Shown: positions 1 through 41,593 of the stretch, piece after piece | Position numbering within the stretch: position 1 is the stretch's first letter | Layout of the letters: each line of letters opens with the position of its first letter | Sequence record: AM265639.1 | Source: Pseudomonas phage LKA1 | Direction: 5' to 3' (one strand) | DNA length: 41,593 nt | Program-made: the position numbers and the translations under genes | Notes under the pieces: generated by a model | The model's input: only the letters and a program-made list of their open reading frames with translations | What the model was told of the DNA's origin: nothing | The model's database searches: none

Positions 1-298
1 TCCCACTACCGTGAAGGCCCGCGCGCCCCCATGCCCCTGCGTGCGCGTTTCTTCGCGTGCCTGCGCGGGGTACAGCTCGCGTGCGCTGTGCGTGCGTAGT
101 TGCCTCGCGGGTACGCACCTGCGTCGAGAGGTTCGGGTGCACGGCGCGTGGAGAGGTTCTAGCGCGGTTCTACCTTCTGCGGCCTAGTAACCTGGTAGGC
201 GGCCCGGTGGTTCCCTGGTGCGTTCCCTCCTCCCTTCCCTGGTACGGGTTCGGTTCCCTGGTGCGCCCTGGTGACTCTCCTCCTCCCTGGGGCTGCCT
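1..298. repeat. Left direct terminal repeat (DTR), 298 bp
   Basis: Bases 1-298 (tcccactaccgtgaaggcc ... ggggctgcct) are identical to 41296-41593 at the other end of the window. This is what a T7-like terminally redundant linear genome looks like. Confidence 0.95.
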
Positions 299-462
299 TG
301 CCTCTTTTGCCCTGCCCTGCCCTGGTGCGTTACCTGGTCACTGCCATGGCTTCCCTGGTAGCACCTGGCTCGCTTCACTGGTTTCCGTCTTCGCCGGCGG
401 CCTCCTGTTCCGGCCGGCCTTCGAGCGCTCAGTCTGGCCCCGCCGCCTTCGCTTCTCTCATG

Positions 463-476
463 CTAGTGCGACAATT
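463..476 (-). promoter_or_regulatory. T7-promoter-like motif, copy A (leftward); 27-bp identity with copy B
   Basis: The reverse complement of 455-484 reads aaaagaattgtcgcactagcatgagag. The first 25 nt are identical to copy B (17841-17865). The core AATTGTCGCACTAG resembles T7-group promoters (GACTCACTATA). Confidence 0.45.
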
Positions 477-518
477 CTTTTGAATATAAGTACCACTAGG
501 TTATATAACGAATTGGTA

Positions 519-547
519 TTGACGGGGCTTCAGCAGGTCTGTAGAGT
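519..547 (+). promoter_or_regulatory. Sigma70-type promoter TTGACG-N17-TAGAGT, with an AT-rich upstream stretch (478-518)
   Basis: The hexamers and a 17-nt spacer were read directly. It is the first of three early host-type promoters in the left non-coding kb, as expected for phiKMV/T7-like early transcription. Confidence 0.5.
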
Positions 548-691
548 TCGCAGCCATGGTTAGGCCATAAGCAATACGGACTAGCCAACGCAAGGCAAGG
601 TAGTGGTTCTGGTCTAGGGATCAGGTGAGGCGGGCAACGGTACACGCCAACCACTACTGGTCAAGCAAGGCACGGCGAAGGCTAGCCAAGC

Positions 692-719
692 TTGACAAGC
701 CAAGCGGATGCTGTAAGAT
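692..719 (+). promoter_or_regulatory. Sigma70-type promoter TTGACA-N16-TAAGAT
   Basis: Consensus -35 hexamer, 16-nt spacer, good -10. Read directly. Confidence 0.6.
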
Positions 720-951
720 GCGAGTCGTAACTCAAGGTAGCCGCTGCGAACTGGGCTCAGGCTGATGGTTAGCATGCTAGACTGTAATCCCTAGGGTCTA
801 AGGGTTCCGCCGGTCCTAGACGGTGGTCACGTAAAGCCGCTGGTTGATGATTCCAGCAATTGCTAGGCACTGGTCGCGATGGTAAGGCGACAGGCGGCAC
901 GGTCCGGCGAGAGACCGATGGTCGCCAGCTTCACCGCTCTTTAACAAGTCG

Positions 952-1176
952 AGTCTGCTGTGGTAGCCCACTTAACCGGAGTTACCACTATGCGCAACGA
1001 ACGCCAAGCTAACATCGCCCTTGCCAAGCAAGTCGAAAGCAAGTACGATAAAGCCCAACGTATCATGCAAACGCCGCAGCCTTTTGCCTTTCGTCTGGCA
1101 GCGTTGAACGCCAGCGACAGCAATCCGGGTAAGGTATGGTAAACCCGCCTCCCTCGGGAGGCTACCACAGCAGACT
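952..1176. repeat. 17-bp perfect inverted repeat (952-968 and 1160-1176) bracketing the first small ORF
   Basis: agtctgctgtggtagcc and ggctaccacagcagact are exact reverse complements, 191 nt apart. Confidence 0.7.
990..1142 (+). CDS. First early ORF, 50 aa, hypothetical
   Basis: ATG at 990 with GGAG 10 nt upstream, TAA at 1140-1142. It lies between a 17-bp inverted repeat (952-968 / 1160-1176) and is followed by a GCCTCC/GGAGGC hairpin at 1147-1162. It is short, so protein coding is uncertain. Confidence 0.3.
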   Translation: MRNERQANIALAKQVESKYDKAQRIMQTPQPFAFRLAALNASDSNPGKVW

Positions 1177-1204
1177 TGACAAGCGAACGCCCAGTCTGTA
1201 CGAT
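1176..1204 (+). promoter_or_regulatory. Sigma70-type promoter TTGACA-N17-TACGAT
   Basis: Consensus -35 hexamer, 17-nt spacer, -10 TACGAT. It shares cTTGACAAGC with the promoter at 692. Confidence 0.55.
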
Positions 1205-1570
1205 GGGCACCAAGCAAGACGCAAACTGTGACGCGCAGTCAGGTGCCGGGCACCTGCCAACGTATCAGCAGCCTGCTGGTGACGGTCTTCGACTGAATCC
1301 AGAGCACAGGTACACTGAGCGAGGAATAACCTGAGCCGATGACGCATACCGGAGTAGCGTTCGACCGATGGGAGTAGTCCATCCGCACCGCCGGGATTAG
1401 TGGCCAATGCCATGAAGCCGGAAAGCGATAGAACGGCGTGAGTACCCTTACGTTATGGGCGAACCTTGGACACGGCAGGCTGATCCTGCACTGGGCCAAG
1501 GCAGTCCGGGAGTAATGCTCTCCCGCTGATGATGGGCAAGCATGCCCGAAACTGAATAGGAGGCGCAGCC

Positions 1571-1843
1571 ATGCAAGTGAACAATCCCGCTGTAGATCGC
1601 AAGCTGCGCCGCAAGGCGAACCGCCAGCAGCGCCGAACCGCTGCACTCCCGCTTGACCTAGGCGCGATGCAGAAGCGAGCCGAGCACGACGTGCGCTTGC
1701 GCTGCAAGCTCAGCCATGACGCTATCCATGCCGACACGATGAATGAGCGGGCCGCTGCCGCGAAGGCTAAGCGCAAGCTCAACGACGTGTGGACTAATCG
1801 TAACAGCCGGAACCTGACCGGCTTCTGGAATCCGCAAGCATGA
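1571..1843 (+). CDS. Hypothetical early protein, 90 aa, basic
   Basis: Strong RBS AGGAGG before ATG 1571. Arg/Lys-rich product. Overlaps the next gene by ATGA. Confidence 0.55.
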   Translation: MQVNNPAVDRKLRRKANRQQRRTAALPLDLGAMQKRAEHDVRLRCKLSHDAIHADTMNERAAAAKAKRKLNDVWTNRNSRNLTGFWNPQA

Positions 1844-2025
1844 TAGCCAACTGTCTGAGCCAGCACCCTTGCAGCGCCGAGGTTCGCCATGGTGCTTTGA
1901 CGCCGTGCCGCGCCTACGAGCTATACAAGGCTAGGCGCCGCGCCTACCACTTCTCGATAACGCCATTCATCAACTGGTTGATGTGGCGTTTCCACTACAA
2001 AACCGTGCGCCCTGCGGCGCAGTAG
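1840..2025 (+). CDS. Hypothetical early protein, 61 aa
   Basis: ATGA start/stop coupling with the upstream gene. Cys-rich small product. Confidence 0.4.
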   Translation: MIANCLSQHPCSAEVRHGALTPCRAYELYKARRRAYHFSITPFINWLMWRFHYKTVRPAAQ

Positions 2026-2035
2026 GAGACCCACC

Positions 2036-2515
2036 ATGCGTACTCAAAAGCAAATCCTGACCGCCATACAGCACGTTGCTATCACTGGCAAGTGCCTTGA
2101 CGAATCCGTGCAATCTATCGGCTTGGATATCCTCCAGCACGTTGATGCTCACGGGGAAGTAAGTCTGGCGTGCAAACTCCTGAAGGCGCTGCCCAAGGGC
2201 GCCCGTGGCAAGGCATTGGCCGATTGGTTCCAGACCTACGGCAAGATCACCGTGAACACTGACAAGGCCACCGCCAAGCAATTCCCGCTGGTATTCAACA
2301 AGGACGGCAGCACCGACCTAGAAGGCGCAGCCGCCAAGCAATGGTACAAGTGCAAGCCCGACCGCCCGCTGGCCGTCGAGTTTGATTTCGCCTCTCAATT
2401 GGCGTCACTGCTGAAGCGTGCCGCCGAAGCCGAAGCTAAGGGCTTGGCCGTCAAGGGTGCCGACGCCTTGGAGAAGTGCAAGGGGTTGGTGTGCTATGTC
2501 ACCAGTCCGGAATAA
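2036..2515 (+). CDS. Hypothetical early protein, 159 aa
   Basis: RBS GGAGAC before ATG 2036. Long ORF with GC-rich third codon positions. Confidence 0.6.
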   Translation: MRTQKQILTAIQHVAITGKCLDESVQSIGLDILQHVDAHGEVSLACKLLKALPKGARGKALADWFQTYGKITVNTDKATAKQFPLVFNKDGSTDLEGAAAKQWYKCKPDRPLAVEFDFASQLASLLKRAAEAEAKGLAVKGADALEKCKGLVCYVTSPE

Positions 2516-2678
2516 TGGCGACGTAGCCAGAACCTTCGGAGAATTAGCGATAGGCGCAGTGTTCACCGTGAACCAGCACAAGATGCGCAAGCGCTCCAGC
2601 CGCACCGCTGATAGTTTTTTGGTGGGCCGTTGGTTCTACGTAGGCCTAGGCGAGCCAGTGCAGCTATGCAAGTACTAG
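2496..2678 (+). CDS. Possible small overlapping ORF, 60 aa
   Basis: ATG 2496 preceded by AAGGGG. Overlaps the 3' end of 2036..2515 in another frame. Weak support. Confidence 0.25.
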   Translation: MSPVRNNGDVARTFGELAIGAVFTVNQHKMRKRSSRTADSFLVGRWFYVGLGEPVQLCKY

Positions 2679-2767
2679 TCGTAATCTGGTTCCTCCAGCT
2701 CAGCGCCCGGTAGCGGCGCTCGCTGAGGATCACTACCTACCACCGGGCCGAGGACAGCCGCGTGCCG

Positions 2768-2781
2768 GCTGCACTCGCGGC
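2768..2781 (+). promoter_or_regulatory. Conserved hairpin element GCTGCACTCGCGGC, copy 1
   Basis: Lies in a 120-nt intergenic gap, 27 nt before the RBS and ATG at 2808. Followed by CGAAAACC. Confidence 0.4.
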
Positions 2782-2807
2782 TCGAAAACCGTGAAGACGA
2801 GGTGAGT

Positions 2808-2984
2808 ATGCGTACTGTAATCGAGAACATCCGGACCGGCGCCCGCTGGTCTACCGTAAACGGTGACGTGTGGCGCAAGGACTGGAACGGCACCGGAGAC
2901 AACTACGTCCAAGCTGGCGCAGTCTGCCCACGATTCAATCCCTTCAGCAAACGTAATGCGGGCAAGTTCCGCAAGGTGGCCTAG
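2808..2984 (+). CDS. Hypothetical early protein, 58 aa
   Basis: ATG 2808 preceded by GAGGTGAG. It is downstream of the conserved CTGCACTCGCGGC hairpin element at 2768-2781. Confidence 0.45.
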   Translation: MRTVIENIRTGARWSTVNGDVWRKDWNGTGDNYVQAGAVCPRFNPFSKRNAGKFRKVA

Positions 2985-2985
2985 T

Positions 2986-3306
2986 ATGCACAACGTCCAA
3001 GAAATCTTCCGCACCGTCATCGATCACAAGCACTACGCCGTCAGCACCGAGCGGTCTGAGTTCATGTGTTGTGCATTGTGCTTCGCTCTGATGGCACACG
3101 ATATCAGCCCCGACGAGTTCTGCGCGGCGAGGCGTGCCGTTGATGAGTACCTTGATGAGTTGGGTGCCCCGCAGGGTGGTCTGATGTACCACGCCTTGCA
3201 ACGTATCGGCGCTTGTCCTGAGGATATGAGCGCTTCCGTGTGGGCGCCCGAGGACGGTAAAGCGTTCTACTACAACTGGGACGAGCGCCCACGAAGGGGG
3301 AAATAG
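2986..3306 (+). CDS. Hypothetical early protein, 106 aa; tandem paralog A
   Basis: ATG 2986 immediately after the TAG of the upstream gene. The product (MHNVQEIFRTVIDHKHYAVSTERSEFMCCALCFALMAHDISPDE...) aligns along its length with the next ORF. Confidence 0.6.
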   Translation: MHNVQEIFRTVIDHKHYAVSTERSEFMCCALCFALMAHDISPDEFCAARRAVDEYLDELGAPQGGLMYHALQRIGACPEDMSASVWAPEDGKAFYYNWDERPRRGK

Positions 3307-3307
3307 C

Positions 3308-3616
3308 ATGTCCGTAGACGTTCAAGAAGTGTTCAACAAAGTCATCGACGCCGGCCTGTACTGGGCGGGCGAGGACTGCGAGCAGTTCATGTGCCACGCC
3401 CTATGGCGTGCACTCACCCTGCACATCATCAGCCACGACGAGCGCACGGCTGCCGGGGAAGCTATTCGGGAGTACGTGCATAGCATCGACCCCTTGGCGC
3501 ACGCTCTCGTTGGGGCGCTGGGCAGGAAGCTGCGGCACGCCCTGACCACGCCCGCCATGCGGGAAGGCAACCTCACAGAACTGTACCGGGACTGGGCGAA
3601 CCGCCCGATGCCGTAA
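3308..3616 (+). CDS. Hypothetical early protein, 102 aa; tandem paralog B
   Basis: MSVDVQEVFNKVIDAGLYWAGEDCEQFMCHALWRALTLHIISHDE... is clearly homologous to 2986..3306, with shared VQE(I/V)F, FMC.AL and ISxDE segments. It starts 2 nt after the paralog's stop. Confidence 0.6.
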   Translation: MSVDVQEVFNKVIDAGLYWAGEDCEQFMCHALWRALTLHIISHDERTAAGEAIREYVHSIDPLAHALVGALGRKLRHALTTPAMREGNLTELYRDWANRPMP

Positions 3617-3632
3617 CCGCTGCACTCGCAGC
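3611..3632 (+). promoter_or_regulatory. Conserved element CCGTAACCGCTGCACTCGCAGC, copy 2
   Basis: Perfect GCTGC-actc-GCAGC hairpin. Sits in the 45-nt gap before ATG 3662. Followed by CCGAAACC. Confidence 0.45.
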
Positions 3633-3661
3633 CCGAAACCCATCTCGATTAGGAGAGACCA

Positions 3662-4228
3662 ATGAACCAGCACCTTGCACGCATTCTCGTACATGGCTAC
3701 AAGGCCATGATCAAGCGCTACTTGGGTATGCCGAGCTTCAAGGGCGTCCGCATATTCACCGTAGATAAGCAATCCGACGCACCTCAGACACTGCACGCCC
3801 TGCGGGAGTACGTCAAGGAGCACCGTAGGCTCGTCGTGGCACTGGAGCACGGCGAGACCAGCATCTACGGCGATGCCAAGGCGAACGCTTGGTTCCGCGC
3901 CTTCCACGACTTGGGGCACCTCGTTTACAACCGAGAGATGACCTACGAGGAGGAGGTGTCGCTGGCCATGACCCAGTGGGGCGACCTAGTGCCCATCTTC
4001 CAAGAGATGGGCGCCACCCTGAACCTGATCCAAGACCTGTACCGTCTGTACCTGTTCGACACTGTTGGTCAGAGCCGGTACTGCTTGCTGACCGGGCGGT
4101 TCCCGAACGACCAGGTGGCTTTTGCCGAAACCCTGCACGCCGTACTGGACTGGGAAGTGGACGGTGCCGACGTGGTGCGTGGCGTGGATATGCTTGTGAA
4201 GAACGACCTGTTCCCGGAGTCGGTATGA
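3662..4228 (+). CDS. Hypothetical early protein, 188 aa
   Basis: RBS AGGAGAG before ATG 3662, downstream of conserved element copy 2. Contains an FHDLGH segment. No family assigned. Confidence 0.6.
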   Translation: MNQHLARILVHGYKAMIKRYLGMPSFKGVRIFTVDKQSDAPQTLHALREYVKEHRRLVVALEHGETSIYGDAKANAWFRAFHDLGHLVYNREMTYEEEVSLAMTQWGDLVPIFQEMGATLNLIQDLYRLYLFDTVGQSRYCLLTGRFPNDQVAFAETLHAVLDWEVDGADVVRGVDMLVKNDLFPESV

Positions 4229-4419
4229 TCTATCTGTACCTGTTCTCGCTACTGTGGAGCCTCTCCGCATGGGCGCTCATCAGCTTCCGCACCGATGAGA
4301 AGCTACTGTGGAACCTCATCGACAGCGCTGTATTTGCCGGTGTACTCACCACGATGCTCGCCGAGTATCAGTGGTGGGTTGGACTAGGGCGCAACATCCT
4401 GGAGTACATCAATGCGTAA
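4225..4419 (+). CDS. Small membrane protein, 64 aa
   Basis: ATGA overlap with the upstream stop. The product has two hydrophobic stretches (IYLYLFSLLWSLSAWALISF and AVFAGVLTTMLA). Confidence 0.45.
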   Translation: MIYLYLFSLLWSLSAWALISFRTDEKLLWNLIDSAVFAGVLTTMLAEYQWWVGLGRNILEYINA

Positions 4420-4696
4420 AGCAAAGTACAGCGTAGGCCAGCGCCTACGCACCGTGCGCGGCCCCGGTGGCGCACTCAATCCCGAACCCCGCTTCCTCGG
4501 GCACGTCGGTACAATCGTGAAGGTGCAGGAGTTCAAGACCTGCCAGCCGGTGTACGTGCTGGACTTCGAGGCACTGGGCGCGGATACCGTTGAGGAAGTA
4601 TGTCTGGAGGAACCCAGCCATGTACCGTCTCGCTCTCCCGTTCCTGGCGTTATCGTTCGCAATGCCGGGGTGCAGCACGCCGTCCACGGCACCTAA
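4412..4696 (+). CDS. Hypothetical protein, 94 aa
   Basis: ATG 4412 overlaps the upstream stop region. The last ~25 codons overlap the next ORF's signal peptide and look less protein-like. Confidence 0.4.
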   Translation: MRKAKYSVGQRLRTVRGPGGALNPEPRFLGHVGTIVKVQEFKTCQPVYVLDFEALGADTVEEVCLEEPSHVPSRSPVPGVIVRNAGVQHAVHGT

Positions 4697-4853
4697 CAAT
4701 CCCGGACAGCACTACTCGCGGCACGTCAACGAGGCGTTGCGGGTGTGCAACTCCGCTACCCTCGGCGCTATCACAGCCGGCATTATAAGCACGCCGCAGG
4801 AGGCCGAGCGCTTCCAGTGGCAGTGCCTTTCCGATAACAAAGCAACCCTGTAA
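4620..4853 (+). CDS. Putative secreted or lipoprotein-like small protein, 77 aa
   Basis: N-terminus MYRLALPFLALSFAMPGCSTPS is a hydrophobic signal with a Cys in lipobox-like position (imperfect, Pro at -2). Overlaps 4412..4696 by 77 nt. Confidence 0.4.
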   Translation: MYRLALPFLALSFAMPGCSTPSTAPNNPGQHYSRHVNEALRVCNSATLGAITAGIISTPQEAERFQWQCLSDNKATL

Positions 4854-4862
4854 GGAGTCGTT

Positions 4863-5168
4863 ATGTACCTACCACCTAAGACAGTCACCCGCCTGGAGCG
4901 GGAGGCGCCCGCCTACGTCTCGTTGCTCCTATCGGTGACGCAGGCGTACCACCTGTGCAAGCTCATGCACGATGCCGTGTCGGGCAGGGCACTGGATGAG
5001 ACCGGGCTGCGTGCAGTTTACGAAGCCCTCCTATCCGACTTGGGGCAGGCAGATATATGTGTGGGCTATCACCGCATATTCGACCACCGTGGACAGGCCG
5101 TGCGCTATATTGGCGCGCCAGACCTTAGCACCATAAAGCGCCTGGAGGAACTCGATGCACAAGCATGA
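4863..5168 (+). CDS. Hypothetical protein, 101 aa
   Basis: RBS AAGGAG before ATG 4863. Confidence 0.55.
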   Translation: MYLPPKTVTRLEREAPAYVSLLLSVTQAYHLCKLMHDAVSGRALDETGLRAVYEALLSDLGQADICVGYHRIFDHRGQAVRYIGAPDLSTIKRLEELDAQA

Positions 5169-5412
5169 AGGTATTGTGGTCGTGGCTTACAAGCCCGGCC
5201 AACCCCGTAGCGAGGTGGTCGCTGCCCTGGAACTTGCCGGCCTCGGCGATGACTTCACCGCCGACGTGCGCTTCAAGCGCCCCGGCAGTGAGGAAGGTGT
5301 GGCCGCCAAGGTGAACCTGTACCACGAGGCCGAGGCACTGGTGCAAGAACTGGAGGATGCCGGTATCAACGGCTGTATCTGCCAAGGTGGACACGGCTGG
5401 GAGGTCGTATGA
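5155..5412 (+). CDS. Hypothetical protein, 85 aa
   Basis: ATG 5155 overlaps the end of the upstream gene. Acidic product. Confidence 0.5.
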   Translation: MHKHEGIVVVAYKPGQPRSEVVAALELAGLGDDFTADVRFKRPGSEEGVAAKVNLYHEAEALVQELEDAGINGCICQGGHGWEVV

Positions 5413-5792
5413 CACTGAGAACTTACAAGGGCAACCCGGTGCCAGCTTGGGCGGAGTATGTGGTGGTCGGGCCGTTTAGTGATGAACTGTACTGGGCGAA
5501 TGATCACCGCCGCGCGAGCGAGTGTATCGCGGTCAGAGACAACCGGCACGTCCGCGAGGGCTGGCGCCGTGAGGAGCTGGACCCGCTTCCCGTCGAGGAA
5601 GTGTGGGTTGTGAGTGGCCAAGCGCTGGACTGCCGCACCAGTAACCGCTACAGGACTGAGGCAGAAGCCGCCGAACTCGCGTTTAAATTGGCCTGTATAT
5701 ACAAGGACGTGCCGTTCTACGTGGCCCGCGTCACCCAGAAGATCACCCAACCCAAGCCGGTCCTACCGGAACCTATCGTGGAGAAACTGTAA
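5409..5792 (+). CDS. Hypothetical protein, 127 aa
   Basis: ATGA coupling at both ends. Confidence 0.55.
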   Translation: MTLRTYKGNPVPAWAEYVVVGPFSDELYWANDHRRASECIAVRDNRHVREGWRREELDPLPVEEVWVVSGQALDCRTSNRYRTEAEAAELAFKLACIYKDVPFYVARVTQKITQPKPVLPEPIVEKL

Positions 5793-6055
5793 TGATCGCG
5801 TCCGCCAAACACACTGAAGTTATCGTCACTGATGACGCACCGGGCTGCCCTATCCCAGGCCGCACTCGATCCATCACCGCTGCATGTGGTCTCCGAGACC
5901 ACAGCAACACCGTCAGTATCTCTGTGGACAAAGTAGACGGCGATGTGAGTATCGCTATCTATGAGGACGACGACATGTACGACGGCCCTTGCCTGACCAA
6001 GGAAACCGCTCTGGCGCTGTGCGCCGCCCTCAAGTCTGAACTGGAGAAACTGTAA
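5792..6055 (+). CDS. Hypothetical protein, 87 aa
   Basis: TAATG coupling at both ends. The same 16-mer TGGAGAAACTGTAATG forms the junction at 5779-5794 and at 6042-6057. Confidence 0.5.
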   Translation: MIASAKHTEVIVTDDAPGCPIPGRTRSITAACGLRDHSNTVSISVDKVDGDVSIAIYEDDDMYDGPCLTKETALALCAALKSELEKL

Positions 6056-6234
6056 TGGCTAAAGCATGGCGTAAGATCAGCGGCGAGAACAAACGCATCC
6101 GCCGCCTCGGTATCATGGCCGACCGAGCATTCCGTGTGAACCCCGGTGTCAGCGCCCGCATGGCCTGGCTGCTGCGCAGCACTGGTGTGGTGCCGGCGCA
6201 TGACTACTCCCTGAAGACCAAGGAGGCCGTATGA
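6055..6234 (+). CDS. Hypothetical protein, 59 aa
   Basis: I translated this by hand; it is not in the track, being just under 60 aa. ATG 6055 overlaps the upstream TAA, and TGA 6232-6234 overlaps the ATG at 6231. Confidence 0.4.
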   Translation: MAKAWRKISGENKRIRRLGIMADRAFRVNPGVSARMAWLLRSTGVVPAHDYSLKTKEAV

Positions 6235-6434
6235 GTGGCAAGAGCTACACTGTAGAGCTGGTGAACGGTCGCGTGTTCCAGCACAGTAATATCGACGTGG
6301 TGCACAGCGACCGACACGGGCAGTTGAAGCTCATGCGGGAAGCTGAAAGCGGTCACAAGGCCGACCGAGAACTGGCCGCTGCCTACCAGATGGGCATGGT
6401 CCTGGCGTTTCAGGAGGTGCCCGTGGAGAGCTAG
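6231..6434 (+). CDS. Hypothetical protein, 67 aa
   Basis: RBS AAGGAGG before ATG 6231. Confidence 0.5.
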   Translation: MSGKSYTVELVNGRVFQHSNIDVVHSDRHGQLKLMREAESGHKADRELAAAYQMGMVLAFQEVPVES

Positions 6435-6520
6435 CAGATACCCGATTCCGCATAGAGTACCCCTAAAGATCGGGCATCTTCGCCGCCTAGCCCACGGCAC
6501 TACCGTACAGGAGCAACATC

Positions 6521-6874
6521 ATGACCGACCGTATCCAGAAACTGAACGACCAGATCGCTACCCTCGAAGCCAAGGCCGCCGAGCTGATTGCTAAGGCCAA
6601 TACCCTCCGCGAGGAGCTGGTATCCCTGGAGCGCATCCAGAGCATCGCCGAGCGTGACGCCGTGACCTTCGAGATTGGCCGCAAGGACGACAAGCAGCTC
6701 GTCACCGGCGTGGTGCTGGGCGTGGCCGACACCGACGCCGGCAAGCAGATTCGCGTCTTCGTCGAGGCCGGCTTCAACAGCACTACGTACACTCTCAAGG
6801 CCAGTCAAATCGTGGACGTACTGCGTCCGCAGACTGCCGAGGCTACTGAGGTCGCTGAGCAGCCTGCCGAGTAA
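6521..6874 (+). CDS. Hypothetical protein, 117 aa, coiled-coil N-terminus
   Basis: RBS CAGGAG before ATG 6521. N-terminus IQKLNDQIATLEAKAAELIAKANTLREELVSLE has a heptad-like pattern. Confidence 0.6.
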   Translation: MTDRIQKLNDQIATLEAKAAELIAKANTLREELVSLERIQSIAERDAVTFEIGRKDDKQLVTGVVLGVADTDAGKQIRVFVEAGFNSTTYTLKASQIVDVLRPQTAEATEVAEQPAE

Positions 6875-6892
6875 CATCGGGTCTCAGTGCAA

Positions 6893-6920
6893 GGGGCTGG
6901 CCGCATAACCGGCCCCTTCT
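6893..6920 (+). terminator. Candidate intrinsic terminator or RNA hairpin
   Basis: GGGGCTGG-ccgcataa-CCGGCCCC stem-loop followed by TTCT. The U-run is weak. It sits in the 105-nt gap before conserved element copy 3. Confidence 0.3.
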
Positions 6921-6928
6921 GCGGATAC

Positions 6929-6950
6929 CCGTAACCGCTGCACTCGCAGC
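6929..6950 (+). promoter_or_regulatory. Conserved element CCGTAACCGCTGCACTCGCAGC, copy 3
   Basis: 22-nt identity with copy 2. Lies in the 105-nt gap before ATG 6979, after the candidate hairpin at 6893-6920. Confidence 0.45.
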
Positions 6951-6978
6951 TCAATTTCTGTAACGACGAGGTGAGACC

Positions 6979-7428
6979 ATGAAAGCTACTAAGAACCTGA
7001 ACGGCGCTGCTCGCGTGGCTGTGCAAGCTAAGCTGGACGCGGCTGACAAGGAGCTGCGCAAGGCCCGTGACCTGGTGCAACAGCGCACCGAGGAGCTGGG
7101 GCGGGTGCGCGAGACTGTGCGCCGGTACCCCGGGGAGAACGAGGACTTGCGCAATCAGCTTGCCCAGGCAAACCACCAGATCAAGTGGCTCGGTGGGAGC
7201 TGCCGTAAGCACCTCGACACCATCCAGGCCCTGGAGGCCAAGCAAGTGGACCACGACGAGTTCGTGGAGAAGATGGAACTGGAACTCGACATTGCCGAGG
7301 AGCAGATTCAGTACCACAAGGAGCGAATCACTACGGTGAAGTGGATAGCCTACGCCCTGTGCGGTGCGGTCGTAGGATTGGCCTGGAAGCTCTCCCAGCA
7401 CATCGGTTGGTTCGGGGGTGTGCTGTGA
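6979..7428 (+). CDS. Membrane-anchored coiled-coil protein, 149 aa
   Basis: RBS GAGGTGAG before ATG 6979. Long heptad-like region and a C-terminal hydrophobic segment WIAYALCGAVVGLAWKL. Confidence 0.55.
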   Translation: MKATKNLNGAARVAVQAKLDAADKELRKARDLVQQRTEELGRVRETVRRYPGENEDLRNQLAQANHQIKWLGGSCRKHLDTIQALEAKQVDHDEFVEKMELELDIAEEQIQYHKERITTVKWIAYALCGAVVGLAWKLSQHIGWFGGVL

Positions 7429-7453
7429 GCCTCAACGCGGGCTGGAGGTCAAG

Positions 7454-8175
7454 ATGAGTGGGCAAGTGAAGCTAAACCATAGCGCCGACGACGTGGCACA
7501 GATGCGTAGAGACTGGGCAGAGAGTTCCCACTTCGACGCGCCCGCTGATTTGCCAGGGCTCCTCGATGATTACGACGCCATGCACGCAGAGGCCGAGGCG
7601 CTGCGGGCTGAGAATGCAAAATGGCAAAGAAGCCATCAGGATATCCATGAGCCGGCATTACGTGAAGCCCATGCGTATATCCAAGAACTGCGCACCGAGC
7701 TGGAGGAGGCGCAGGGATTGCTGCGCGATATGCGCCACGCCGCGCGCATTAACCCCTCCTGCCAGCAGGGCATGGTAAATCCTTGCCGCTGTGGGTATTG
7801 CGTTGACTTGCGAATTGACGCTTTCCTCACCTCCACCCAGGCGCCGGAAGCGCGGGACCATATTGAGCGTCACCTCACAATGGCCGAGCAGGGAGAGCGG
7901 CAGGAGGCAGTGGCGTGGGCGTTAGCAAATAGCGCAGACGAGATTGGCGGGTTTGCGCCGATTTATTACACCAAAGAAGGCGCGATCAGTTGGCAAATGG
8001 CCGGAACATTTTCCCGCTCTACACCACCCCGCAGCCAGGCCCGGACGTGCGGGCGCTGGTGGAGGCGCTGGAAGGAATACTCGAGTATTTCCCAGTGGGC
8101 AATTCTGACGGCGAATGCTTCAGCATCGAAAAAGCCGAGAAAGCCCTATCCGCCCACCGCCAGGCGCAATCGTAA
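7454..8175 (+). CDS. Hypothetical protein whose coding signal moves to the +1 frame near 7990 (frameshift or indel)
   Basis: GGAGG then ATG 7454. The product looks protein-like up to ...YYTKEGAISWQMAG at about 7997. After that the same frame runs on with no stop for ~370 nt of Arg/Trp-rich, low-GC3 sequence. The +1 frame from 7990 (ANGRNIFPLYTTPQPGPDVRALVEALEGILEYFPVGNSDGECFSIEKAEKALSAHRQAQS) has about 75% GC3 and ends in TAATG, coupled to the primase start at 8175. Confidence 0.4.
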
Positions 8176-8978
8176 TGGCCCTGCCCGAGAACGAGTGGCT
8201 GCACAAGGCGCAGGCGCTGGCCATCGGGCAAACCTCCCGCACGTACCACAACGAGGAGAACCGTGCGAGCCTCGTGATCGGCAACGACATCGACCGTTGG
8301 TGGGCGTACTGTCACCGCTGTCACGAGGGCGGGCAGGTGCTGAAGACACATGTGCTCGTGGGTGCTGAGGTCCAGGTCCAGGAGCGCTTCATGCCCTGGC
8401 CCGACGATGCTAAACCCGCAGCCAGTGACGAGCTGTACCGCAGCGTGTACCGCACCCTGTTAGGCAAAGGCATCGACCTGGGTAGTATGCTGCCTGGGGT
8501 GCCCATGTACATCAGTCGCCGCCAGGGTCGCCTGATCCTCGCCAGTGCGCAGGGGTGGTTGGGCCGCGCCATCGGCGCAGTGCAGCCGAAGTGGTGCGCG
8601 TACTCAAACCCAGGCCAGCGCCCGGCTGTGTTCGCACACCACCCGCACGATCATATTACGAGGCGGTGTGTGGTCACGGAGGACTACTTCTCAGCGCTCA
8701 AGATAAGGTGGGCTTTGAATGATCCAGAAACTACTGCGATTGCTGCGCTCGGGACTCGTGTGCACAATCGCCTGGCGGCTGCCCTCCTCGAAGCAGATGA
8801 GGTGCTGTTCGCATTCGATGGGGACCGAGCCGGGGCTGACGGGTGGCCAGCAGCCGCCCGCCGCCTACGTGGCCTCGGCAAGTCAGTTCGCATCTGCGAT
8901 GTCCCACAGGGGTTAGACCCCAAGGATATGCAGGCGCACCAGATACAGGAGATGATAAATGGGTCGCCGACCGAGTGA
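8175..8978 (+). CDS. DNA primase (zinc-ribbon plus TOPRIM), 267 aa
   Basis: N-terminal CHRCHEGG zinc-binding motif. TOPRIM-like EDYFSALKI ... FDGDRAGADG acidic motifs. It sits immediately upstream of the helicase, as the T7 gp4 primase region does. Confidence 0.75.
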   Translation: MALPENEWLHKAQALAIGQTSRTYHNEENRASLVIGNDIDRWWAYCHRCHEGGQVLKTHVLVGAEVQVQERFMPWPDDAKPAASDELYRSVYRTLLGKGIDLGSMLPGVPMYISRRQGRLILASAQGWLGRAIGAVQPKWCAYSNPGQRPAVFAHHPHDHITRRCVVTEDYFSALKIRWALNDPETTAIAALGTRVHNRLAAALLEADEVLFAFDGDRAGADGWPAAARRLRGLGKSVRICDVPQGLDPKDMQAHQIQEMINGSPTE

Positions 8979-8994
8979 TGAGGAATTGGAGGCT

Positions 8995-9141
8995 ATGGAT
9001 CGCGCCCACGCTGCCGTGGCGAAGGCGCAGCGGGAGTGCGGGCATTACTACTGTCGCCCGGTCGAATGGTACTGGAGCGGCGCGGTGCGCGTAATGCAGT
9101 GTGATGACTGCGGCTCGCAAGACTTCCGGGAGGAGCAATGA
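8995..9141 (+). CDS. Small zinc-ribbon protein, 48 aa
   Basis: GGAGG before ATG 8995. Contains CGHYYC ... CDDCGS Cys pairs. Confidence 0.35.
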   Translation: MDRAHAAVAKAQRECGHYYCRPVEWYWSGAVRVMQCDDCGSQDFREEQ

Positions 9142-9347
9142 GCAACCGTGACCAACCGATCCACATGCTCCGGTACTGGATCAATGATAAGGGTATCGAG
9201 AGGCTGTCGGAGTATTACCCGAAGCTGACCAAGAACGACGCCGAGATTCGTGCGGCCTTGGAGCACCGTGCCTTGGCCGAGCGAGCGTTGCTGTCCAGGG
9301 TCGATGAATTGATGGGCCTAGCGGGCGACGAGGATGATTATGAGTAG
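9138..9347 (+). CDS. Hypothetical protein, 69 aa
   Basis: ATGA coupling with the upstream stop. Overlaps the helicase start. Confidence 0.45.
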   Translation: MSNRDQPIHMLRYWINDKGIERLSEYYPKLTKNDAEIRAALEHRALAERALLSRVDELMGLAGDEDDYE

Positions 9348-10605
9348 CGATACTTTGATCCTGCAAGCGCTGCGCGAGAAGCAGAAGTACCGAACGCTGA
9401 TAGGCACCGTGCCCACCGGGATGCTTGGCACCGAGGCGCAGTGCCTATTGGCCTGGTATCCGATCTACCACCAAGCGTACCCTGAGCACGAGTACCTGGA
9501 CATCGACGCGCTCGATGCCCTGGTGAAGCTCCGCTCCGGGTACAGCCCTGAGCAGATGGCGACGGTGCGCCACGCCATGCAGCTCATGCGCCAGCACGTT
9601 GACCAGGGTGCCATCAAGGGCGTCGTGAACCAACTGTACGAGCGGGACTTCGCCGGTCGTGCCGGTGCCCTGCTCTCCCAGTACAACGCCGGGGGCGAGG
9701 TTGATCTAGTGTACGAGCTGAGTCGCATTGCGCAGGAGACGCAGCGCGTCGTGGCCCAGAGCGCCAGCTCCGACTGGATTCAGGACAGCATCGAGGACAT
9801 CCTGAAACAGGAGGAGAAGGACTTCGGCCTGAAGTTCCCGCTGCCTGTCTTGGAGGCGCACATCAAGGGCCTCCTGGGAGGCGCCTCAGTGGCTTTGGCA
9901 GGGCGCCCCGACAAGGGTAAGACCAGCCTCATTGCATTCATCCTAGCCCGCTTTGCGGGGCAGCTAGACCGGTACTTCGACCCGGAGCGACCTATCCTCT
10001 GGCTGAACAACGAGGGCAAGGGTCAGCGCATCATCCCACGTATCTACCAGGCCGCCCTCGGGGTGGACATGGACGAGCTGGTGGCGATGAGCAACGCCGG
10101 CACCCTGCGCGATGCGTACACCGCCAAGGTTGGCCGTGTGGATCGTATCCGTGTAAAGGATATGCACGGTGCGAGCTTCGCCCAGATCGAGCAGGTCATC
10201 GAAGCGATGAAGCCCTGTGTTGTCGTCTGGGATATGATGGCGAACTTCCGCCTGGGGCACAGCTCCGGGGGTGGGAACAAGGCCGATGAGGTGGAGGAGA
10301 AGTGGCAAGTCGCCCGTGAGATGGCGGTGCGCCACGACTTCGTGAGCCTGGGTACTGTCCAGATCAGCAACGAGGGTGGGAACATGCTGTACCCGCCGTA
10401 CTCTGCGCTCAAGGACAGCAAGACCGGTATCCAGGGCGCGACCGATCTGATCGTCATGATGGGGGCGCTGGATGCGCCTGAGATGGCGTCGCTACGTGGT
10501 ATCAGCACGCCGAAAAACAAGTTCCAGATGCCCAAGATGCCAAGCCACATAACCTCTGAGGTATTTTTCGATGCAGCGAGATGTCAGTTCGAGCAAGGTT
10601 CTTAA
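9334..10605 (+). CDS. Replicative DNA helicase (DnaB/T7 gp4-helicase-like), 423 aa
   Basis: Walker A GRPDKGKTS. RecA-like fold signatures (ILWLNNEG, VVVWDMMANF). Position after the primase. Confidence 0.85.
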   Translation: MIMSSDTLILQALREKQKYRTLIGTVPTGMLGTEAQCLLAWYPIYHQAYPEHEYLDIDALDALVKLRSGYSPEQMATVRHAMQLMRQHVDQGAIKGVVNQLYERDFAGRAGALLSQYNAGGEVDLVYELSRIAQETQRVVAQSASSDWIQDSIEDILKQEEKDFGLKFPLPVLEAHIKGLLGGASVALAGRPDKGKTSLIAFILARFAGQLDRYFDPERPILWLNNEGKGQRIIPRIYQAALGVDMDELVAMSNAGTLRDAYTAKVGRVDRIRVKDMHGASFAQIEQVIEAMKPCVVVWDMMANFRLGHSSGGGNKADEVEEKWQVAREMAVRHDFVSLGTVQISNEGGNMLYPPYSALKDSKTGIQGATDLIVMMGALDAPEMASLRGISTPKNKFQMPKMPSHITSEVFFDAARCQFEQGS

Positions 10606-10801
10606 ACAGTGGGGAGTGGGCGTCTCAGACTATGCGAAAGAGGCCTGGCTCGGTCTCATCGTATTCCAAGCGGGGCGCCAGTGCTACCACGTATCCGTCA
10701 ACATCACCGGCGCCAGCCCCGCCTATGTCGAAGCGCTGGTCGAGCGCCTGAACATCCACATCAACAATCTACTGTACGAACTCGGGAGGATTCCGCGATG
10801 A
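10571..10801 (+). CDS. Hypothetical protein, 76 aa
   Basis: ATG 10571 inside the helicase 3' end. ATGA-type coupling to the next ORF. Confidence 0.35.
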   Translation: MQRDVSSSKVLKQWGVGVSDYAKEAWLGLIVFQAGRQCYHVSVNITGASPAYVEALVERLNIHINNLLYELGRIPR

Positions 10802-10995
10802 CCCAAGACATCACCCTACAGTGCAGCCTCATCGAGACTGACGAGGTGTACGCCGAACCGGATGACCGAGGACTCCTGCTCCAGGTGTCTCAGAGTGGCA
10901 CCTGGTCACAGGTTGTACTCACCAATGCCGACGCCCTGCGCCTGGCTGAGCACATCATCATGCACGTACCACGGGAGCAAACGAATGAACACTGA
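10798..10995 (+). CDS. Hypothetical protein, 65 aa
   Basis: ATG 10798 overlaps the upstream stop. Acidic product. Confidence 0.4.
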   Translation: MTQDITLQCSLIETDEVYAEPDDRGLLLQVSQSGTWSQVVLTNADALRLAEHIIMHVPREQTNEH

Positions 10996-11407
10996 ACCCT
11001 TACGTTGGCCAGGTGGCTCGGCCTACATCTGCCCGACCGCGACATACAACGACCTCGACTACATGATGTACTTGGAGGAGACCCAGGTAGGCACGTACCG
11101 CCAACTATTACTCGGCGACGGTTGGGAATCGTGCACTGCTGCTGAGTACCCGGATCGGGACGAGTTCGGTTGGGAGGCATTCCGCAAGGGACAGTGGAAC
11201 CTTATCCTCTGCTGGAACGCGACGCAATACCTGCGCTGGTTGGCGGCGACTGAGCTGGCCAAGGTATTGAACCTCACGGCCAAAGAGGAGCGGGTTGGCT
11301 TGTTCCAGGCTGTCCGCGATGGAGTACCCGAACAGGCGCGGGCGATGCTGGAGCGTACCCGTGCCACAGGTGAAGCAAAGTACCAGGAGTTCTTGAATGA
11401 GCACTAA
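10985..11407 (+). CDS. Hypothetical protein, 140 aa
   Basis: ATG 10985 overlaps the upstream end. In-frame ORF up to the ligase start. Confidence 0.5.
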   Translation: MNTEPLRWPGGSAYICPTATYNDLDYMMYLEETQVGTYRQLLLGDGWESCTAAEYPDRDEFGWEAFRKGQWNLILCWNATQYLRWLAATELAKVLNLTAKEERVGLFQAVRDGVPEQARAMLERTRATGEAKYQEFLNEH

Positions 11408-12413
11408 GAAGCCCCGCCTCTGGCACCCGAGGCCGCACCGTGCGGTGGACTGGAACCAGAAGGCAATCGAGAAGCGTCTGGCCCAAGGCCCGCTCCAGGC
11501 CTGTGTGAAGGTGGATGGGTTCCGCGTACTGATCCGCCTGAACTGCGAAGGGGACGTGGTGTTCACGACCCGCGAGGGTATTGAAATCAGCAGCTTGTCT
11601 GGACTTGCGGAGCACGTCTGTCGCACCCTGTTCACGCCAGATACACCAATGCGGCGCGTGTACGACGGTGAGGTCTGGATCAAGGGCATCCCGTTCGAGG
11701 AGATGTCCGGCCTACTGCGCCGTGATACCCGCCTACCCGACGAGCACCTGAAGAACGTGCACGTCCTGATCTTCGACGTGGGACTACTTGAGGACTACGA
11801 AGGCCCGGACGAGGATCGTGTGCCGAATGTGCTGACCTTGGAGGAGCGTCGCCGACTCATTGGTGCCTTGGGCCTGGCCCCATTCCGCCCGCTGATCGAG
11901 CAACCCACGACCCTGTTGGTCTACGAGCAGTATTGGACCGTCTACACAGTGGGTGGCATCCAGGAGCTGTACCAGCGTGCCCGGGCAGCCGGGTACGAGG
12001 GCCTGATCCTCAAGGACCCCCACCTCTTACCCCGCAACGGCAAGGTGTCCGGGTGGTGGAAGGTGAAGCCTGGTTGCGGCGCCGAGTTCGCGCCTGGGTT
12101 CGAGGCGGATGGTACTGTCATCGACTACGTGTGGGGCGACCCCGATAAGGCGAACGCCAATAAGATCGTCGGGTTCCGGGTACGTCTGGAGGACGGGGCT
12201 GAAGTAAACGCAACCGGGTTGACGCAAGACCAGATGGCCTGTTACACCCAGAGCTACCACGCAACCGCCTATGAGGTTGGCATCACCCAAACCATCTACA
12301 TTGGCCGCGCCTGTCGCGTCTCCGGTATGGAGCGCACTAAAGATGGCAGTATCCGCCACCCACACTTCGACGGGTTCCGCGACATCGACGGGGCTGAGGG
12401 TCTGAAAGCATGA
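11397..12413 (+). CDS. ATP-dependent DNA ligase, 338 aa
   Basis: Adenylation motif I CVKVDGFRVLI (KxDG). Size and position match T7 gp1.3-like ligases. Confidence 0.85.
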   Translation: MSTKKPRLWHPRPHRAVDWNQKAIEKRLAQGPLQACVKVDGFRVLIRLNCEGDVVFTTREGIEISSLSGLAEHVCRTLFTPDTPMRRVYDGEVWIKGIPFEEMSGLLRRDTRLPDEHLKNVHVLIFDVGLLEDYEGPDEDRVPNVLTLEERRRLIGALGLAPFRPLIEQPTTLLVYEQYWTVYTVGGIQELYQRARAAGYEGLILKDPHLLPRNGKVSGWWKVKPGCGAEFAPGFEADGTVIDYVWGDPDKANANKIVGFRVRLEDGAEVNATGLTQDQMACYTQSYHATAYEVGITQTIYIGRACRVSGMERTKDGSIRHPHFDGFRDIDGAEGLKA

Positions 12414-12589
12414 GAAAGAGTTTGATGTTGCAGCTTGGCCCCACGCCAAAGCCCGGAGTCGTGCTAGGGATTGGCTGGGATTGGTCCCGCCCCTGGAAAG
12501 CGACGTACTACCCGCTGGATGGTGGGCGGTTGGTATCCGGGTCCCTCGGTGTGGGCAAGGTGTGGGTATTCTACTGGTGGCGTAAATGA
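12410..12589 (+). CDS. Small ORF bridging ligase and polymerase, 59 aa
   Basis: ATGA at the ligase stop and ATGA at the polymerase start. I translated it by hand. It is Trp/Gly-rich, so weak. Confidence 0.3.
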   Translation: MRKSLMLQLGPTPKPGVVLGIGWDWSRPWKATYYPLDGGRLVSGSLGVGKVWVFYWWRK

Positions 12590-14961
12590 AGGTACGGACA
12601 ATAGATTTGGAGTGCGAGAACAAACCGTGGTACGGGCAGCTCGCGTCCCCGCACAACCCTGAGAACTACGTGGTCATGCCCGGTTGGTGTGACGACATCT
12701 TCGGCGGCACCCCTGGCCCGGTACAGCACCTGCACTTCACCTCGCTGGAGGATGAGCGCAGTTGTAACTGGTTCAACCTCGACGGGGTAGACCTCCTCGT
12801 AGCACACAACGCTGGGTACGAGGTGTCCTGGTTCCTGACCCGCTACCGCGACGAGTTCGAGAAGTTCCTCAAGCGTGGTGGCCGGGTGCTTTGTACCCAG
12901 ATGGCCGAGTACATCCTGTCGAACTTCACCGACACGTACCCGAGCTTGGACGAGACTGCGCCGAAGTACGGTGGTACTCACAAGATCGATGCGGTGAAGG
13001 AACTGTGGAAGCAGGGGCACCTCACCAGCCAGATCGACCCGAAGCTCCTGGCCGAGTACCTCGCCGGTCCCGAGGGTGACGTGGAGAACACCCGCCGCAC
13101 CTTCTACGGGCAGATGGCTCTGCTCCAGGAGCGCGGGCAGTGGGGGCTGTTCCTGGAGCGCTGCGAAGCCCTACTGGCCTTCGCGTACTGCGAGTTCTTC
13201 GGCCTGTACGTGAACACCGAGGTGGCCGAGGCTAACCTGGCGAAGCAGGAAGCTGAGCTGGCCGAGCTGCGAGCCGAGGTGCAGAAGCTCCTGCCCGAGT
13301 TGCCCGAGCACTTCGAGTTCAACTGGGGCAGTGACTACCACCTCAGCGCCCTACTGTTCGGCGGTCCGGTGAAGTACAGGACCCGCGTACCCCGCACCGA
13401 TGCCGGTGGCCTGGTAATGTACGAGAAGGATGAGTGTTACAAGCTCGGTGACAAATTCATCGATGTGGCCTACCTTAACGCCCAGGACGAGGCGGTGGTT
13501 GCACACCTAATCCGAGAACACGGCAACCCGGATCGTTACAAGGCCGGCAAGAACAAGGGCGAGTTGAAGATTCATAAGGTTGAATCTGACCACCCGCAGA
13601 TGAAGTGGGACGACGCGGTGTTCGTGTTCCCCGGCGTCATCTGGATTCAGCAACTGCCCTCGAACATCCAGGAGAAGTTCGAGTACCACGGCAAGGACTC
13701 TCGCAAGAACGGGGATTGGACCGGCGCCCGCCTGCTGTGCGACGATAAGACCCCGGTGTACAGCACCAGCTCGGAGGTGCTGGAGGTGCTGGCCAAGCAC
13801 GGCTTCGAGGCCGCCGATAAGCTCTCCCGCATGGCGTCCCTGGAGAAGGATAACGGCACGTACTACCGCTCTGTGGAGTACGACAAGGAGGGCAACGTCA
13901 AGAAGGTCAAGGGGATGCTCCAGTACGTCCAGCCGGACGGGATCATCCACCACAGCTTGAACCTTTGCGCCACCGCCACTGGTCGCCTGTCCTCCTCGTA
14001 CCCGAACCTCCAGAACCTCCCGCGAGACGGCACCAGCCGAGTCAAGGAGATGTTCGAGTCCCGCTTCGGGACTGCCGGGCGGATCATCGAAGTGGACTAC
14101 TCAGCCCTGGAAGTGGTGATGCTGGCTGCGCTCAGCGGCGACGAGAACCTGCTGGAGCAGCTCGTCAAGGGCACGGACATGCACTGCCTGCGTCTGGCCG
14201 CGAAGCTCGGTGAACCCTACGAGGAGGTGCTGCACAAGGCAGTCGAGAACCAGGCGCATCCGGAGCACAAGCGGTACAAGCAGATGCGGACGGACATCAA
14301 GCCACCTAGCTTCGCCGCTCAGTACGGGGCCAGTGCCGAGGGTATCGCATACGCCACCGGTGTATCTGTCGAGTACGCCAAGGAGTTCCTGGAGACAGAG
14401 GCCCGCCTGTTCCCGCAGAGCATCGCGTTCCGTGGGGTTGTGCGTGCTGAGGTCGAGCGTACCGGCGAGCTGCCCGAGGGCCTGCACCGCGAGCAGGACG
14501 AGGCCACTGGGGCGTGGCGAATCTACCGCCGAGGTTACTGGCAGGCGCCAGGTGGTGCGCGTTACAGCTTCCGGCAGTGGCCGCAGTGGAACAAGGAGCT
14601 GCGCCAGCGCGTCATGGACTACAAGGACACCCAGATCGCCAACTACTGGTGCCAGGGCGAGGCGTTCTACCTCATGGCTGTATCGGCGGGTCGGGTACTG
14701 CGTTGGCTCCTGTCCGTGAACTTCCTAGCGAACGAGGAGTTCCCGCAAGGTCGCGTGTGCTTCATCAACAACGTACACGATGCGCTGTACTTCGACGTAC
14801 ACGAATCGGTGGTACGGGAGGTGGGCCTCCAGGTTAAGGCCATCATGGAAGACGCGCCGAAGTACATGAGCGAGCGCCTCGGCTACAACATCGCACACGT
14901 CCCGTTCCCGGCAGCCGCTGAGGCAGGGCTTAACATGGCAGATAAGGAGCACATCCATTGA
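12586..14961 (+). CDS. DNA polymerase, family A, with 3'-5' exonuclease domain, 791 aa
   Basis: Exo I motif IDLECEN. Pol motif A EVDYSALEVVMLAAL, motif B RTDIKPPSFAAQYGAS, motif C VHDALYFD. Confidence 0.95.
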   Translation: MKVRTIDLECENKPWYGQLASPHNPENYVVMPGWCDDIFGGTPGPVQHLHFTSLEDERSCNWFNLDGVDLLVAHNAGYEVSWFLTRYRDEFEKFLKRGGRVLCTQMAEYILSNFTDTYPSLDETAPKYGGTHKIDAVKELWKQGHLTSQIDPKLLAEYLAGPEGDVENTRRTFYGQMALLQERGQWGLFLERCEALLAFAYCEFFGLYVNTEVAEANLAKQEAELAELRAEVQKLLPELPEHFEFNWGSDYHLSALLFGGPVKYRTRVPRTDAGGLVMYEKDECYKLGDKFIDVAYLNAQDEAVVAHLIREHGNPDRYKAGKNKGELKIHKVESDHPQMKWDDAVFVFPGVIWIQQLPSNIQEKFEYHGKDSRKNGDWTGARLLCDDKTPVYSTSSEVLEVLAKHGFEAADKLSRMASLEKDNGTYYRSVEYDKEGNVKKVKGMLQYVQPDGIIHHSLNLCATATGRLSSSYPNLQNLPRDGTSRVKEMFESRFGTAGRIIEVDYSALEVVMLAALSGDENLLEQLVKGTDMHCLRLAAKLGEPYEEVLHKAVENQAHPEHKRYKQMRTDIKPPSFAAQYGASAEGIAYATGVSVEYAKEFLETEARLFPQSIAFRGVVRAEVERTGELPEGLHREQDEATGAWRIYRRGYWQAPGGARYSFRQWPQWNKELRQRVMDYKDTQIANYWCQGEAFYLMAVSAGRVLRWLLSVNFLANEEFPQGRVCFINNVHDALYFDVHESVVREVGLQVKAIMEDAPKYMSERLGYNIAHVPFPAAAEAGLNMADKEHIH

Positions 14962-15155
14962 GCAACTACACTATCACAACCACGCACGGGGCCTACCGGC
15001 TGACTGGCTGTACGCAGTACCGCTGGACGCTCGGCATCCTCGGGCCACGCCGACTTCTAATCGGGAACGCGCAGGATAAGGTTATCTTCATGGCCCCGGC
15101 TGCGGAGGTCCTCTCTGTCACGCAGGACGACCATCTACTGGAATACACGCCATGA
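14958..15155 (+). CDS. Hypothetical protein, 65 aa, probable TTG start
   Basis: Strong SD AAGGAG 8 nt before TTG 14958. No in-frame ATG near the 5' end. ATGA coupling at the 3' end. Confidence 0.4.
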   Translation: MSNYTITTTHGAYRLTGCTQYRWTLGILGPRRLLIGNAQDKVIFMAPAAEVLSVTQDDHLLEYTP

Positions 15156-15376
15156 GCGCCCCAACTTATAACGTGACGGTGGTGTGGCGCGAGGCGCCCA
15201 GCACCCCGGAACAGCCAGCCGAGCTGGCGACGAATTACGGCTACTGCTACCAACCGCAGCTTGCGCAAGGTGGCCACGCCGTACTACTGGAGCACGCCCA
15301 GTCCGGGCGGCTTCACTTCATCAACCTGAACGCAGTACAGTGCATTAACGCCACCCCAGTACCGGAGAAAGTATGA
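15152..15376 (+). CDS. Hypothetical protein, 74 aa
   Basis: ATGA coupling at both ends. Confidence 0.45.
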   Translation: MSAPTYNVTVVWREAPSTPEQPAELATNYGYCYQPQLAQGGHAVLLEHAQSGRLHFINLNAVQCINATPVPEKV

Positions 15377-16317
15377 GCCAGAAACTACAAGCACTACTCG
15401 CCCTTGCCAACGCCGCCGCCGAAACCGCTGAGGTAGACCTCAGCCAAGTATCCAAGGGCAGTGGCGGTGGTAAGCTCTACCCCGCAGGCTACGCCTTCGC
15501 CCGCTTCGTGCGGTACATCGAGTTCGGTATGCACCCGCAGGAGTTCCAGGGTAAGGCCAAGGACCCTGCGCTGGAGTACCGCCTGGGCTTCGCCCTGTTC
15601 GGTGAGGGCTACCAGAACGATGACGGCACCCCTGGCTTCATCTCGACCTATGACATGAAGATCAGCAACAACGAGAAGGCGGGCACGAAGATCATCTTCG
15701 ACAAGATGAACTGGAAGGGCCAGGCCAAGCACTTCGCGCAGATGCTCGGCGACGCCTTCCTCGTGAAGATCGAGCACAAGGACATCAAGGACCAGCCCGG
15801 TAAGAAGCGCAGTGTCCTGAATCTGAAGGAGACCCTGCCGCCCATCGACGTGGTGAGCAAGCAGCCGTACCAGATTCCCCAGGTGGACGACGACCTGCTC
15901 GACCTGTTCCTGTGGTCACACCCGACCAAGGAAGCCTGGGACGCCATGCACATCGAGGGCACCAATGAGACCACCGGCAAGTCCAAGAACTTCTTGCAAG
16001 AGAAGTGCCTCCAGGCCATCGACTTCCCTGGCTCGGCCCTGGAACAGCTCCTGCGCGGCACGGGCAACCTGCCGTCCCCAGAGCAGCTCGCCGCTATGGC
16101 ACCTACGGCGCCCGCAGTAGCGCAAACGCCGGCCACCCCTAACATCCCTACCGCCCCGGCTATCCCCGCTGCCAGCGCGCCCGTGGCGCCTGCTGTGCCG
16201 CAGGTCCCGGCAGTGCCTCAAGTGCCTGCTGTACCCCAGGTGCCGGTAGCCCCAGTCGTCCCGGACGTGCCCTTCGAGGGCGGTGTCCCGGCAGCGCCGG
16301 GGGTAGCCCAGGCATGA
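15373..16317 (+). CDS. Hypothetical protein with Pro/Ala/Val-rich repetitive C-terminus, 314 aa
   Basis: Globular N-terminal 230 aa, then PTAPAVAQTPATPNIPTAPAIPAASAPVAPAVPQVPAVPQVPAVPQVPVAPVVPDVP. The PAVPQV units come from an 18-bp tandem DNA repeat at about 16195-16250. Confidence 0.6.
   Translation: MSQKLQALLALANAAAETAEVDLSQVSKGSGGGKLYPAGYAFARFVRYIEFGMHPQEFQGKAKDPALEYRLGFALFGEGYQNDDGTPGFISTYDMKISNNEKAGTKIIFDKMNWKGQAKHFAQMLGDAFLVKIEHKDIKDQPGKKRSVLNLKETLPPIDVVSKQPYQIPQVDDDLLDLFLWSHPTKEAWDAMHIEGTNETTGKSKNFLQEKCLQAIDFPGSALEQLLRGTGNLPSPEQLAAMAPTAPAVAQTPATPNIPTAPAIPAASAPVAPAVPQVPAVPQVPAVPQVPVAPVVPDVPFEGGVPAAPGVAQA
16195..16250 (+). repeat. Degenerate 18-bp tandem repeat (x3) encoding PAVPQV units
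   Basis: ccgcaggtcccggcagtg / cctcaagtgcctgctgta / ccccaggtgccggtagcc within 15373..16317. Confidence 0.7.
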
Positions 16318-17270
16318 GGACTATCCGAGGCGTGGATGTAGCCGCCCTCGGGGACCAGTTCGACCGGATGGTGCCTAACCGGGTACTGCTGCTGGATGGC
16401 GATGGGGCGGCGTACCGCTCCAGCGCCACGGTGAAGACTCTTGACACTGCTGTTCGGCGGTTTGTCAAGGAGGTTCTCACCGACCAGTTCCTCACCGGTG
16501 CCGAGGAGGTGCGCGTGCACCTCACCGGCCAGGGTGGTCAGAAGGCCCTACGGGGCCTGTATCCGACGCGGAAGCCGTACCAGGGCAACCGTAAGGGTAA
16601 GCCTAAACCGGCGCTCCTGGAGCCGCTGCGGGAGCTTCTGGGCACCGAGAGGCGCTTCGAGTACGGATTCCCCGAGAACATCGTGGTGCACCTGCATCGG
16701 TACTGGGAGGCCGACGACGCCCTGGTCCAGGACGGCGTGCTCTACGGCGCCCGCTCCGTCACGAAGTCTGATGACAAGGACCTCCGGTTGACACCCGCCC
16801 CGTTCTATGAGTCGGAGAAGGGCAAGATCGACGTACTCCCCGATGGCGACCGCTTCGGCTGGATCGACGCCGGGTACACGCCATCTCTGTCGCTCCGTGT
16901 CAAGGGGCATGGGACGAAGTTCTTCTGGGCACAGATGCTCATGGGCGACACGGCGGATCACGTCCGTGGCCTGGAGCGCTGGGAGGGCAAGCTCATCGCA
17001 GAGGCCGGTACCCTGGACGTGCTAGGCCCTGTAGAGGACGAGAACGAGGCGGCCAACCGTATCTTATGGGCATACGCCAAGATCGGCCAGGACGCGCTCG
17101 CAGAGGCCCAGGTGCTGTGGCTGCGCCGCTCCGAGCAGGACTGCGCGTACCGCTACCTCTGTGAACTGGACCTTGACAAGAACCTGCGGACGTGGTTGGA
17201 TCAGTTGAACGGCTACCACCAAGCAGTCATCAAGCAGAAGCTGGAGGAGCGTGATGCGGAAGCTGACTAG
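16314..17270 (+). CDS. Putative 5'-3' exonuclease (FEN/T7 gp6-like), 318 aa
   Basis: N-terminal VLLLDGDGAAY resembles the first acidic cluster of FEN-family nucleases. Position between polymerase and endonuclease VII. Assignment by motif and position only. Confidence 0.5.
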   Translation: MRTIRGVDVAALGDQFDRMVPNRVLLLDGDGAAYRSSATVKTLDTAVRRFVKEVLTDQFLTGAEEVRVHLTGQGGQKALRGLYPTRKPYQGNRKGKPKPALLEPLRELLGTERRFEYGFPENIVVHLHRYWEADDALVQDGVLYGARSVTKSDDKDLRLTPAPFYESEKGKIDVLPDGDRFGWIDAGYTPSLSLRVKGHGTKFFWAQMLMGDTADHVRGLERWEGKLIAEAGTLDVLGPVEDENEAANRILWAYAKIGQDALAEAQVLWLRRSEQDCAYRYLCELDLDKNLRTWLDQLNGYHQAVIKQKLEERDAEAD

Positions 17271-17679
17271 AACGCAGCTCAGGGGCTGGTCGATCAGCCA
17301 CCTCACGAACGCGCAGGGTGGCCTCTGTCCGCTCTGTGGTAAGCCGATTGACTACAGCATCCCACGGGAAGCGGTGGTCGATCACGACCACGATACAGGC
17401 GAAATCCGGGGCGTCCTGCACCGATCCTGTAATGCGGCGGAAGGCAAGGTCAGCAACGCAGCCGGTAGGTGGGGTGCCAAGAGCACTAGCTACGCCGATA
17501 TCGTGCCGTTCCTGGAGAATCTGGTCCAGTACCTGAAAAGCACCGGTACTGGGTTAATGTACCCAGGCCACAAGTCACCCGAAGAAGCCGCCGAGGCGAA
17601 GCGGGTAAAACGCAATAAAGCAGCAGCAGTGCGCCGGGCAGCCGCCAAGGTCCGCACCATGCCGCGTAAGGAGACCTGA
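17254..17679 (+). CDS. Recombination endonuclease VII, 141 aa
   Basis: CPLCGKPID ... VVDHDHDTGEIRGVLHRSCNAAEG matches the endonuclease VII zinc/His signature (C-x2-C ... DHDH ... RG.LC..CN). GGAGG before ATG 17254. Confidence 0.8.
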   Translation: MRKLTRTQLRGWSISHLTNAQGGLCPLCGKPIDYSIPREAVVDHDHDTGEIRGVLHRSCNAAEGKVSNAAGRWGAKSTSYADIVPFLENLVQYLKSTGTGLMYPGHKSPEEAAEAKRVKRNKAAAVRRAAAKVRTMPRKET

Positions 17680-18710
17680 TGGGTAAGCACCTCGTAACAC
17701 GCAAGAGCTTCTCGGACGAGGACATTGCCAAGGCACTGTTGGTTGGCGGTGGTAACAAGACCCACGCAGCACAACACCTCACGAATATGGGACGCGGGGT
17801 AGTAAGTCGGGAACTCCTGCGACACTGGTTAAAACAGGGTAAAAAGAATTGTCGCACTAGCATGAGTGAAACGACGGGCGAGCAGGCCGGATGTGCCACG
17901 AGTGCTGCGGGAACGGGGACCCGCCCCGTCGAAGACGGCCCATGTATCCTGAGCATCGACATCGAGACGAGTCCCATCGAAGGTCGAGTGTGGGGACTCT
18001 GGAAGCAGAACCTCGGACTGAACCAGATCACCAAGGAATGGAACATCCTCAGCTACTGTGCGAAGTGGCTGGGTGATCCTAACGTGATCTACTCCGACCT
18101 CTCCCAGGCAGAGAACATTGCAGATGATAGTAAGCTAGTAGCTGAGCTGTACGAACTGCTGAATGAAGCAGACCTTGTAGTGGCACAGAACGGTAAGCGA
18201 TTCGATCTACCGAAGATTCAAGCCCGCTTCGTGATGGCTGGTTACAAACCACCTCGCCCGTTCCGCGTAATCGACACCATGCTCATGGCGAAGCAGCAGT
18301 TCGGCTTCACCAGTAACAAGCTGGAGTGGATGACCGACAAACTCTGCACCACCAAGAAGCGCAAGCATGAGAAGTTCCCCGGTATGGAGTTGTGGAACCA
18401 GTGCTTGGCAGGCAACCCGGAAGCCTGGGAGGAGATGCGGCTGTACAACATCGACGACGTAATCTCGTTGGAGGAGTTGTACTTGATCCTACGCCCCTGG
18501 TATCAAGGCCATCCGAACGTGGCGGTGTTCAACGATGGGCAGGAGATCGCTTGTCCGAAGTGCGGCTCGCACGACCTCAAGCGCGATGGGTGGACATTCA
18601 CCCAGTCCGGTAAGTACGAGCTTTATCATTGCAACGGTTGCGGCGGTTACAGCCGTGGACGCTACACCAAAAACTCGAAGGAGGTGCGTTATGCCCAGCT
18701 ATCCAATTGA
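17679..18710 (+). CDS. DEDD-type exonuclease with N-terminal HTH-like segment and C-terminal zinc ribbon, 343 aa
   Basis: ILSIDIETSP is a DEDD exo motif I (DxE). C-terminal CPKCGS ... CNGCGG. The first ~60 aa (DIAKALLVGGGNKTHAAQHLTNMGRGVVSRELLRHWL) look like a separate HTH. The T7-promoter-like motif B and an in-frame ATG (17862) sit exactly at that boundary. Confidence 0.6.
   Translation: MGKHLVTRKSFSDEDIAKALLVGGGNKTHAAQHLTNMGRGVVSRELLRHWLKQGKKNCRTSMSETTGEQAGCATSAAGTGTRPVEDGPCILSIDIETSPIEGRVWGLWKQNLGLNQITKEWNILSYCAKWLGDPNVIYSDLSQAENIADDSKLVAELYELLNEADLVVAQNGKRFDLPKIQARFVMAGYKPPRPFRVIDTMLMAKQQFGFTSNKLEWMTDKLCTTKKRKHEKFPGMELWNQCLAGNPEAWEEMRLYNIDDVISLEELYLILRPWYQGHPNVAVFNDGQEIACPKCGSHDLKRDGWTFTQSGKYELYHCNGCGGYSRGRYTKNSKEVRYAQLSN
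17847..17860 (+). promoter_or_regulatory. T7-promoter-like motif, copy B
   Basis: aaaagaattgtcgcactagcATGagtg lies inside the exonuclease ORF. It is immediately followed by an in-frame ATG at the boundary between the HTH and exonuclease parts. Confidence 0.45.
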
Positions 18711-19197
18711 ATACACCTATGAATCCGAGCGCTACTTCTACAGAATCCCCAGCAAACTAGGCCGAGGGTACGGGTATGATTACTGGAGCAAGGAAGGTTC
18801 CGCATGGGTGGGTGGGTACGGTACGCCCGTAGAACCGCCCCTGGTGGGCGGGGAAAGGAGCGACGCCGCCTTCAAGGCGGACACCGGCAAGTCTCGCTGG
18901 ACCCTCCTACTGGACTGCGCCAGGGGTTGTGGTCGGGCAGTGCGTGCCGTGGTTCGTGTACTGAACTTCGCAGTGCGCCCTATCGCTGACGGTGGCAAGG
19001 GGTACATCCCGCATTCGTGGCGCCAAGTACCGGACGCACGTACCCGCTATGAGGATGCCCTGCACCGCCACCTCGACGCGATCCGTGACGGTGAGACTCA
19101 CGATGGCGAGAGCGGCGAGTCGCACTGGGCACACGTTGCCACGAACGCACTGTTCCTCTGGGAACTCGATAATCCGAAGGAGAAGACTGATGAGTGA
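18691..19197 (+). CDS. Hypothetical protein, 168 aa
   Basis: GAAGGAGG before ATG 18691. Overlaps the upstream 3' end by 20 nt. Confidence 0.5.
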   Translation: MPSYPIEYTYESERYFYRIPSKLGRGYGYDYWSKEGSAWVGGYGTPVEPPLVGGERSDAAFKADTGKSRWTLLLDCARGCGRAVRAVVRVLNFAVRPIADGGKGYIPHSWRQVPDARTRYEDALHRHLDAIRDGETHDGESGESHWAHVATNALFLWELDNPKEKTDE

Positions 19198-19381
19198 GTG
19201 CCTATCGTGCTTGCGCGGCCCTGGCTGCTGCAAACTGTTCCCACGGAAAGTCTTCAATGCAGAGGTACTCGACATCAACGAGCTGCGCGTGTACCACGCC
19301 AGGAACGTAGATGAAGCCGCTGCACTCGCGGCTGAGGAGTTCGGCGAAAACAACATTGGCCGCGTGTACCCTAAGCTCTAA
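19190..19381 (+). CDS. Hypothetical protein, 63 aa; carries hairpin element copy 4
   Basis: ATG 19190 overlaps the upstream stop. The GCCGCTGCACTCGCGGC palindrome lies inside its 3' part, about 60 nt before the RNAP start. Confidence 0.4.
   Translation: MSECLSCLRGPGCCKLFPRKVFNAEVLDINELRVYHARNVDEAAALAAEEFGENNIGRVYPKL
19316..19332 (+). promoter_or_regulatory. Conserved element GCCGCTGCACTCGCGGC, copy 4
   Basis: Perfect GCCGC-tgcactc-GCGGC palindrome about 60 nt before the RNAP start. It is embedded in the 3' part of the small upstream ORF. Confidence 0.4.
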
Positions 19382-19390
19382 GGACCTGTG

Positions 19391-21826
19391 ATGATCGACC
19401 CTATCGAAGCGCAGATGCAGCGCGAGAAGCGCCACAGCGCTGAGGCTACTGCCCAGCACCTACGCGAAGTTCAAGAGGCCCTGCGTGCCGGCAGGGTCGA
19501 TGACATCCCAGCAGCCCGTCGCCTCATCGCCCGTGTGTACGAGGATGTGCGGGCTGCACTGGAGCCGGTTGTGGAGACCAAGGCACGCGGCCCAGGAGCA
19601 GCCCTGCGTGGCTGGCTGCGCCGGGTGCCTATCGACACCCTCGCCGTTCTGAGCATCCGCGTCGTCCTGGCGCACGTCATGCGGGACACCGCCGAGTCAC
19701 CAGCCACCCTACAACGCATCGGCCACGCCCTCGGGCGGGCCATCGAGCAGGAGGCCCTGGTGCAGGAGGCATACCGTGCGAACGCGCTGTACCTCGACCG
19801 GACTTGGGAGTACCTGCGCACAGCGGGCACGACCAGTCAGCGGCACATTCAGAAGACGATGCGTGCTGTGGTACACAACGTCCTGGAAGGTCAGTTCGAC
19901 GGGCACCTGACGAACGCTGAGTACATCCACCTCGGCAAGCACGGCCTCCAGGCGTGCCTGGATGCTGGTCTGGTGGAGTTGCAGCGGCACGGGCAGGGTG
20001 CGAAGACGAATGCGATCTACGTCCTCCCGGCTGAGGTGCGGGAGGTCCTCGCCTTCGTGCCACCTGAGATTAGCGGTGCAGCGCAGATGATGTTCGCTGA
20101 GCCGACCCCATGGGACGGGGCGGCGGGCGGCGGGTACTACACCGAGCGTATGAAGATCGACTTCCCACTGCGCCGTGTGAACCGCCGTACTCGCAAGCCG
20201 TTGCGCCGCGTCATCCGGGACAACGTGGGGAAATGCACCGATGTGCTCGCCTGTGCGAACTACCTCCAGGCCCAGGCGTTCAGCATACACACCCCCACCT
20301 TGGAGCTGATCAAGCAGGTGTGGAACAGCGGCGGCGGTGCCCTGGGCATCCCGAAGCGCGAGGCACCGCCCGAGCCGGCGTTCCCATTCCCAGAGACCTG
20401 GGACAAGGACTCAGCTACCGAGGCGGAGCTGGAGCGCTTTGCGAGTTGGAAGCGCCGTATGCACGCCTGGCACATGGGTAAGAAGGAACTCCGCAAAGCA
20501 CAGCAAGGCATCGGCCAGGCCCTCCGTGTCTCTGCCGGCGCTGCTGCTCGAGTGTGGTTCCCGACGTTCATCGACAGCCGTGGTCGGTACTACTACCGTG
20601 GGGTGTTGAACCCGCAAGGGGACGAGATGTGTAAGGCGCTGTTGCACTTCGCCGACAAGCGCCCGCTGGGCGAGCGTGGCCTGTACTGGATACAGGTGCA
20701 TGTGGCGAACTGCTTCGGCGAGGACAAGGCACGCTTCGATGCTCGGGCAGCCTGGGCTGTTGAGCGCAAGGCTGAGTTGTTCGCAGCCCTGGAGGCACCG
20801 GCAGACTCGTGCTTTGCCGAGGCCGACACCCCGCTCGGGGCATTCGCTGCCGTGTGGGAATGGCGCGAGGCCGAGCGCTCCGGCAACCCAGCAGCGTACT
20901 GCACTGGCCTGCCGATCCACATGGACGCGACCTGCTCTGGCCTCCAGCACTTCTCAGCGATGCTCCGCGACCCGGTGGGTGGGCAGTACGTGAACCTGTA
21001 CGACAGCGGTGGCGACTCCAAGGCCGACATCTACCGCAAGGTGGCCGAGGTGGCGCAGACCCGGATCAACCGCGACGCAGCCAACCCGGCCTCGAAGGAC
21101 TGGCACCTGGCCAAGCTCTGGACCCAGTGGGAGATTCCCCGCACCCTGGCTAAGGGGCCTGTAATGACCTACGTATATGGCGCGACACTGCGCGGTGTAG
21201 CGGAGGGCATTGCCGACTGGCTGGAAGAGCAACAGGCGATCGTGCCCGATGGTGTCCGTATCTTCGACCTAGCATACTACCTGGGCCGTGTGCTGTTCTC
21301 GGCAATCGAGGATGTGGTGCCTGCTGCCGCCGCAGCGATGCGTTGGCTCCGGGAGCGGGCACGCAGCGCCGCTGGCGACACACCGATGTTGTGGTTCAGC
21401 CCGACTGGCCTACTGGTCGAGCACGACTACCGCGACTTCGTGGAGCACCGGGTTAAGATCAGGTCGTGCGGTATCACGGACATCGTGGTGCGGGAGGACC
21501 TGGACCAGACCCGAGGCAACCGGATGCAGAATGCCGTGGCACCGAACTTCGTACACGCCCTAGACGCAGCGCACCTAACCTTCACGGCCCGACTGCTGGA
21601 GGACGGTGGACATGCAATGGTGGCGATCCACGACAGCTTTGGTACACACCCCTCTAGCGTGGATGAAATGCACACAGCTATCCGGGAGGCGTTTGTGCGG
21701 CTGTACTCGGAGTTCGATCCTATCACTCTGTTCCTGCGTGGGATCGGGCAGGAGGAGGTAGCACCACCGCCGAAAGGGAACCTGGACTTGACCCTGTTCC
21801 GAAGCTCGGAATTTGGGTTCTGTTAA
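19391..21826 (+). CDS. Single-subunit DNA-dependent RNA polymerase (T7-like), 811 aa
   Basis: Catalytic motif C AIHDSFGTH. Palm motif A region LPIHMDATCSGLQHFSAM. Size and placement at the end of the replication block are phiKMV-type. Confidence 0.95.
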   Translation: MIDPIEAQMQREKRHSAEATAQHLREVQEALRAGRVDDIPAARRLIARVYEDVRAALEPVVETKARGPGAALRGWLRRVPIDTLAVLSIRVVLAHVMRDTAESPATLQRIGHALGRAIEQEALVQEAYRANALYLDRTWEYLRTAGTTSQRHIQKTMRAVVHNVLEGQFDGHLTNAEYIHLGKHGLQACLDAGLVELQRHGQGAKTNAIYVLPAEVREVLAFVPPEISGAAQMMFAEPTPWDGAAGGGYYTERMKIDFPLRRVNRRTRKPLRRVIRDNVGKCTDVLACANYLQAQAFSIHTPTLELIKQVWNSGGGALGIPKREAPPEPAFPFPETWDKDSATEAELERFASWKRRMHAWHMGKKELRKAQQGIGQALRVSAGAAARVWFPTFIDSRGRYYYRGVLNPQGDEMCKALLHFADKRPLGERGLYWIQVHVANCFGEDKARFDARAAWAVERKAELFAALEAPADSCFAEADTPLGAFAAVWEWREAERSGNPAAYCTGLPIHMDATCSGLQHFSAMLRDPVGGQYVNLYDSGGDSKADIYRKVAEVAQTRINRDAANPASKDWHLAKLWTQWEIPRTLAKGPVMTYVYGATLRGVAEGIADWLEEQQAIVPDGVRIFDLAYYLGRVLFSAIEDVVPAAAAAMRWLRERARSAAGDTPMLWFSPTGLLVEHDYRDFVEHRVKIRSCGITDIVVREDLDQTRGNRMQNAVAPNFVHALDAAHLTFTARLLEDGGHAMVAIHDSFGTHPSSVDEMHTAIREAFVRLYSEFDPITLFLRGIGQEEVAPPPKGNLDLTLFRSSEFGFC

Positions 21827-21838
21827 TTGTCGCACTAT
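21825..21838 (+). promoter_or_regulatory. T7-promoter-like motif, copy C, at the RNAP stop codon
   Basis: ttaattgtcgcactataatga overlaps the RNAP TAA. An RBS (AGGAG) follows about 10 nt downstream. This is the first position from which late or structural transcription would be expected. Confidence 0.5.
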
Positions 21839-21856
21839 AATGACCAGGAGAAAACC

Positions 21857-22087
21857 GTGCCCAAAGAAAGCGATGCACAGGTTAAGTTCACACCAGACCA
21901 GATCGTATGGTTGCTCAAGACCTTCGGGTCCCAGCCCATCGGCCCTGGTCTGGATGTGCACACAGTTATGTACGAGGCAGGTCGGGACAGCGTGATCGCT
22001 GCCTGTATTGCCAGATGCTCAGCCCCGGAGACTTTGCACCGTGCCCTCAGTAATCTACAACTTGCGGCAGCCAGGGGAACCCACTGA
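21857..22087 (+). CDS. Hypothetical protein, about 76 aa, GTG start
   Basis: AGGAG 6 nt before GTG 21857. The ORF track starts it at TTG 21827, inside promoter-like motif C. No in-frame ATG near the 5' end. Confidence 0.35.
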   Translation: MPKESDAQVKFTPDQIVWLLKTFGSQPIGPGLDVHTVMYEAGRDSVIAACIARCSAPETLHRALSNLQLAAARGTH

Positions 22088-22100
22088 CGGACGCTGGTTC

Positions 22101-22478
22101 ATGGATGAGGCGTGGGGTGAGTGTTCCGAGCTGCAGTTTACATCCCTTCAGGATTTTAAGCGACGTGCTCATGAGAGCGTGTGCTCCATCGAGCGCCTGG
22201 AGGTCTTGGCCACCGTGGGTGGTCGGGCAGCCGGGATCGCTGTACTCGCAGTTGACGATGATCTGCACGTAGGCGAGTGCCTCGCGGTGCAGTGGCAGTA
22301 CGTCCTGCCTGAGTTCAGGAACGCGGGGGTGTCCCCAGCGTTCCTTCGAGTGGCCAAGAATCTGGCCCGACAACTGAACCTCCCGACGATAGCCTTTACT
22401 CACCGGCTTGGGCCGGGGGTTTACAAGACAAGCTACAGGAGGGTCTATGGCCAAAAAGATCAAAAAGGCAGTGGGTAG
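22101..22478 (+). CDS. Hypothetical protein, 125 aa, weak GNAT-like signature
   Basis: ATG 22101 follows the upstream TGA. The segment VLPEFRNAGVSPAFLRVAKNLARQLNLPTIAF loosely resembles the GNAT acetyl-CoA binding motif. Tentative. Confidence 0.4.
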   Translation: MDEAWGECSELQFTSLQDFKRRAHESVCSIERLEVLATVGGRAAGIAVLAVDDDLHVGECLAVQWQYVLPEFRNAGVSPAFLRVAKNLARQLNLPTIAFTHRLGPGVYKTSYRRVYGQKDQKGSG

Positions 22479-22746
22479 TGTCCTCAAGGGCACAATTGGC
22501 GGTGGGCTGCTTAGCGGTGGCGGTTTGCTTGGTGGCGGGGAGAAGGATTCCTCGAACTCAGCACTGGAAGCCGCGCTGGAGCAGCAACGCCGTGCAGCTC
22601 AGAACGCCCAGGTGGACCTGAGCGTAGAGAACATCCCCACGATTGATACTGGCGGCACTGCCGAGTCACAGGCAGAAGCCGGCACTAAGGCGCGTCGTCG
22701 TCGTACCGGAGGTCTCGCATCCTCCCTCGGCATTAACGTGGGGTAA
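22447..22746 (+). CDS. Small Gly-rich putative virion protein, 99 aa
   Basis: ATG 22447. Product MAKKIKK ... GGGLLSGGGLLGGG ... ARRRRTGG. Located immediately upstream of the portal gene. Confidence 0.5.
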   Translation: MAKKIKKAVGSVLKGTIGGGLLSGGGLLGGGEKDSSNSALEAALEQQRRAAQNAQVDLSVENIPTIDTGGTAESQAEAGTKARRRRTGGLASSLGINVG

Positions 22747-22748
22747 CG

Positions 22749-24293
22749 ATGAGACAGCAAGCCTCTGCAATGTGGGCGGAGTACCGAGACTCGACTGCGA
22801 TCCGCAAGGCCGAGGACTTCGCAAAGTTCACCATCGCCTCGCTGATGGTGGACCCGCTCGACAAGACCCACCAGGCGGAAGTAGTTGAGTACGACTTTCA
22901 GTCTGCCGGCGCCTTCCTCGTAAACAACTTGACGGCCAAGCTGGCGCTGACCCTGTTCCCACCGGGCCGACCCAGCTTCCAGATCGAGCTGGACGACACG
23001 CTACAAGAGCTGGCAGCCGCTAACGGCATCGACCAGTCCGAACTGCACAGTCGCACTGCTGACCTGGAGCGCCGCGCTACTCGGCGCCTGTTCGTAAACG
23101 CTAGCCTCTCGAAGCTGCACCGCATCCTCAAGCTCCTGGTAGTCACAGGCAACGCCCTGTTCTACCGCGAGCCAGGCACCGGTAAGATGCTCGTGTGGAC
23201 CATGCAGTCGTACACGGTGCGCCGCACCTCTCATGGCGACCCCGCCGTGGTTGTCCTTCGCCAGCAGATGCCGTTCCGAGAGCTGACTCCCGAGATTCAG
23301 GCAGACGCCCAGGCGAAGCAGATTGCCAAGCGGGACTCAGACAAGTGCGACCTGTACACCGTGATCGAGTGGCAGCCTACCCCGAACGGGAAACGCTGTG
23401 CAGTATGGCACGAGCTAGAAGGTAAGCGGGTCGGCCCGGAATCGAGCTACCCTGCGCACCTCTGCCCGTATGTCCCCGTTGCGTGGAACGTACCCGACGG
23501 CGAGCACTACGGTCGCGGCTACGTAGAGGAGTACAGTGGCGACTTCGCCCGCCTGTCCATCCTCAGCGAGCGCCTGGGCCTGTACGAGTTCGAGGCGTTG
23601 AGTCTGCTGAACCTCGTGGACGAGGCAAAGGGTGGCGCGGTGGACGACTACCGTGATGCTGAGACCGGTGACTTCGTACCGGGCCAGGTTGGATCGGTTG
23701 CGTCGTATGAGCGCGGCGATTACAACAAGATCGCCCAGGCCAGTGCCAGTGTCGAGAGCATCGTGATGCGCCTGAACCGGGCGTTCATGTACACCGGGCA
23801 AGTACGAGACGCTGAACGTGTGACGGTCGAGGAGATTCGTACTGTTGCTGAGGAGGCAGAGAACCTCCTGGGCGGCGTGTACAGTCTGCTGGCTGAGACG
23901 TTGCAGGCGCCACTGGCGTACCTCACAATGTACGAGGCATCCCGTGGTAACGGCGGTATGCTACTCGGTATCGCCCAGGGCGTGTACCGCCCGAGCATTA
24001 TCACCGGTATCCCGGCGCTGACCAGGAACATCGAGACCGCCAACATCCTCCGCGCAACACAGGAGGCCAGCGCTATCGTCCCGGCGCTGGTGCAACTCAG
24101 CAAGCGATTCGATCCTGAGAAGCTCGTAGAGCGTATCTTCGCCAACAACTCCGTTGACCTCTCCACGTTGTCGAAAGACCCTGACGTGGTGGCTGCGGAA
24201 GCCGAGCAGGAAGCTGCCTTGGCACAACAACAACTGGATGTAGCTAGCGGTGCGCTGGCTGCCGAGACCTCAGCAGGAGTCCTGACCTCATGA
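22749..24293 (+). CDS. Head-tail connector (portal) protein, 514 aa
   Basis: Size and position (before scaffold and capsid) match T7 gp8. ATGA coupling to the scaffold gene. Confidence 0.8.
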   Translation: MRQQASAMWAEYRDSTAIRKAEDFAKFTIASLMVDPLDKTHQAEVVEYDFQSAGAFLVNNLTAKLALTLFPPGRPSFQIELDDTLQELAAANGIDQSELHSRTADLERRATRRLFVNASLSKLHRILKLLVVTGNALFYREPGTGKMLVWTMQSYTVRRTSHGDPAVVVLRQQMPFRELTPEIQADAQAKQIAKRDSDKCDLYTVIEWQPTPNGKRCAVWHELEGKRVGPESSYPAHLCPYVPVAWNVPDGEHYGRGYVEEYSGDFARLSILSERLGLYEFEALSLLNLVDEAKGGAVDDYRDAETGDFVPGQVGSVASYERGDYNKIAQASASVESIVMRLNRAFMYTGQVRDAERVTVEEIRTVAEEAENLLGGVYSLLAETLQAPLAYLTMYEASRGNGGMLLGIAQGVYRPSIITGIPALTRNIETANILRATQEASAIVPALVQLSKRFDPEKLVERIFANNSVDLSTLSKDPDVVAAEAEQEAALAQQQLDVASGALAAETSAGVLTS

Positions 24294-25066
24294 GTACCGA
24301 AACACAAGCAGTAGAACCGAGCGCGGCCCCAACCGCTGAGCCGACGCCTACCCCGGCGCCTGCTCCTGTAGCTGGCCCGCCACCGGAGGTAGCTGCTGCT
24401 GCCGAGGCTGCTCGTCAGGCTGCGAACCAACCTGCTGAGTCCACGGCTGCCGCACCCGAGCCTGGTGGCCTCCTCGCCCTCATAGGCGAGGACGTGGCCA
24501 GTGATCCGGCAGCAGCCGCCAGTATCGACCTGGTGAACCTCATCATCGAGGGTAAGGACCTCGACCTCGAACGCGCCTTTGGCAAGGCTATCGAGGAGGA
24601 TGATCCACGCTTCATCGACGAGCGCTATCTGATCGAGGTGCTCGGCGAGCAGCAGGCCAAGGTCCTTATCCGGGAAGCTGGTCGGCTGAATGAGTCAGCC
24701 ACCCGTGCCGGCGAGCGCCTCCGTGATGAGATGCTCAAGGACATCCCTGGCGGTCAGGAGACCCTGACGCAAGCGGTAGAGGTGTTTAACTCTGTTGCGG
24801 ACGAATCAACTCGGGCCGTGATCGCAGAGCTGATCGACAGTGGCGACCTCAAGAAAATGAAGTTCGCCGCCAAGCAAATTATGGACTTCGCAACGGCCTC
24901 CGGTCAAGTCGTGGTGCATAACCAGCAACCTGTAGGCACCCCAGGTGCGATGCAGGGGCTTTCCCGCGAGGCTTATATCGCGGCCATCAATGAGCGCAAC
25001 CTCTCCCCGGAGAAGTATGAGCAACTGCGTGCCCAGCGTCAGCTCGGCATCAAACAAGGTCTGTAA
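24290..25066 (+). CDS. Capsid assembly (scaffolding) protein, 258 aa
   Basis: Acidic, Ala/Pro/Glu-rich, low-complexity N-terminus. Lies between portal and major capsid, as T7 gp9 does. Confidence 0.75.
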   Translation: MSTETQAVEPSAAPTAEPTPTPAPAPVAGPPPEVAAAAEAARQAANQPAESTAAAPEPGGLLALIGEDVASDPAAAASIDLVNLIIEGKDLDLERAFGKAIEEDDPRFIDERYLIEVLGEQQAKVLIREAGRLNESATRAGERLRDEMLKDIPGGQETLTQAVEVFNSVADESTRAVIAELIDSGDLKKMKFAAKQIMDFATASGQVVVHNQQPVGTPGAMQGLSREAYIAAINERNLSPEKYEQLRAQRQLGIKQGL

Positions 25067-25078
25067 GGAGACTGATCC

Positions 25079-26083
25079 ATGACTTATCCCGCTGCTAATA
25101 CCCACACTCGTCCGGGCTGGGGTGGTGCGAACTCTGATGTTAGCTTGCACATCGAGGAGCACCTGGGCCTGGTGGACGCGAGCTTTATGTACAGCTCGAA
25201 GTTCGCCTCCTGGATGAACGTCCGCTCCCTGCGCGGCACCAACCAACTGCGCGTTGACCGCGTAGGTGCCAGCACCATCGCAGGCCGTAAGGCCGGTGAG
25301 GAGCTGGTGGTCCAGAAGAACGTCAGCGACAAGCTGAACCTGACCGTGGACACTGTGCTGTACGCCCGCCACTTCTTCGACAAGTTCGACGAGTGGACCT
25401 CGAACCTGGATGTCCGCAAGGAAACCGCCCGCGAGGACGGCATCGCCCTGGCCCGCCAGTACGACCAGGCGTGCATCATCCAGCTCCAGAAGTGCGGCGA
25501 CTTCCTGGCCCCGGCACATCTGAAGCCAGCCTTCCACGATGGTATCCTGCTGCCGAGCACCATCTCTGGCCTGGCCGCTGATGCCGCTGCCGATGCCGAC
25601 GTCCTGGTAGCCGCTCACCGCCAGGGCGTAGAGGCCATGGTCTTCCGCGACCTGGGCGACCAGCTGATGTCCGAGGGTGTCACCCTGCTGGACCCGGTGA
25701 TCTTCTCGTTCCTGCTGGAGCATGATCGCCTGATGAACGTCGAGTTCGGCGCCAAAGAAGGTGGCAACTCCTTCGTAGGTGGTCGTATCGCCATGCTGAA
25801 CGGCGTGCGTGTGGTCGAGACCCCGCGCTTCCCGCAGTCCGCGATCACCGCGAACGCCCTGGGTGCCGACTTCAACGTCACCGACGCCGAGGTCCGCCGC
25901 AAGATGATCACCTTCATCCCGAGCATGGCCCTCATCTCGGCCCAGGTGCACCCGGTATCCGCCCAGTTCTGGGAGGAGAAGAAAGACTTCGGCCACTACC
26001 TGGACACCTTCCAGTCGTACAACATCGGCCAGCGTCGCCCCGACGCTGTAGCGGTGCACGACATCACCGTCACCAACCCGTAA
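25079..26083 (+). CDS. Major capsid protein, 334 aa
   Basis: AAGGAG before ATG 25079. T7 gp10A-like size. Followed by the strongest terminator in the window. Confidence 0.85.
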   Translation: MTYPAANTHTRPGWGGANSDVSLHIEEHLGLVDASFMYSSKFASWMNVRSLRGTNQLRVDRVGASTIAGRKAGEELVVQKNVSDKLNLTVDTVLYARHFFDKFDEWTSNLDVRKETAREDGIALARQYDQACIIQLQKCGDFLAPAHLKPAFHDGILLPSTISGLAADAAADADVLVAAHRQGVEAMVFRDLGDQLMSEGVTLLDPVIFSFLLEHDRLMNVEFGAKEGGNSFVGGRIAMLNGVRVVETPRFPQSAITANALGADFNVTDAEVRRKMITFIPSMALISAQVHPVSAQFWEEKKDFGHYLDTFQSYNIGQRRPDAVAVHDITVTNP

Positions 26084-26101
26084 GGGCGGCGGTAACAGCA
26101 T

Positions 26102-26132
26102 GGACCTATCCTTCGGGGTAGGTCCTTTTTTT
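26102..26132 (+). terminator. Rho-independent terminator after the capsid gene
   Basis: GGACCTATCC-ttcg-GGGTAGGTCC 10-bp stem with a TTCG tetraloop, followed by TTTTTTT. Equivalent in position to T7 T-phi. Confidence 0.85.
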
Positions 26133-26172
26133 GGTTCTTCTCGCCGAGAAGGCCCAACAAAAGGAGATTCCT

Positions 26173-26808
26173 ATGCAACTTACTTTTCTTGAGGCGGTGA
26201 ACCTCGTCCTACGAGAACTCGGCGAGACCCCCGTGACCTCTGTAGACGAGACGTACCCCACGCTGGCGCAGATTCTCCCAGCTATGGAGGACGCTCGCCG
26301 AAACACCCTCGCCGAGGGTTGGTGGTTCAACAGCTTTGATGACTTCACCGCAAGTCCCTCGCCGGCTGGTGAGGTGCTTCTATCCGAGGATACCTTGGCC
26401 TTCTATCCAGACGATGTGGAGAAGTTCACCTGGGCGGGCCGTTACGTCCGTGTTACTGGTACAGGTTCTAAGGTAGTTGGCGCTCCGGTGAAGGGGCGTG
26501 TCGTACTGGATATCCCCTACGACGAGCTACCCGAGGGTATGCGCTATCTCGTGGTGTACCGCTGCGCCTACGAGGTGTACGTCGCCGACTTCGGCGCGGA
26601 TAGTACGGCACAGGTCATTGCGAACAAGATGTCCGCAGCATACGTGGAGGTCCGGGCGGTCCACATCCGGCAGCGGAAGCTCACCCTGCGGAAGCGGACC
26701 CCGGCCACCAGTGGCGTCAAGCGAGGTACAACTAATGAGTTACTTTGCAGGATCGTACCGGCAGCTCCTGTTTGGCGTAAGTCAACAGACTGCCAAGGAT
26801 CGCCTTGA
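26173..26808 (+). CDS. Tail tubular protein A (T7 gp11-like), 211 aa
   Basis: AAGGAGA before ATG 26173. The N-terminus (MQLTFLEAVNLVLRELGETPVTSVDE) aligns with T7 gp11. The 3' 74 nt overlap the tubular B start. Confidence 0.8.
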   Translation: MQLTFLEAVNLVLRELGETPVTSVDETYPTLAQILPAMEDARRNTLAEGWWFNSFDDFTASPSPAGEVLLSEDTLAFYPDDVEKFTWAGRYVRVTGTGSKVVGAPVKGRVVLDIPYDELPEGMRYLVVYRCAYEVYVADFGADSTAQVIANKMSAAYVEVRAVHIRQRKLTLRKRTPATSGVKRGTTNELLCRIVPAAPVWRKSTDCQGSP

Positions 26809-29068
26809 GGGGCAGGTCGAGTCGCAGTTGAACATGCAGAGTGATCTGGTGACAGGTCCTCGCCGCCGTAGTCCGGTGCACCTGATCGCCGACGCCATGG
26901 CCGCTACCGATGCCAACCGCCTCGCGTACTCCCTCGCCACATTCTCGGGGCGCGAGGTGCTGCTGCTGGTGGACACACTGGACGGGACGCTGACTATCCT
27001 CGACGATGCAACCGGTGAAGTCCTGTTCACGGGGACAAACAGCTACCTTACCGCAGGTACAGGGAGAAGCATCCGATTCGCAGCACTAGATGACAGCGTG
27101 TTCGTGGCGAATACCGAGGTTATCCCGCAAACGCAGCTATGGTCTGGTGCGAGTGCGTACCCGGACCCAACCCGTGCGGGCTACCTGTACGTAGTCGCCG
27201 GGGCGTTCTCGAAGCAGTACCGCCTATCCATCACCAACCAGGTCACGGGGGTCACGACTTCCGTAGACGTGACCACCTCTGCAACAGAGGCCAGTCAGGC
27301 TACCGGCGAGTACGTGATCACGCAGCTCCGCACGGCGGCAGAGGCGGATGCAACCATTGGTACTGCTGCCGGTTTTGCGTACTACCAGGACGGTGCGTAC
27401 CTGTACGTTACCGCGCCAGAGGCAATCGCGGTGAGTACCGACTCTGGCAGTAACTTCCTCCGGGCAAGTAATGCAGCCAGTATCAGGGACGCCGCCGAGC
27501 TGCCTGCAAAACTACCTGCCGATGCGGATGGGTTCATCATCGCTACCGGCGCCGCTAAGAACAAGACATACTTCCGCTGGGTCGATCTTGAGCGGAAGTG
27601 GGACGAGGATGCGTCTCGGGGTGCACAAGCTGAGCTGATCGACATGCCGCTACGGATCACGTACTCGGCCCCGAACTTCAGCCTGACTGCCTTGAACTAC
27701 GAGCGCCGTGCCTCTGGGGACGCTACGTCGAACCCTGCCTTGAAGTTCACCGAGCAGGGTATCTCTGGGATGACGACCATGCAGGGGCGGTTGGTCTTGC
27801 TGGCTGGCGAGTACGTGTGCATGTCCGCAAGCGGGAACCCACTGCGTTGGTTCCGGGCCAGTGTCAGTACCCAGTCTGACGACGATCCTATCGAGGTCGC
27901 GGCTACTGCACCAGTGGCCTCCCCGTATGAGTACGCCGTGGCCTTCAACAAGGACCTGGTGCTCTTTGCCAAAACCCACCAGGGCCTGGTGCCGGGGGCG
28001 AACCTACTCACGAGTCGCAACGCCACAGCGGCGGTCGTTACAGAGTACAGCTTCCAGAACTCCTGCTCGCCTGTGGTCGCTGGGCGCACAGTGTTCTTTG
28101 CCAGTCCCCGTAGCGGTCCATGGAGCGCGGTGTGGGAGATGCTGCCAAGCCAGTACACTGATGCCCAAGTGGAGGCGAGCGACAGTACGTCGCACCTGCC
28201 GAAGTACATTGCGGGGCCTGTACGCTTCTTGGCGACCTCCAGTACAACGAGCATCGTGGTCGTGGGTACGTCGAATCTCCGCGAGTTGGTTGTGCACGAG
28301 TACCTCTGGCAAGGTGGGGAGAAGGTTCACGCCGCGTGGCATAAGTGGAGCTTCCCGCAGGACATCACGGGTGCGTACTTCCGGGGCGACCGCCTCATCC
28401 TGCTGTTCCACGTTGCGGGTCGGGTCATCCTCGGCGAGCTGTTCATGCAACGCCTTGGGGATGCCCAGAGTATCCCAGGTGGATTCCTGGACCTGTACCG
28501 TGTCGGGGCGGCCAACGCGGACGAGGAGGTGGCCATCCCAGCGTTTGCTGCGGACCTGTACCCGGAGGATAGCACCTTCGCGTACAAGCTCTCGGGCGAG
28601 TTCCAGTCCCTCGGCCAGCGCTGTGGGGATCGTCGGGTAGACGGGGCCACGGTGTACATCAAGGTCGTCGGGGCACAGGCGGGAGATCAGTACCGCATTG
28701 GCTTACGCTACCTCTCGAAGCTCGGGCCGACCCGCCCCATCCTCCGGGACCCCAACGGCGTACCGATCACTACAGAGCGCACGCAGTTGCACCGTCTAAC
28801 GTGGTCTCTGGACAGTACCGGGGAAGTGACGTTCCGTGTGGCCGATCAGGCACGCGGGGAGTCCGCGTACACGACCACGCCGCTTCGCCTGTACAGTCGG
28901 GACCTGGGCGCGGGTTTGCCCTTAGCGGCAACGGCAACCCTCGACACCCCTGCCAGGGTGGATATGCAGACGGCGCAGTTCTCCCTGGAGACTGACGACT
29001 ACTACGACATGAACATTACCAGCCTGGAGTACGGGTTCCGGTACAACCAGCGCTATAGGAGGCAGTAA
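26735..29068 (+). CDS. Tail tubular protein B (T7 gp12-like), 777 aa
   Basis: The N-terminus (MSYFAGSYRQLLFGVSQQTAKDRLEGQ) aligns with T7 gp12 residue for residue at the GxSQQ motif. TAATG coupling to the next gene. Confidence 0.85.
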   Translation: MSYFAGSYRQLLFGVSQQTAKDRLEGQVESQLNMQSDLVTGPRRRSPVHLIADAMAATDANRLAYSLATFSGREVLLLVDTLDGTLTILDDATGEVLFTGTNSYLTAGTGRSIRFAALDDSVFVANTEVIPQTQLWSGASAYPDPTRAGYLYVVAGAFSKQYRLSITNQVTGVTTSVDVTTSATEASQATGEYVITQLRTAAEADATIGTAAGFAYYQDGAYLYVTAPEAIAVSTDSGSNFLRASNAASIRDAAELPAKLPADADGFIIATGAAKNKTYFRWVDLERKWDEDASRGAQAELIDMPLRITYSAPNFSLTALNYERRASGDATSNPALKFTEQGISGMTTMQGRLVLLAGEYVCMSASGNPLRWFRASVSTQSDDDPIEVAATAPVASPYEYAVAFNKDLVLFAKTHQGLVPGANLLTSRNATAAVVTEYSFQNSCSPVVAGRTVFFASPRSGPWSAVWEMLPSQYTDAQVEASDSTSHLPKYIAGPVRFLATSSTTSIVVVGTSNLRELVVHEYLWQGGEKVHAAWHKWSFPQDITGAYFRGDRLILLFHVAGRVILGELFMQRLGDAQSIPGGFLDLYRVGAANADEEVAIPAFAADLYPEDSTFAYKLSGEFQSLGQRCGDRRVDGATVYIKVVGAQAGDQYRIGLRYLSKLGPTRPILRDPNGVPITTERTQLHRLTWSLDSTGEVTFRVADQARGESAYTTTPLRLYSRDLGAGLPLAATATLDTPARVDMQTAQFSLETDDYYDMNITSLEYGFRYNQRYRRQ

Positions 29069-29697
29069 TGGCATTACCAGCACTACTCGCCATCGGCGGG
29101 TTGTCGGCAGCCCAAGGTATCTTCGGCGGGTTGCAACAACGCCAGCAGATTAAGGCGCAGAATAAACTCACCAAGGAAGCCAACCGCAGGAACGTCCTAG
29201 AGGCGTTCCAGGGCGTGTCGGCTATCGAGGTGCAGCGCGGGCAGGTACGCACACAGACCGCCAAGAACCTCCAGTTAGCGGGGCGTATGGCGGACGAGGT
29301 GCGTGGCAGTACCCGCGCCGCCCAGGCCGCTGCGGGGGTGCAGGGCGCAAGCGTTGACGCAACCCTGGACGATATTGACCGCGAGCAGGCCGAGGTATCT
29401 GTTGAGCTACAGCAGCAGCACATCGCGCAGGAGTACGACCTGAACAACCGTATCCGTGAGCTGATGCTCGGCACCCGTGCGGGCTTGGGCCAGCTCCAGA
29501 AGGTTCCGAGTATCGGGAGCATCCTTCTCGGGGGCCTTGTCCAGGGTGGCCTGTCAGCAGGTTCCGCATACGCCTCTCAGGCGTTCTCGTTCGGTAGTTT
29601 CGGTAGCACATCAACCACTGGCGGCACATACGGCCAAAGCGGCGTAGCTGTTGCCGGTCAGGCTGGATTCCGCTCGGGCGTAGGGCCTGGGCGATAG
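29068..29697 (+). CDS. Internal virion protein (T7 gp13/gp14-like), 209 aa
   Basis: Position directly after tubular B. Gly/Ala/Gln-rich. Confidence 0.5.
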   Translation: MALPALLAIGGLSAAQGIFGGLQQRQQIKAQNKLTKEANRRNVLEAFQGVSAIEVQRGQVRTQTAKNLQLAGRMADEVRGSTRAAQAAAGVQGASVDATLDDIDREQAEVSVELQQQHIAQEYDLNNRIRELMLGTRAGLGQLQKVPSIGSILLGGLVQGGLSAGSAYASQAFSFGSFGSTSTTGGTYGQSGVAVAGQAGFRSGVGPGR

Positions 29698-29706
29698 GAG
29701 AGTAAT

Positions 29707-32271
29707 ATGGCTGAACTCGATCCGCCGCGCTTGCGGCTAGCTACTGGCAACCTGGGCCAGGTGGGTGGTTACAACCCGCAACGATTCCAGGCAGAGCGTG
29801 CGCAGGCCGAGGACAACGTAGCGCTCCAGGCCCTGAGTGGCCTGCTCCAGATTGGCGAGAGTATCGCTCAGGAGAAGTTCGCTTCCGACGTGAAGCAGGA
29901 GTACATGCAGGGTCAGCGGGCACGGATGCTCGGGCAGGCCCTGGAGGATGTGGAGGGCGATCCGCTCGCCCGCCCGTTCATCCGGGGCGGGTTCCAAGAT
30001 CAAGACTACCGTATCCGCCAGGCGGAGATGAGTCAGCGGGTGCAGGCGTTCATCCAAACCAAGGGGCGCATGTTGCCGCCTGAGCAGTTCCTTCAGGAGT
30101 TGGGGCGAGAGTCCCGTGCGATCCTAGAGGGTATGGGTGACGGCCTGTCTAATCAGGGCCGTGCCCAGGCCCTCGCCTCCCAGACTCAACTGGAGGAGGC
30201 CCTCGTCGGTGCCCACGCTAAGGCATACAAGGCGTGGGGTATTGAGGAGGTTGGTAAGCGCATCTCTGCGCAGGGCAACAGTATCCTGACAAGCTACGGC
30301 AAGGCCAAGCTCGGCGGTGACTTCGAGGCGCAGCAGCAGTACGCCTCGCAGATTGTAGGCTTCTACCGCGACGTGGCTGCCTCTGACACCCTGCCCGAGG
30401 ACATGCGGCAGCAGGTGGCTGAGCAGTTCCTGATGGGTGTGCTCAGTGAAGATCACCGCGAGGTGGTCACAGCCATGAAGGACATGGGCCTCCTGGACAC
30501 CCTTGGGTTCGACACCCGGACAAAGGTGAACGAGGGGATTCGAGCCTCGGAGGGCCGTACCCGCGCCCTGGACGCCGTGGGGATCAGCCGCAGCTCTGCT
30601 GAGTTCGAGGCCCGTGTCGAGCAAGGTGCCATTACGCCCGAGGATATGCTGCTGTATACGGCGCAGGAGGCTGCTGCGGGGCGCATGACAGCGAATCAGC
30701 AGAAGGCCCTGTGGGACAAGTGGTACACGTCGAGGTCGAACAAGCAGGCATTGGTGGGTGCTATGGACGCCCTGCAACGGGGTGATAAGCAGGCCCTGGA
30801 CAATCTCGGCTGGTCCGTACCCGAGGCCCTGGACGCCTGGTACGAGCAGGCAGACCTCCAGCAAATGCCAGTGGCCACTAAGGCCGCAACAGCCCTGCGT
30901 ATGGGGGCACGCCTCGGCACCCTCCCTAAACGCGCAGCGACTGAGGTGAGCGCCGCCGTGCGCAGTTTGACCCTGAACCCGGATGCTGCAAACCCAGCAC
31001 AGGTCGAGCTTGTGCGGGCCTTCGCGGACGAGGCCATTCGAGTGTCCACCACGAACCCGGAAGGGGAGTCAACCCTCCTTAGCGCCCTGGATCGAGAGAT
31101 TCAACCCCTGTTCAGCCAGATGCTAGTGGACGTGCCAAACGGCACTGACCCGGTGCAGAGCCTACGCAATGCGGCCCTGGCCCAGGCAGCCTACGAACGG
31201 CAGGATCAGCCGTCCAGGCAGGCCCAGACCCGCAAGCTGGAGGAGGCTGTCCAGGCTGAGATTCAGACTGGCAAGTTCTCCCAGCTCTGGGGGCTTGTCA
31301 CGGAAGGTAGCAGAACCCGGAACGAGGGTCAAGCGTTCGAGACGCTGCGGGCACAGACTACCATGGAGGCAGCTGCCCTGGCACGCCAGCCCCAGTACGC
31401 CGGGTTGGCGCCCAGTGCGATTGCGAAACTGGCTGCCGCCAGAGTCAAGGAACGCACCATCGAAGTCAGCCCGGAGGGTAGCAAGACCACGCGGGTAGTG
31501 CTTCCAAGAAATGTCGCACTAGAACGACTAGTAGATAACCCCCGAGCCACAAAAGATCGGGTGTCGGCTGCACTGGTGACATTGTACCCACCATCTGCGA
31601 AAGGATTCCAACGGGAGTTCTACACGGACGGTGTAGGCGTGTGGACGACGGAAGTGGATTCCGATGGCGTCCCCGCAGCGCCGGAGCTGGTGAATTGGCA
31701 GCGGGTCAGTCAGCAGATCGACAAGCAGATCGACGAGACTGTCGGCAAGGCCAACCGTGCTTACGTGGGTGAGGTGGTTAAGCACGGCGAGGTCGAGCTG
31801 AGTATCTCAGGCCGCACAAGCACGAGTATCCGACCGGACGCTGTGTTGCAGTGGCGCCGCGATCTTGTGCAGCAAGAGGGTATTCGCCTGACTGCGTACA
31901 AGGATCGTAACGGCGTAGCCATAGGCGTCGGCGAGAACGTCACTGGGCGCATGAAGGTCGGCGACACGATCACCCGCGAAGAAGCCGAGTTGGCATTCCT
32001 CGACAGTTCCGACAGGGCACTGCTGGAAGGCGAGCGCATTGCGCAAGAGCTGGGCGTAACTGCTGTGTGGTCGAAGCTGGCCCTTGGCAGCGCCGTGTAT
32101 CAGCTCGGCCCGCAAGGTGCCCGTGGGTTCGAGAAGACCTTCGAGGCAATCCGCAACAAGGACTTCGACACCTTCGAGAAGCAGGTGCGGAAGTCCAAGT
32201 GGTACAAGCAAACCCCAGATCGTGCCGAATACTTCATCACGAAGATGCAGGGGCACTTCTACGGAAACTAA
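29707..32271 (+). CDS. Internal virion protein with C-terminal T4-lysozyme-like (GH24) domain, 854 aa
   Basis: The C-terminal ~150 aa (QEGIRLTAYKDRNGVAIGVGENV ... KSKWYKQTPDRAEYFITKMQG) align with T4 lysozyme ([23 protein letters not shown] ... [22 protein letters not shown]), including the catalytic Glu. Confidence 0.8.
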   Translation: MAELDPPRLRLATGNLGQVGGYNPQRFQAERAQAEDNVALQALSGLLQIGESIAQEKFASDVKQEYMQGQRARMLGQALEDVEGDPLARPFIRGGFQDQDYRIRQAEMSQRVQAFIQTKGRMLPPEQFLQELGRESRAILEGMGDGLSNQGRAQALASQTQLEEALVGAHAKAYKAWGIEEVGKRISAQGNSILTSYGKAKLGGDFEAQQQYASQIVGFYRDVAASDTLPEDMRQQVAEQFLMGVLSEDHREVVTAMKDMGLLDTLGFDTRTKVNEGIRASEGRTRALDAVGISRSSAEFEARVEQGAITPEDMLLYTAQEAAAGRMTANQQKALWDKWYTSRSNKQALVGAMDALQRGDKQALDNLGWSVPEALDAWYEQADLQQMPVATKAATALRMGARLGTLPKRAATEVSAAVRSLTLNPDAANPAQVELVRAFADEAIRVSTTNPEGESTLLSALDREIQPLFSQMLVDVPNGTDPVQSLRNAALAQAAYERQDQPSRQAQTRKLEEAVQAEIQTGKFSQLWGLVTEGSRTRNEGQAFETLRAQTTMEAAALARQPQYAGLAPSAIAKLAAARVKERTIEVSPEGSKTTRVVLPRNVALERLVDNPRATKDRVSAALVTLYPPSAKGFQREFYTDGVGVWTTEVDSDGVPAAPELVNWQRVSQQIDKQIDETVGKANRAYVGEVVKHGEVELSISGRTSTSIRPDAVLQWRRDLVQQEGIRLTAYKDRNGVAIGVGENVTGRMKVGDTITREEAELAFLDSSDRALLEGERIAQELGVTAVWSKLALGSAVYQLGPQGARGFEKTFEAIRNKDFDTFEKQVRKSKWYKQTPDRAEYFITKMQGHFYGN
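31509..31522 (+). promoter_or_regulatory. T7-promoter-like motif, copy D
   Basis: agaaatgtcgcactagaacga lies inside the 854-aa internal virion protein gene, about 750 nt before its end. Confidence 0.4.
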
Positions 32272-32281
32272 CGGAGGCTAC

Positions 32282-35200
32282 ATGGCCAACCCCACACCAC
32301 CGAAGATTCAACTCTCCCCGGAGGAGTTCGCGCAAGTGAACGCGGGTGCGGCCACCTCCCTTACCCAGGACTGGTCCCCAGTGGACCAGGGCCTGGCTGG
32401 ACAGATTGCAGAGCGGGAGCAACTGCTTCGCGCTCAGCCGCTGGAACTCGCGGTTGCTGATGCTAAGCGCAGCACTTGGGATACCTGGCAAGCGGGTCTG
32501 CAAGAGACCGAAACCGCGTACTTGCTGCGAGCGTACCTGGATGATCGGGACGAGATGTTCCCCCGACACGACCCGAACTTCGACATCAAGCGGGAGTACG
32601 GCGACATCCTCCGTGCCCACGGTATTCAGGATACCGACGACAATCTCACCGCCCTGGCGAAAGCCACGTCCTCTGAGGAGGCGAGCTGGATCGCCACGGG
32701 TATTGCCGATAAGGAGGCCCGCGAGGCTATCCTGGCCCGCCACGGTGTCGTCGCCTTCACGACAGGTATGGTCGATCCACTGACTATCCTGGCGGATATC
32801 GCAACCTTCGGCGGCACCAGGGCGCTGAAGATGGGGCGCCTTTCGTCCGCCATCGCTGGCGGGAGTTCTGCCGTTGCGGTGTCTGCTATGGCCGACTACG
32901 CCGGTAAGGATTATGAGGCGCTGGACTACGCTATTAACTTCGGCGTGACTGCTGGGGCCTTCGCCCTGGTGGGTGGTCGGGGCCTGGACGGTCTACGTTC
33001 CCAAGCAGGGACTCCCGGCGCACCTGGGGGCATGTTCTCTGGTCTGACGAACTTCCTCTCAGAGACCGACAAACTCATCTCCCCATCCGCCGAGTCGGCG
33101 GCAGTGCTGGCCAATGTGGTGGACGATCCGGTGCGTCGTGCCGGTATCCTAACCAACGACAACGCCGCTAGTACCTTCCGGGTGAACTCAAACATCCTCG
33201 ACGGCACCTTTGCCAAGTGGACGGAGGGTCTGGAGAAGACTATCGCCCAGCGCGAAGGTCTCGGCACGTTCAGTATCAAAATGGACGCCAGTGGCCGTTA
33301 CGGCGAGGCGCGGGATGCGCTGGAGCGTAAGGTGGCTGAGGAGCTGGCCCGCCGCGATGCGGAGTGGACCCGCTTCGGTGCCGTCGCGGACGTGCGCCTC
33401 GACCCGGACGTGAAGCGCCTGGCCGACGAGTACGAGCAGATGATGACCCAAGGGGCGGAGCTGGCCAAGCGCCAGGGCCTAGCTGGGTTTGAGGACTTCA
33501 CACCGCGCCCCGGCTACTTCCACCGCGCCTGGAGTGAGTCGAAGATTCGTGCCTTGGAGGACGCCTACGGTCGCAAGACCGTGAAGAACCTGCTCACCGA
33601 GAGCATCGTGCGGGGTCTACGCCTGACCAAGAAAGAGGCGGGGTTGATCAGTACCGCGATTCTGACACGTACCCGGACCAAGGCCGCTGGCCTGCGCCCC
33701 GAGTTCATGGGTGCCCTGGGCAAGACAGACACGGATGCAATCCGCACCATGCTCGTGGAGGCCGGTACAGACGACGCTACGATCAAGAGTGTCATGGGGC
33801 GGATTGAGCAGAACCTTGATGAGGCCGGCAAGTCCAAGTACAGCAAGACTCGCTTACCGCTGGATATGACCGTGAAGATTACCACACCCGACGGTCGCAC
33901 AATCTCGGTGCTGGACATGATCGACACAGATCTAAGTCGCCTGGCTGAGAACTACAACCAGCAGATGGCGGGTCGGTCGGCCCTCTCGGCAGCCGGTGTA
34001 GGCGGGGACGACGCAAGTATTCAAGCCCTCCGGGGCCGCTACTACGACACCTTGGTGAATGCAAAGCTCACGGATGCAGACATTGACGATCGTATGCTCC
34101 AGTTCGACCACCTAATGTCAGACTTCACCGGCAACCGCCCACCTGGCACTGTATTGGGTACAACCGCCCAACGGGCTAAGAGCCTTGCGCAGAGCACTAT
34201 GCTGGCAGCTTCTGGGCTGTGGCAGGTAGCTGAGTACGGCACCCTGGCGTACCGTCACGGGGCGGCTCGTACCACGGCAGAGTTCTTCAAACAGTTCCCT
34301 GGCGTTGCCGGGTTGCTCCGTAAGGCTGGGCGCGATCCTGACCTGTACGACGAGTTGTCTTCTGTGGTTGGTCTGGACCTCGCACGCGATGTCCGGGTAC
34401 GTCCCTGGCTTCGTCAGTACGAGGCGAACCTCACCTCCCGCGACACCTTGCTGGACCGCGTGCTGTACCTGGGCAACCAGGCCACGCCGATCCTGAACGC
34501 TATGAAGTTTGTGCATACGCACCAGGTCCGCCTGAACGCCAACCTCACCATGAATACCATCGGCAGGGCTGCCAAGGGCGATCGTAAGGCGTTGCAGATG
34601 CTGCGCGAGTACGGCCTGGACGACACGGCCTGGGGCAAGATCAAGAAGGCTGTGGATGACAACGCCGAGTTCAACGGGAAGAACGTCAGGAGTATGAACT
34701 GGGACGGTTGGCCGCAGGATGCAGTCGATGCCGCCCTGAACGTCGGTGCCCGGATCATGGACGACACGATCCTGTACGGTAGGTCGGGTCAGGGCAGTAG
34801 CTTCGCCCGTAGCCAGCTCGGCCAGATTCTCGGCCAGTTCCGTAGCTTCGTGAGCTTCGCACACAACAAGCTGCTACGCGGTACTATCCAGAACTCGGGT
34901 TACACTGGACTGGCAGTCCTCCTAGCCCACCAGTACCCACTCACCATGATGATGGTAGCTGCAAACGAGCTGCGCAAAGGCGAGTCGGTGGACCTGGAGT
35001 CAGAGGCGGGCCTCATGACCTTGGCAAGCAAAGCCATTGGCTACACTGCCGGTATTGGCTTCATCGGTGACGCAGCCGGTATCGTCGGCCTGACTGGTGG
35101 ACGTGGCGGGCTTTCTGCCCCTGTGCTCGGTCTGGCCAACGCCCCTGGCAGTATTGTGCAGGGGACGGGGCACTTGCTCCAAGGTGAAGGCTCAGAGGCC

Positions 35201-35293
35201 CTTGCCGATTACATGCAGGCTGCGCGTACCGCCCTCCCGTTCGTGGGTGTGATGCCGGGTACTGCACTACTACAGAACGCATTGAAGGAGTAA
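32282..35293 (+). CDS. Large internal virion (core/ejection) protein, T7 gp16-like, 1003 aa
   Basis: GGAGG before ATG 32282. Size and position just upstream of the tail fibre gene. Confidence 0.7.
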   Translation: MANPTPPKIQLSPEEFAQVNAGAATSLTQDWSPVDQGLAGQIAEREQLLRAQPLELAVADAKRSTWDTWQAGLQETETAYLLRAYLDDRDEMFPRHDPNFDIKREYGDILRAHGIQDTDDNLTALAKATSSEEASWIATGIADKEAREAILARHGVVAFTTGMVDPLTILADIATFGGTRALKMGRLSSAIAGGSSAVAVSAMADYAGKDYEALDYAINFGVTAGAFALVGGRGLDGLRSQAGTPGAPGGMFSGLTNFLSETDKLISPSAESAAVLANVVDDPVRRAGILTNDNAASTFRVNSNILDGTFAKWTEGLEKTIAQREGLGTFSIKMDASGRYGEARDALERKVAEELARRDAEWTRFGAVADVRLDPDVKRLADEYEQMMTQGAELAKRQGLAGFEDFTPRPGYFHRAWSESKIRALEDAYGRKTVKNLLTESIVRGLRLTKKEAGLISTAILTRTRTKAAGLRPEFMGALGKTDTDAIRTMLVEAGTDDATIKSVMGRIEQNLDEAGKSKYSKTRLPLDMTVKITTPDGRTISVLDMIDTDLSRLAENYNQQMAGRSALSAAGVGGDDASIQALRGRYYDTLVNAKLTDADIDDRMLQFDHLMSDFTGNRPPGTVLGTTAQRAKSLAQSTMLAASGLWQVAEYGTLAYRHGAARTTAEFFKQFPGVAGLLRKAGRDPDLYDELSSVVGLDLARDVRVRPWLRQYEANLTSRDTLLDRVLYLGNQATPILNAMKFVHTHQVRLNANLTMNTIGRAAKGDRKALQMLREYGLDDTAWGKIKKAVDDNAEFNGKNVRSMNWDGWPQDAVDAALNVGARIMDDTILYGRSGQGSSFARSQLGQILGQFRSFVSFAHNKLLRGTIQNSGYTGLAVLLAHQYPLTMMMVAANELRKGESVDLESEAGLMTLASKAIGYTAGIGFIGDAAGIVGLTGGRGGLSAPVLGLANAPGSIVQGTGHLLQGEGSEALADYMQAARTALPFVGVMPGTALLQNALKE

Positions 35294-35298
35294 CAACC

Positions 35299-37608
35299 AT
35301 GGCGCAAACACCCAGTACATGGGCCGACTACGTAGGCGACGGCGTAGAGGATACGTTCCAAGTCACATTCCCGTACCAGAAGCAGCAAGAGGTGTTTGTG
35401 ACTGTGGGCGGCGATCCGGCAGCTTTCACATTCATCTCGGCAGGTTGGATTCAACTGGCAGCGGTCCCGGTAAATGGGGCCGCAATCCGTGTACGGCGCA
35501 GCACTGAGGCATTCGAGCCTCGGCACGAGTTCGCCAACGGCGTGCCATTACTGCCGCGATTCATAGACGAGAATAATACCCAGTTCTTGTACACTGTACA
35601 AGAGGCAGTGAATGAGACACATGGCATTGCTTCCGAAGCGCTGAGTGTCGCAGAGGAGGCCAGAGGCATTGCGCAGGCGGCATCGGATAAAGTGGATGCT
35701 GCCACCATTGACTCCGCACACCAGTTGCGTCTAGACCTCGCCGACCCGGCGAAGGGGCCTGGGCTGCTAGGCTACGACCGAGACGTAAGTTATCCGGTCG
35801 GGTCGGTCGGTCAAAGCCTACAGTTTCTGGAAATGGGTCGGGTCACACCAGCGCAATTTGGCGCCGTTGGTGATGGCGCCAGCCACCCCCTCTCTGAGCG
35901 ATACGCAACTCTAGCGGAAGCTCAGACTGTCTATCCGCATGCAGTCGCACTCTCCGACGAAATAGACTGGGCCGCATTGCAAGCTGCCGTGGATTCAGGG
36001 GCACCTGTACACATACCGTCTGGGGACTATCAGATAAATAGGGGGATTAGCAGTACGGGCTCTCTACAGATTGCGGGTGATGGCGCTACATCTATTATAC
36101 GCCCGACTGCTGCGTTCACTGGTACATCGGTCCTCAGTTGTGTGGGGAGCTTAGTTGCCTTGCCGAATATATCCTCCGTGTCGGCTGGGTCCCTAACCAT
36201 TGACTTTGCCAGCACCCCTAATCTTGTAGCGGGGGATGTATTCATCATCTACAACCCGACTGATAGCAGCTTCTCGGGATTTCGGACGAGCTATCGCGCA
36301 GGAGAGTTCTGTGAGGTCAGGGCGGTTTCTGGGAACACCGTGACAATCCGTTCCGCACTCTATGCCGCATACGACGGGGCTACTGTTGCTATTTACAAAG
36401 TAGTCTCTGGTGTAGTTGATATAGCTAGCATCCAAATCGTTGGCGGGACAGTCCCAATGAATGGACTGTTAGTGGAGGCTGTCGTTTCACCGCGCGTCGA
36501 TGACGTGACGGTCACCCTTGCAAACAACGCCGGTGTGTATTTTGCCCGCTGCTATGACGCTAAGATCACAAACAGTAATATATCGAACATCGGCGACGGT
36601 GGCGATGACTATGGAATCATCTTTGGGAACTGTCACGACGGTGGGGCAGACAACTGTAAAGTCTACGCTAGGCGACATGCCATCGCCACGGGCGGCGATG
36701 CAGAAGTAGGCTGCGTTCCGGTCCGTAATGTGCGTATGCGTAACTGCACACTTAGGAATGATATTACCTCTGGTACACACTGCGCAGACTTCCACGGTAA
36801 CGCCGAGGATTGCAGCTACGAAAACTGCACAATCTACGGTGGTGCAACTTGGCAGGGGAAGGATATCAGCTACAGACACTGTACAATCACTAACGCGTCG
36901 GGTGGTTGGATTGTTATATCCGCTGAGATTCTTGGTGGTACATTCCTTCTCGACCAATGCACATTGTACACAACCGGCGATCCGCAGCCTGGTAACCGTG
37001 GGGTTATAGATGTAGGTGGGAACTCCGCAGTCCTCACTACAAATACAACGCAACCCTGTAACTTCCTTATACAAGGCGGCAGTCTGCGAGCGCCCAGCTT
37101 AAGTACGTCTAGTTACCTACTGCGCGCACGTCTTGAGGGTAGTACAGTTCCAGTAAACATACAGTACAGCGGACAGGCTATTGATGTAGGCTCTCTGGGC
37201 AAGGTACTACAACTCGATATTACCTCGGGCAGTACCTCTCCTGAGTATTTGATCGTGGAGAATTTAGCGGGGTTGCCATCTGGCATCACGCTGGCGTCTG
37301 CTGCTGGTGGTTTCGCAAGTGCCCCGATGCGTATGCCTGTGCTGGGTGGTAGGGTTCAAGTAACTACGGCAACCAACGCGAGTAGCGTTACTGCTCCAGT
37401 AACGTTCAGGTACATTTATCCTAAGGCCCCAACCGTCCAGGTCACAAAGACGGACAGGAGCTACGCCGGTAACAGGGTCGGCGTTGCTATCGCCAATCCG
37501 ACCTCTGCGTCTGGGGCGACGTTGGGTCTGTTCACGGACGACGGGACAAACTTTAGCTCAGCCGTTACTAACCAGTTGAACTGGCAGGCAGGTATTTATG
37601 AGGTGTAA
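35299..37608 (+). CDS. Tailspike, probable polysaccharide depolymerase (T7 gp17-like N-terminal adaptor domain plus beta-helix), 769 aa
   Basis: The first ~130 aa (MAQTPSTWADYVGDGVEDTFQVTFPY ... RVRRSTEAFEPRHEFANG) resemble the T7 gp17 N-terminal domain. The rest has pectate-lyase-like repeats (NCTLRNDITSGTHCADFHGNAEDCSYENCTIYGG). Confidence 0.8.
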   Translation: MAQTPSTWADYVGDGVEDTFQVTFPYQKQQEVFVTVGGDPAAFTFISAGWIQLAAVPVNGAAIRVRRSTEAFEPRHEFANGVPLLPRFIDENNTQFLYTVQEAVNETHGIASEALSVAEEARGIAQAASDKVDAATIDSAHQLRLDLADPAKGPGLLGYDRDVSYPVGSVGQSLQFLEMGRVTPAQFGAVGDGASHPLSERYATLAEAQTVYPHAVALSDEIDWAALQAAVDSGAPVHIPSGDYQINRGISSTGSLQIAGDGATSIIRPTAAFTGTSVLSCVGSLVALPNISSVSAGSLTIDFASTPNLVAGDVFIIYNPTDSSFSGFRTSYRAGEFCEVRAVSGNTVTIRSALYAAYDGATVAIYKVVSGVVDIASIQIVGGTVPMNGLLVEAVVSPRVDDVTVTLANNAGVYFARCYDAKITNSNISNIGDGGDDYGIIFGNCHDGGADNCKVYARRHAIATGGDAEVGCVPVRNVRMRNCTLRNDITSGTHCADFHGNAEDCSYENCTIYGGATWQGKDISYRHCTITNASGGWIVISAEILGGTFLLDQCTLYTTGDPQPGNRGVIDVGGNSAVLTTNTTQPCNFLIQGGSLRAPSLSTSSYLLRARLEGSTVPVNIQYSGQAIDVGSLGKVLQLDITSGSTSPEYLIVENLAGLPSGITLASAAGGFASAPMRMPVLGGRVQVTTATNASSVTAPVTFRYIYPKAPTVQVTKTDRSYAGNRVGVAIANPTSASGATLGLFTDDGTNFSSAVTNQLNWQAGIYEV

Positions 37609-37610
37609 TT

Positions 37611-37904
37611 GTGAAAGCGACGAGTGAGGTTCTCGGGGAATTGCACAGCGCACTGGCGCAGCTTATGTTGGACGAGCTGCGCTGGTACAGAGAGCAGGAG
37701 CCACCCATTCCTTTGCCGGCGGCTGATAAGGCTGCTATCGCAAAATTCTTGAAGGATAACGCCATTACGTGCGATCCAGCATCGAGCGATGACCTAGAGG
37801 AGTTGCGCCAGCAGCTCCAGGGTAAACGTGAGGGTAACGTCACCCGCCTACGGACCAAGCTAGAGCTGGCCAAGGGCGACGTAGCAGCATTGTACGGAGC
37901 ATAA
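37611..37904 (+). CDS. Terminase small subunit (T7 gp18-like), 97 aa, GTG start
   Basis: GAGGTG before GTG 37611. LGELHSALAQLMLDEL resembles T7 gp18 LEMLDTAMAQRMLADL. Confidence 0.65.
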   Translation: MKATSEVLGELHSALAQLMLDELRWYREQEPPIPLPAADKAAIAKFLKDNAITCDPASSDDLEELRQQLQGKREGNVTRLRTKLELAKGDVAALYGA

Positions 37905-37907
37905 CCT

Positions 37908-39695
37908 ATGGATGTCCGCGAACGGTTTGAACGGGCGCAACTTGTCCGCGAGATGTACCCGGAGTTCGTGGACTTCTGCCGCGACGCAATGGAGTACCTC
38001 GGGTACAGCATGACCTGGATGCAGGAAGACATTGCAGAGTTCATGCAGTACGGTCCTCAGCGCTCTATGGTCGCCGCCCAACGGGGCGAGGCCAAGAGTA
38101 CCATTGCATGTCTGTTCGGCCTCTGGAACCTGGTGCAGGACCCCACGCATCGTGTGGTCCTCGTCTCCGGCGCCCAGGATAAGGCTGAGGAGAACGGCAA
38201 GCTCATGCACGGGCTGATCCACAACTGGCCGCTGTTGCAGTACCTTGCCCCGGATAAGTACGCCGGGGACCGGACCTCTGTGCTGGAGTTCGACGTGCAC
38301 TGGTCCTTGAAGGGTGTGGACAAGTCCGCATCTGTGAACTGTCTGGGTATCACCTCGTCCCTACAAGGGTATCGTGGCGACCTGTTGATCCCGGACGATA
38401 TCGAGACCACGAAGAACGGCCTCACCGCCACCGAGCGGGCGAAGCTCATCACGCTCTCGAAGGAGTTCACCTCTATTGTGGCCGACAGGAACGGTCGCAT
38501 CTTGTACCTGGGCACACCGCAAACGCGGGAGTCCATCTACAACACCCTGCCTGGCCGTGGCTTCACTGTCCGCGTATGGCCGGGACGATTCCCAAAAGCC
38601 AGCGAGCTGCCGAAGTACGGCGATGCGCTGGCGCCCAGCATTCTCGAAAGGATGGCGCTACTCGGCGACCGCTGCCAGACTGGCCGTGGCCTGGACGGTA
38701 CTCGTGGTTGGAGTACCGACCCTGAGCGGTACTCTGAGGAGGAGCTGTGCGATAAAGAGCTGGACCAGGGGCCTGAGACCTTTGAACTCCAGTTCATGTT
38801 GAACACCTCGCTCTCCGACGCTGCACGTCAGCAGTTGAAGCTCCGCGATCTGATCGTGGCCGACTTCTCACACGAGCAAGTACCGGAGAGCGTGTTCTGG
38901 GCAGCAGACCCAAGATTCAAGATCGACTTGCCGCAAGAGTTCCCTGTGCAGTCTGTGGAGATGTTCCGCCCAGCTAGCGTACATGAACACTTCGCGCAGA
39001 TCAAGTCGATGACCCTGTTCCTCGACCCTGCCGGTAACGGCGGGGATGAGCTAGCGTTTGCGATTGGCGGTGCTGTTGGGCCGTACATCCACGTCGTAGC
39101 CTGGGGCGGGTTCAAGGGCGGCGTCTCTGAAGACAACCTCGACAAGCTGGTTCAGTTGTGTAAGGACTTCGGGGTGAAGGTCGTCCTCGTAGAGAAGAAC
39201 ATGGGCGCAGGTACTGTGACCCAGCTCGTCCGTAACCACTTCCTGGGCATTGGCCCTGACGGTAAGCAGCGCCTCGCAGGCGTAGGTGTAGACGAGCGGC
39301 ATAAGACCGGGCAGAAGGAACTGCGGATCATCAACACGATCCGTCCAGTGATGCAGAAGCATCGCCTAGTGCTGCATCGCAGCGCCGTAGAGATGGACCT
39401 GGAGTTGCTCAAGCAGTACCCGTTGCAGCACCGCGATGTGCGCTCGGGTCTGTACCAGATGCACAACATCACCTCTGACCGAGGCTCCTTGACCAAGGAC
39501 GACCGATTGGATGCTCTTGAGGGTCTGGTGGCCGAACTCATGGGCTTCCTCGTGATCGACGAGGTGAAGGAACAACAGCGCCGCGATGCGGCAGTAGTGC
39601 AGGAGTTCCTGCGTAATCCAATGGGCACGGGGCCGGGTGTAGGCCGCCCACTCAAGTCGGGCCACCGCGTTATGCGAAAGAGGTTCGGGAGATGA
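37908..39695 (+). CDS. Terminase large subunit (T7 gp19-like), 595 aa
   Basis: Size, position and ATPase-like N-terminal region (VLVSGAQDKAEENGKL). ATGA coupling to the holin gene. Confidence 0.85.
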   Translation: MDVRERFERAQLVREMYPEFVDFCRDAMEYLGYSMTWMQEDIAEFMQYGPQRSMVAAQRGEAKSTIACLFGLWNLVQDPTHRVVLVSGAQDKAEENGKLMHGLIHNWPLLQYLAPDKYAGDRTSVLEFDVHWSLKGVDKSASVNCLGITSSLQGYRGDLLIPDDIETTKNGLTATERAKLITLSKEFTSIVADRNGRILYLGTPQTRESIYNTLPGRGFTVRVWPGRFPKASELPKYGDALAPSILERMALLGDRCQTGRGLDGTRGWSTDPERYSEEELCDKELDQGPETFELQFMLNTSLSDAARQQLKLRDLIVADFSHEQVPESVFWAADPRFKIDLPQEFPVQSVEMFRPASVHEHFAQIKSMTLFLDPAGNGGDELAFAIGGAVGPYIHVVAWGGFKGGVSEDNLDKLVQLCKDFGVKVVLVEKNMGAGTVTQLVRNHFLGIGPDGKQRLAGVGVDERHKTGQKELRIINTIRPVMQKHRLVLHRSAVEMDLELLKQYPLQHRDVRSGLYQMHNITSDRGSLTKDDRLDALEGLVAELMGFLVIDEVKEQQRRDAAVVQEFLRNPMGTGPGVGRPLKSGHRVMRKRFGR

Positions 39696-39895
39696 CAAAG
39701 ATGACTGACTTCAAGATCGACGCGGCGGTGCAGGCTAGCATGAACGTGCCTATCACCGGAGTGGCCGCAGCCACCATCCTAGGCTACACCGTGAGCGACT
39801 GGCTGGTGCTTGGTGCTGTGCTCTTGACGGTACTGCAACTGGGGTACATCGTGCGGAAGTGGTACCTGCTGGAGCGGGGTAAGACCGATGCGTAA
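39692..39895 (+). CDS. Holin (two-TM, pinholin-like), 67 aa
   Basis: Two hydrophobic helices (ITGVAAATILGYTV and WLVLGAVLLTVLQLGYIV) and a charged C-terminus. Immediately precedes the SAR endolysin. Confidence 0.7.
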   Translation: MTKMTDFKIDAAVQASMNVPITGVAAATILGYTVSDWLVLGAVLLTVLQLGYIVRKWYLLERGKTDA

Positions 39896-40439
39896 GTTCA
39901 AGGCAACCTTGACCGCTGCTGCCCTGGCCCTCGGCCTGGGTACTGGGGTCGTGTACAACGCAGCCGAGTTCATCGGTCCCAAGGAAGCCCTCCGCACCGT
40001 CCCGTACAAGGACGTCGGGGGCGTCACTACTTGGTGCTATGGTCAGACTGTGGGCACCCCAAAGGCCCGGTACACGGCCCAGGAGTGCGCTGAGGACCTG
40101 CTGAAGGCTGTCCAGGTGTACTGGGACGGCATCCGCCTGTACGTGCCCCAGGAGGCCCCACAGAGCGTTAAAGCGGCTATGGTCTCCGTGGCGTACAACG
40201 TCGGTGTATCCGGCTGGGCCTGGGAGCGGGACGAGCGGGGTCGCAAGGTCCCCTCTCGCTTCCGGGTAGCCCTGGCTGCACGCGACTGGGAAGCCACCTG
40301 CCACGCCATCCAGGCCCCGTGGCAGGGTAAGCACGGGGTAGCCCAAGGGTACAAGGCAACGGTGCAGGGTAAGCCTGTACGGGGCCTTGAGAACCGTCGC
40401 TGGGCTGAGTACCGACTGTGCATGGAGGACGTGCGATGA
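39888..40439 (+). CDS. SAR endolysin (lambdoid R21-like lysozyme), 183 aa
   Basis: N-terminal signal-anchor-release segment MRKFKATLTAAALALGLGTGVVY. The E...D...T triad region KEALRTVPYKDVGGVTTWCYGQT resembles P21 R21 (YKDIVGVWTVCHGHT). Confidence 0.8.
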   Translation: MRKFKATLTAAALALGLGTGVVYNAAEFIGPKEALRTVPYKDVGGVTTWCYGQTVGTPKARYTAQECAEDLLKAVQVYWDGIRLYVPQEAPQSVKAAMVSVAYNVGVSGWAWERDERGRKVPSRFRVALAARDWEATCHAIQAPWQGKHGVAQGYKATVQGKPVRGLENRRWAEYRLCMEDVR

Positions 40440-40726
40440 GGCTCACGGTAGCCCTGATCCTGGCCCTCGTTGTAGCGGTCGGAGCGGGCCTGTACGCTGC
40501 GCAGAAGGCGTGGCAGTACCATCGCACTGCCGAGAACCTAGCGTCGCAGCTAGAGGCCGCAGAGGCCCGAATTGGGCGTATTCAACAAGGGGTCCTGGCT
40601 GTCGAGACCAGGGCCACTGCCGTAGAACGAGAGGTGCGAGGTGCGCTGAATGAAGAACCTGCTTGGCGGGATGCTCCTGTGCCTCCTGCCGTTCGTAGCG
40701 AGCTGTGCAAGCAGCTCAAGTGCTGA
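40436..40726 (+). CDS. i-spanin (Rz), 96 aa
   Basis: N-terminal TM (LTVALILALVVAVGAGLY), coiled-coil periplasmic part, C-terminal Cys. ATGA coupling to the endolysin. Confidence 0.75.
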   Translation: MRLTVALILALVVAVGAGLYAAQKAWQYHRTAENLASQLEAAEARIGRIQQGVLAVETRATAVEREVRGALNEEPAWRDAPVPPAVRSELCKQLKC

Positions 40727-40847
40727 ACCCGTCCGCTGCCAGCATCCCGCTGTGCAACCGGACACCAACGCTGGACTGGTCCTCGGACTGCTGGCGTACC
40801 ACAAGGCCGTAGAACAGTGCAATGCGCTGAACGGCTTCATTGACTGA
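40650..40847 (+). CDS. o-spanin (Rz1), lipoprotein, 65 aa, in the +1 frame of Rz
   Basis: MKNLLGGMLLCLLPFVASC has the lipobox VASC. Pro-rich mature part with a C-terminal Cys. It starts inside Rz and ends 121 nt past the Rz stop. Confidence 0.7.
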   Translation: MKNLLGGMLLCLLPFVASCASSSSAEPVRCQHPAVQPDTNAGLVLGLLAYHKAVEQCNALNGFID

Positions 40848-40858
40848 AGGAGAAACAC

Positions 40859-41182
40859 ATGAGCATTACTTCCGCAACTGCTGCACAAGTCCTGACCGCC
40901 CGCGACAAAGCAGCCATCGCGCTGCCGTACCTCCAGCGCTTCGCTCAGGGTGATTGGGACCCGCAGAATCCTGCCTTGGGTGCGACCCTGGTCGCCGAGG
41001 TGGATGCTGCCTTGGATGCTGCCTTGTCGTCGTTGCGTACTGCCGGCGCTGTACTGCCGGCCACGGAGACTGTCGTGGTTAATGGGCAGGCCCTGACTGG
41101 TGTCGCCCCGACCGGCACCTACAGCACCACAGTGACCTTCACCGTTGCATCCGGCGCCATCACCGCTATCGCGTTGAGTTAA
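40859..41182 (+). CDS. Hypothetical protein, 107 aa, last gene
   Basis: GAAGGAGA before ATG 40859. Ala/Thr/Val-rich product. Position is equivalent to T7 gp19.5. Confidence 0.5.
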   Translation: MSITSATAAQVLTARDKAAIALPYLQRFAQGDWDPQNPALGATLVAEVDAALDAALSSLRTAGAVLPATETVVVNGQALTGVAPTGTYSTTVTFTVASGAITAIALS

Positions 41183-41295
41183 GGCTACGGCGTGCTCAGG
41201 GTGCTCCGGTCTTACCGGGCGCCTTGGGTGCGGGTGGTCTCAGGGTGGTGTGTTCTAACTGGCGGCTTGAATTTGCTGCAACCATCCGCCAGACC

Positions 41296-41593
41296 TCCCA
41301 CTACCGTGAAGGCCCGCGCGCCCCCATGCCCCTGCGTGCGCGTTTCTTCGCGTGCCTGCGCGGGGTACAGCTCGCGTGCGCTGTGCGTGCGTAGTTGCCT
41401 CGCGGGTACGCACCTGCGTCGAGAGGTTCGGGTGCACGGCGCGTGGAGAGGTTCTAGCGCGGTTCTACCTTCTGCGGCCTAGTAACCTGGTAGGCGGCCC
41501 GGTGGTTCCCTGGTGCGTTCCCTCCTCCCTTCCCTGGTACGGGTTCGGTTCCCTGGTGCGCCCTGGTGACTCTCCTCCTCCCTGGGGCTGCCT
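41296..41593. repeat. Right direct terminal repeat (DTR), 298 bp
   Basis: Exact copy of 1-298. The window ends on the last repeated base. Confidence 0.95.

What the first reader, a model, noticed from the sequence alone, without database searches (positions are those of the whole stretch)
455..31528. Four copies of a 22-27-bp T7-promoter-like motif (aAGAAtTGTCGCACTAgcATGA), placed where phage-RNAP promoters would be expected
Copies lie at 463-476 (minus strand), 17847-17860, 21825-21838 and 31509-31522. Copies A and B are identical over 25 nt (aaaagaattgtcgcactagcatgag). Copy C (aattgtcgcactataatga) overlaps the RNAP stop codon, which is exactly where late transcription by the phage polymerase should begin. 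The core GTCGCACTAtA is reminiscent of T7/K11-class promoters (CGACTCACTATA, CACACTATA). Copies B and D sit inside long ORFs yet are conserved, which implies selection at the DNA level. phiKMV-group phage promoters are poorly defined, so a clean consensus here would be useful.
Basis: partly seen in the sequence, partly recalled or inferred. Interest (0 to 1): 0.75.

Follow-up and report, generated by a model that had tools for sequence, protein, structure and literature searches.

The report
Phage LKA1 RNA-polymerase promoters, four copies
The four repeated 17-22-base motifs are almost certainly the promoters read by this Pseudomonas phage's own RNA polymerase; this is an ordinary kind of element, but it seems not to have been written down for this phage lineage, and its relatives show polymerase and promoter changing together.

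Summary
TGTCGCACTA occurs exactly four times (464-473 minus; 17850, 21828 and 31512 plus), against 0.06 expected. The shared consensus is (A/T)TGTCGCACTAnnAYGA.

The window is a complete 41,593-bp phage genome with 298-bp terminal repeats and 60.9% GC. These values match those published for Pseudomonas phage LKA1 (Stubburvirus).

The promoter reading is strongly supported by comparison, though no transcript data exist.
- The motif is homologous in sequence and register to two experimentally mapped promoters: the KP34 strong promoter (5'-RACE, in vitro) and the LUZ19 promoters (ONT-cappable-seq).
- It has the same layout: one copy between the left repeat and the host promoters (antisense, as in LUZ19), one at the RNAP stop codon, and one inside an internal-virion-protein gene.
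- In about 10 close relatives each copy is an invariant island in variable flanks.
- In more distant relatives all copies change together (TGCGACACTA, TGTCACACTA), and the changes track RNAP specificity-loop residues.
- A mobile intron-like insert in the RNAP gene of two relatives carries whichever promoter version its host phage uses.

The predicted start is the invariant G five bases after CACTA: 459 (minus), 17864, 21842 and 31526. Copy B lies upstream of the host-RNAP-inhibitor and RNAP genes, which implies positive feedback.

Verdict: a new member of a known kind, of moderate interest.

The parts
455..481 (-). Promoter copy A (AAAAGAATTGTCGCACTAGCATGAGAG). Core 464-473, predicted +1 at 459. 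It points leftwards into the 298-bp terminal repeat and sits between the repeat and the first host-type promoter (519-547).
   Evidence: Conserved in HHBS14_1. Antisense end-proximal analogues occur in LUZ19 at 736-748 (-), L052 and L050, and phi-2 and RSB3. LUZ19 P001 is an experimentally mapped antisense phage promoter (PMC10914365).
17841..17866 (+). Promoter copy B (AAAAAGAATTGTCGCACTAGCATGAG), predicted +1 at 17864. It lies in the variable N-terminal linker of the RNase_H_2/exonuclease-like gene (17679-18710), 1.5 kb upstream of the RNAP gene.
   Evidence: A 20-nt invariant island across 9 relatives: 2/22 variable positions against 131/380 in the flanks, p=0.008. Analogues in L053, L054 and L058 carry the lineage-specific core.
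18613..19381 (+). Genes between copy B and the RNAP gene: a dATP/dGTP diphosphohydrolase-like protein (18613-19197) and the gp2-like host-RNAP inhibitor (19190-19381, LKA1 gp36).
   Evidence: Pfam PF18909, E=9e-25. PF16857 RNA_pol_inhib scores 22.2 bits, below its cut-off of 27. LKA1 g36 is named as a host-RNAP inhibitor in PMC5537680. No plus-strand terminator-like site lies between B and the RNAP gene.
19388..21826 (+). Single-subunit RNA polymerase gene (812 aa). The specificity-loop region is aa 681-704 (21428-21499). The residue aligned with T7 N748 is K690 (codon 21455-21457).
21822..21843 (+). Promoter copy C (GTTAATTGTCGCACTATAATGA), overlapping the RNAP stop codon. Predicted +1 at 21842, giving a 15-nt leader with SD AGGAG before the GTG at 21857 of the first late gene (21857-22087).
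   Evidence: A 26-nt invariant island: 1/22 against 129/377 variable, p=0.0016. KP34 (22197; RNAP stop 22191) and LUZ19 (21118; stop 21110) have a promoter at the same place, as do 10 further relatives.
26102..26125 (+). Strong intrinsic-terminator-like hairpin plus T-run after the major capsid gene. This is context for why a downstream re-initiation promoter (D) is useful.
   Evidence: 10-bp stem with 6 GC pairs, followed by TTTTTTT.
31506..31527 (+). Promoter copy D (AAGAAATGTCGCACTAGAACGA), predicted +1 at 31526. It lies inside the internal virion protein gene (29707-32271), at about codon 601, upstream of the lysozyme domain (aa 722-834).
   Evidence: A 35-nt invariant island: 1/22 against 75/377 variable, p=0.054. 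Analogues in L054 and L055 carry the lineage-specific core. KP34 (33721) and LUZ19 (35593) have a promoter inside the next internal-virion-protein gene.
1..298 (.). Left direct terminal repeat, identical to 41296-41593. Transcription from copy A runs into it.
   Evidence: D1. The size matches the published LKA1 DTR.
519..1204 (+). Cluster of sigma-70-like host promoters (519-547, 692-719, 1021-1049, 1176-1204) that start early transcription rightwards. Copy A lies back-to-back with the first one.

Best explanation
The four motifs are the promoters recognised by the phage-encoded single-subunit RNA polymerase (gene 19388-21826) of Pseudomonas phage LKA1.

Recognition element and start site. The element is about 20 bp: an AT-rich upstream part (AAGAAT / GTTAAT / AGAAA), the core TGTCGCACTA, two free bases, then A-Y-G-A. 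Transcription most likely starts at the invariant G of YGA: 17864, 21842 and 31526 on the plus strand, and 459 on the minus strand.

What each copy does.
- Copy C, at the RNAP stop codon, starts late transcription.
- Copy D re-initiates transcription of the distal late genes (internal virion protein, tail fibres, terminase, lysis) downstream of the capsid-gene terminator.
- Copy B drives phage-RNAP-dependent expression of the host-RNAP inhibitor and of the RNAP gene itself. This is a positive-feedback switch from host to phage transcription.
- Copy A fires leftwards across the terminal repeat or concatemer junction, like LUZ19 P001. It may insulate the early genes from late read-through or help junction processing.

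Shown versus inferred. Shown: the existence, conservation, homology, layout and covariation of the motif. Inferred: actual initiation, the exact +1, and the roles of copies A and B.
For: 1. Statistics. There are 4 exact copies of the 10-mer (0.06 expected) and no near-variants.

2. Homology and register with mapped promoters.
- KP34 strong promoter T(A/G)ATGTTACAGGAGTA has +1 at the next base, by 5'-RACE and in-vitro transcription (PMC6834552).
- The LUZ19 motif GgtTATGTCACacACAnnGG comes from ONT-cappable-seq (PMC10914365).
- Aligned on TGT, all share TGT(C/T)(A/G)CA and G-A at positions 15-16.
- LKA1 copy A positions 15-24 (GAGAGAAGCG) are identical to the same positions of the phi-2 motif.

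3. Same layout. KP34 has copies at 475, 22197 (RNAP stop 22191) and 33721. LUZ19 has copies at 736 (-), 21118 (stop 21110), 21315 and 35593.

4. DNA-level selection. In 6-9 relatives with 84-98% RNAP identity, each copy is the longest or second-longest invariant run in about 400 nt whose flanks vary at 20-35% of columns. In copy B the coding sequence right after the motif diverges and carries indels, while the motif stays fixed.

5. Concerted evolution. In L054 (RNAP 70% identical) the B, C and D analogues all read TGCGACACTA. In L052/L055 (63%) and L050/L058 (57%) all copies read TGTCACACTA.

6. Covariation with the RNAP specificity loop. The residue aligned with T7 N748, plus the three residues after the loop gap, pair with the core as follows:
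- K + ..D with TGTCGCA;
- D + ..K with TGCGACA;
- R + .(E/Q)Y with TGTCACA (including LUZ19 and phi-2);
- A + MQY with TGTGACA.
These classes are not monophyletic on a rough NJ tree.

7. Natural experiment. A homologous group-I-intron-like insert of about 770 nt splits the RNAP motif-B codons in L010 and L058. It carries a motif copy 37 nt upstream of its ORF. The copy reads TGTCGCACTA in the LKA1-type phage and TGTCACACTA in the other, within otherwise near-identical flanks.

8. Gene context. Copy C is followed by SD AGGAG and a GTG start 15 nt after the predicted +1.

9. Generality. Four further phage genomes (three Krylovirinae, plus Ralstonia phage RSB3) each have a motif of 3-9 copies with one copy directly after the RNAP stop.
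Against: - No transcript 5' ends or in-vitro transcription data exist for LKA1 in anything I could read.
- The +1 is inferred. Position 14, which is +1 in KP34, is a pyrimidine here, so the start may be at position 13, 14 or 15.
- The specificity-loop alignment to T7 contains a gap, so the residue equivalences are approximate.
- The covariation table has only about 13 RNAPs, and the NJ tree is rough.
- The intron assignment is weak (Rfam 21 bits against a gathering score of 50; no Pfam hit for the ORF).
- Copy A was seen in only one close relative (HHBS14_1) and two more distant ones.
- I could not read the original LKA1 genome paper (Ceyssens 2006), so the motif may already be reported there.
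Confidence: 0.9

Rival explanations
1. The motifs are recognition sites of a phage nicking system, giving localized single-strand interruptions as in phiKMV, LUZ19, LKD16 and phikF77, which have four nicks at CGACN5CCTA/CTCCGG.
For: phiKMV-type phages carry exactly four nick sites. The LUZ19 genome has 4 exact matches to that consensus. LKA1 lacks the consensus entirely (best matches have 2-3 mismatches, at chance level). So if LKA1 DNA is nicked, some other motif must be used, and four is the right number.
Against: - In LUZ19 the nick sites and the mapped promoters are different sequences at different places. The LKA1 motif is homologous to the promoters, not to the nick sites.
- Nick sites in phiKMV-, T5- and tf-type phages all lie on one strand (PMC3517423). 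Here the split is 3 plus and 1 minus.
- A nickase reading does not explain the covariation with the RNAP specificity loop or the copy placed in front of an intron ORF.
Confidence: 0.03
2. The motifs are binding sites for another phage DNA-binding protein, for example a late regulator, a replication or packaging factor, or a homing-endonuclease target, rather than for the RNAP.
For: Conservation and concerted change only show that a co-evolving phage-encoded reader exists, not which protein it is. Copy A lies next to the terminal repeat, where packaging or replication signals are expected.
Against: - The homologous KP34 sequence is sufficient for initiation by purified RNAP alone in vitro (PMC6834552).
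- Base changes track residues of the RNAP specificity loop.
- The orientation and spacing relative to SD and start codons fit a promoter.
Confidence: 0.04
3. The repeats are chance or coding-driven, or (for copy C) a host sigma-70 promoter, because CACTATAAT contains a perfect -10 hexamer.
For: 37 other 10-mers occur 4 or more times in this genome. Copy C contains TATAAT at 21836-21841, with TTGGGT 17 nt upstream (read).
Against: - The full 17-22-nt motif has 0.00 expected matches.
- The motif is AT-rich in a 61% GC genome and is invariant where synonymous and even non-synonymous sites vary.
- The TATAAT is absent from copies A, B and D, and becomes TATAAC in relatives L004 and L053.
- The -35 match is only 3 of 6, and the sigma-70 scan did not call it.
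Confidence: 0.02

Closest known systems
LUZ19 / Phikmvvirus phage-specific promoters (5'-GgtTATGTCACacACAnnGG-3'; Putzeys et al. 2024, PMC10914365)
   Same: Same subfamily (Krylovirinae). Four copies per genome. One antisense copy between the left terminal repeat and the host promoters, one directly after the RNAP stop codon, and one inside an internal-virion-protein gene. They share the TGTC-CAC core and G-A at positions 15-16.
   Different: The core reads TGTCGCACTA, not TGTCACaCACA. The upstream part is AAGAAT/GTTAAT, not GCGGtTA. Position 14 is a pyrimidine, not G. LKA1 has one copy after the RNAP gene (LUZ19 has two) and one copy 1.5 kb upstream of the RNAP gene (LUZ19 has none). The RNAPs are only about 38% identical, and their specificity-loop residues differ (K/ITD against R/VEY). 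LKA1 belongs to another genus (Stubburvirus) and was not in the 2024 screen.
Klebsiella phage KP34 strong promoter (5'-T(A/G)ATGTTACAGGAGTA-3', +1 at the next G; Lu et al. 2019, PMC6834552)
   Same: Same register (TGT at positions 1-3, start at about position 14-15). Three copies at equivalent places: left end, just after the RNAP stop, and inside an internal virion protein gene. The RNAP gene likewise sits after the DNA-metabolism genes.
   Different: The KP34 left-end copy is on the plus strand. The core is TGTTACAGGA. RNAP identity is about 32%. KP34 also has an unrelated weak promoter inside the RNAP gene, and no equivalent was looked for here.
T7-group promoters (TAATACGACTCACTATAGGGAGA)
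   Same: Same kind of element: a promoter of about 20 bp for a single-subunit RNAP, with an AT-rich upstream part, a specificity region read by the specificity loop, and a purine-rich initial transcript. Copy C shares TAAT....CACTATA with T7.
   Different: Only CACTA is shared by all four copies, and under the KP34/phi-2 register it lies 3 nt further from the start than in T7. There are 4 copies rather than 17. The RNAP is about 28% identical. The RNAP gene lies at the end of the middle region, so the phage RNAP transcribes mainly late genes.
phiKMV-type localized nick sites (CGACN5CCTA/CTCCGG; Kulakov et al. 2009, cited in PMC3517423)
   Same: Four copies of a roughly 19-nt motif per genome in the same phage group. 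They were once annotated as 'phage-specific promoters' (LUZ19 RefSeq features).
   Different: The sequence is unrelated, is absent from LKA1, and lies on a single strand.

Membership tests
Promoters of phage single-subunit (T7-like) RNAPs, phiKMV/KP34 class | The genome encodes a single-subunit RNAP, and a conserved motif of about 16-23 bp is present in several copies. | tested here: met
   The RNAP ORF is 19388-21826, with PF00940-type homologues. There are 4 copies of a 17-22-nt motif.
Promoters of phage single-subunit (T7-like) RNAPs, phiKMV/KP34 class | Sequence and register homology to experimentally mapped promoters of related RNAPs. | tested here: met
   The shared TGT(C/T)(A/G)CA core and G-A at positions 15-16 match KP34 (5'-RACE) and LUZ19 (cappable-seq). 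Positions 15-24 of copy A are identical to those of phi-2.
Promoters of phage single-subunit (T7-like) RNAPs, phiKMV/KP34 class | [quoted passage not shown] | tested here: met
   [quoted passage not shown] KP34 and LUZ19 have the same arrangement.
Promoters of phage single-subunit (T7-like) RNAPs, phiKMV/KP34 class | Promoter bases co-vary with the RNAP specificity loop across relatives. | tested here: met
   Four promoter classes match four loop classes across 13 RNAPs. All copies within a genome change together. The alignment to T7 residue numbers is approximate.
Promoters of phage single-subunit (T7-like) RNAPs, phiKMV/KP34 class | Primary transcripts start at the site, and purified RNAP initiates there. 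| not testable with these tools
   No LKA1 transcript-start or in-vitro data were found in the accessible literature.
phiKMV-type localized nick sites | Match to the consensus CGACN5CCTACTCCGG. | tested here: not met
   The best matches in the window have 2-3 mismatches: 10 found against 6.2 expected. LUZ19 has 4 exact matches.
phiKMV-type localized nick sites | All sites lie on the same strand. | tested here: not met
   Three copies are on the plus strand and one on the minus strand.
phiKMV-type localized nick sites | A physical single-strand break in virion DNA. | not testable with these tools
   This needs a denaturing gel or run-off sequencing of virion DNA.
T7-group (Teseptimavirus) class II/III promoters | The 23-bp consensus TAATACGACTCACTATAGGGAGA. 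| tested here: not met
   Only CACTA is common to all copies. Copy C alone has CACTATA. The RNAP is about 28% identical to T7 RNAP.
Bacterial sigma-70 promoters | -35 and -10 hexamers with a 16-18-nt spacer. | tested here: not met
   The scan calls none of the four sites on the relevant strand. Only copy C has TATAAT, its -35 matches 3 of 6, and the hexamer is not conserved in relatives.

The most novel reading that the evidence does not exclude
The antisense, end-proximal promoter (copy A) is a conserved functional module of Krylovirinae-type phages and not a stray copy. It is seen in LKA1, HHBS14_1, two metagenomic relatives and LUZ19, eight-fold in tandem in phi-2, and also in RSB3. Phage RNAP fired from it across the terminal repeat or concatemer junction would be needed either to block late read-through into the early genes of the next genome unit, or to open the junction for terminal-repeat duplication and packaging, analogous to the transcription-dependent concatemer processing of T7. 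Together with copy B, which gives autocatalytic expression of the RNAP and the host-RNAP inhibitor, this would make a four-promoter circuit that times the whole infection.
Probability: 0.3. Interest if true: 0.6.

Novelty: new member of a known kind. Interest (0 to 1): 0.42.

Why it matters
- It gives a precise, testable promoter consensus and predicted start sites for the LKA1/Stubburvirus RNA polymerase. This lineage is only about 38% identical to the nearest characterised enzyme, so it is a candidate orthogonal polymerase-promoter pair for synthetic biology and in-vitro transcription.
- The set of relatives shows single-base promoter switches paired with a few specificity-loop residues. That is a compact natural recognition code for phiKMV-type polymerases, and it can be tested by swapping residues.
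- The placement of copies A and B suggests how these phages, with only about four promoters, organise the host-to-phage transcription switch and shield the early region.
- It also allows the LKA1 genome annotation to be completed.

Tried and rejected
- phiKMV nick consensus in the window: absent. The nick-site reading was rejected on strand and homology grounds.
- T7 class II pause signal ATCTGTT downstream of copy A: one match elsewhere in the genome, at chance level, so uninformative.
- Sigma-70 reading of copy C: rejected.
- IMG/VR scan for TTGTCGCACTANNAYGA: 37 loci, but apart from the already known LKA1-like contigs these are single, scattered, presumably chance hits. A first attempt failed for having too few specified bases.
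- Exact-protein look-up of the first early gene, to reach copy A in metagenomic relatives: nothing on record. The closest primase cluster representative sits on a 949-nt contig. Copy A could therefore be checked only in HHBS14_1, L050 and L052.
- The original LKA1 paper (Ceyssens 2006, PMC1595506) and the supplements of PMC10914365 and PMC11880802 are not held. I could therefore not check whether the motif was printed there, nor obtain exact LUZ19 TSS coordinates.
- A full-text search for the string TGTCGCACTA found only unrelated primer sequences.
- LKA1 itself (NC_009936) is not in the phage collection.
- Pfam search of the intron ORF: no hit. The Rfam group I intron hit is below threshold.

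Full report
**What the window is.** The window is a complete linear phage genome. Bases 1-298 are repeated exactly at 41296-41593, the length is 41,593 bp, and the GC content is 60.9%. These are the published values for Pseudomonas aeruginosa phage LKA1 (41,593 bp, 298-bp DTR, 60.9% GC, NC_009936; PMC3072928; PMC3765740), now classified as Stubburvirus LKA1 (PMC7552054). LKA1 itself is not in the searchable phage collection. The nearest record is phage HHBS14_1, at 90.7% DNA identity and 97.5% RNAP identity. Gene order is phiKMV-like, with all genes on the plus strand:
- host-type promoters at 519-1204;
- early genes, then DNA metabolism genes;
- the RNAP gene at 19388-21826;
- structural, packaging and lysis genes.

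**The observation.** TGTCGCACTA occurs exactly four times: 464-473 on the minus strand, and 17850, 21828 and 31512 on the plus strand. The expected count is 0.06, and no site lies within one mismatch.
- The four copies share (A/T)TGTCGCACTAnnAYGA, with an AT-rich 5' extension.
- A and B are identical over 25 nt and 33/36 over 36 nt.
- C starts in the RNAP stop codon.
- B and D lie inside ORFs 17679-18710 (RNase_H_2-type exonuclease subunit) and 29707-32271 (internal virion protein with a C-terminal lysozyme domain).
- A 10-mer seen four times is not in itself rare in this genome, since 37 others reach that count. The motif stands out because it is 17 or more nt long, AT-rich (36-43% GC) and conserved.

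**Comparison with mapped promoters.** Two relatives have experimentally defined promoters.
- *KP34.* 5'-RACE and in-vitro transcription with purified RNAP defined T(A/G)ATGTTACAGGAGTA, with +1 at the next base (PMC6834552). Its copies are at 475, at 22197 (six bases after the RNAP stop) and at 33721 (inside an internal virion protein gene), all on the plus strand.
- *LUZ19.* ONT-cappable-seq found four phage-specific promoters with the motif GgtTATGTCACacACAnnGG. One is antisense near the left end, two are just after the RNAP gene, and one is in the structural region. The motif is conserved in 15 other Phikmvvirus species (PMC10914365). I located the copies at 736 (-), 21118, 21315 and 35593.

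Aligned on TGT, the LKA1, LUZ19 and KP34 motifs share TGT(C/T)(A/G)CA at positions 1-7 and G-A at positions 15-16. The layout is also the same: a copy between the left repeat and the host promoters, a copy at the RNAP stop codon, and a copy inside an internal-virion-protein gene. The minus-strand orientation of copy A is therefore not an anomaly. It reproduces LUZ19 P001.

**Selection at the DNA level.** I collected about ten close relatives: HHBS14_1, three IMG/VR contigs and six metagenome contigs, with 84-98% RNAP identity. All copies that fall within the contigs are retained. In alignments of 200 nt either side of each copy, the motif is an island of invariance.

| Copy | Variable positions in motif | Variable positions in flanks | p |
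|---|---|---|---|
| B | 2 of 22 | 131 of 380 | 0.008 |
| C | 1 of 22 | 129 of 377 | 0.0016 |
| D | 1 of 22 | 75 of 377 | 0.054 |

In copy B the protein-coding sequence immediately 3' of the motif diverges and carries indels in the 84% relative, while the 20 nt up to CACTA do not change. The only variable motif positions are 11, 12 and 14 (T or C). A13, G15 and A16 are fixed.

**Concerted change in more distant relatives.** Through protein searches and contig look-ups I obtained phages whose RNAPs are 51-70% identical to the LKA1 enzyme.
- In L054 (70%) the B, C and D analogues all read TGCGACACTA.
- In L052/L055 (63%) the antisense left-end copy, two copies after the RNAP gene and the D analogue all read TGTCACACTA.
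- In L050/L058 (57%) five copies read TGTCACACTA.
- L059 (51%) has TGCGACAC.
- L056 (61%) has TTGTCGCAGGTA after the RNAP stop.

Within each genome all copies agree, and between genomes they differ. This is the pattern expected of sites read by a rapidly co-evolving phage protein.

**Covariation with the polymerase.** I aligned the RNAPs with T7 RNAP. The residue aligned with T7 N748 (in T7 this residue selects bases -10/-11; my own knowledge), together with the three residues after the loop gap, partitions exactly with the promoter core.

| N748-equivalent | Loop triplet | Core | Phages / RNAPs |
|---|---|---|---|
| K | (I/L)(T/V)D | TGTCGCA | LKA1, P0045, P0049 |
| D | (V/L)(S/A)K | TGCGACA | P0046, P0055 |
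| R | x(E/Q)Y | TGTCACA | P0048, L058, LUZ19, phi-2 |
| A | MQY | TGTGACA | phiB1_1, MR6 |
| R | LSA | TGTTACA | KP34 |

On a rough NJ tree these classes are not monophyletic, so loop and promoter appear to have switched together more than once. The four additional genomes (phiB1_1, MR6, phi-2, RSB3) were fetched as a check. In each, a motif of 3-9 copies has one copy directly after the RNAP stop codon.

**A natural experiment.** In two relatives (L010, LKA1-type; L058, TGTCACAC-type) the RNAP gene is split within the codons of catalytic motif B (GPV|MTYVYG). The split is caused by a homologous insertion of about 770 nt that encodes a 180-193-aa ORF. Rfam gives only a sub-threshold group I intron hit (21 bits), and the ORF has no Pfam match. 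The insertion carries a copy of the motif 37 nt upstream of the ORF's ATG. The flanking insert sequence is nearly identical in the two phages, but the motif reads TGTCGCACTA in L010 and TGTCACACTA in L058, in each case the version used by the host phage. A mobile element that needs expression in its host phage would be expected to do exactly this.

**Start site.** KP34's +1 is position 14, counting the T of TGT as 1. LUZ19 and phi-2 have G-G-A at 14-16, and the LKA1-type motifs have Y-G-A. Positions 15-24 of LKA1 copy A (GAGAGAAGCG) are identical to positions 15-24 of the phi-2 motif. Single-subunit RNAPs strongly prefer to start with a purine (established knowledge for T7, SP6 and KP34), so I predict +1 at G15: 17864, 21842 and 31526 on the plus strand and 459 on the minus strand, with an uncertainty of about 2 nt. 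For copy C this gives a 15-nt leader, GACCAGGAGAAAACC, with a Shine-Dalgarno sequence before the GTG at 21857. The T7-like string CACTATA in copy C would put +1 at position 13. That position is not conserved in the wider family, so I consider the T7 resemblance partly superficial.

**Roles of the four copies (inference).**
- *C* starts late transcription.
- *D* lies 5.4 kb downstream of a strong terminator-like hairpin after the capsid gene (26102-26125). It would restore transcription of the distal late genes, much as phi13 and phi17 follow T-phi in T7.
- *B* is specific to the LKA1-like clade (LKA1, L053, L054, L058). It lies upstream of a dATP/dGTP diphosphohydrolase-like gene, of the gp2-like host-RNAP inhibitor (LKA1 gp36; Pfam 22 bits; named in PMC5537680) and of the RNAP gene, with no plus-strand terminator-like site in between. 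Phage RNAP would thus amplify both its own synthesis and the shut-off of host RNAP.
- *A* fires leftwards into the terminal repeat. The LUZ19 authors suggested that such transcripts prevent read-through into early genes on circular or concatemeric DNA. A role in junction processing is also conceivable. Antisense end-proximal copies recur in L050, L052, phi-2 (eight in a tandem array) and RSB3, which argues that the orientation is functional.

**Rivals.**
- *Nick sites.* This reading was taken seriously because phiKMV-type phages have four nicks at CGACN5CCTACTCCGG. That consensus is absent from LKA1. In LUZ19 it marks the four features once annotated as 'phage-specific promoters', which are distinct from the real promoters. 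The LKA1 motif is homologous to the promoters, is not strand-uniform, and co-varies with the RNAP.
- *Another DNA-binding protein.* This cannot be formally excluded without biochemistry, but it is unnecessary, given that KP34 RNAP alone initiates at the homologous sequence.
- *Chance, coding constraint, or a sigma-70 promoter.* These are excluded.

**Novelty.** The kind of element is well known. Promoters of this class were defined for KP34 in 2019 and for the genus Phikmvvirus in 2024, and a 2025 study mined such promoters computationally (PMC11880802). I found no accessible paper that gives the LKA1 motif. [quoted passage not shown] 2006...)'. However, I could not read the 2006 genome paper or the 2025 supplement. 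I therefore rate this a new member of a known kind. Three points add specialist interest: the loop-promoter code, the promoter-carrying intron, and the promoter upstream of the RNAP gene.

Noticed in passing
window 2766-2781, 3617-3632, 6935-6950, 19317-19332 (+): A second repeated element, CCG(T)AACCGCTGCACTCGC(A/G)GC. It contains a small hairpin (GCTGC-ACTC-GCAGC) and sits 28-70 nt upstream of the start codons at 2808, 3662 and 6979 and of the RNAP gene. There are 6 matches at up to 3 mismatches against 1.5 expected. It may be an RNA-processing or regulatory hairpin of early and middle transcripts (D2, 97, 98).
   Followed up: partly
window 213-359 and 41508-41567: The heptamer CCCTGGT occurs six times within 150 nt, spanning the inner end of the left terminal repeat and the sequence just to its right, and again in the right repeat (25 in the genome against 8 expected). 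This is a repeat array next to the genome ends, lying in the path of transcription from copy A.
   Followed up: no
L010 11757-12540; L058 about 11790-12533: In two relatives the RNAP gene is interrupted within the catalytic motif-B codons (GPV|MTYVYG). The interruption is a homologous group-I-intron-like insertion of about 770 nt with a 180-193-aa ORF of unknown family (Rfam Intron_gpI 21 bits, below threshold; no Pfam hit). P. syringae phages Draal01-03 and Drael01 also show split RNAP genes in the tblastn table.
   Followed up: partly
L002 (LUZ19 NC_010326) 3130, 6753, 14413, 24765: The four RefSeq features labelled 'phage-specific promoter sequence' are exact matches to the phiKMV nick-site consensus CGACN5CCTACTCCGG. 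They are not the promoters later mapped by ONT-cappable-seq, so the database annotation is misleading.
   Followed up: yes
L062 (phi-2 NC_013638) 42371-43113 (-): The 105-bp tandem repeat array at the end of the phi-2 record contains eight antisense copies of that phage's RNAP-promoter motif (TAATGTCACATATATAGGAGAGAAGCG). This multiplies the antisense end-proximal promoter seen once in LKA1 and LUZ19.
   Followed up: partly
window 446-481 versus 17842-17877: The similarity of copies A and B extends about 20 nt into the predicted transcript (GAG(A/T)GAA(G/A)CGA(A/C)GG). The same GAGAGAAGCG leader follows the motif in L054 B, L050 A and all phi-2 copies. This suggests a preferred initially transcribed sequence, as with T7 GGGAGA.
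   Followed up: partly
window 31513-31528: Copy D alone contains a short inverted repeat, GTCGCACTAGAACGAC. The terminator scan flagged it on the minus strand, but it is probably incidental.
   Followed up: no

Follow-up and report, generated by a model that had tools for sequence, protein, structure and literature searches.

The promoters read by the RNA polymerases (RNAP) of phiKMV-like phages had been hard to identify (PMC10914365). In phage LUZ19, promoters have now been mapped by ONT-cappable-seq (Putzeys et al., 2024, PMC10914365). The phage-specific promoters of LUZ19 have GgtTATGTCACacACAnnGG in common; two of them lie just after the RNAP gene and one in the structural region, while a further one, P001, is oriented antisense in the early region (PMC10914365). 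P001 has a mapped start site, and its antisense transcripts cross the genome end and reach gp47-49; the arrangement was reported in 15 other Phikmvvirus species, and the authors hypothesized that transcription from P001 blocks late read-through into the early genes (PMC10914365). A left-end antisense phage promoter with transcript mapping has been reported only for LUZ19 and its genus. By motif search of the LUZ19 record we located the P001 site at nucleotides 732-751 of the minus strand, with the direct terminal repeat (DTR) ending at 472 and the first annotated sigma70 promoter starting at 913; the other sites of the motif, at 21115, 21312 and 35590, are all on the plus strand. A second phage promoter near a left genome end is the strong promoter S2 of phage KP34 (nt 475-490), which was validated in vitro as a phage-RNAP promoter (Lu et al., 2019, PMC6834552).

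The window analyzed here is the whole sequence of phage LKA1, 41,593 bp in length. Its first and last 298 bases are identical, which defines an exact DTR of 298 bp, the length also cited for this phage (PMC3765740). As the DTR is exactly 298 bp long, the region under study (299-560) begins one base past the left repeat (1-298, a feature without strand that a leftward transcript would traverse). The right edge of the repeat is straddled by a plus-strand motif, GCCTTGCCTCTTTTGC (294-311). The phage records nearest to LKA1 are phiPLS27 (a left-end fragment), HHBS14_1 and HHBS51_1, with about 85% identity.

The first-pass annotation had described a promoter-like motif, AATTGTCGCACTAG, on the minus strand at 463-476, and the motif search bears this out; no gene is carried on this strand. 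The genome holds three further copies, all of them on the plus strand. The copy at 17847-17860 is identical to 463-476 in 14 of 14 positions and lies inside the gene of the DNA-polymerase exonuclease subunit. The copy at 21825-21838 matches in 13 of 14 positions (one mismatch); it overlaps the stop codon of the RNAP gene and stands ahead of the structural genes. The copy at 31509-31522, also with one mismatch, is placed inside the internal virion protein gene (29707-32271), in a position like that of LUZ19 P009. The RNAP gene itself (19388-21826) encodes a single-subunit enzyme of the T7 type (match to phrog_414, E = 4e-230) and directly precedes the structural genes. No other copy nearer to the DTR, on either side of it, was found in the genome-wide motif search.

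Within the LKA1 genome alone the significance of AATTGTCGCACTAG is only weak: a 14-mer with three other sites at one mismatch or less is found in 5 of 40 random genomes, and k-mer and neighbour statistics computed within the genome are not decisive. The case for a function of the motif therefore rests on comparison with other genomes. As one forward copy overlaps the RNAP stop codon, and as the LKA1 core TGTCGCAC resembles the mapped LUZ19 sequence GgtTATGTCACacACAnnGG, with TGTC(G/A)CAC common to both, the best reading of the motif is that of a promoter for the RNAP encoded by the phage itself. The minus-strand copy would then be part of a leftward phage-RNAP promoter, AAAAGAATTGTCGCACTAGCAT (460-481, minus strand), a prediction to which motif match, conservation and co-variation with the forward promoters all point. 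By analogy, transcription would start at 459-461 on the minus strand (at G459, or at A461). A G-A at the start-site distance is kept in all four copies of the LKA1 motif; at the start position the other lineages have GGAGAG, and the LUZ19 motif ends in GG.

The layout of the LKA1 left end is already known from LUZ19. [quoted passage not shown] The two belong, however, to different genera, their RNAPs are 38% identical (the LUZ19 enzyme being gp26), and outside the TGTC.CAC core the promoter sequences are unlike. The distance from the phage promoter to the sigma70 -35 hexamer is 161 nt in LUZ19 versus 42 nt in LKA1, and the A+T fraction of the spacer is 0.36 versus 0.71. LUZ19 moreover has a second forward copy after the RNAP gene, instead of which LKA1 has one in the exonuclease-subunit gene. 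As the LUZ19 equivalent has a mapped start and transcripts that run over the genome end, we take the LKA1 leftward promoter to be the LKA1-group counterpart of P001. It had been proposed from the LKA1 sequence that a leftward promoter at this place would drive transcription through the DTR and on into the unit that precedes it in a concatemer; the analogy with the P001 transcripts that reach gp47-49 supports this proposal.

If the inverted copy serves as a promoter, it should be found in other lineages in the form that suits their own polymerase. In each genome, the motif present at the RNAP stop codon was searched genome-wide and on both strands. Six different motifs were found in the six lineages, and near its left end every genome has its own motif once, and only once, in inverted orientation: AATTGTCGCACTAG in LKA1 (inverted copy at 463), TTATGTCACCCACA in LUZ19 (736), GAAGCCGGATATAATGG in Bertil (555), CGATTATGTCTCCC in phiNV3 (1036), TAATGTGACATACATAGG in MR12 (104) and TTTGAAGTTGCACTTATA in Acinetobacter phage AS11 (649), all on the minus strand. 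Such joint change of inverted copy and forward promoters is as expected of a site read by the cognate RNAP, and the minus-strand copy at 463-476 is thus very probably a real leftward phage-RNAP promoter, as had been suggested from the LKA1 sequence. In the five Pseudomonas phages, the first promoter of the type TTGAC...TA...T is found 42-161 nt to the right of the inverted copy; in AS11, as read off the sequence, the inverted copy comes after the DTR and is followed, about 165 nt to the right, by a sigma70-like TTGACG. In LKA1, LUZ19, Bertil and phiNV3, motifs of the type CCTT(G/A)CCTCT and a block that is strongly pyrimidine-rich on the plus strand are found to the left of the inverted copy, the MR12 record starting too near the inverted copy to show either of them. 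In four of the five Pseudomonas phages, the transcript of the inverted copy has G(G)AGAG(A)AGCG as its first bases, a sequence not found at this place for the forward copies. In PP90 (Corkvirinae), no clear promoter motif was found at the RNAP stop codon.

Conservation was then assessed within the LKA1 group. Ten left ends were available (LKA1, phiPLS27, HHBS14_1, HHBS51_1, one IMG/VR contig and five metagenome contigs), and segment identities are given as mean pairwise values over nine of them, a near-duplicate contig having been left out. The leftward promoter has an identity of 0.93, with 17 of 20 columns invariant, and the first 40 nt of the leftward transcript one of 0.88 (for leader positions 423-462, 88%, with 28 of 40 columns invariant). 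The region of the ATAAG box (486-490) reaches 0.88 and the palindrome GTTATATAAC (500-509) 0.96, while the sigma70 promoter, P1, stands at 0.77. The spacer positions 491-499 show 0.52, the CCCTGG repeat region 0.44 and the right part of the DTR 0.31. Between the motif edge and the -35 hexamer of P1 the distance is 42 nt in eight of the nine left ends; the flanks of the left-end element have 31-52% identity, with indels that are not multiples of three. That promoter, leader of about 40 nt and 42-bp spacing are nearly invariant amid diverged flanks points to purifying selection. A 17-mer scan of genome contigs gave matches in nine unrelated organisms; these were judged to be chance matches and were not used.

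The left-end element is not the only place in the genome where this sequence occurs. It is paralogous to the promoter copy at 17847 together with the next 85 nt (17861-17945), with 70-74% identity over about 117 nt, far above shuffles; the downstream part of the alignment, taken alone, beats all 300 shuffles. The copies at 21825 and 31509 show no extended similarity to the left-end element and have only the motif in common with it. Such a pattern could mean that the element is an inert relic, left near the genome end when about 110 bp of the exonuclease-subunit gene (17837-17953) were duplicated in inverted orientation, with a promoter copy that has no role of its own. We regard this as very improbable. 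In the ten left ends promoter and leader are nearly invariant, while identity in their flanks is down to 31-52%; five other lineages without the duplicated promoter sequence nevertheless keep one inverted promoter at this place; and in LUZ19, which has neither extended paralogy nor an 85-nt leader resembling an intragenic promoter region as LKA1 has, the equivalent is transcriptionally active.

The conserved leader of the predicted leftward transcript spans positions 459 to 380 (380-459, minus strand; +1 to about +80), with candidate hairpins at 457-423, 416-398 and 397-385. Single-sequence folds give both paralogues a similar three-hairpin layout, and the first hairpin of the leader has two covarying base pairs. 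Folding energies of 163-nt and 81-nt segments of the leftward transcript are no better than those of shuffles (z = +0.8 to -1.9), folding the left-end paralogue jointly with the intragenic one yields no consistent consensus structure, and an Rfam scan of positions 1-1300 on both strands at E ≤ 1 gives no match; for these reasons the hairpins are tentatively described as candidate structures. Coding potential was considered too. The open reading frames 57-563 (plus), 271-483 (plus) and 184-378 (minus) were rejected on 44% identity and non-triplet indels among relatives, and a 10-codon frame from an ATG in the leader was rejected on a non-synonymous change in HHBS51_1. By these sequence comparisons, the region 299-462 is non-coding.

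The leader is embedded in a longer block, positions 168-467 of the plus strand, which contains CCCTGG(T) repeats (families D1 and D3) and would be the template for a purine-rich leftward RNA. It is the most pyrimidine-rich 300-nt stretch of the genome (67.7% versus 47.8 ± 3.1%), and over 300-459 the predicted RNA is 69% purine. An equivalent pyrimidine extreme exists in LUZ19, Bertil, phiNV3 and AS11, and also in KP34 (z = 4-7). The motif at the right edge of the DTR, GCCTTGCCTCTTTTGC, is kept in all LKA1-like left ends that reach it, with 80% identity versus 31-44% in its flanks; related motifs stand at the DTR edge of LUZ19, KP34 and AS11, and copies of a boundary-like motif are present in Bertil and phiNV3.

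A promoter that fires toward such a boundary could belong to a junction-processing element: the RNAP that starts at 459 would, on its way left across the DTR boundary motif, open the DNA or form an R-loop with the pyrimidine-rich template and thereby mark or prepare the junction for the terminase cut, or prime duplication of the DTR, as a mirror image of T7. In T7, maturation depends on recognition of a concatemer-junction pause signal by T7 RNAP, which is a precedent for such a role. LKA1 resembles the phiOR and CJ arrangement of T7 in that transcripts of a phage promoter would cross the concatemer repeat without an obvious coding purpose, but here the repeat would be entered from the other side and in the opposite direction. 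That 460-481 is the only phage promoter close to the DTR, that a conserved motif lies exactly at the DTR edge in LKA1-like phages, LUZ19, KP34 and AS11, that the leftward RNA, 69% purine, would come from the most pyrimidine-rich template of the genome, and that the layout is kept in two subfamilies all speak for junction processing. Nonetheless, the class II pause signal of T7, ATCTGTT, is absent from both ends of LKA1 (it was searched on both strands in 1-700 and 40800-41593; a different RNAP may use another signal), and no canonical G-quadruplex motif was found in the transcribed block.

KP34 also speaks against this role. Its promoter S2, like the LKA1 promoter, has its place after the left DTR (216 bp) and ahead of the early host promoter; the two promoter cores are related (TAATGTTACAGGAGTA against AATTGTCGCACTAGCA), and the DTR-edge motif and the pyrimidine-rich block are similar. 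S2 is, however, on the plus strand and faces right, away from the DTR, at 440 nt from the annotated sigma70 promoter. As KP34 has the pyrimidine-rich block together with a rightward left-end promoter, the block cannot be tied to leftward transcription. Taking both sides together, we consider junction processing a rather unlikely main role of the LKA1 promoter, while the conserved DTR-edge motif and the purine-rich transcript are equally compatible with it and with an insulation of the early region. A more specific version of the idea is that phiKMV-like phages have a genome-end maturation module composed of the DTR-edge motif, the pyrimidine-rich template and the leftward promoter with its conserved G(G)AGAGAAGCG leader, in which a stable and purine-rich RNA:DNA hybrid across the DTR boundary would prime repeat duplication or position the terminase cut. 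This module is unlikely in our estimate; if it existed, genome ends would be formed by a transcription-coupled process running in the opposite direction to that of T7 phiOR and CJ.

On the other side of the leftward promoter, the annotation had noted an AT-rich patch followed by a sigma70-type promoter, and both are confirmed. The most AT-rich stretch of the genome, 473-522, lies within 464-532 for all window sizes from 20 to 100 nt, and positions 478-518 have 73% A+T in a genome of 61% G+C. The sigma70-type promoter P1 (519-547, plus strand) reads TTGACG-17-TAGAGT and matches the consensus at 9 of 12 positions; its start would be near 554. It is conserved in relatives and nearly identical to the annotated first sigma70 promoter of LUZ19 (913-948), GTATTGAC...AGGTCTGTAGAGTTCGC being common to both. 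The spacer between the divergent promoters (482-518, without strand) comprises the ATAAG box, the variable stretch 491-499, the palindrome GTTATATAAC, which is unique in the genome and whose outer arms are LKA1-specific, and a TGGTA box (514-518). In its composition, the patch is the upstream region common to two divergent promoters. Besides the A-rich edge of the phage promoter (AAAAG) and the ATAAG box, it contains the palindrome and TGGTA, both at about -36 to -55 relative to P1. Positions -59 to -38 of P1, ACTAGGTTATATAACGAATTGG, are A/T-rich and strongly conserved (palindrome, 96%) and match the UP consensus poorly; we read palindrome and TGGTA as a putative site that serves P1, either as a UP-like element or by binding a factor. 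At 505-517 the sequence comes close to the IHF consensus, but this match was dropped, as it is not conserved in relatives.

The same stretch had been put forward as a candidate replication origin. In T7, phiOL is a secondary origin which transcribes into an AT-rich region, where the RNA is handed to DNA polymerase. The left-end order in T7 is the leftward E. coli promoter A0 (nt 224), phiOL (nt 405), the AT-rich region (411-465) and A1 (nt 498). LKA1 is alike in having a phage promoter, an AT-rich patch and the first strong host promoter just inside the left repeat, and also in having a leftward promoter aimed at the terminal repeat. An origin of the phiOL or phi1.1 type at LKA1 would mean that phage-promoter transcription, together with an easily melted AT patch, starts DNA synthesis near 450-550. 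The linear order of phage promoter, AT-rich patch and sigma70 promoter equals that of phiOL, AT-rich region and A1; the patch is the most AT-rich stretch of the genome, and divergent transcription would put negative supercoiling into it; and the paralogy of the left-end element with an internal promoter plus 85 nt inside the replication gene cluster recalls the primary and secondary origins of T7.

The orientation is nevertheless reversed. phiOL faces right, into the AT-rich region, whereas the phage promoter of LKA1 faces left, and the leftward promoter of T7 is a host promoter (A0), whereas that of LKA1 is a phage promoter. As the LKA1 promoter points away from the patch, which at 477-518 lies upstream of it, the test for a T7-type origin fails on geometry: a T7-style switch from RNA to DNA inside the AT-rich region is impossible, the side that would be transcribed has 67-69% G+C (67% over 300-459), and on a monomer, a primer made in the leftward direction would allow no more than about 460 bp to be copied. 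The A+T content of the spacer varies, too, among lineages with an inverted promoter (LKA1, 0.71; Bertil, 0.65; phiNV3, 0.62; MR12, 0.46; LUZ19, 0.36), and in HHBS14_1 the homologous patch is not the AT extreme of its genome. AT-richness as such is therefore not the conserved property; it is lacking in LUZ19 and MR12 despite their inverted promoters, and what the patch holds instead is a set of conserved boxes at fixed spacing before P1. As an origin test, cumulative GC and AT skew were uninformative, the GC skew rising monotonically with no signal near 450-550. We consequently judge a T7-type origin at the LKA1 left end to be quite improbable; that reading is unsupported rather than refuted.

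The explanation that we favor, and that we consider probable, is that positions 460-547 hold a back-to-back pair made of a leftward phage-RNAP promoter, the counterpart of P001, and the host promoter P1, with leftward transcription crossing the junction and with insulation as its proposed role. For this reading, sequence, conservation, co-variation and geometry come from LKA1 and its relatives, the mapped start and the junction-crossing transcripts come from LUZ19 only, and the activity and function of the element in LKA1 are what we infer. P1 would be used by the host RNAP at the start of infection. The leftward promoter (481-460, minus strand) would fire once the phage RNAP is made, in middle or late infection, from a start at G459. 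It would give rise to a purine-rich RNA that codes for no protein, has a conserved leader of about 40-80 nt and passes the CCCTGG repeats, the boundary motif of the DTR and then the 298-bp DTR itself. Where the DNA is present as replicating concatemers, this RNA would extend into the preceding unit and cover its right-end genes in antisense; no terminator-like sites were found on the minus strand between 459 and the left genome end, nor within the final 2 kb of the genome. In this way the phage RNAP would cross the concatemer junction against the direction of late transcription and, as was proposed for LUZ19, keep late read-through out of the early region of the next unit. Junction-crossing leftward transcription may, in addition, serve junction processing.

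With respect to LUZ19 and its genus, what is new is that a single inverted copy is also found in the LKA1-like phages, in Bertil, phiNV3 and MR12, and in an Acinetobacter Friunavirus. The present analysis adds that inverted copy and forward promoters co-vary in six or more lineages, drawn from two subfamilies; that the arrangement back to back with the first early promoter has a fixed geometry; and that the leader has a paralogue in an intragenic promoter region. A further outcome is a probable promoter for the LKA1 RNAP, of which no prior description was found in the literature searched, a scope outside which the original LKA1 genome paper lies. As single inverted copies change together with the promoter of their own polymerase, the layout appears to be old and to be kept by selection in two or more subfamilies of T7-like phages, with an orientation opposite to that of T7 phiOL and KP34 S2. 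The element would be a well-defined and easily mutated handle on the question of why a phage RNAP crosses the concatemer junction, for which insulation of the early genes, antisense control of right-end genes, junction processing or DNA end maturation, and DNA priming are the candidate roles of leftward transcription.

On the plus strand, the stretch immediately inward of the direct terminal repeat (DTR) at the left end was found to be the pyrimidine-richness maximum of each genome (z = 4-7), KP34 among them. On this strand, the most pyrimidine-rich block spans positions 168-467 in the window, 392-691 in LUZ19, 53-552 in Bertil, 692-1033 in phiNV3, 341-648 in AS11 and 217-474 in KP34. Because KP34, the left-end phage-RNAP promoter of which reads rightward, has the block too, the pyrimidine asymmetry is a property of the DTR-adjacent region and not of leftward transcription.

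With respect to the inverted promoter itself, Acinetobacter phage AS11 carries on the minus strand, at 649-666, an inverted copy of its annotated phage-RNAP promoter (TTTGAAGTTGCACTAATA), which comes after the 340-bp DTR and before the first gene; the AS11 record annotates forward copies only. The spacers behind the inverted promoter include repeats of their own in two other phages: a direct repeat, TGGTCATTTATT, present twice in Bertil (569-647), and a 10-bp inverted repeat, ATGGCATAAG...CTTATGCCAT, in phiNV3 (1050-1112). These repeats suggest putative lineage-specific protein-binding sites between divergent promoters.

In LKA1-like phages, LUZ19, KP34 and AS11, a related motif, (T/A)GCCTTGCCTCT(T/A)T, is found no more than a few bases from the left DTR's right edge, in some cases in two or three copies. 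It is located at 294-311 in the window, 473-503 in LUZ19, 217-233 in KP34 and 340-400 in AS11, and its candidate roles are a terminase cutting or nicking signal or an RNAP pause site. At 30-52 and 41325-41347 of the window, inside the DTR, the plus strand includes a weak terminator-like hairpin, CATGCCCCTGCGTG and then CGCGTTTCTT. A further hairpin, CTGGCGG-N20-CCGCCAG (window 41262-41295), ends directly before the right DTR copy, the left boundary of which is at 41296, and is kept in the relatives HHBS14_1 and HHBS51_1. The hairpin at 41262-41295 is reminiscent of the inverted repeat that has been implicated in hairpin ends when T7 concatemers are processed.

As for the records of these two relatives, that of HHBS51_1 comprises 76,435 bp, almost double the length that LKA1-like genomes have; its LKA1-like left end is found about 5 kb inside it, and the record may be a chimeric assembly. 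In HHBS14_1, a minus-strand "hypothetical protein" (26595-28226) occupies the expected site of the scaffold and capsid genes.

The first gene of the window (990-1142; phrog_17580) is flanked by a 21-nt inverted repeat, the arms of which (948-968 and 1160-1180) are 95% complementary. On the right, the arm overlaps the third sigma70 promoter (1176) at its -35 hexamer. Pairing of the two arms could yield a long-range stem in the RNA, for instance a processing site of the RNase III type.

A second motif, (gtaa)CCGCTGCACTCGC(agc), is repeated in the window exclusively on the plus strand, with exact copies at 3617-3629, 6935-6947 and 19317-19329 and copies with one mismatch at 1638 and 2766. Three copies precede the ribosome-binding site and ATG of early or middle ORFs by 30-45 nt, and the RNAP gene has one about 70 nt upstream. 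The motif, within which lies a small inverted repeat (GCTGC-ACTC-GCAGC), could act as a promoter of the middle class or as a hairpin for RNA processing.

Follow-up and report, generated by a model that had tools for sequence, protein, structure and literature searches.

In phages of the phiKMV type, the consensus CGAC-N5-CCTA/CTCCGG-CCTTAAAT marks single-strand interruptions (nicks) in the packaged DNA; the nick consensus proper, 5'-CGACNNNNNCCTA/CTCCGG-3', is that of Kulakov et al. 2009 as quoted in later reports (PMC3517423, PMC3604761, PMC4482731, bioRxiv 10.1101/619015). Phages of this group have four nicks (bioRxiv 10.1101/619015), located in LUZ19 at positions 3132, 6755, 14415 and 24767 (PMC3604761), and the nick motifs of phiKMV and tf are confined to one strand (PMC3517423, PMC11780129). 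In LUZ19 the motif bears "no relation to transcript abundance" (PMC3604761), and a repeated motif of the KP34 early region gave no in vitro transcription by KP34 RNAP (PMC6834552). T7-type promoters have been validated in several RNAP-late Autographiviridae, namely TAATGTTACAGGAGTA in KP34, GAAGTTACACTTATAGAAGG in AS12 and GgtTATGTCACacACAnnGG in LUZ19. When first annotated, the phiKMV nick consensus was called a "putative bacteriophage specific promoter". Kulakov et al. are reported to have connected the phiKMV nicks with expression, or with the initiation of replication or recombination, and LKA1 is reportedly not listed among the nicked phages in their 2009 study. At the RNA level, lambda-type nut/boxB sites are antitermination hairpins, and the PeSL elements of T4 are mobile regulatory cassettes.

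The 14-mer GCTGCACTCGCRGC occurs four times in LKA1 (the window is its whole genome, 41,593 bp with 298-bp terminal repeats), at 2768, 3619, 6937 and 19319, always on the plus strand (4:0) and against an expected count of 0 in 100 shuffles, which bears out the four copies of the original prediction. When up to two mismatches are allowed the enrichment is absent (6 found versus 2.2 expected in the LKA1 genome); the signal is due to the exact copies. Copy 1 (2760..2792, plus strand; core GCTGCACTCGCGGC at 2768-2781 with the A-rich tail TCGAAAACC; nhmmer E 4.8e-8), copy 2 (3610..3639, plus strand; core GCTGCACTCGCAGC at 3619-3632; found with the nhmmer profile) and copy 3 (6928..6961, plus strand; core at 6937-6950 with the CTCAATTT block; nhmmer E 8.4e-9) stand 26, 29 and 28 nt 5' of the ATGs at 2808, 3662 and 6979, shortly before start codons as had been proposed, and copies 2 and 3 are indeed identical over 22 nt. 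The TAA stop of the gene upstream of copy 2 lies at 3614-3616, and the primase/helicase module begins with the gene whose ATG is at 6979. The elements run from a stop codon through core and A/T block to the RBS, and the consensus read from the sequences is (stop codon)-CC-GCTGYACTC-NCRGC-YYRAAWTT. Copy 4 (exact 14-mer, 19319..19332, plus strand) had been grouped with the three intergenic copies but is coding. It lies within ORF 18992-19381, whose 3' part is a Gp2-like host-RNAP inhibitor gene (PMC5537680), 58 nt 5' of the RNAP ATG at 19391, and is read in frame as GCT GCA CTC GCG GCT (AALAA); its PWM score is 13.9 versus 39-45 for copies 1-3, and its flanks are unlike theirs.

Conservation in relatives was the comparison on which the original prediction was to stand or fall. 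The motif and the 5' UTR are invariant there although the downstream protein is only 60-65% identical, and this identifies a functional cis element. The site syntenic with copy 3 is occupied in all 10 LKA1-like genomes examined. Copy 1 has orthologues in L001, L024 and L027, and in L001 the downstream gene has been replaced, yet motif and RBS are kept. Copy 2 recurs in L004, L021 and L027, and as a variant form in L035; it was not found in HHBS14_1, where the gene cassette differs. Copy 4 is kept in L001 and absent in L028, where the RNAP is 84% identical and the site reads GCAAGCCTCGCAGC. Across 19 intergenic copies from 10 genomes GCTG-ACTC-C is invariant; the 5' arm and loop, GCTGYACTC, do not change, and the 3' arm drifts without compensation, so that the element is under strong constraint on sequence, not structure. 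In 8 genomes every PWM match scoring 12 bits or more is on the plus strand, the spacing to the start codon is 26-31 nt in most copies, and an A/U-rich block follows the element in most relatives. The gene cassettes between copies vary among relatives, with homology beginning or ending at the element. Members are also found inside long ORFs (copy 4, L032 at 5697, L031 at 318, and the DNAP, RNAP and portal genes of Aeromonas phage Ahp1 and Cronobacter phage GAP227), which is easier to reconcile with a DNA mark than with a cassette of promoter and RBS.

The same motif, CTGYACTCRCAG(CTCAATTT), is present in Ahp1, GAP227 and Acinetobacter phage Acibel007, and is thus common to four phage lineages from several groups of T7 relatives. 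Plus- and minus-strand counts are 8:0 in Ahp1 (0.16 expected), 6:0 in Acibel007 (0.06 expected) and 8:1 in GAP227. The 6-8 copies of Ahp1 and Acibel007 lie mostly 13-56 nt 5' of early and middle genes, and share with LKA1 a near-identical CTGYACTCRCAG core on the plus strand only; Acibel007 also has the CTCAATTT tail and the leading TAACC. They differ from LKA1 in having more copies, some of them in DNAP, RNAP, portal and tail-tube genes, and in the longer stems of their intergenic copies. The first early-gene products of the LKA1 type have no detectable homology to those of the Aeromonas, Cronobacter and Acinetobacter phages.

Among known systems, the element most resembles the single-strand nick sites of phiKMV. 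No other intergenic motif of the genome is as over-represented in either phage, all copies are on the plus strand, and they number 3-4 per genome, about four in LKA1. Both motifs directly follow a stop codon and have a core with ACTC and then CGG(C), and the A/T block (TTAAAT/TCAATTT; CCTTAAAT in phiKMV against CTCAATTT/CTTGAATTT in LKA1) is followed by 25-37 nt, an RBS and an ATG; copy 3 and the phiKMV site at 6314 both lie just 5' of the primase module. Unlike phiKMV, LKA1 lacks the CGAC-N5 arm, has 7 rather than 12 nt between stop codon and ACTC, and has its copies clustered in the first 7 kb, plus one ahead of the RNAP gene, the structural region having none. When the variant GCTGTACTCCCACCTAAAATTG of L035 and the phiKMV consensus are searched for with each other, each ranks within the top 3-5 ungapped hits genome-wide. 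Since a profile HMM of the LKA1 type retrieves no phiKMV nick sites, the link rests on architecture and on this one bridging variant, which is a top-tier match and not a unique one.

Our preferred reading, held tentatively and by analogy, is that the element may be a strand-specific signal recognised by a protein on the DNA, and that in the LKA1 lineage it would correspond to the phiKMV nick-associated consensus. A phage-encoded or phage-directed nicking activity would read the asymmetric core on duplex DNA and cut one strand within the ACTC centre or next to it (GCTGCA/CTC, if phiKMV is a guide), leaving about four ligatable nicks per genome. Both the nicking of LKA1 DNA and its effect we infer from the phiKMV case; the position of the sites just 5' of early and replication genes suggests that they are tied to expression or to the initiation of replication or recombination. 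We count for this reading the conservation of sequence and not fold, the one-strand distribution, the approximately four copies, the ORF-internal members, the phiKMV-like architecture with the L035 match, and the distinctness of the element from the canonical promoter motif, together with the precedents of the phiKMV promoter annotation, the KP34 non-transcription and the LUZ19 abundance result. Against it count the reported absence of LKA1 from the nicked phages of Kulakov et al., the failure to find the phiKMV consensus in the LKA1 genome, the profile HMM result, and phage Andromeda, which has proven nicks and in which the LKA1-type motif was not found, as well as the extended stems and the compensatory pair in Ahp1, GAP227 and KP34 described below. 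Nicking alone also does not account for the A/T block, which is conserved, or for the tight spacing to the start codon seen in most copies.

A perfect 5-bp stem had been ascribed to all four copies; copies 2 and 3 have it, and in copies 1 and 4 it forms only with a G.U wobble or in a shifted register. The emphasis on a hairpin finds no support in the LKA1 clade, where the 19 copies show 0 compensatory pairs, 6 of them have lost the closing pair, and those of L035 keep GCTGTACTCC without being able to fold. An operator acting through a DNA inverted repeat is a weak proposal given the central T.G mismatch in 12 of the 19 copies and the strict orientation specificity, and an RNase III site is implausible, as a 5-bp stem is below RNase III length. 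We give a lesser chance than to the nick signal to an RNA element, namely a small hairpin, GCUGC-ACUC-GCRGC, in the polycistronic early/middle transcript, whose loop would be bound by a sequence-specific protein or which would steer cleavage by RNase E. The enzyme would cut the adjacent A/U-rich stretch (for example CUCAA/UUU), approximately 20 nt before the next RBS, and the upstream fragment would retain a 3' hairpin, setting cistron-specific stability or translation rate. Confinement to the transcribed strand, the fixed place between stop codon and RBS, the A/U-rich block and the pairing of 90.5% of cells agree with this, and coding-region copies are compatible with a processing site. Position 12 is only A or G, so that U3 stays paired via G.U (UG in 12 copies, UA in 7), which works in plus-strand RNA but not in DNA. 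The intergenic copies of Ahp1 and GAP227 form 6-8 bp stems from differing flanking bases, and the two KP34 copies are related by a compensatory G-C to A-T change, which hints at a single-stranded form (RNA or ssDNA). However, besides the lack of covariation and the L035 copies, LKA1 copies 1 and 2 have no U-rich RNase E context, RNase E does not need a conserved 9-nt sequence, no candidate RNA-binding protein was found, and a search of Rfam gave no match. The element is like boxB in its 5-bp stem, conserved loop and several copies in early transcripts, but no N-like partner was found, covariation is absent and the hairpin is lost in L035; it is like T4 PeSL in being a repeated regulatory cassette at mosaic junctions, but has no promoter component. 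The larger hairpins proposed ahead of the element were found upstream of copies 1 and 3. The fold at 2687..2732 (plus strand) is conserved in L001 and L027. The terminator-like hairpin at approximately 6892..6919 (plus strand; 11-bp stem) is a separate element: two of its pairs have compensatory double changes among 5 relatives, and it is absent from L021 and L005, both of which retain the motif.

A different motif, AATTGTCGCACTAG, is the probable promoter of the phage RNAP and occupies the canonical places of such promoters. It occurs at 463..476 (minus strand, antisense, mirroring LUZ19 P001; PMC10914365) and, on the plus strand, at 17847..17860, at 21825..21838, overlapping the final two bases of the RNAP ORF (end 21826), and at 31509..31522 in the structural region. 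The 21825 position is that of the strong KP34 promoter (PMC6834552), of LUZ19 P007/8 (PMC10914365) and of the AS12 validated promoters, and AATTGTCGCACTAG resembles the validated promoters of AS12 (PMC5537680), KP34 (PMC6834552) and LUZ19 (PMC10914365). Those promoters share with the early element a short, asymmetric, orientation-specific form, few repeats per genome and a CACT/ACTC-like core, but correspond to AATTGTCGCACTAG and not to the element. They follow the RNAP gene, recur within the structural region, are found in antisense at the left end, and co-evolve with each RNAP. AATTGTCGCACTAG changes genome by genome (GTCGCACTA, GTCACACTA, GCGACACTA), whereas the early motif is fixed and does not co-vary where the late promoter is altered (L030/L032 and L029/L033); the two are distinct and independent.

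The early motif could instead be a second, accessory (class II-like) promoter class of the single-subunit RNAP, which would serve early and replication genes after synthesis of the RNAP and shut-off of the host polymerase by the Gp2-like protein. We regard this as unlikely. It is true that GCACTnGCA is common to the element and the probable late promoter (CACTAGCA versus CACTCGCA), that the ACTC core recalls T7 GACTCAC with position 12 (R) as the would-be +1, and that copy 3 heads the replication module without an upstream AATTGTCGCACTAG promoter; terminator-like hairpins precede copies 1 and 3, one Acibel007 copy lies at the extreme end of the RNAP gene, and two unrelated promoter classes have been reported for KP34 RNAP (PMC6834552). 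Software (PHIRE/MEME) has also called the motifs TGGCTGCACTCGCAGATGGT of Ahp1 (PMC5014404) and CTGTACTCACAGCTCAATTT of Acibel007 (PMC4128745, PMC11475235) phage promoters, in silico only. Against this stand the constancy of the early motif when the late promoter shifts, its cross-subfamily conservation, which exceeds that of validated promoters, and a G+C-rich equivalent of -4 to -1; at most weakly counts the Acibel007 RNAP-motif pair, R13, which is outside the six polymerases that PMC11475235, with eight active enzymes, names as at least equal to T7. Analogous early-region elements also speak against it, and indirectly against the middle promoter of the original prediction, which is possible: KP34 RNAP does not use such early repeats as templates (PMC6834552), and in LUZ19 neither a TSS nor a transcript signal goes with those of LUZ19/phiKMV (PMC3604761, PMC10914365).

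Still less probable, in our estimate, is a host-RNAP middle promoter or operator aided by a phage early protein, in which a weak -35-like GTRRCC and a -10-like nAAWTT would flank the 14-mer as a factor site in the spacer. GTAACC or GTGACC is followed by a 16-nt spacer, the motif, and then by CAATTT, GAATTT or TAAAAT, placed straight after terminator-like hairpins, and the first early gene of all LKA1-like genomes encodes a conserved small basic protein. Yet a lenient scan passed no sigma70-type site or hexamer pair at any copy, as originally claimed; copies 1 and 2 offer GAAAAC and GAAACC, neither of them usable as a -10, most of the -35-like bases belong to the stop codon (TAA, TAG, TGA) of the upstream gene, and on sequence inspection the spacing and GG dinucleotide of sigma54 are not present. 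The occurrence of the motif in phages with unrelated early proteins also speaks against this reading, which leaves the members inside long ORFs unexplained.

Two lesser matches lie elsewhere in the LKA1 genome. A fifth copy of the 9-mer core GCTGCACTC alone (GCTGCACTCCCGCT, 1640..1648, plus strand), inside the first early ORF (1571-1843), is kept in close relatives only, in a protein region not conserved in L024, L032 and L033, and is probably not a functional member. The two-mismatch variant GCTGTACTCGCAGT (22239..22252, plus strand; E 0.011), in an ORF approximately 0.4 kb downstream of the RNAP gene, is possibly a minor member; it is identical in L001 and L028, and the relative MR7 has a similar CTGTACTCGC within an annotated GNAT gene.

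The 14-mer GCTGCACTCGCRGC occurs exactly four times in the window, at 2768, 3619, 6937 and 19319 (copies 1–4), all on the + strand and none on the − strand; 100 dinucleotide-preserving shuffles gave an expectation of 0 copies. These are the four elements of the original prediction, and copies 2 and 3 do have 22 nt in common, as it stated. Copies 1–3 belong to a family of 51-nt direct repeats with 65–76% identity, and they share one arrangement, in which a stop codon is followed by the motif, an A/T block, and then an RBS and start codon. Copies 1–3 end 26, 29 and 28 nt before the ATGs at 2808, 3662 and 6979. Copy 4 is of another kind; it sits within an ORF (18992–19381) and lacks this arrangement. 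Towards its C terminus the product of this ORF has weak similarity to the T7 Gp2 RNA-polymerase-inhibitor family, and the ORF occupies the position of LKA1 g36, immediately 5′ of the RNAP gene (PMC5537680). The flanks of copy 4 are also unlike those of the other copies (PWM score of 13.9 bits versus 39–45). A fifth occurrence of the 9-mer core GCTGCACTC is found within the first early ORF, at 1640. Allowing two mismatches in the window scan added matches at chance level only, and neither mismatch nor PWM scans found the motif across 22.3–41.6 kb of the window.

LKA1-like early regions for comparison were taken from phage records (L001, L002), from IMG/VR (L004, L005, L019) and from two sets of assemblies, one chosen by homologues of the 149-aa protein encoded after copy 3 (L021–L027) and the other by homologues of the RNAP and helicase (L028–L035). 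Among collected phage records HHBS14_1 comes nearest, with ~90% identity across 72% of the first 20 kb, and old terminal fragments of phiPLS27 match the left end of the window. The element proved to be conserved in relatives: a syntenic copy stands 5′ of the pre-primase gene in 10 of 10 LKA1-like genomes, the element also recurs 5′ of other early genes, and all PWM matches in eight LKA1-like loci are on the + strand. In two assemblies (L024 and L027) the downstream protein is merely 60–63% identical to that of LKA1, yet the 45-nt sequence between motif and ATG hardly varies. Homology between genomes often starts or stops exactly at the element; in HHBS14_1 the gene after copy 1 differs from that of LKA1, and in L021 and L005 the gene 5′ of copy 3 differs and the hairpin there is missing. 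The element thus accompanies no particular gene on either side, and mosaic junctions fall at it. The 1640 copy is restricted to close relatives, and copy 4 is lost in L028 (RNAP 84% identical), where GCAAGCCTCGCAGC codes for the identical Ala-rich peptide. The L002 record (PQ287641.1, HHBS51_1), a 76-kb 'complete genome', has an LKA1-like early region at ~5.8–12.3 kb joined to unrelated, oppositely oriented genes and looks like a chimeric assembly.

The original prediction described the element as hairpin-forming, with a perfect 5-bp stem in all copies. A small hairpin of ~−8 kcal/mol with this stem is indeed predicted by folding for copies 2 and 3; copies 1 and 4 fold in other registers. We aligned 19 distinct intergenic copies from the LKA1 clade. 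The 5′ arm plus loop, GCTGYACTC.C, is invariant (columns G11–C19, with the exception of the fifth, which is C or T, and C21), while the 3′ arm reads GCGGC, ACGGC, GCAGC, GCAGA, ACAGC, CCGGC, CCACC or CCAAT. Although 90.5% of cells in the 5-bp stem are paired, this is not above column shuffles; none of the five pairs shows a compensatory double change across the 19 copies, and covariation scores lower than the mean of the shuffles. Six of the 19 copies have lost the closing pair, and in the L035 copies GCTGTACTCCCACC and GCTGTACTCCCAAT the stem is impossible while the 5′ half is kept. Only one recurrent change agrees with a paired stem, namely A/G at position 12 facing U3, which keeps pairing in the + strand RNA through G·U; the same substitution makes the DNA inverted repeat, as which the element had also been described, imperfect in 12 of the 19. 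A terminator-like hairpin at ~6892–6919, directly 5′ of copy 3, does have two compensatory pairs among five close relatives, so that the method is able to find real structure in this region. The U tract of that hairpin is weak (CCCCUUCUGCGG), and analogous hairpins of other sequence are found in L033 and L034. For the LKA1 clade, then, the alignment speaks against the hairpin as the conserved feature, and we conclude from these sequence comparisons that the constraint acts on sequence.

These data bear directly on the possibility that the motif is an RNA processing or stability element. Such an element would account for the restriction to the transcribed strand, for the G·U-compatible variation at position 12 and for the extended stems of other lineages; the intergenic copies of Ahp1, GAP227 and KP34 have longer stems formed from differing flanking bases, and in KP34 one compensatory pair distinguishes its two copies, which suggests that a single-stranded form may matter in these lineages. 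The missing covariation in the 19 LKA1-clade copies and the failure to match any Rfam family (E up to 1, window 1–22500) count against it, and we consider an RNA element somewhat doubtful. Two further ideas were rejected. Mimicry of the Csy4 / type I-F CRISPR repeat, suggested by the shared CUGC...GCAG lower stem, is opposed by the 3′ arm being the variable half and by the poor overall similarity to the repeat. N/boxB-like antitermination with the basic 90-aa product of the first gene is opposed by the lack of hairpin covariation, and the first-gene proteins of LKA1 and Ahp1 are not homologous.

A second repeated sequence, AATTGTCGCACTAG, stands where promoters for the phage RNAP would be expected. 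Its four copies are at 463–476 (− strand, antisense at the left end), 17847–17860 (+, within the exonuclease-subunit gene), 21825–21838 (+, sharing two bases with the 3′ end of the RNAP ORF and continuing directly beyond it) and 31509–31522 (+, in the structural region). This layout mirrors those of the mapped promoters of LUZ19, where P001 and P007–P009 with the motif GgtTATGTCACacACAnnGG were located by ONT-cappable-seq (PMC10914365), and of KP34, where 5′-RACE and in vitro transcription identified TAATGTTACAGGAGTA at 475, 22197 and 33721 (PMC6834552). The sequence resembles these promoters as well as GAAGTTACACTTATAGAAGG of AS12, validated by primer extension (PMC5537680). Judged by sequence and position, AATTGTCGCACTAG is probably the promoter of the LKA1 RNAP, and its separation from the early motif yields a usable promoter prediction for LKA1-like phages. 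The L033 and L029 contigs, both from run SRR17380414, each end at the promoter repeat AATTGCGACACTAGCATGAGAGAAGCG and are probably a single genome split at that repeat.

Could the early motif be an accessory promoter of the same polymerase? The two motifs have GCACTnGCA in common, which lends this idea some support. However, the early motif is missing from the canonical positions (structural region and directly 3′ of the RNAP gene), where AATTGTCGCACTAG stands instead, and the two do not change together: every copy of the late motif becomes GTCACACTA in L030/L032 and GCGACACTA in L029/L033, whereas the early motif is still GCTGCACTCGCGGC in all four. This lack of RNAP-linked co-evolution argues for a different, more conserved reader of the early motif. 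The analogous elements of KP34 and LUZ19 were negative for transcription initiation, and an accessory promoter is, on this indirect evidence, unlikely.

A middle promoter for, or an operator acting on, the host RNAP appears very unlikely, likewise on indirect evidence. A scan for −35/−10 hexamers with a 16–18 nt spacer found sites at 519, 692, 1021 and 1176 and none at the motif copies, which agrees with the earlier statement that sigma70 hexamers are lacking there. A sigma54 (−24/−12) promoter needs a GG dinucleotide and, exactly 10 nt from it, a GC (TGGCAC-N5-TTGC); on inspection, CTGCAC in the motif has TG for GG, and in the second half the GC lies 2 nt nearer than required. The 'rpoN-type' label in phiPLS27 concerns other sites: the promoters so annotated, at 606–620 and 797–812, correspond to ~519–547 and 692–719 of the window, which are good sigma70-type sites (TTGACG/TTGACA, 16–17 nt, TAGAGT/TAAGAT). 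Comparison by eye with the ECF, RpoH and AlgU consensus sequences failed on spacing or key bases. Autoregulation by the 149-aa protein encoded after copy 3 was also rejected, since this protein is a coiled coil with a C-terminal transmembrane helix and no nucleic-acid binder.

A string search of the literature led to the Aeromonas phage Ahp1, for which five 'phage promoters' with the consensus TGGCTGCACTCGCAGATGGT had been predicted by PHIRE (PMC5014404). TGCACTYGCAG has eight exact matches in Ahp1, all on the + strand (expected 0.16), five of them 13–56 nt 5′ of early genes and the other three in the coding regions for DNAP, RNAP and portal. With up to one mismatch, TGCACTCGCAG matches GAP227 eight times on the + and once on the − strand, and Acibel007 contains six exact copies of CTGTACTCACA, again on the + strand only (expected 0.06). 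Two of the latter read TAACCTGTACTCACAACTCAATTCTT and CTGTACTCACAGCTCAATTT, nearly identical to the extended LKA1 copy 3 (TAACCGCTGCACTCGCAGCTCAATTTCT) despite a G+C content of 41% versus 61%. Ahp1 (11519) and GAP227 (10253) carry the motif in their DNA polymerase genes at approximately matching positions, though in different frames (AALAE versus LHSQ), suggesting nucleotide-level selection inside a coding region. The Acibel007 version is listed as an in silico 'promoter prediction' (PMC11475235) that goes back to five predicted phage-specific promoters (PMC4128745), and one polymerase-screening study used the early-type motif as cognate promoter of the Acibel007 RNAP. Other repeats in these genomes, an A/T-rich one after the RNAP gene of Ahp1 and a GTTACAC-type one a few hundred bases 3′ of the Acibel007 RNAP gene, past gp33 and a terminator, are likelier promoters than the PHIRE-predicted or listed motif. 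An IMG/VR pattern scan returned only scattered coding matches besides LKA1-like contigs.

In the phiKMV record, three features annotated as 'putative bacteriophage specific promoter' (6306, 13979 and 24121) contain exactly CGACNNNNNCCTACTCCGG, which has three exact copies in this genome, all on the + strand. As quoted in later papers (PMC3517423, bioRxiv 10.1101/619015, PMC4482731, PMC3604761), Kulakov et al. 2009 showed that this consensus marks localized single-strand interruptions; for Ab05, sequencing reads were noted to be in excess at the phiKMV nick sites (PMC4482731). In LUZ19 the motif (3132, 6755, 14415 and 24767) was described as 'the only detectable intergenic motif' with 'no relation to transcript abundance' (PMC3604761), and a later TSS map linked another motif with the promoters of the phage (PMC10914365). 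The early repeated motif of KP34 was likewise first predicted to be a promoter and then proposed as a possible nick site (PMC4411677), and it is an inactive template for the KP34 RNAP (PMC6834552).

The LKA1 and phiKMV elements are built alike. In both, the stop codon of the upstream ORF is followed by an ACTC core and (G)CGG(C), an A/T block (CCTTAAAT in phiKMV versus CTCAATTT or CTTGAATTT in LKA1) and, 25–37 nt after this block, an RBS and ATG; both occur in few copies, on the + strand only, with one copy just 5′ of the primase module. Tests of direct sequence similarity were mixed: CGACNNNNNCCTACTCCGG with up to three mismatches has no match in the window better than chance and none at the motif copies, and an nhmmer profile of the LKA1-type element did not retrieve the phiKMV sites, while CGACNNNNNCCTACTCCGG and the L035 variant GCTGTACTCCCACCTAAAATTG are reciprocal top 3–5 ungapped matches in whole-genome scans. 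By analogy, the LKA1 element would work like the nick-associated consensus and is plausibly related to it, short of demonstrated membership. Andromeda, in which nicks have been shown experimentally and whose consensus is not known, yielded no related motif.

Taken together, five features speak for a signal in the DNA that some conserved function of the phage reads: constraint on sequence rather than fold in the LKA1 clade, absolute strand specificity, members within long ORFs in several lineages, independence of RNAP-promoter co-evolution, and retention across phages of four host genera with unrelated early proteins. The nick site is the only experimentally characterized signal of such description in this phage group. 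We therefore tentatively regard the LKA1 element as a possible counterpart of the phiKMV-type signal, the best of the explanations considered. This reading leaves the tight start-codon spacing and the A/T block unexplained, both of which the phiKMV sites have too. A bolder proposal, which we consider quite unlikely, is that CTGYACTCRCAG(CTCAATTT) is a previously unrecognized pan-lineage cis signal of those Autographiviridae in which the DNA-metabolism cluster ends with the RNAP gene. In this scheme the element would form a transient hairpin, and within its ACTC loop a conserved protein of the phage would cut one specific strand or attach to it covalently. Such a Rep/HUH-like or nickase-like initiation event would link early-gene expression with the onset of replication or recombination, and the 'nicks' of phiKMV would be traces left by this system.

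Phage DNA with localized nicks (T5, phiKMV, tf) was described decades ago, and to our knowledge neither an enzyme nor a function has been assigned to them. If another consensus shared this genomic grammar and were found in more phages, comparative genomics could seek a co-occurring protein, and the nick reading predicts four exact positions in LKA1. Versions of the motif are already listed as predicted promoters of Ahp1 and Acibel007; four points emerged here, and we did not find them stated in the searchable literature, outside which key subscription papers fall. One motif family spans LKA1-like Krylovirinae, Melnykvirinae and Beijerinckvirinae; it occurs alongside the true T7-type promoters and is distinct from them; the hairpin is not its conserved feature in the LKA1 clade; and its arrangement in the genome has a parallel in the phiKMV nick consensus. 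Because the literature records the motif as a 'phage promoter', its separation from T7-type promoters is of practical use, and the mislabelling may explain some failures of in vitro transcription with such promoters.

Several minor observations concern the rest of the window and MR7. The window has a 298-bp direct terminal repeat, the length quoted for LKA1 (PMC3765740). The first early gene (1571–1843) encodes a very basic, conserved 90-aa protein (RKLRRKANRQQRR...; C-terminal KAKRKLNDVWTNR..GFWNP; phrog_14276) found in all LKA1-like genomes. Between copies 1 and 2 lie two neighbouring paralogous small genes (2986–3306 and 3308–3616; phrog_35632), a cassette swapped for other genes in HHBS14_1. 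MR7 has no clear motif copies; its lone intergenic element at 16811–16841 (GTAACCCTTCCCGCACAGGCATTTAAATCTG) matches phiKMV nick site 2 (ACGACCCTTCCCTACTCCGGCCTTAAATCTT) at 18 of 31 ungapped positions, which ties the best random matches, so that a phiKMV-like character is only suggestive. The variant GCTGTACTCGCAGT at 22239–22252, in an ORF 3′ of the RNAP gene, is identical in L001 and L028 and possibly belongs to the motif family as a minor member; an annotated GNAT gene of MR7 contains the comparable CTGTACTCGC.

What the first reader, a model, noticed from the sequence alone, without database searches (positions are those of the whole stretch)
7454..8175. Coding frame shifts +1 without a stop near 7990, immediately upstream of the primase gene
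From ATG 7454 (GGAGG RBS) the frame encodes a convincing protein up to ...IYYTKEGAISWQMAG (about 7997). It then runs on stop-free for 370 nt of Arg/Trp-rich, low-GC3 sequence that overlaps the primase gene. The +1 frame from 7990 has about 75% GC3, reads ANGRNIFPLYTTPQPGPDVRALVEALEGILEYFPVGNSDGECFSIEKAEKALSAHRQAQS, and ends in TAATG, coupled to the primase start at 8175. The only start in that frame is a TTG at 7990 with no RBS. The region 7454-7990 also has noticeably lower GC3 (about 65%) than its neighbours. Three explanations fit: a sequencing indel, a programmed +1/-2 frameshift giving a ~240-aa fusion, or a late-acquired gene whose 3' end decays into the next gene.
Basis: seen in the sequence. 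Interest (0 to 1): 0.55.

Follow-up and report, generated by a model that had tools for sequence, protein, structure and literature searches.

The report
One missing G splits a phage gene
The apparent frameshift upstream of the phage LKA1 primase gene is one missing G in a GGG run of an otherwise ordinary single gene of about 240 codons, most likely an error in the deposited sequence and not programmed recoding.

Summary
The window is Pseudomonas phage LKA1 (41,593 bp). In detail: coding signal and homology leave the frame of ATG 7454 at 7991-7993 and continue to the TAATG at the primase start (8175). The change is -1, not +1.

Seven contigs carrying homologues are identical to window 7910-8041 (132 nt) except that they read CAGTTGGGCAAATGG where the window reads CAGTTGGCAAATGG. 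In all seven the frame reads straight through this site; one of them carries its own separate frameshift 36 nt further on. Adding one G to the window gives a 240-aa gene ending in TAATG.

An LKA1-like phage contig has a single 216-aa ORF in the same slot, with the same 5' and 3' ends. All eight relatives examined end the gene before primase in TAATG.

There is no slippery site and no unusual downstream RNA structure. The 0-frame tail matches nothing and has a non-coding base pattern.

A second one-base deletion found only in this record (about 26708, AA to A) breaks the end of the tail tubular protein A gene in the same way. That favours sequence error (about 0.6) over a recent real mutation (about 0.3). 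Programmed frameshifting is about 0.03. The annotated 304-aa ORF is wrong, and the protein's function is unknown.

The parts
7444..7448 (+). GGAGG ribosome-binding site of the gene. Identical in the LKA1-like contig L012.
7454..7993 (+). 5' part of the gene (180 codons, 0 frame), up to TGG 7991-7993. It has an N-terminal coiled-coil module, a Cys-rich stretch and the EQGERQEAVAWALANSADEIGGFAPIYYTKEGAISW module.
   Evidence: 69% identical to P0002 with E = 1e-71. Alignment.
7991..7993 (+). Site of the frame break: TGG followed by CAA. Seven homologous contigs have TGG GCA here, one G more, within 132 nt of otherwise identical DNA (120 nt in L010).
   Evidence: The pattern scans found only the GGG form.
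7993..8175 (+). 3' part of the same gene in the -1 frame (ANGRNIFPLYTTPQPGPDVR...SAHRQAQS, then TAA 8173-8175). With one G restored the whole gene is 240 codons.
   Evidence: Repaired translation. 85% identical to the P0014 C-terminus with E = 3e-34. The 3' end is identical to L012.
7994..8368 (+). 0-frame read-through tail of the annotated 304-aa ORF (Arg/Trp-rich). It is a by-product of the missing base, not coding sequence.
   Evidence: No homology. Out-of-phase base composition, with GC3 of 0.42 across the primase overlap.
8175..8978 (+). DNA primase gene. Its ATG overlaps the stop of the repaired upstream gene (TAATG).
   Evidence: Toprim domains and PHROG primase families. The TAATG junction is present in all 8 relatives examined.
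7441..8171 (+). Swapped cassette relative to the closest complete relative, HHBS14_1, which has 229 nt with a different 73-aa gene here. The cassette ends at the -1-frame stop, not at the 0-frame stop.
   Evidence: (alignment blocks 6412-7440 and 8172-8954).

Best explanation
7454-8175 is one gene of about 240 codons. It is a mosaic early gene of unknown function that is also found on integrase-bearing, apparently temperate, Pseudomonas phage contigs. In normal form it ends in TAATG, so that its termination is coupled to initiation of the primase gene. In this record one G of a GGG run is missing (window 7991-7993, TGG|GCA read as TGG|CA). That throws the reading frame by one base and creates a spurious 304-aa ORF running 194 nt into the primase gene. 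I judge the missing G most likely to be a base-calling or assembly error in the deposited LKA1 sequence, not a property of the phage. Nothing is being recoded.

Shown: the one-base difference, the single-ORF state of homologues and of the gene in the same slot of a related phage, and the absence of frameshift signals.

Inferred: that the base is missing from the record and not from the phage.
For: - Identity of the window: P0001 is 'hypothetical protein [Pseudomonas phage LKA1]', 304 aa, on a 41,593-bp contig. The genome length is confirmed in PMC3072928.
- Seven contigs (L003, L004, L006-L010; five distinct gene architectures) match window 7910-8041 exactly (to 8029 in L010), except that they have GGG where the window has GG.
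- Scans of the viral, genome and metagenome collections with a pattern that accepts either form found only the GGG form.
- 20 of the 120 listed cluster representatives contain ISWANGRN in one frame; only the LKA1 protein contains WQMAG.
- Adding one G gives a 240-aa ORF that ends at TAATG.
- The LKA1-like contig L012 has the same gene order and 87-94% nt identity in flanking genes. It has one 216-aa ORF in this slot with the same RBS, the same 5' 150 nt and the same 3' end and TAATG.
- All 8 relatives examined end the gene before primase in TAATG, whatever that gene is.
- The cassette boundary against HHBS14_1 lies at the -1-frame stop.
- For error over mutation: the record has a second unique one-base deletion (about 26708, AA to A). 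It breaks the last 9 codons and the stop/start overlap of the tail tubular protein A gene. Four LKA1-like sequences (HHBS14_1, L013-L015) all have the extra A and end ...PANQWRQARYN*. That peptide is still readable in the window's shifted frame, and the two downstream substitutions are synonymous in that frame.
- From general knowledge: finished Sanger-era genomes typically carry a few errors per 40 kb. I recall, but did not check, that LKA1 was sequenced by Sanger methods in 2006.
Against: - No reads or traces are available, so a real mutation in the sequenced stock cannot be excluded.
- L010, a metagenome contig I assume to be short-read assembled, carries an independent one-base deletion (CCCC to CCC) 36 nt downstream with an intact downstream frame. 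Genuine frameshift alleles of this family may therefore exist in nature.
- Apart from these two sites, the window shows no other uncompensated coding indel against HHBS14_1. The record is not generally poor.
- A run of only three G is not a classic error-prone homopolymer.
Confidence: 0.62

Rival explanations
1. The G really is missing in LKA1, as a recent spontaneous frameshift mutation in a non-essential, horizontally acquired gene. The phage would then make a 180-aa N-terminal fragment fused to a 124-aa out-of-frame tail. The C-terminal module would be lost, and ribosomes would run 64 codons out of frame into the primase gene instead of terminating at TAATG.
For: - The sequence as deposited says so.
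- An independent frameshift allele exists in a metagenome contig of the same family (L010).
- The slot is dispensable: L016 has no gene there, and HHBS14_1 and L017 have other genes.
- The DNA is identical to intact homologues, so any such mutation would be recent, which fits the intact downstream frame.
Against: - It would abolish a stop/start overlap with the essential primase gene that is conserved in all 8 relatives examined, so it is probably costly.
- The same record has a second unique one-base deletion with the same signature in a structural gene. Two real mutations of this kind in one 41.6-kb genome are less likely than two errors.
Confidence: 0.31
2. Programmed -1 (or +2) ribosomal frameshifting near 7990 joins the two frames into a 240-aa product, alongside a 0-frame product.
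For: - Both frames are open across 7933-8175.
- The two parts are halves of one family.
- A second family member (L010) is also split nearby.
Against: - There is no X_XXY_YYZ heptamer and no XXX slip site anywhere in the stretch scanned, 7933-8060. The break, at TGG|CAA, is not slippery.
- The downstream 100 nt fold no better than shuffled sequence (z = -0.94).
- Homologues with identical flanking DNA simply have one more G and one frame.
- The L010 break is at a different site.
- The 0-frame product would be a 304-aa protein with a tail that matches nothing and reads through the primase start.
Confidence: 0.03
3. There are two separate genes: the 0-frame ORF and an independent 61-codon gene starting at TTG 7990 or a downstream GTG.
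For: A TTG at 7990 with a weak AAGG 9 nt upstream, and an intact frame ending in TAATG.
Against: - The 61-aa peptide is the C-terminal module of a single protein in every homologue.
- No homologue starts there.
- The N-terminal residues of the would-be gene (ANGRNIFP) continue the ISW|ANGRN module without a break in 20 cluster representatives.
Confidence: 0.03

Closest known systems
One-base indel errors, or frameshifted pseudogenes, in deposited phage genomes
   Same: A single base is missing from a short homopolymer. The flanking DNA is identical to intact homologues. The downstream frame is intact. The annotated ORF has a tail that matches nothing and overlaps the next gene. A second such site occurs in the same record.
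   Different: Nothing differs in kind. Only read-level data can separate error from mutation.
Programmed -1 ribosomal frameshifting (dnaX, the phage tail-chaperone G/GT pair, IS element transposases)
   Same: Two overlapping open frames whose products together make one protein, with a shift direction of -1.
   Different: There is no slippery heptamer and no stimulatory structure. The two-frame layout is not conserved, since all homologues are single-frame. The 0-frame product does not end near the shift site.
Mosaic gene cassettes in phage early regions, of the kind described for lambdoid phages (recalled from general knowledge)
   Same: The block 7441-8171 is swapped as a unit between related phages. 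Family members share short stretches of near-identical DNA (encoding DYDALHAEAEALRAEN, EQGERQEA, PQPGPDVRxLVEALE, AAHRQAQ) between unrelated internal modules.
   Different: Here the exchange partners include integrase-bearing, apparently temperate, Pseudomonas phage contigs and an LKA1-type podophage described in the literature as phiKMV-related. The protein has no known function or named family.

Membership tests
Programmed -1 ribosomal frameshift site | Slippery sequence (X_XXY_YYZ, or at least a P-site XXX slip) in the 0 frame where both frames are open | tested here: not met
   none in the stretch scanned, 7933-8060. The break maps to AGT TGG CAA.
Programmed -1 ribosomal frameshift site | Stimulatory RNA structure just downstream | tested here: not met
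   the minimum free energy of 7994-8093 is -37 kcal/mol, z = -0.94 against shuffles. 32 of 200 shuffles fold at least as well.
Programmed -1 ribosomal frameshift site | The two-frame arrangement is conserved in homologues | tested here: not met
   homologues read through this site in one frame. The only other split member (L010) breaks at a different site.
Programmed +1 frameshift (prfB/RF2 type) | Downstream frame is +1 relative to the upstream frame, at a poor or stop codon in the 0 frame | tested here: not met
   Frame arithmetic: 0-frame codons start at 7991 and the downstream frame at 7990, which is -1. There is no 0-frame stop until 8366-8368.
Sequence-record indel error | A single-base difference from intact homologues within otherwise identical DNA, in a homopolymer | tested here: met
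   132 nt identical in six contigs, GGG against GG.
Sequence-record indel error | Other anomalies of the same kind in the same record | tested here: met
   AA to A at about 26708. It is unique to the window among five LKA1-like sequences and breaks a conserved C-terminus and stop/start overlap.
Sequence-record indel error | Reads or traces, or independent re-sequencing, show the extra base | not testable with these tools
   No reads are available and no second LKA1 record is in any collection searched.
Unnamed mosaic early-protein family of Pseudomonas phages (P0002, P0008, P0014 and similar) | N-terminal MS..DYDALHAEAEALRAEN coiled coil, an EQGERQE motif, a PQPGPDVRxLVEA motif and a C-terminal AHRQAQ, all in one polypeptide of about 200-400 aa | tested here: met
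   all motifs are present when the two window frames are joined. With the 0 frame alone, the last two motifs are missing.

The most novel reading that the evidence does not exclude
The GG allele is real and is maintained in LKA1. The phage would then express a truncated N-terminal coiled-coil fragment of a gene derived from temperate-type phages, and out-of-frame read-through would lower primase translation. Alternatively, a non-canonical -1 shift at UGG_CAA would restore a fraction of full-length protein. A second natural split allele 36 nt away (L010) would then hint that breaking this module is recurrent and selected.
Probability: 0.05. Interest if true: 0.45.

Novelty: not a real feature. 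Interest (0 to 1): 0.1.

Why it matters
Mainly for annotation. The 304-aa LKA1 protein in the public databases (P0001) is a chimera of a real N-terminal part and an out-of-frame tail. The true product is most likely a 240-aa protein ending at the primase start. The C-terminus of tail tubular protein A in the same record is probably wrong as well. Anyone cloning or modelling these LKA1 proteins should re-sequence first. The result also removes a candidate recoding site from further consideration. A minor biological point is that an LKA1-type podophage shares near-identical DNA modules with integrase-bearing, apparently temperate, Pseudomonas phages, in a hypervariable slot just upstream of its primase gene.

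Tried and rejected
- **Function of the protein.** Pfam gave only a sub-threshold coiled-coil hit. PHROGs gave nothing. NCBIfam gave nothing for two proteins and sub-threshold GpsB coiled-coil hits for two. PDB sequence profiles gave only coiled-coil noise with E of 0.01 or worse. An AlphaFold2 model of the closest intact homologue, P0002, had mean pLDDT 71 and pTM 0.39. Only a long N-terminal helix (residues 9-70) was confident. A Foldseek search of the PDB found nothing with E of 0.001 or better. The function stays unknown.
- **Close relatives in the phage collection.** DNA and tblastn searches found the gene only in two Leptolyngbya/Plectonema phage records, at 40% protein identity. HHBS14_1 and HHBS51_1 lack the cassette.
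- **Genome collection.** The genome-contig scan for the junction pattern found nothing.
- **Literature.** The original LKA1 genome paper (PMC1595506, DOI 10.1128/JB.00831-06) is not held. I found no LKA1 transcriptome or proteome paper.
- **Signals.** The promoter and terminator scan of 6800-9400 shows nothing between the gene and primase.

Full report
**Identity of the window.** A protein search with the two joined halves returned, as best hit, 'hypothetical protein [Pseudomonas phage LKA1]'. It is 304 aa and sits on a 41,593-bp contig (P0001). That is exactly the ORF from ATG 7454 to 8368. PMC3072928 lists LKA1 as 41,593 bp, 60.9% GC, NC_009936, and the window is 60.9% GC. LKA1 itself is absent from the phage DNA collection. 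Its closest complete relative there is Pseudomonas phage HHBS14_1, at 90.5% identity over 78% of the first 25 kb.

**Checking the observation.**
- GGAGG lies at 7444-7448 and ATG at 7454.
- The 0 frame reads ...IYYTKEGAISWQMAGTFSRS... and stays open to 8368.
- The other frame reads ANGRNIFPLYTTPQPGPDVR...SAHRQAQS and stops at TAA 8173-8175, overlapping the primase ATG at 8175-8177.
- Codon-position GC follows the same switch. It is 0.67/0.44/0.66 for 7454-7993 in the 0 frame and 0.65/0.44/0.71 for 7990-8175 in the shifted frame. The 0 frame after 7991 is out of phase at 0.44/0.71/0.65, and its GC3 falls to 0.42 over the primase overlap, against 0.86 in the primase frame.
- One correction matters for mechanism. 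0-frame codons start at 7991 and shifted-frame codons at 7990, so the change is -1 (or +2), not +1/-2.

**What the two halves are.** Both belong to one protein family. Leptolyngbya phage Lbo-JY16 has a single 222-aa ORF that matches both halves. The large protein database holds 141 relatives. An alignment shows the conserved motifs DYDALHAEAEALRAEN, EQGERQE, PQPGPDVRxLVEA and AHRQAQ in one polypeptide.
- The window's 0-frame part matches P0002 with E = 1e-71.
- Its shifted-frame part matches the C-terminus of P0014 at 85% identity with E = 3e-34.
- The 0-frame tail matches nothing.

**Where the break is.** Many homologues read ...APIYYTKEGAISWANGRNIFPLYTTPQPG..., while the window reads ...KEGAISW in one frame and ANGRNIFPLY in the other. 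At the DNA level, L003 and L004 are identical to the window around the site except for CAGTTGGGCAAATGG against CAGTTGGCAAATGG.
- A pattern that accepts either form was scanned over the viral, genome and metagenome collections. It found four more contigs (L006-L009), all with GGG.
- In all seven contigs, including L010, the identity runs from window 7910 to 8041 (to 8029 in L010). That is 132 nt (120 in L010) with one extra G as the only difference.
- 20 of the 120 listed cluster representatives carry ISWANGRN in a single frame. Only the LKA1 protein carries WQMAG.
- Inserting one G after 7993 gives a 240-codon ORF that ends in TAATG.

**The same slot in related phages.** L012, a Logan contig, is LKA1-like. 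It has the same order of genes (149-aa gene, this gene, primase, helicase, ligase) and 87-94% nt identity in the flanking genes. In this slot it has one ORF of 216 aa. Its RBS and first 150 nt or so, and its last 25 nt or so including TAATG, match the window. Its internal module differs.

Against HHBS14_1 the non-homologous block is window 7441-8171. The cassette therefore ends at the shifted-frame stop, not at the 0-frame stop.

Other LKA1-like contigs fill the slot in different ways: no gene at all (L016), a hybrid of about 100 aa (L017), or a 73-aa gene (HHBS14_1). In all eight relatives examined, the gene before primase ends in TAATG. Only the 0-frame reading of the LKA1 record breaks this rule.

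**Programmed frameshifting.** This reading has no support.
- The shifted frame is open from 7933.
- Between 7933 and 8060 there is no X_XXY_YYZ heptamer and no XXX slip site. The only homopolymers of 4 or more are TTTT at 8009 and CCCC at 8027, neither in a slippery register.
- The 100 nt downstream fold no better than shuffled sequence (z = -0.94).
- Homologues with the same flanking DNA are simply in frame.

**Error or real mutation.** Sequence alone cannot settle this, but one further result bears on it. A whole-genome comparison with HHBS14_1 showed only one other uncompensated one-base indel inside a conserved gene, at about 26708.
- There the window reads GGCCACCAGTGG. HHBS14_1 and three IMG/VR LKA1-like contigs (L013-L015) read GGC(C/T)AACCAGTGG.
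- All four relatives end tail tubular protein A with ...RKRTPANQWRQARYN*, overlapping the next gene's ATG.
- The window's frame instead runs 78 nt into the next gene, yet QWRQARYN** is still readable in its shifted frame.
- The two substitutions downstream of the indel are synonymous in that shifted frame.

The record therefore has two unique one-base deletions with the same signature, one of them in a structural gene. I judge that more likely for a 2006 Sanger assembly (sequencing method recalled, not checked here) than for a viable phage. Breaking the conserved coupling to an essential primase would also probably be costly.

Against this, L010 (a metagenome contig) carries an independent CCCC-to-CCC deletion 36 nt downstream with an intact downstream frame. 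Real split alleles may therefore occur.

My estimates are: record error about 0.62, recent real mutation about 0.31, and recoding or two separate genes about 0.03 each.

**Function.** Nothing could be assigned. Pfam, PHROGs, NCBIfam and PDB sequence profiles gave no significant match, only sub-threshold coiled-coil hits. The AlphaFold2 model of P0002 is confident only for a long N-terminal helix, and Foldseek found no match.

From context, the gene sits next to excisionase and integrase genes on apparently temperate phage contigs and just upstream of primase in LKA1-like phages. I infer that it is a dispensable early accessory protein.

**Verdict.** It is an ordinary one-base indel, probably an error in the record, with no sign of recoding. 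The annotated 304-aa ORF should be replaced by a 240-aa gene once re-sequencing confirms the extra G.

Noticed in passing
window 26173-26808 (indel at about 26708): The tail tubular protein A gene has a one-base deletion (AA to A) found only in this record, 27 nt before its conserved stop. Four LKA1-like sequences end ...PANQWRQARYN* with a stop/start overlap. The window's frame instead runs 78 nt into the next gene (ATG 26734). This is probably a second error in the record.
   Followed up: yes
L010 1132-1260 (ENA contig k127_199453, P0025): This is an independent one-base deletion (CCCC to CCC) in a homologue, 36 nt downstream of the LKA1 site. The downstream frame still encodes the full C-terminal module. 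The same protein is on record in 2 contigs. It could be a natural frameshift allele or an assembly error.
   Followed up: partly
window 7441-8171; L012 5746-6409; L016, L017 and L001 upstream of primase: The slot just upstream of primase is hypervariable among LKA1-like phages. It holds no gene, a 73-aa gene, a hybrid of about 100 aa, a 216-aa gene or a 240-aa gene. The upstream gene always ends in TAATG at the primase start.
   Followed up: partly
window 7564-8175; L003, L004, L005, L006-L009: The gene family is highly mosaic. Short stretches of near-identical DNA (encoding DYDALHAEAEALRAEN, EQGERQEA, PQPGPDVRxLVEALE, AAHRQAQ) separate unrelated internal modules. They are shared at 84-100% nt identity between the LKA1-type podophage and integrase-bearing, apparently temperate, phage contigs. 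They look like recombination linkers.
   Followed up: partly
window 7757-7800: A Cys-rich stretch, SCQQGMVNPCRCGYC (C-x8-C-x-C-x2-C), is conserved in P0002, P0004 and P0013. It could be a small zinc-binding knuckle within one of the swappable modules.
   Followed up: no
L002 (PP438408.1, Leptolyngbya phage Lbo-JY16) 2945-3613: Two records labelled as cyanobacterial (Leptolyngbya/Plectonema) phages carry a member of this otherwise Pseudomonas-associated family. They match it at 93-94% nt identity over the conserved linker stretches. The host assignment of those records may deserve a check.
   Followed up: no
L011 (HHBS14_1) 26418-28226: HHBS14_1 annotates a 543-aa hypothetical protein on the minus strand (26595-28226). 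Two plus-strand ORFs (26418-27191 and 27204-28208) lie where scaffold and capsid genes are expected. This is probably a mis-annotation in that record.
   Followed up: no
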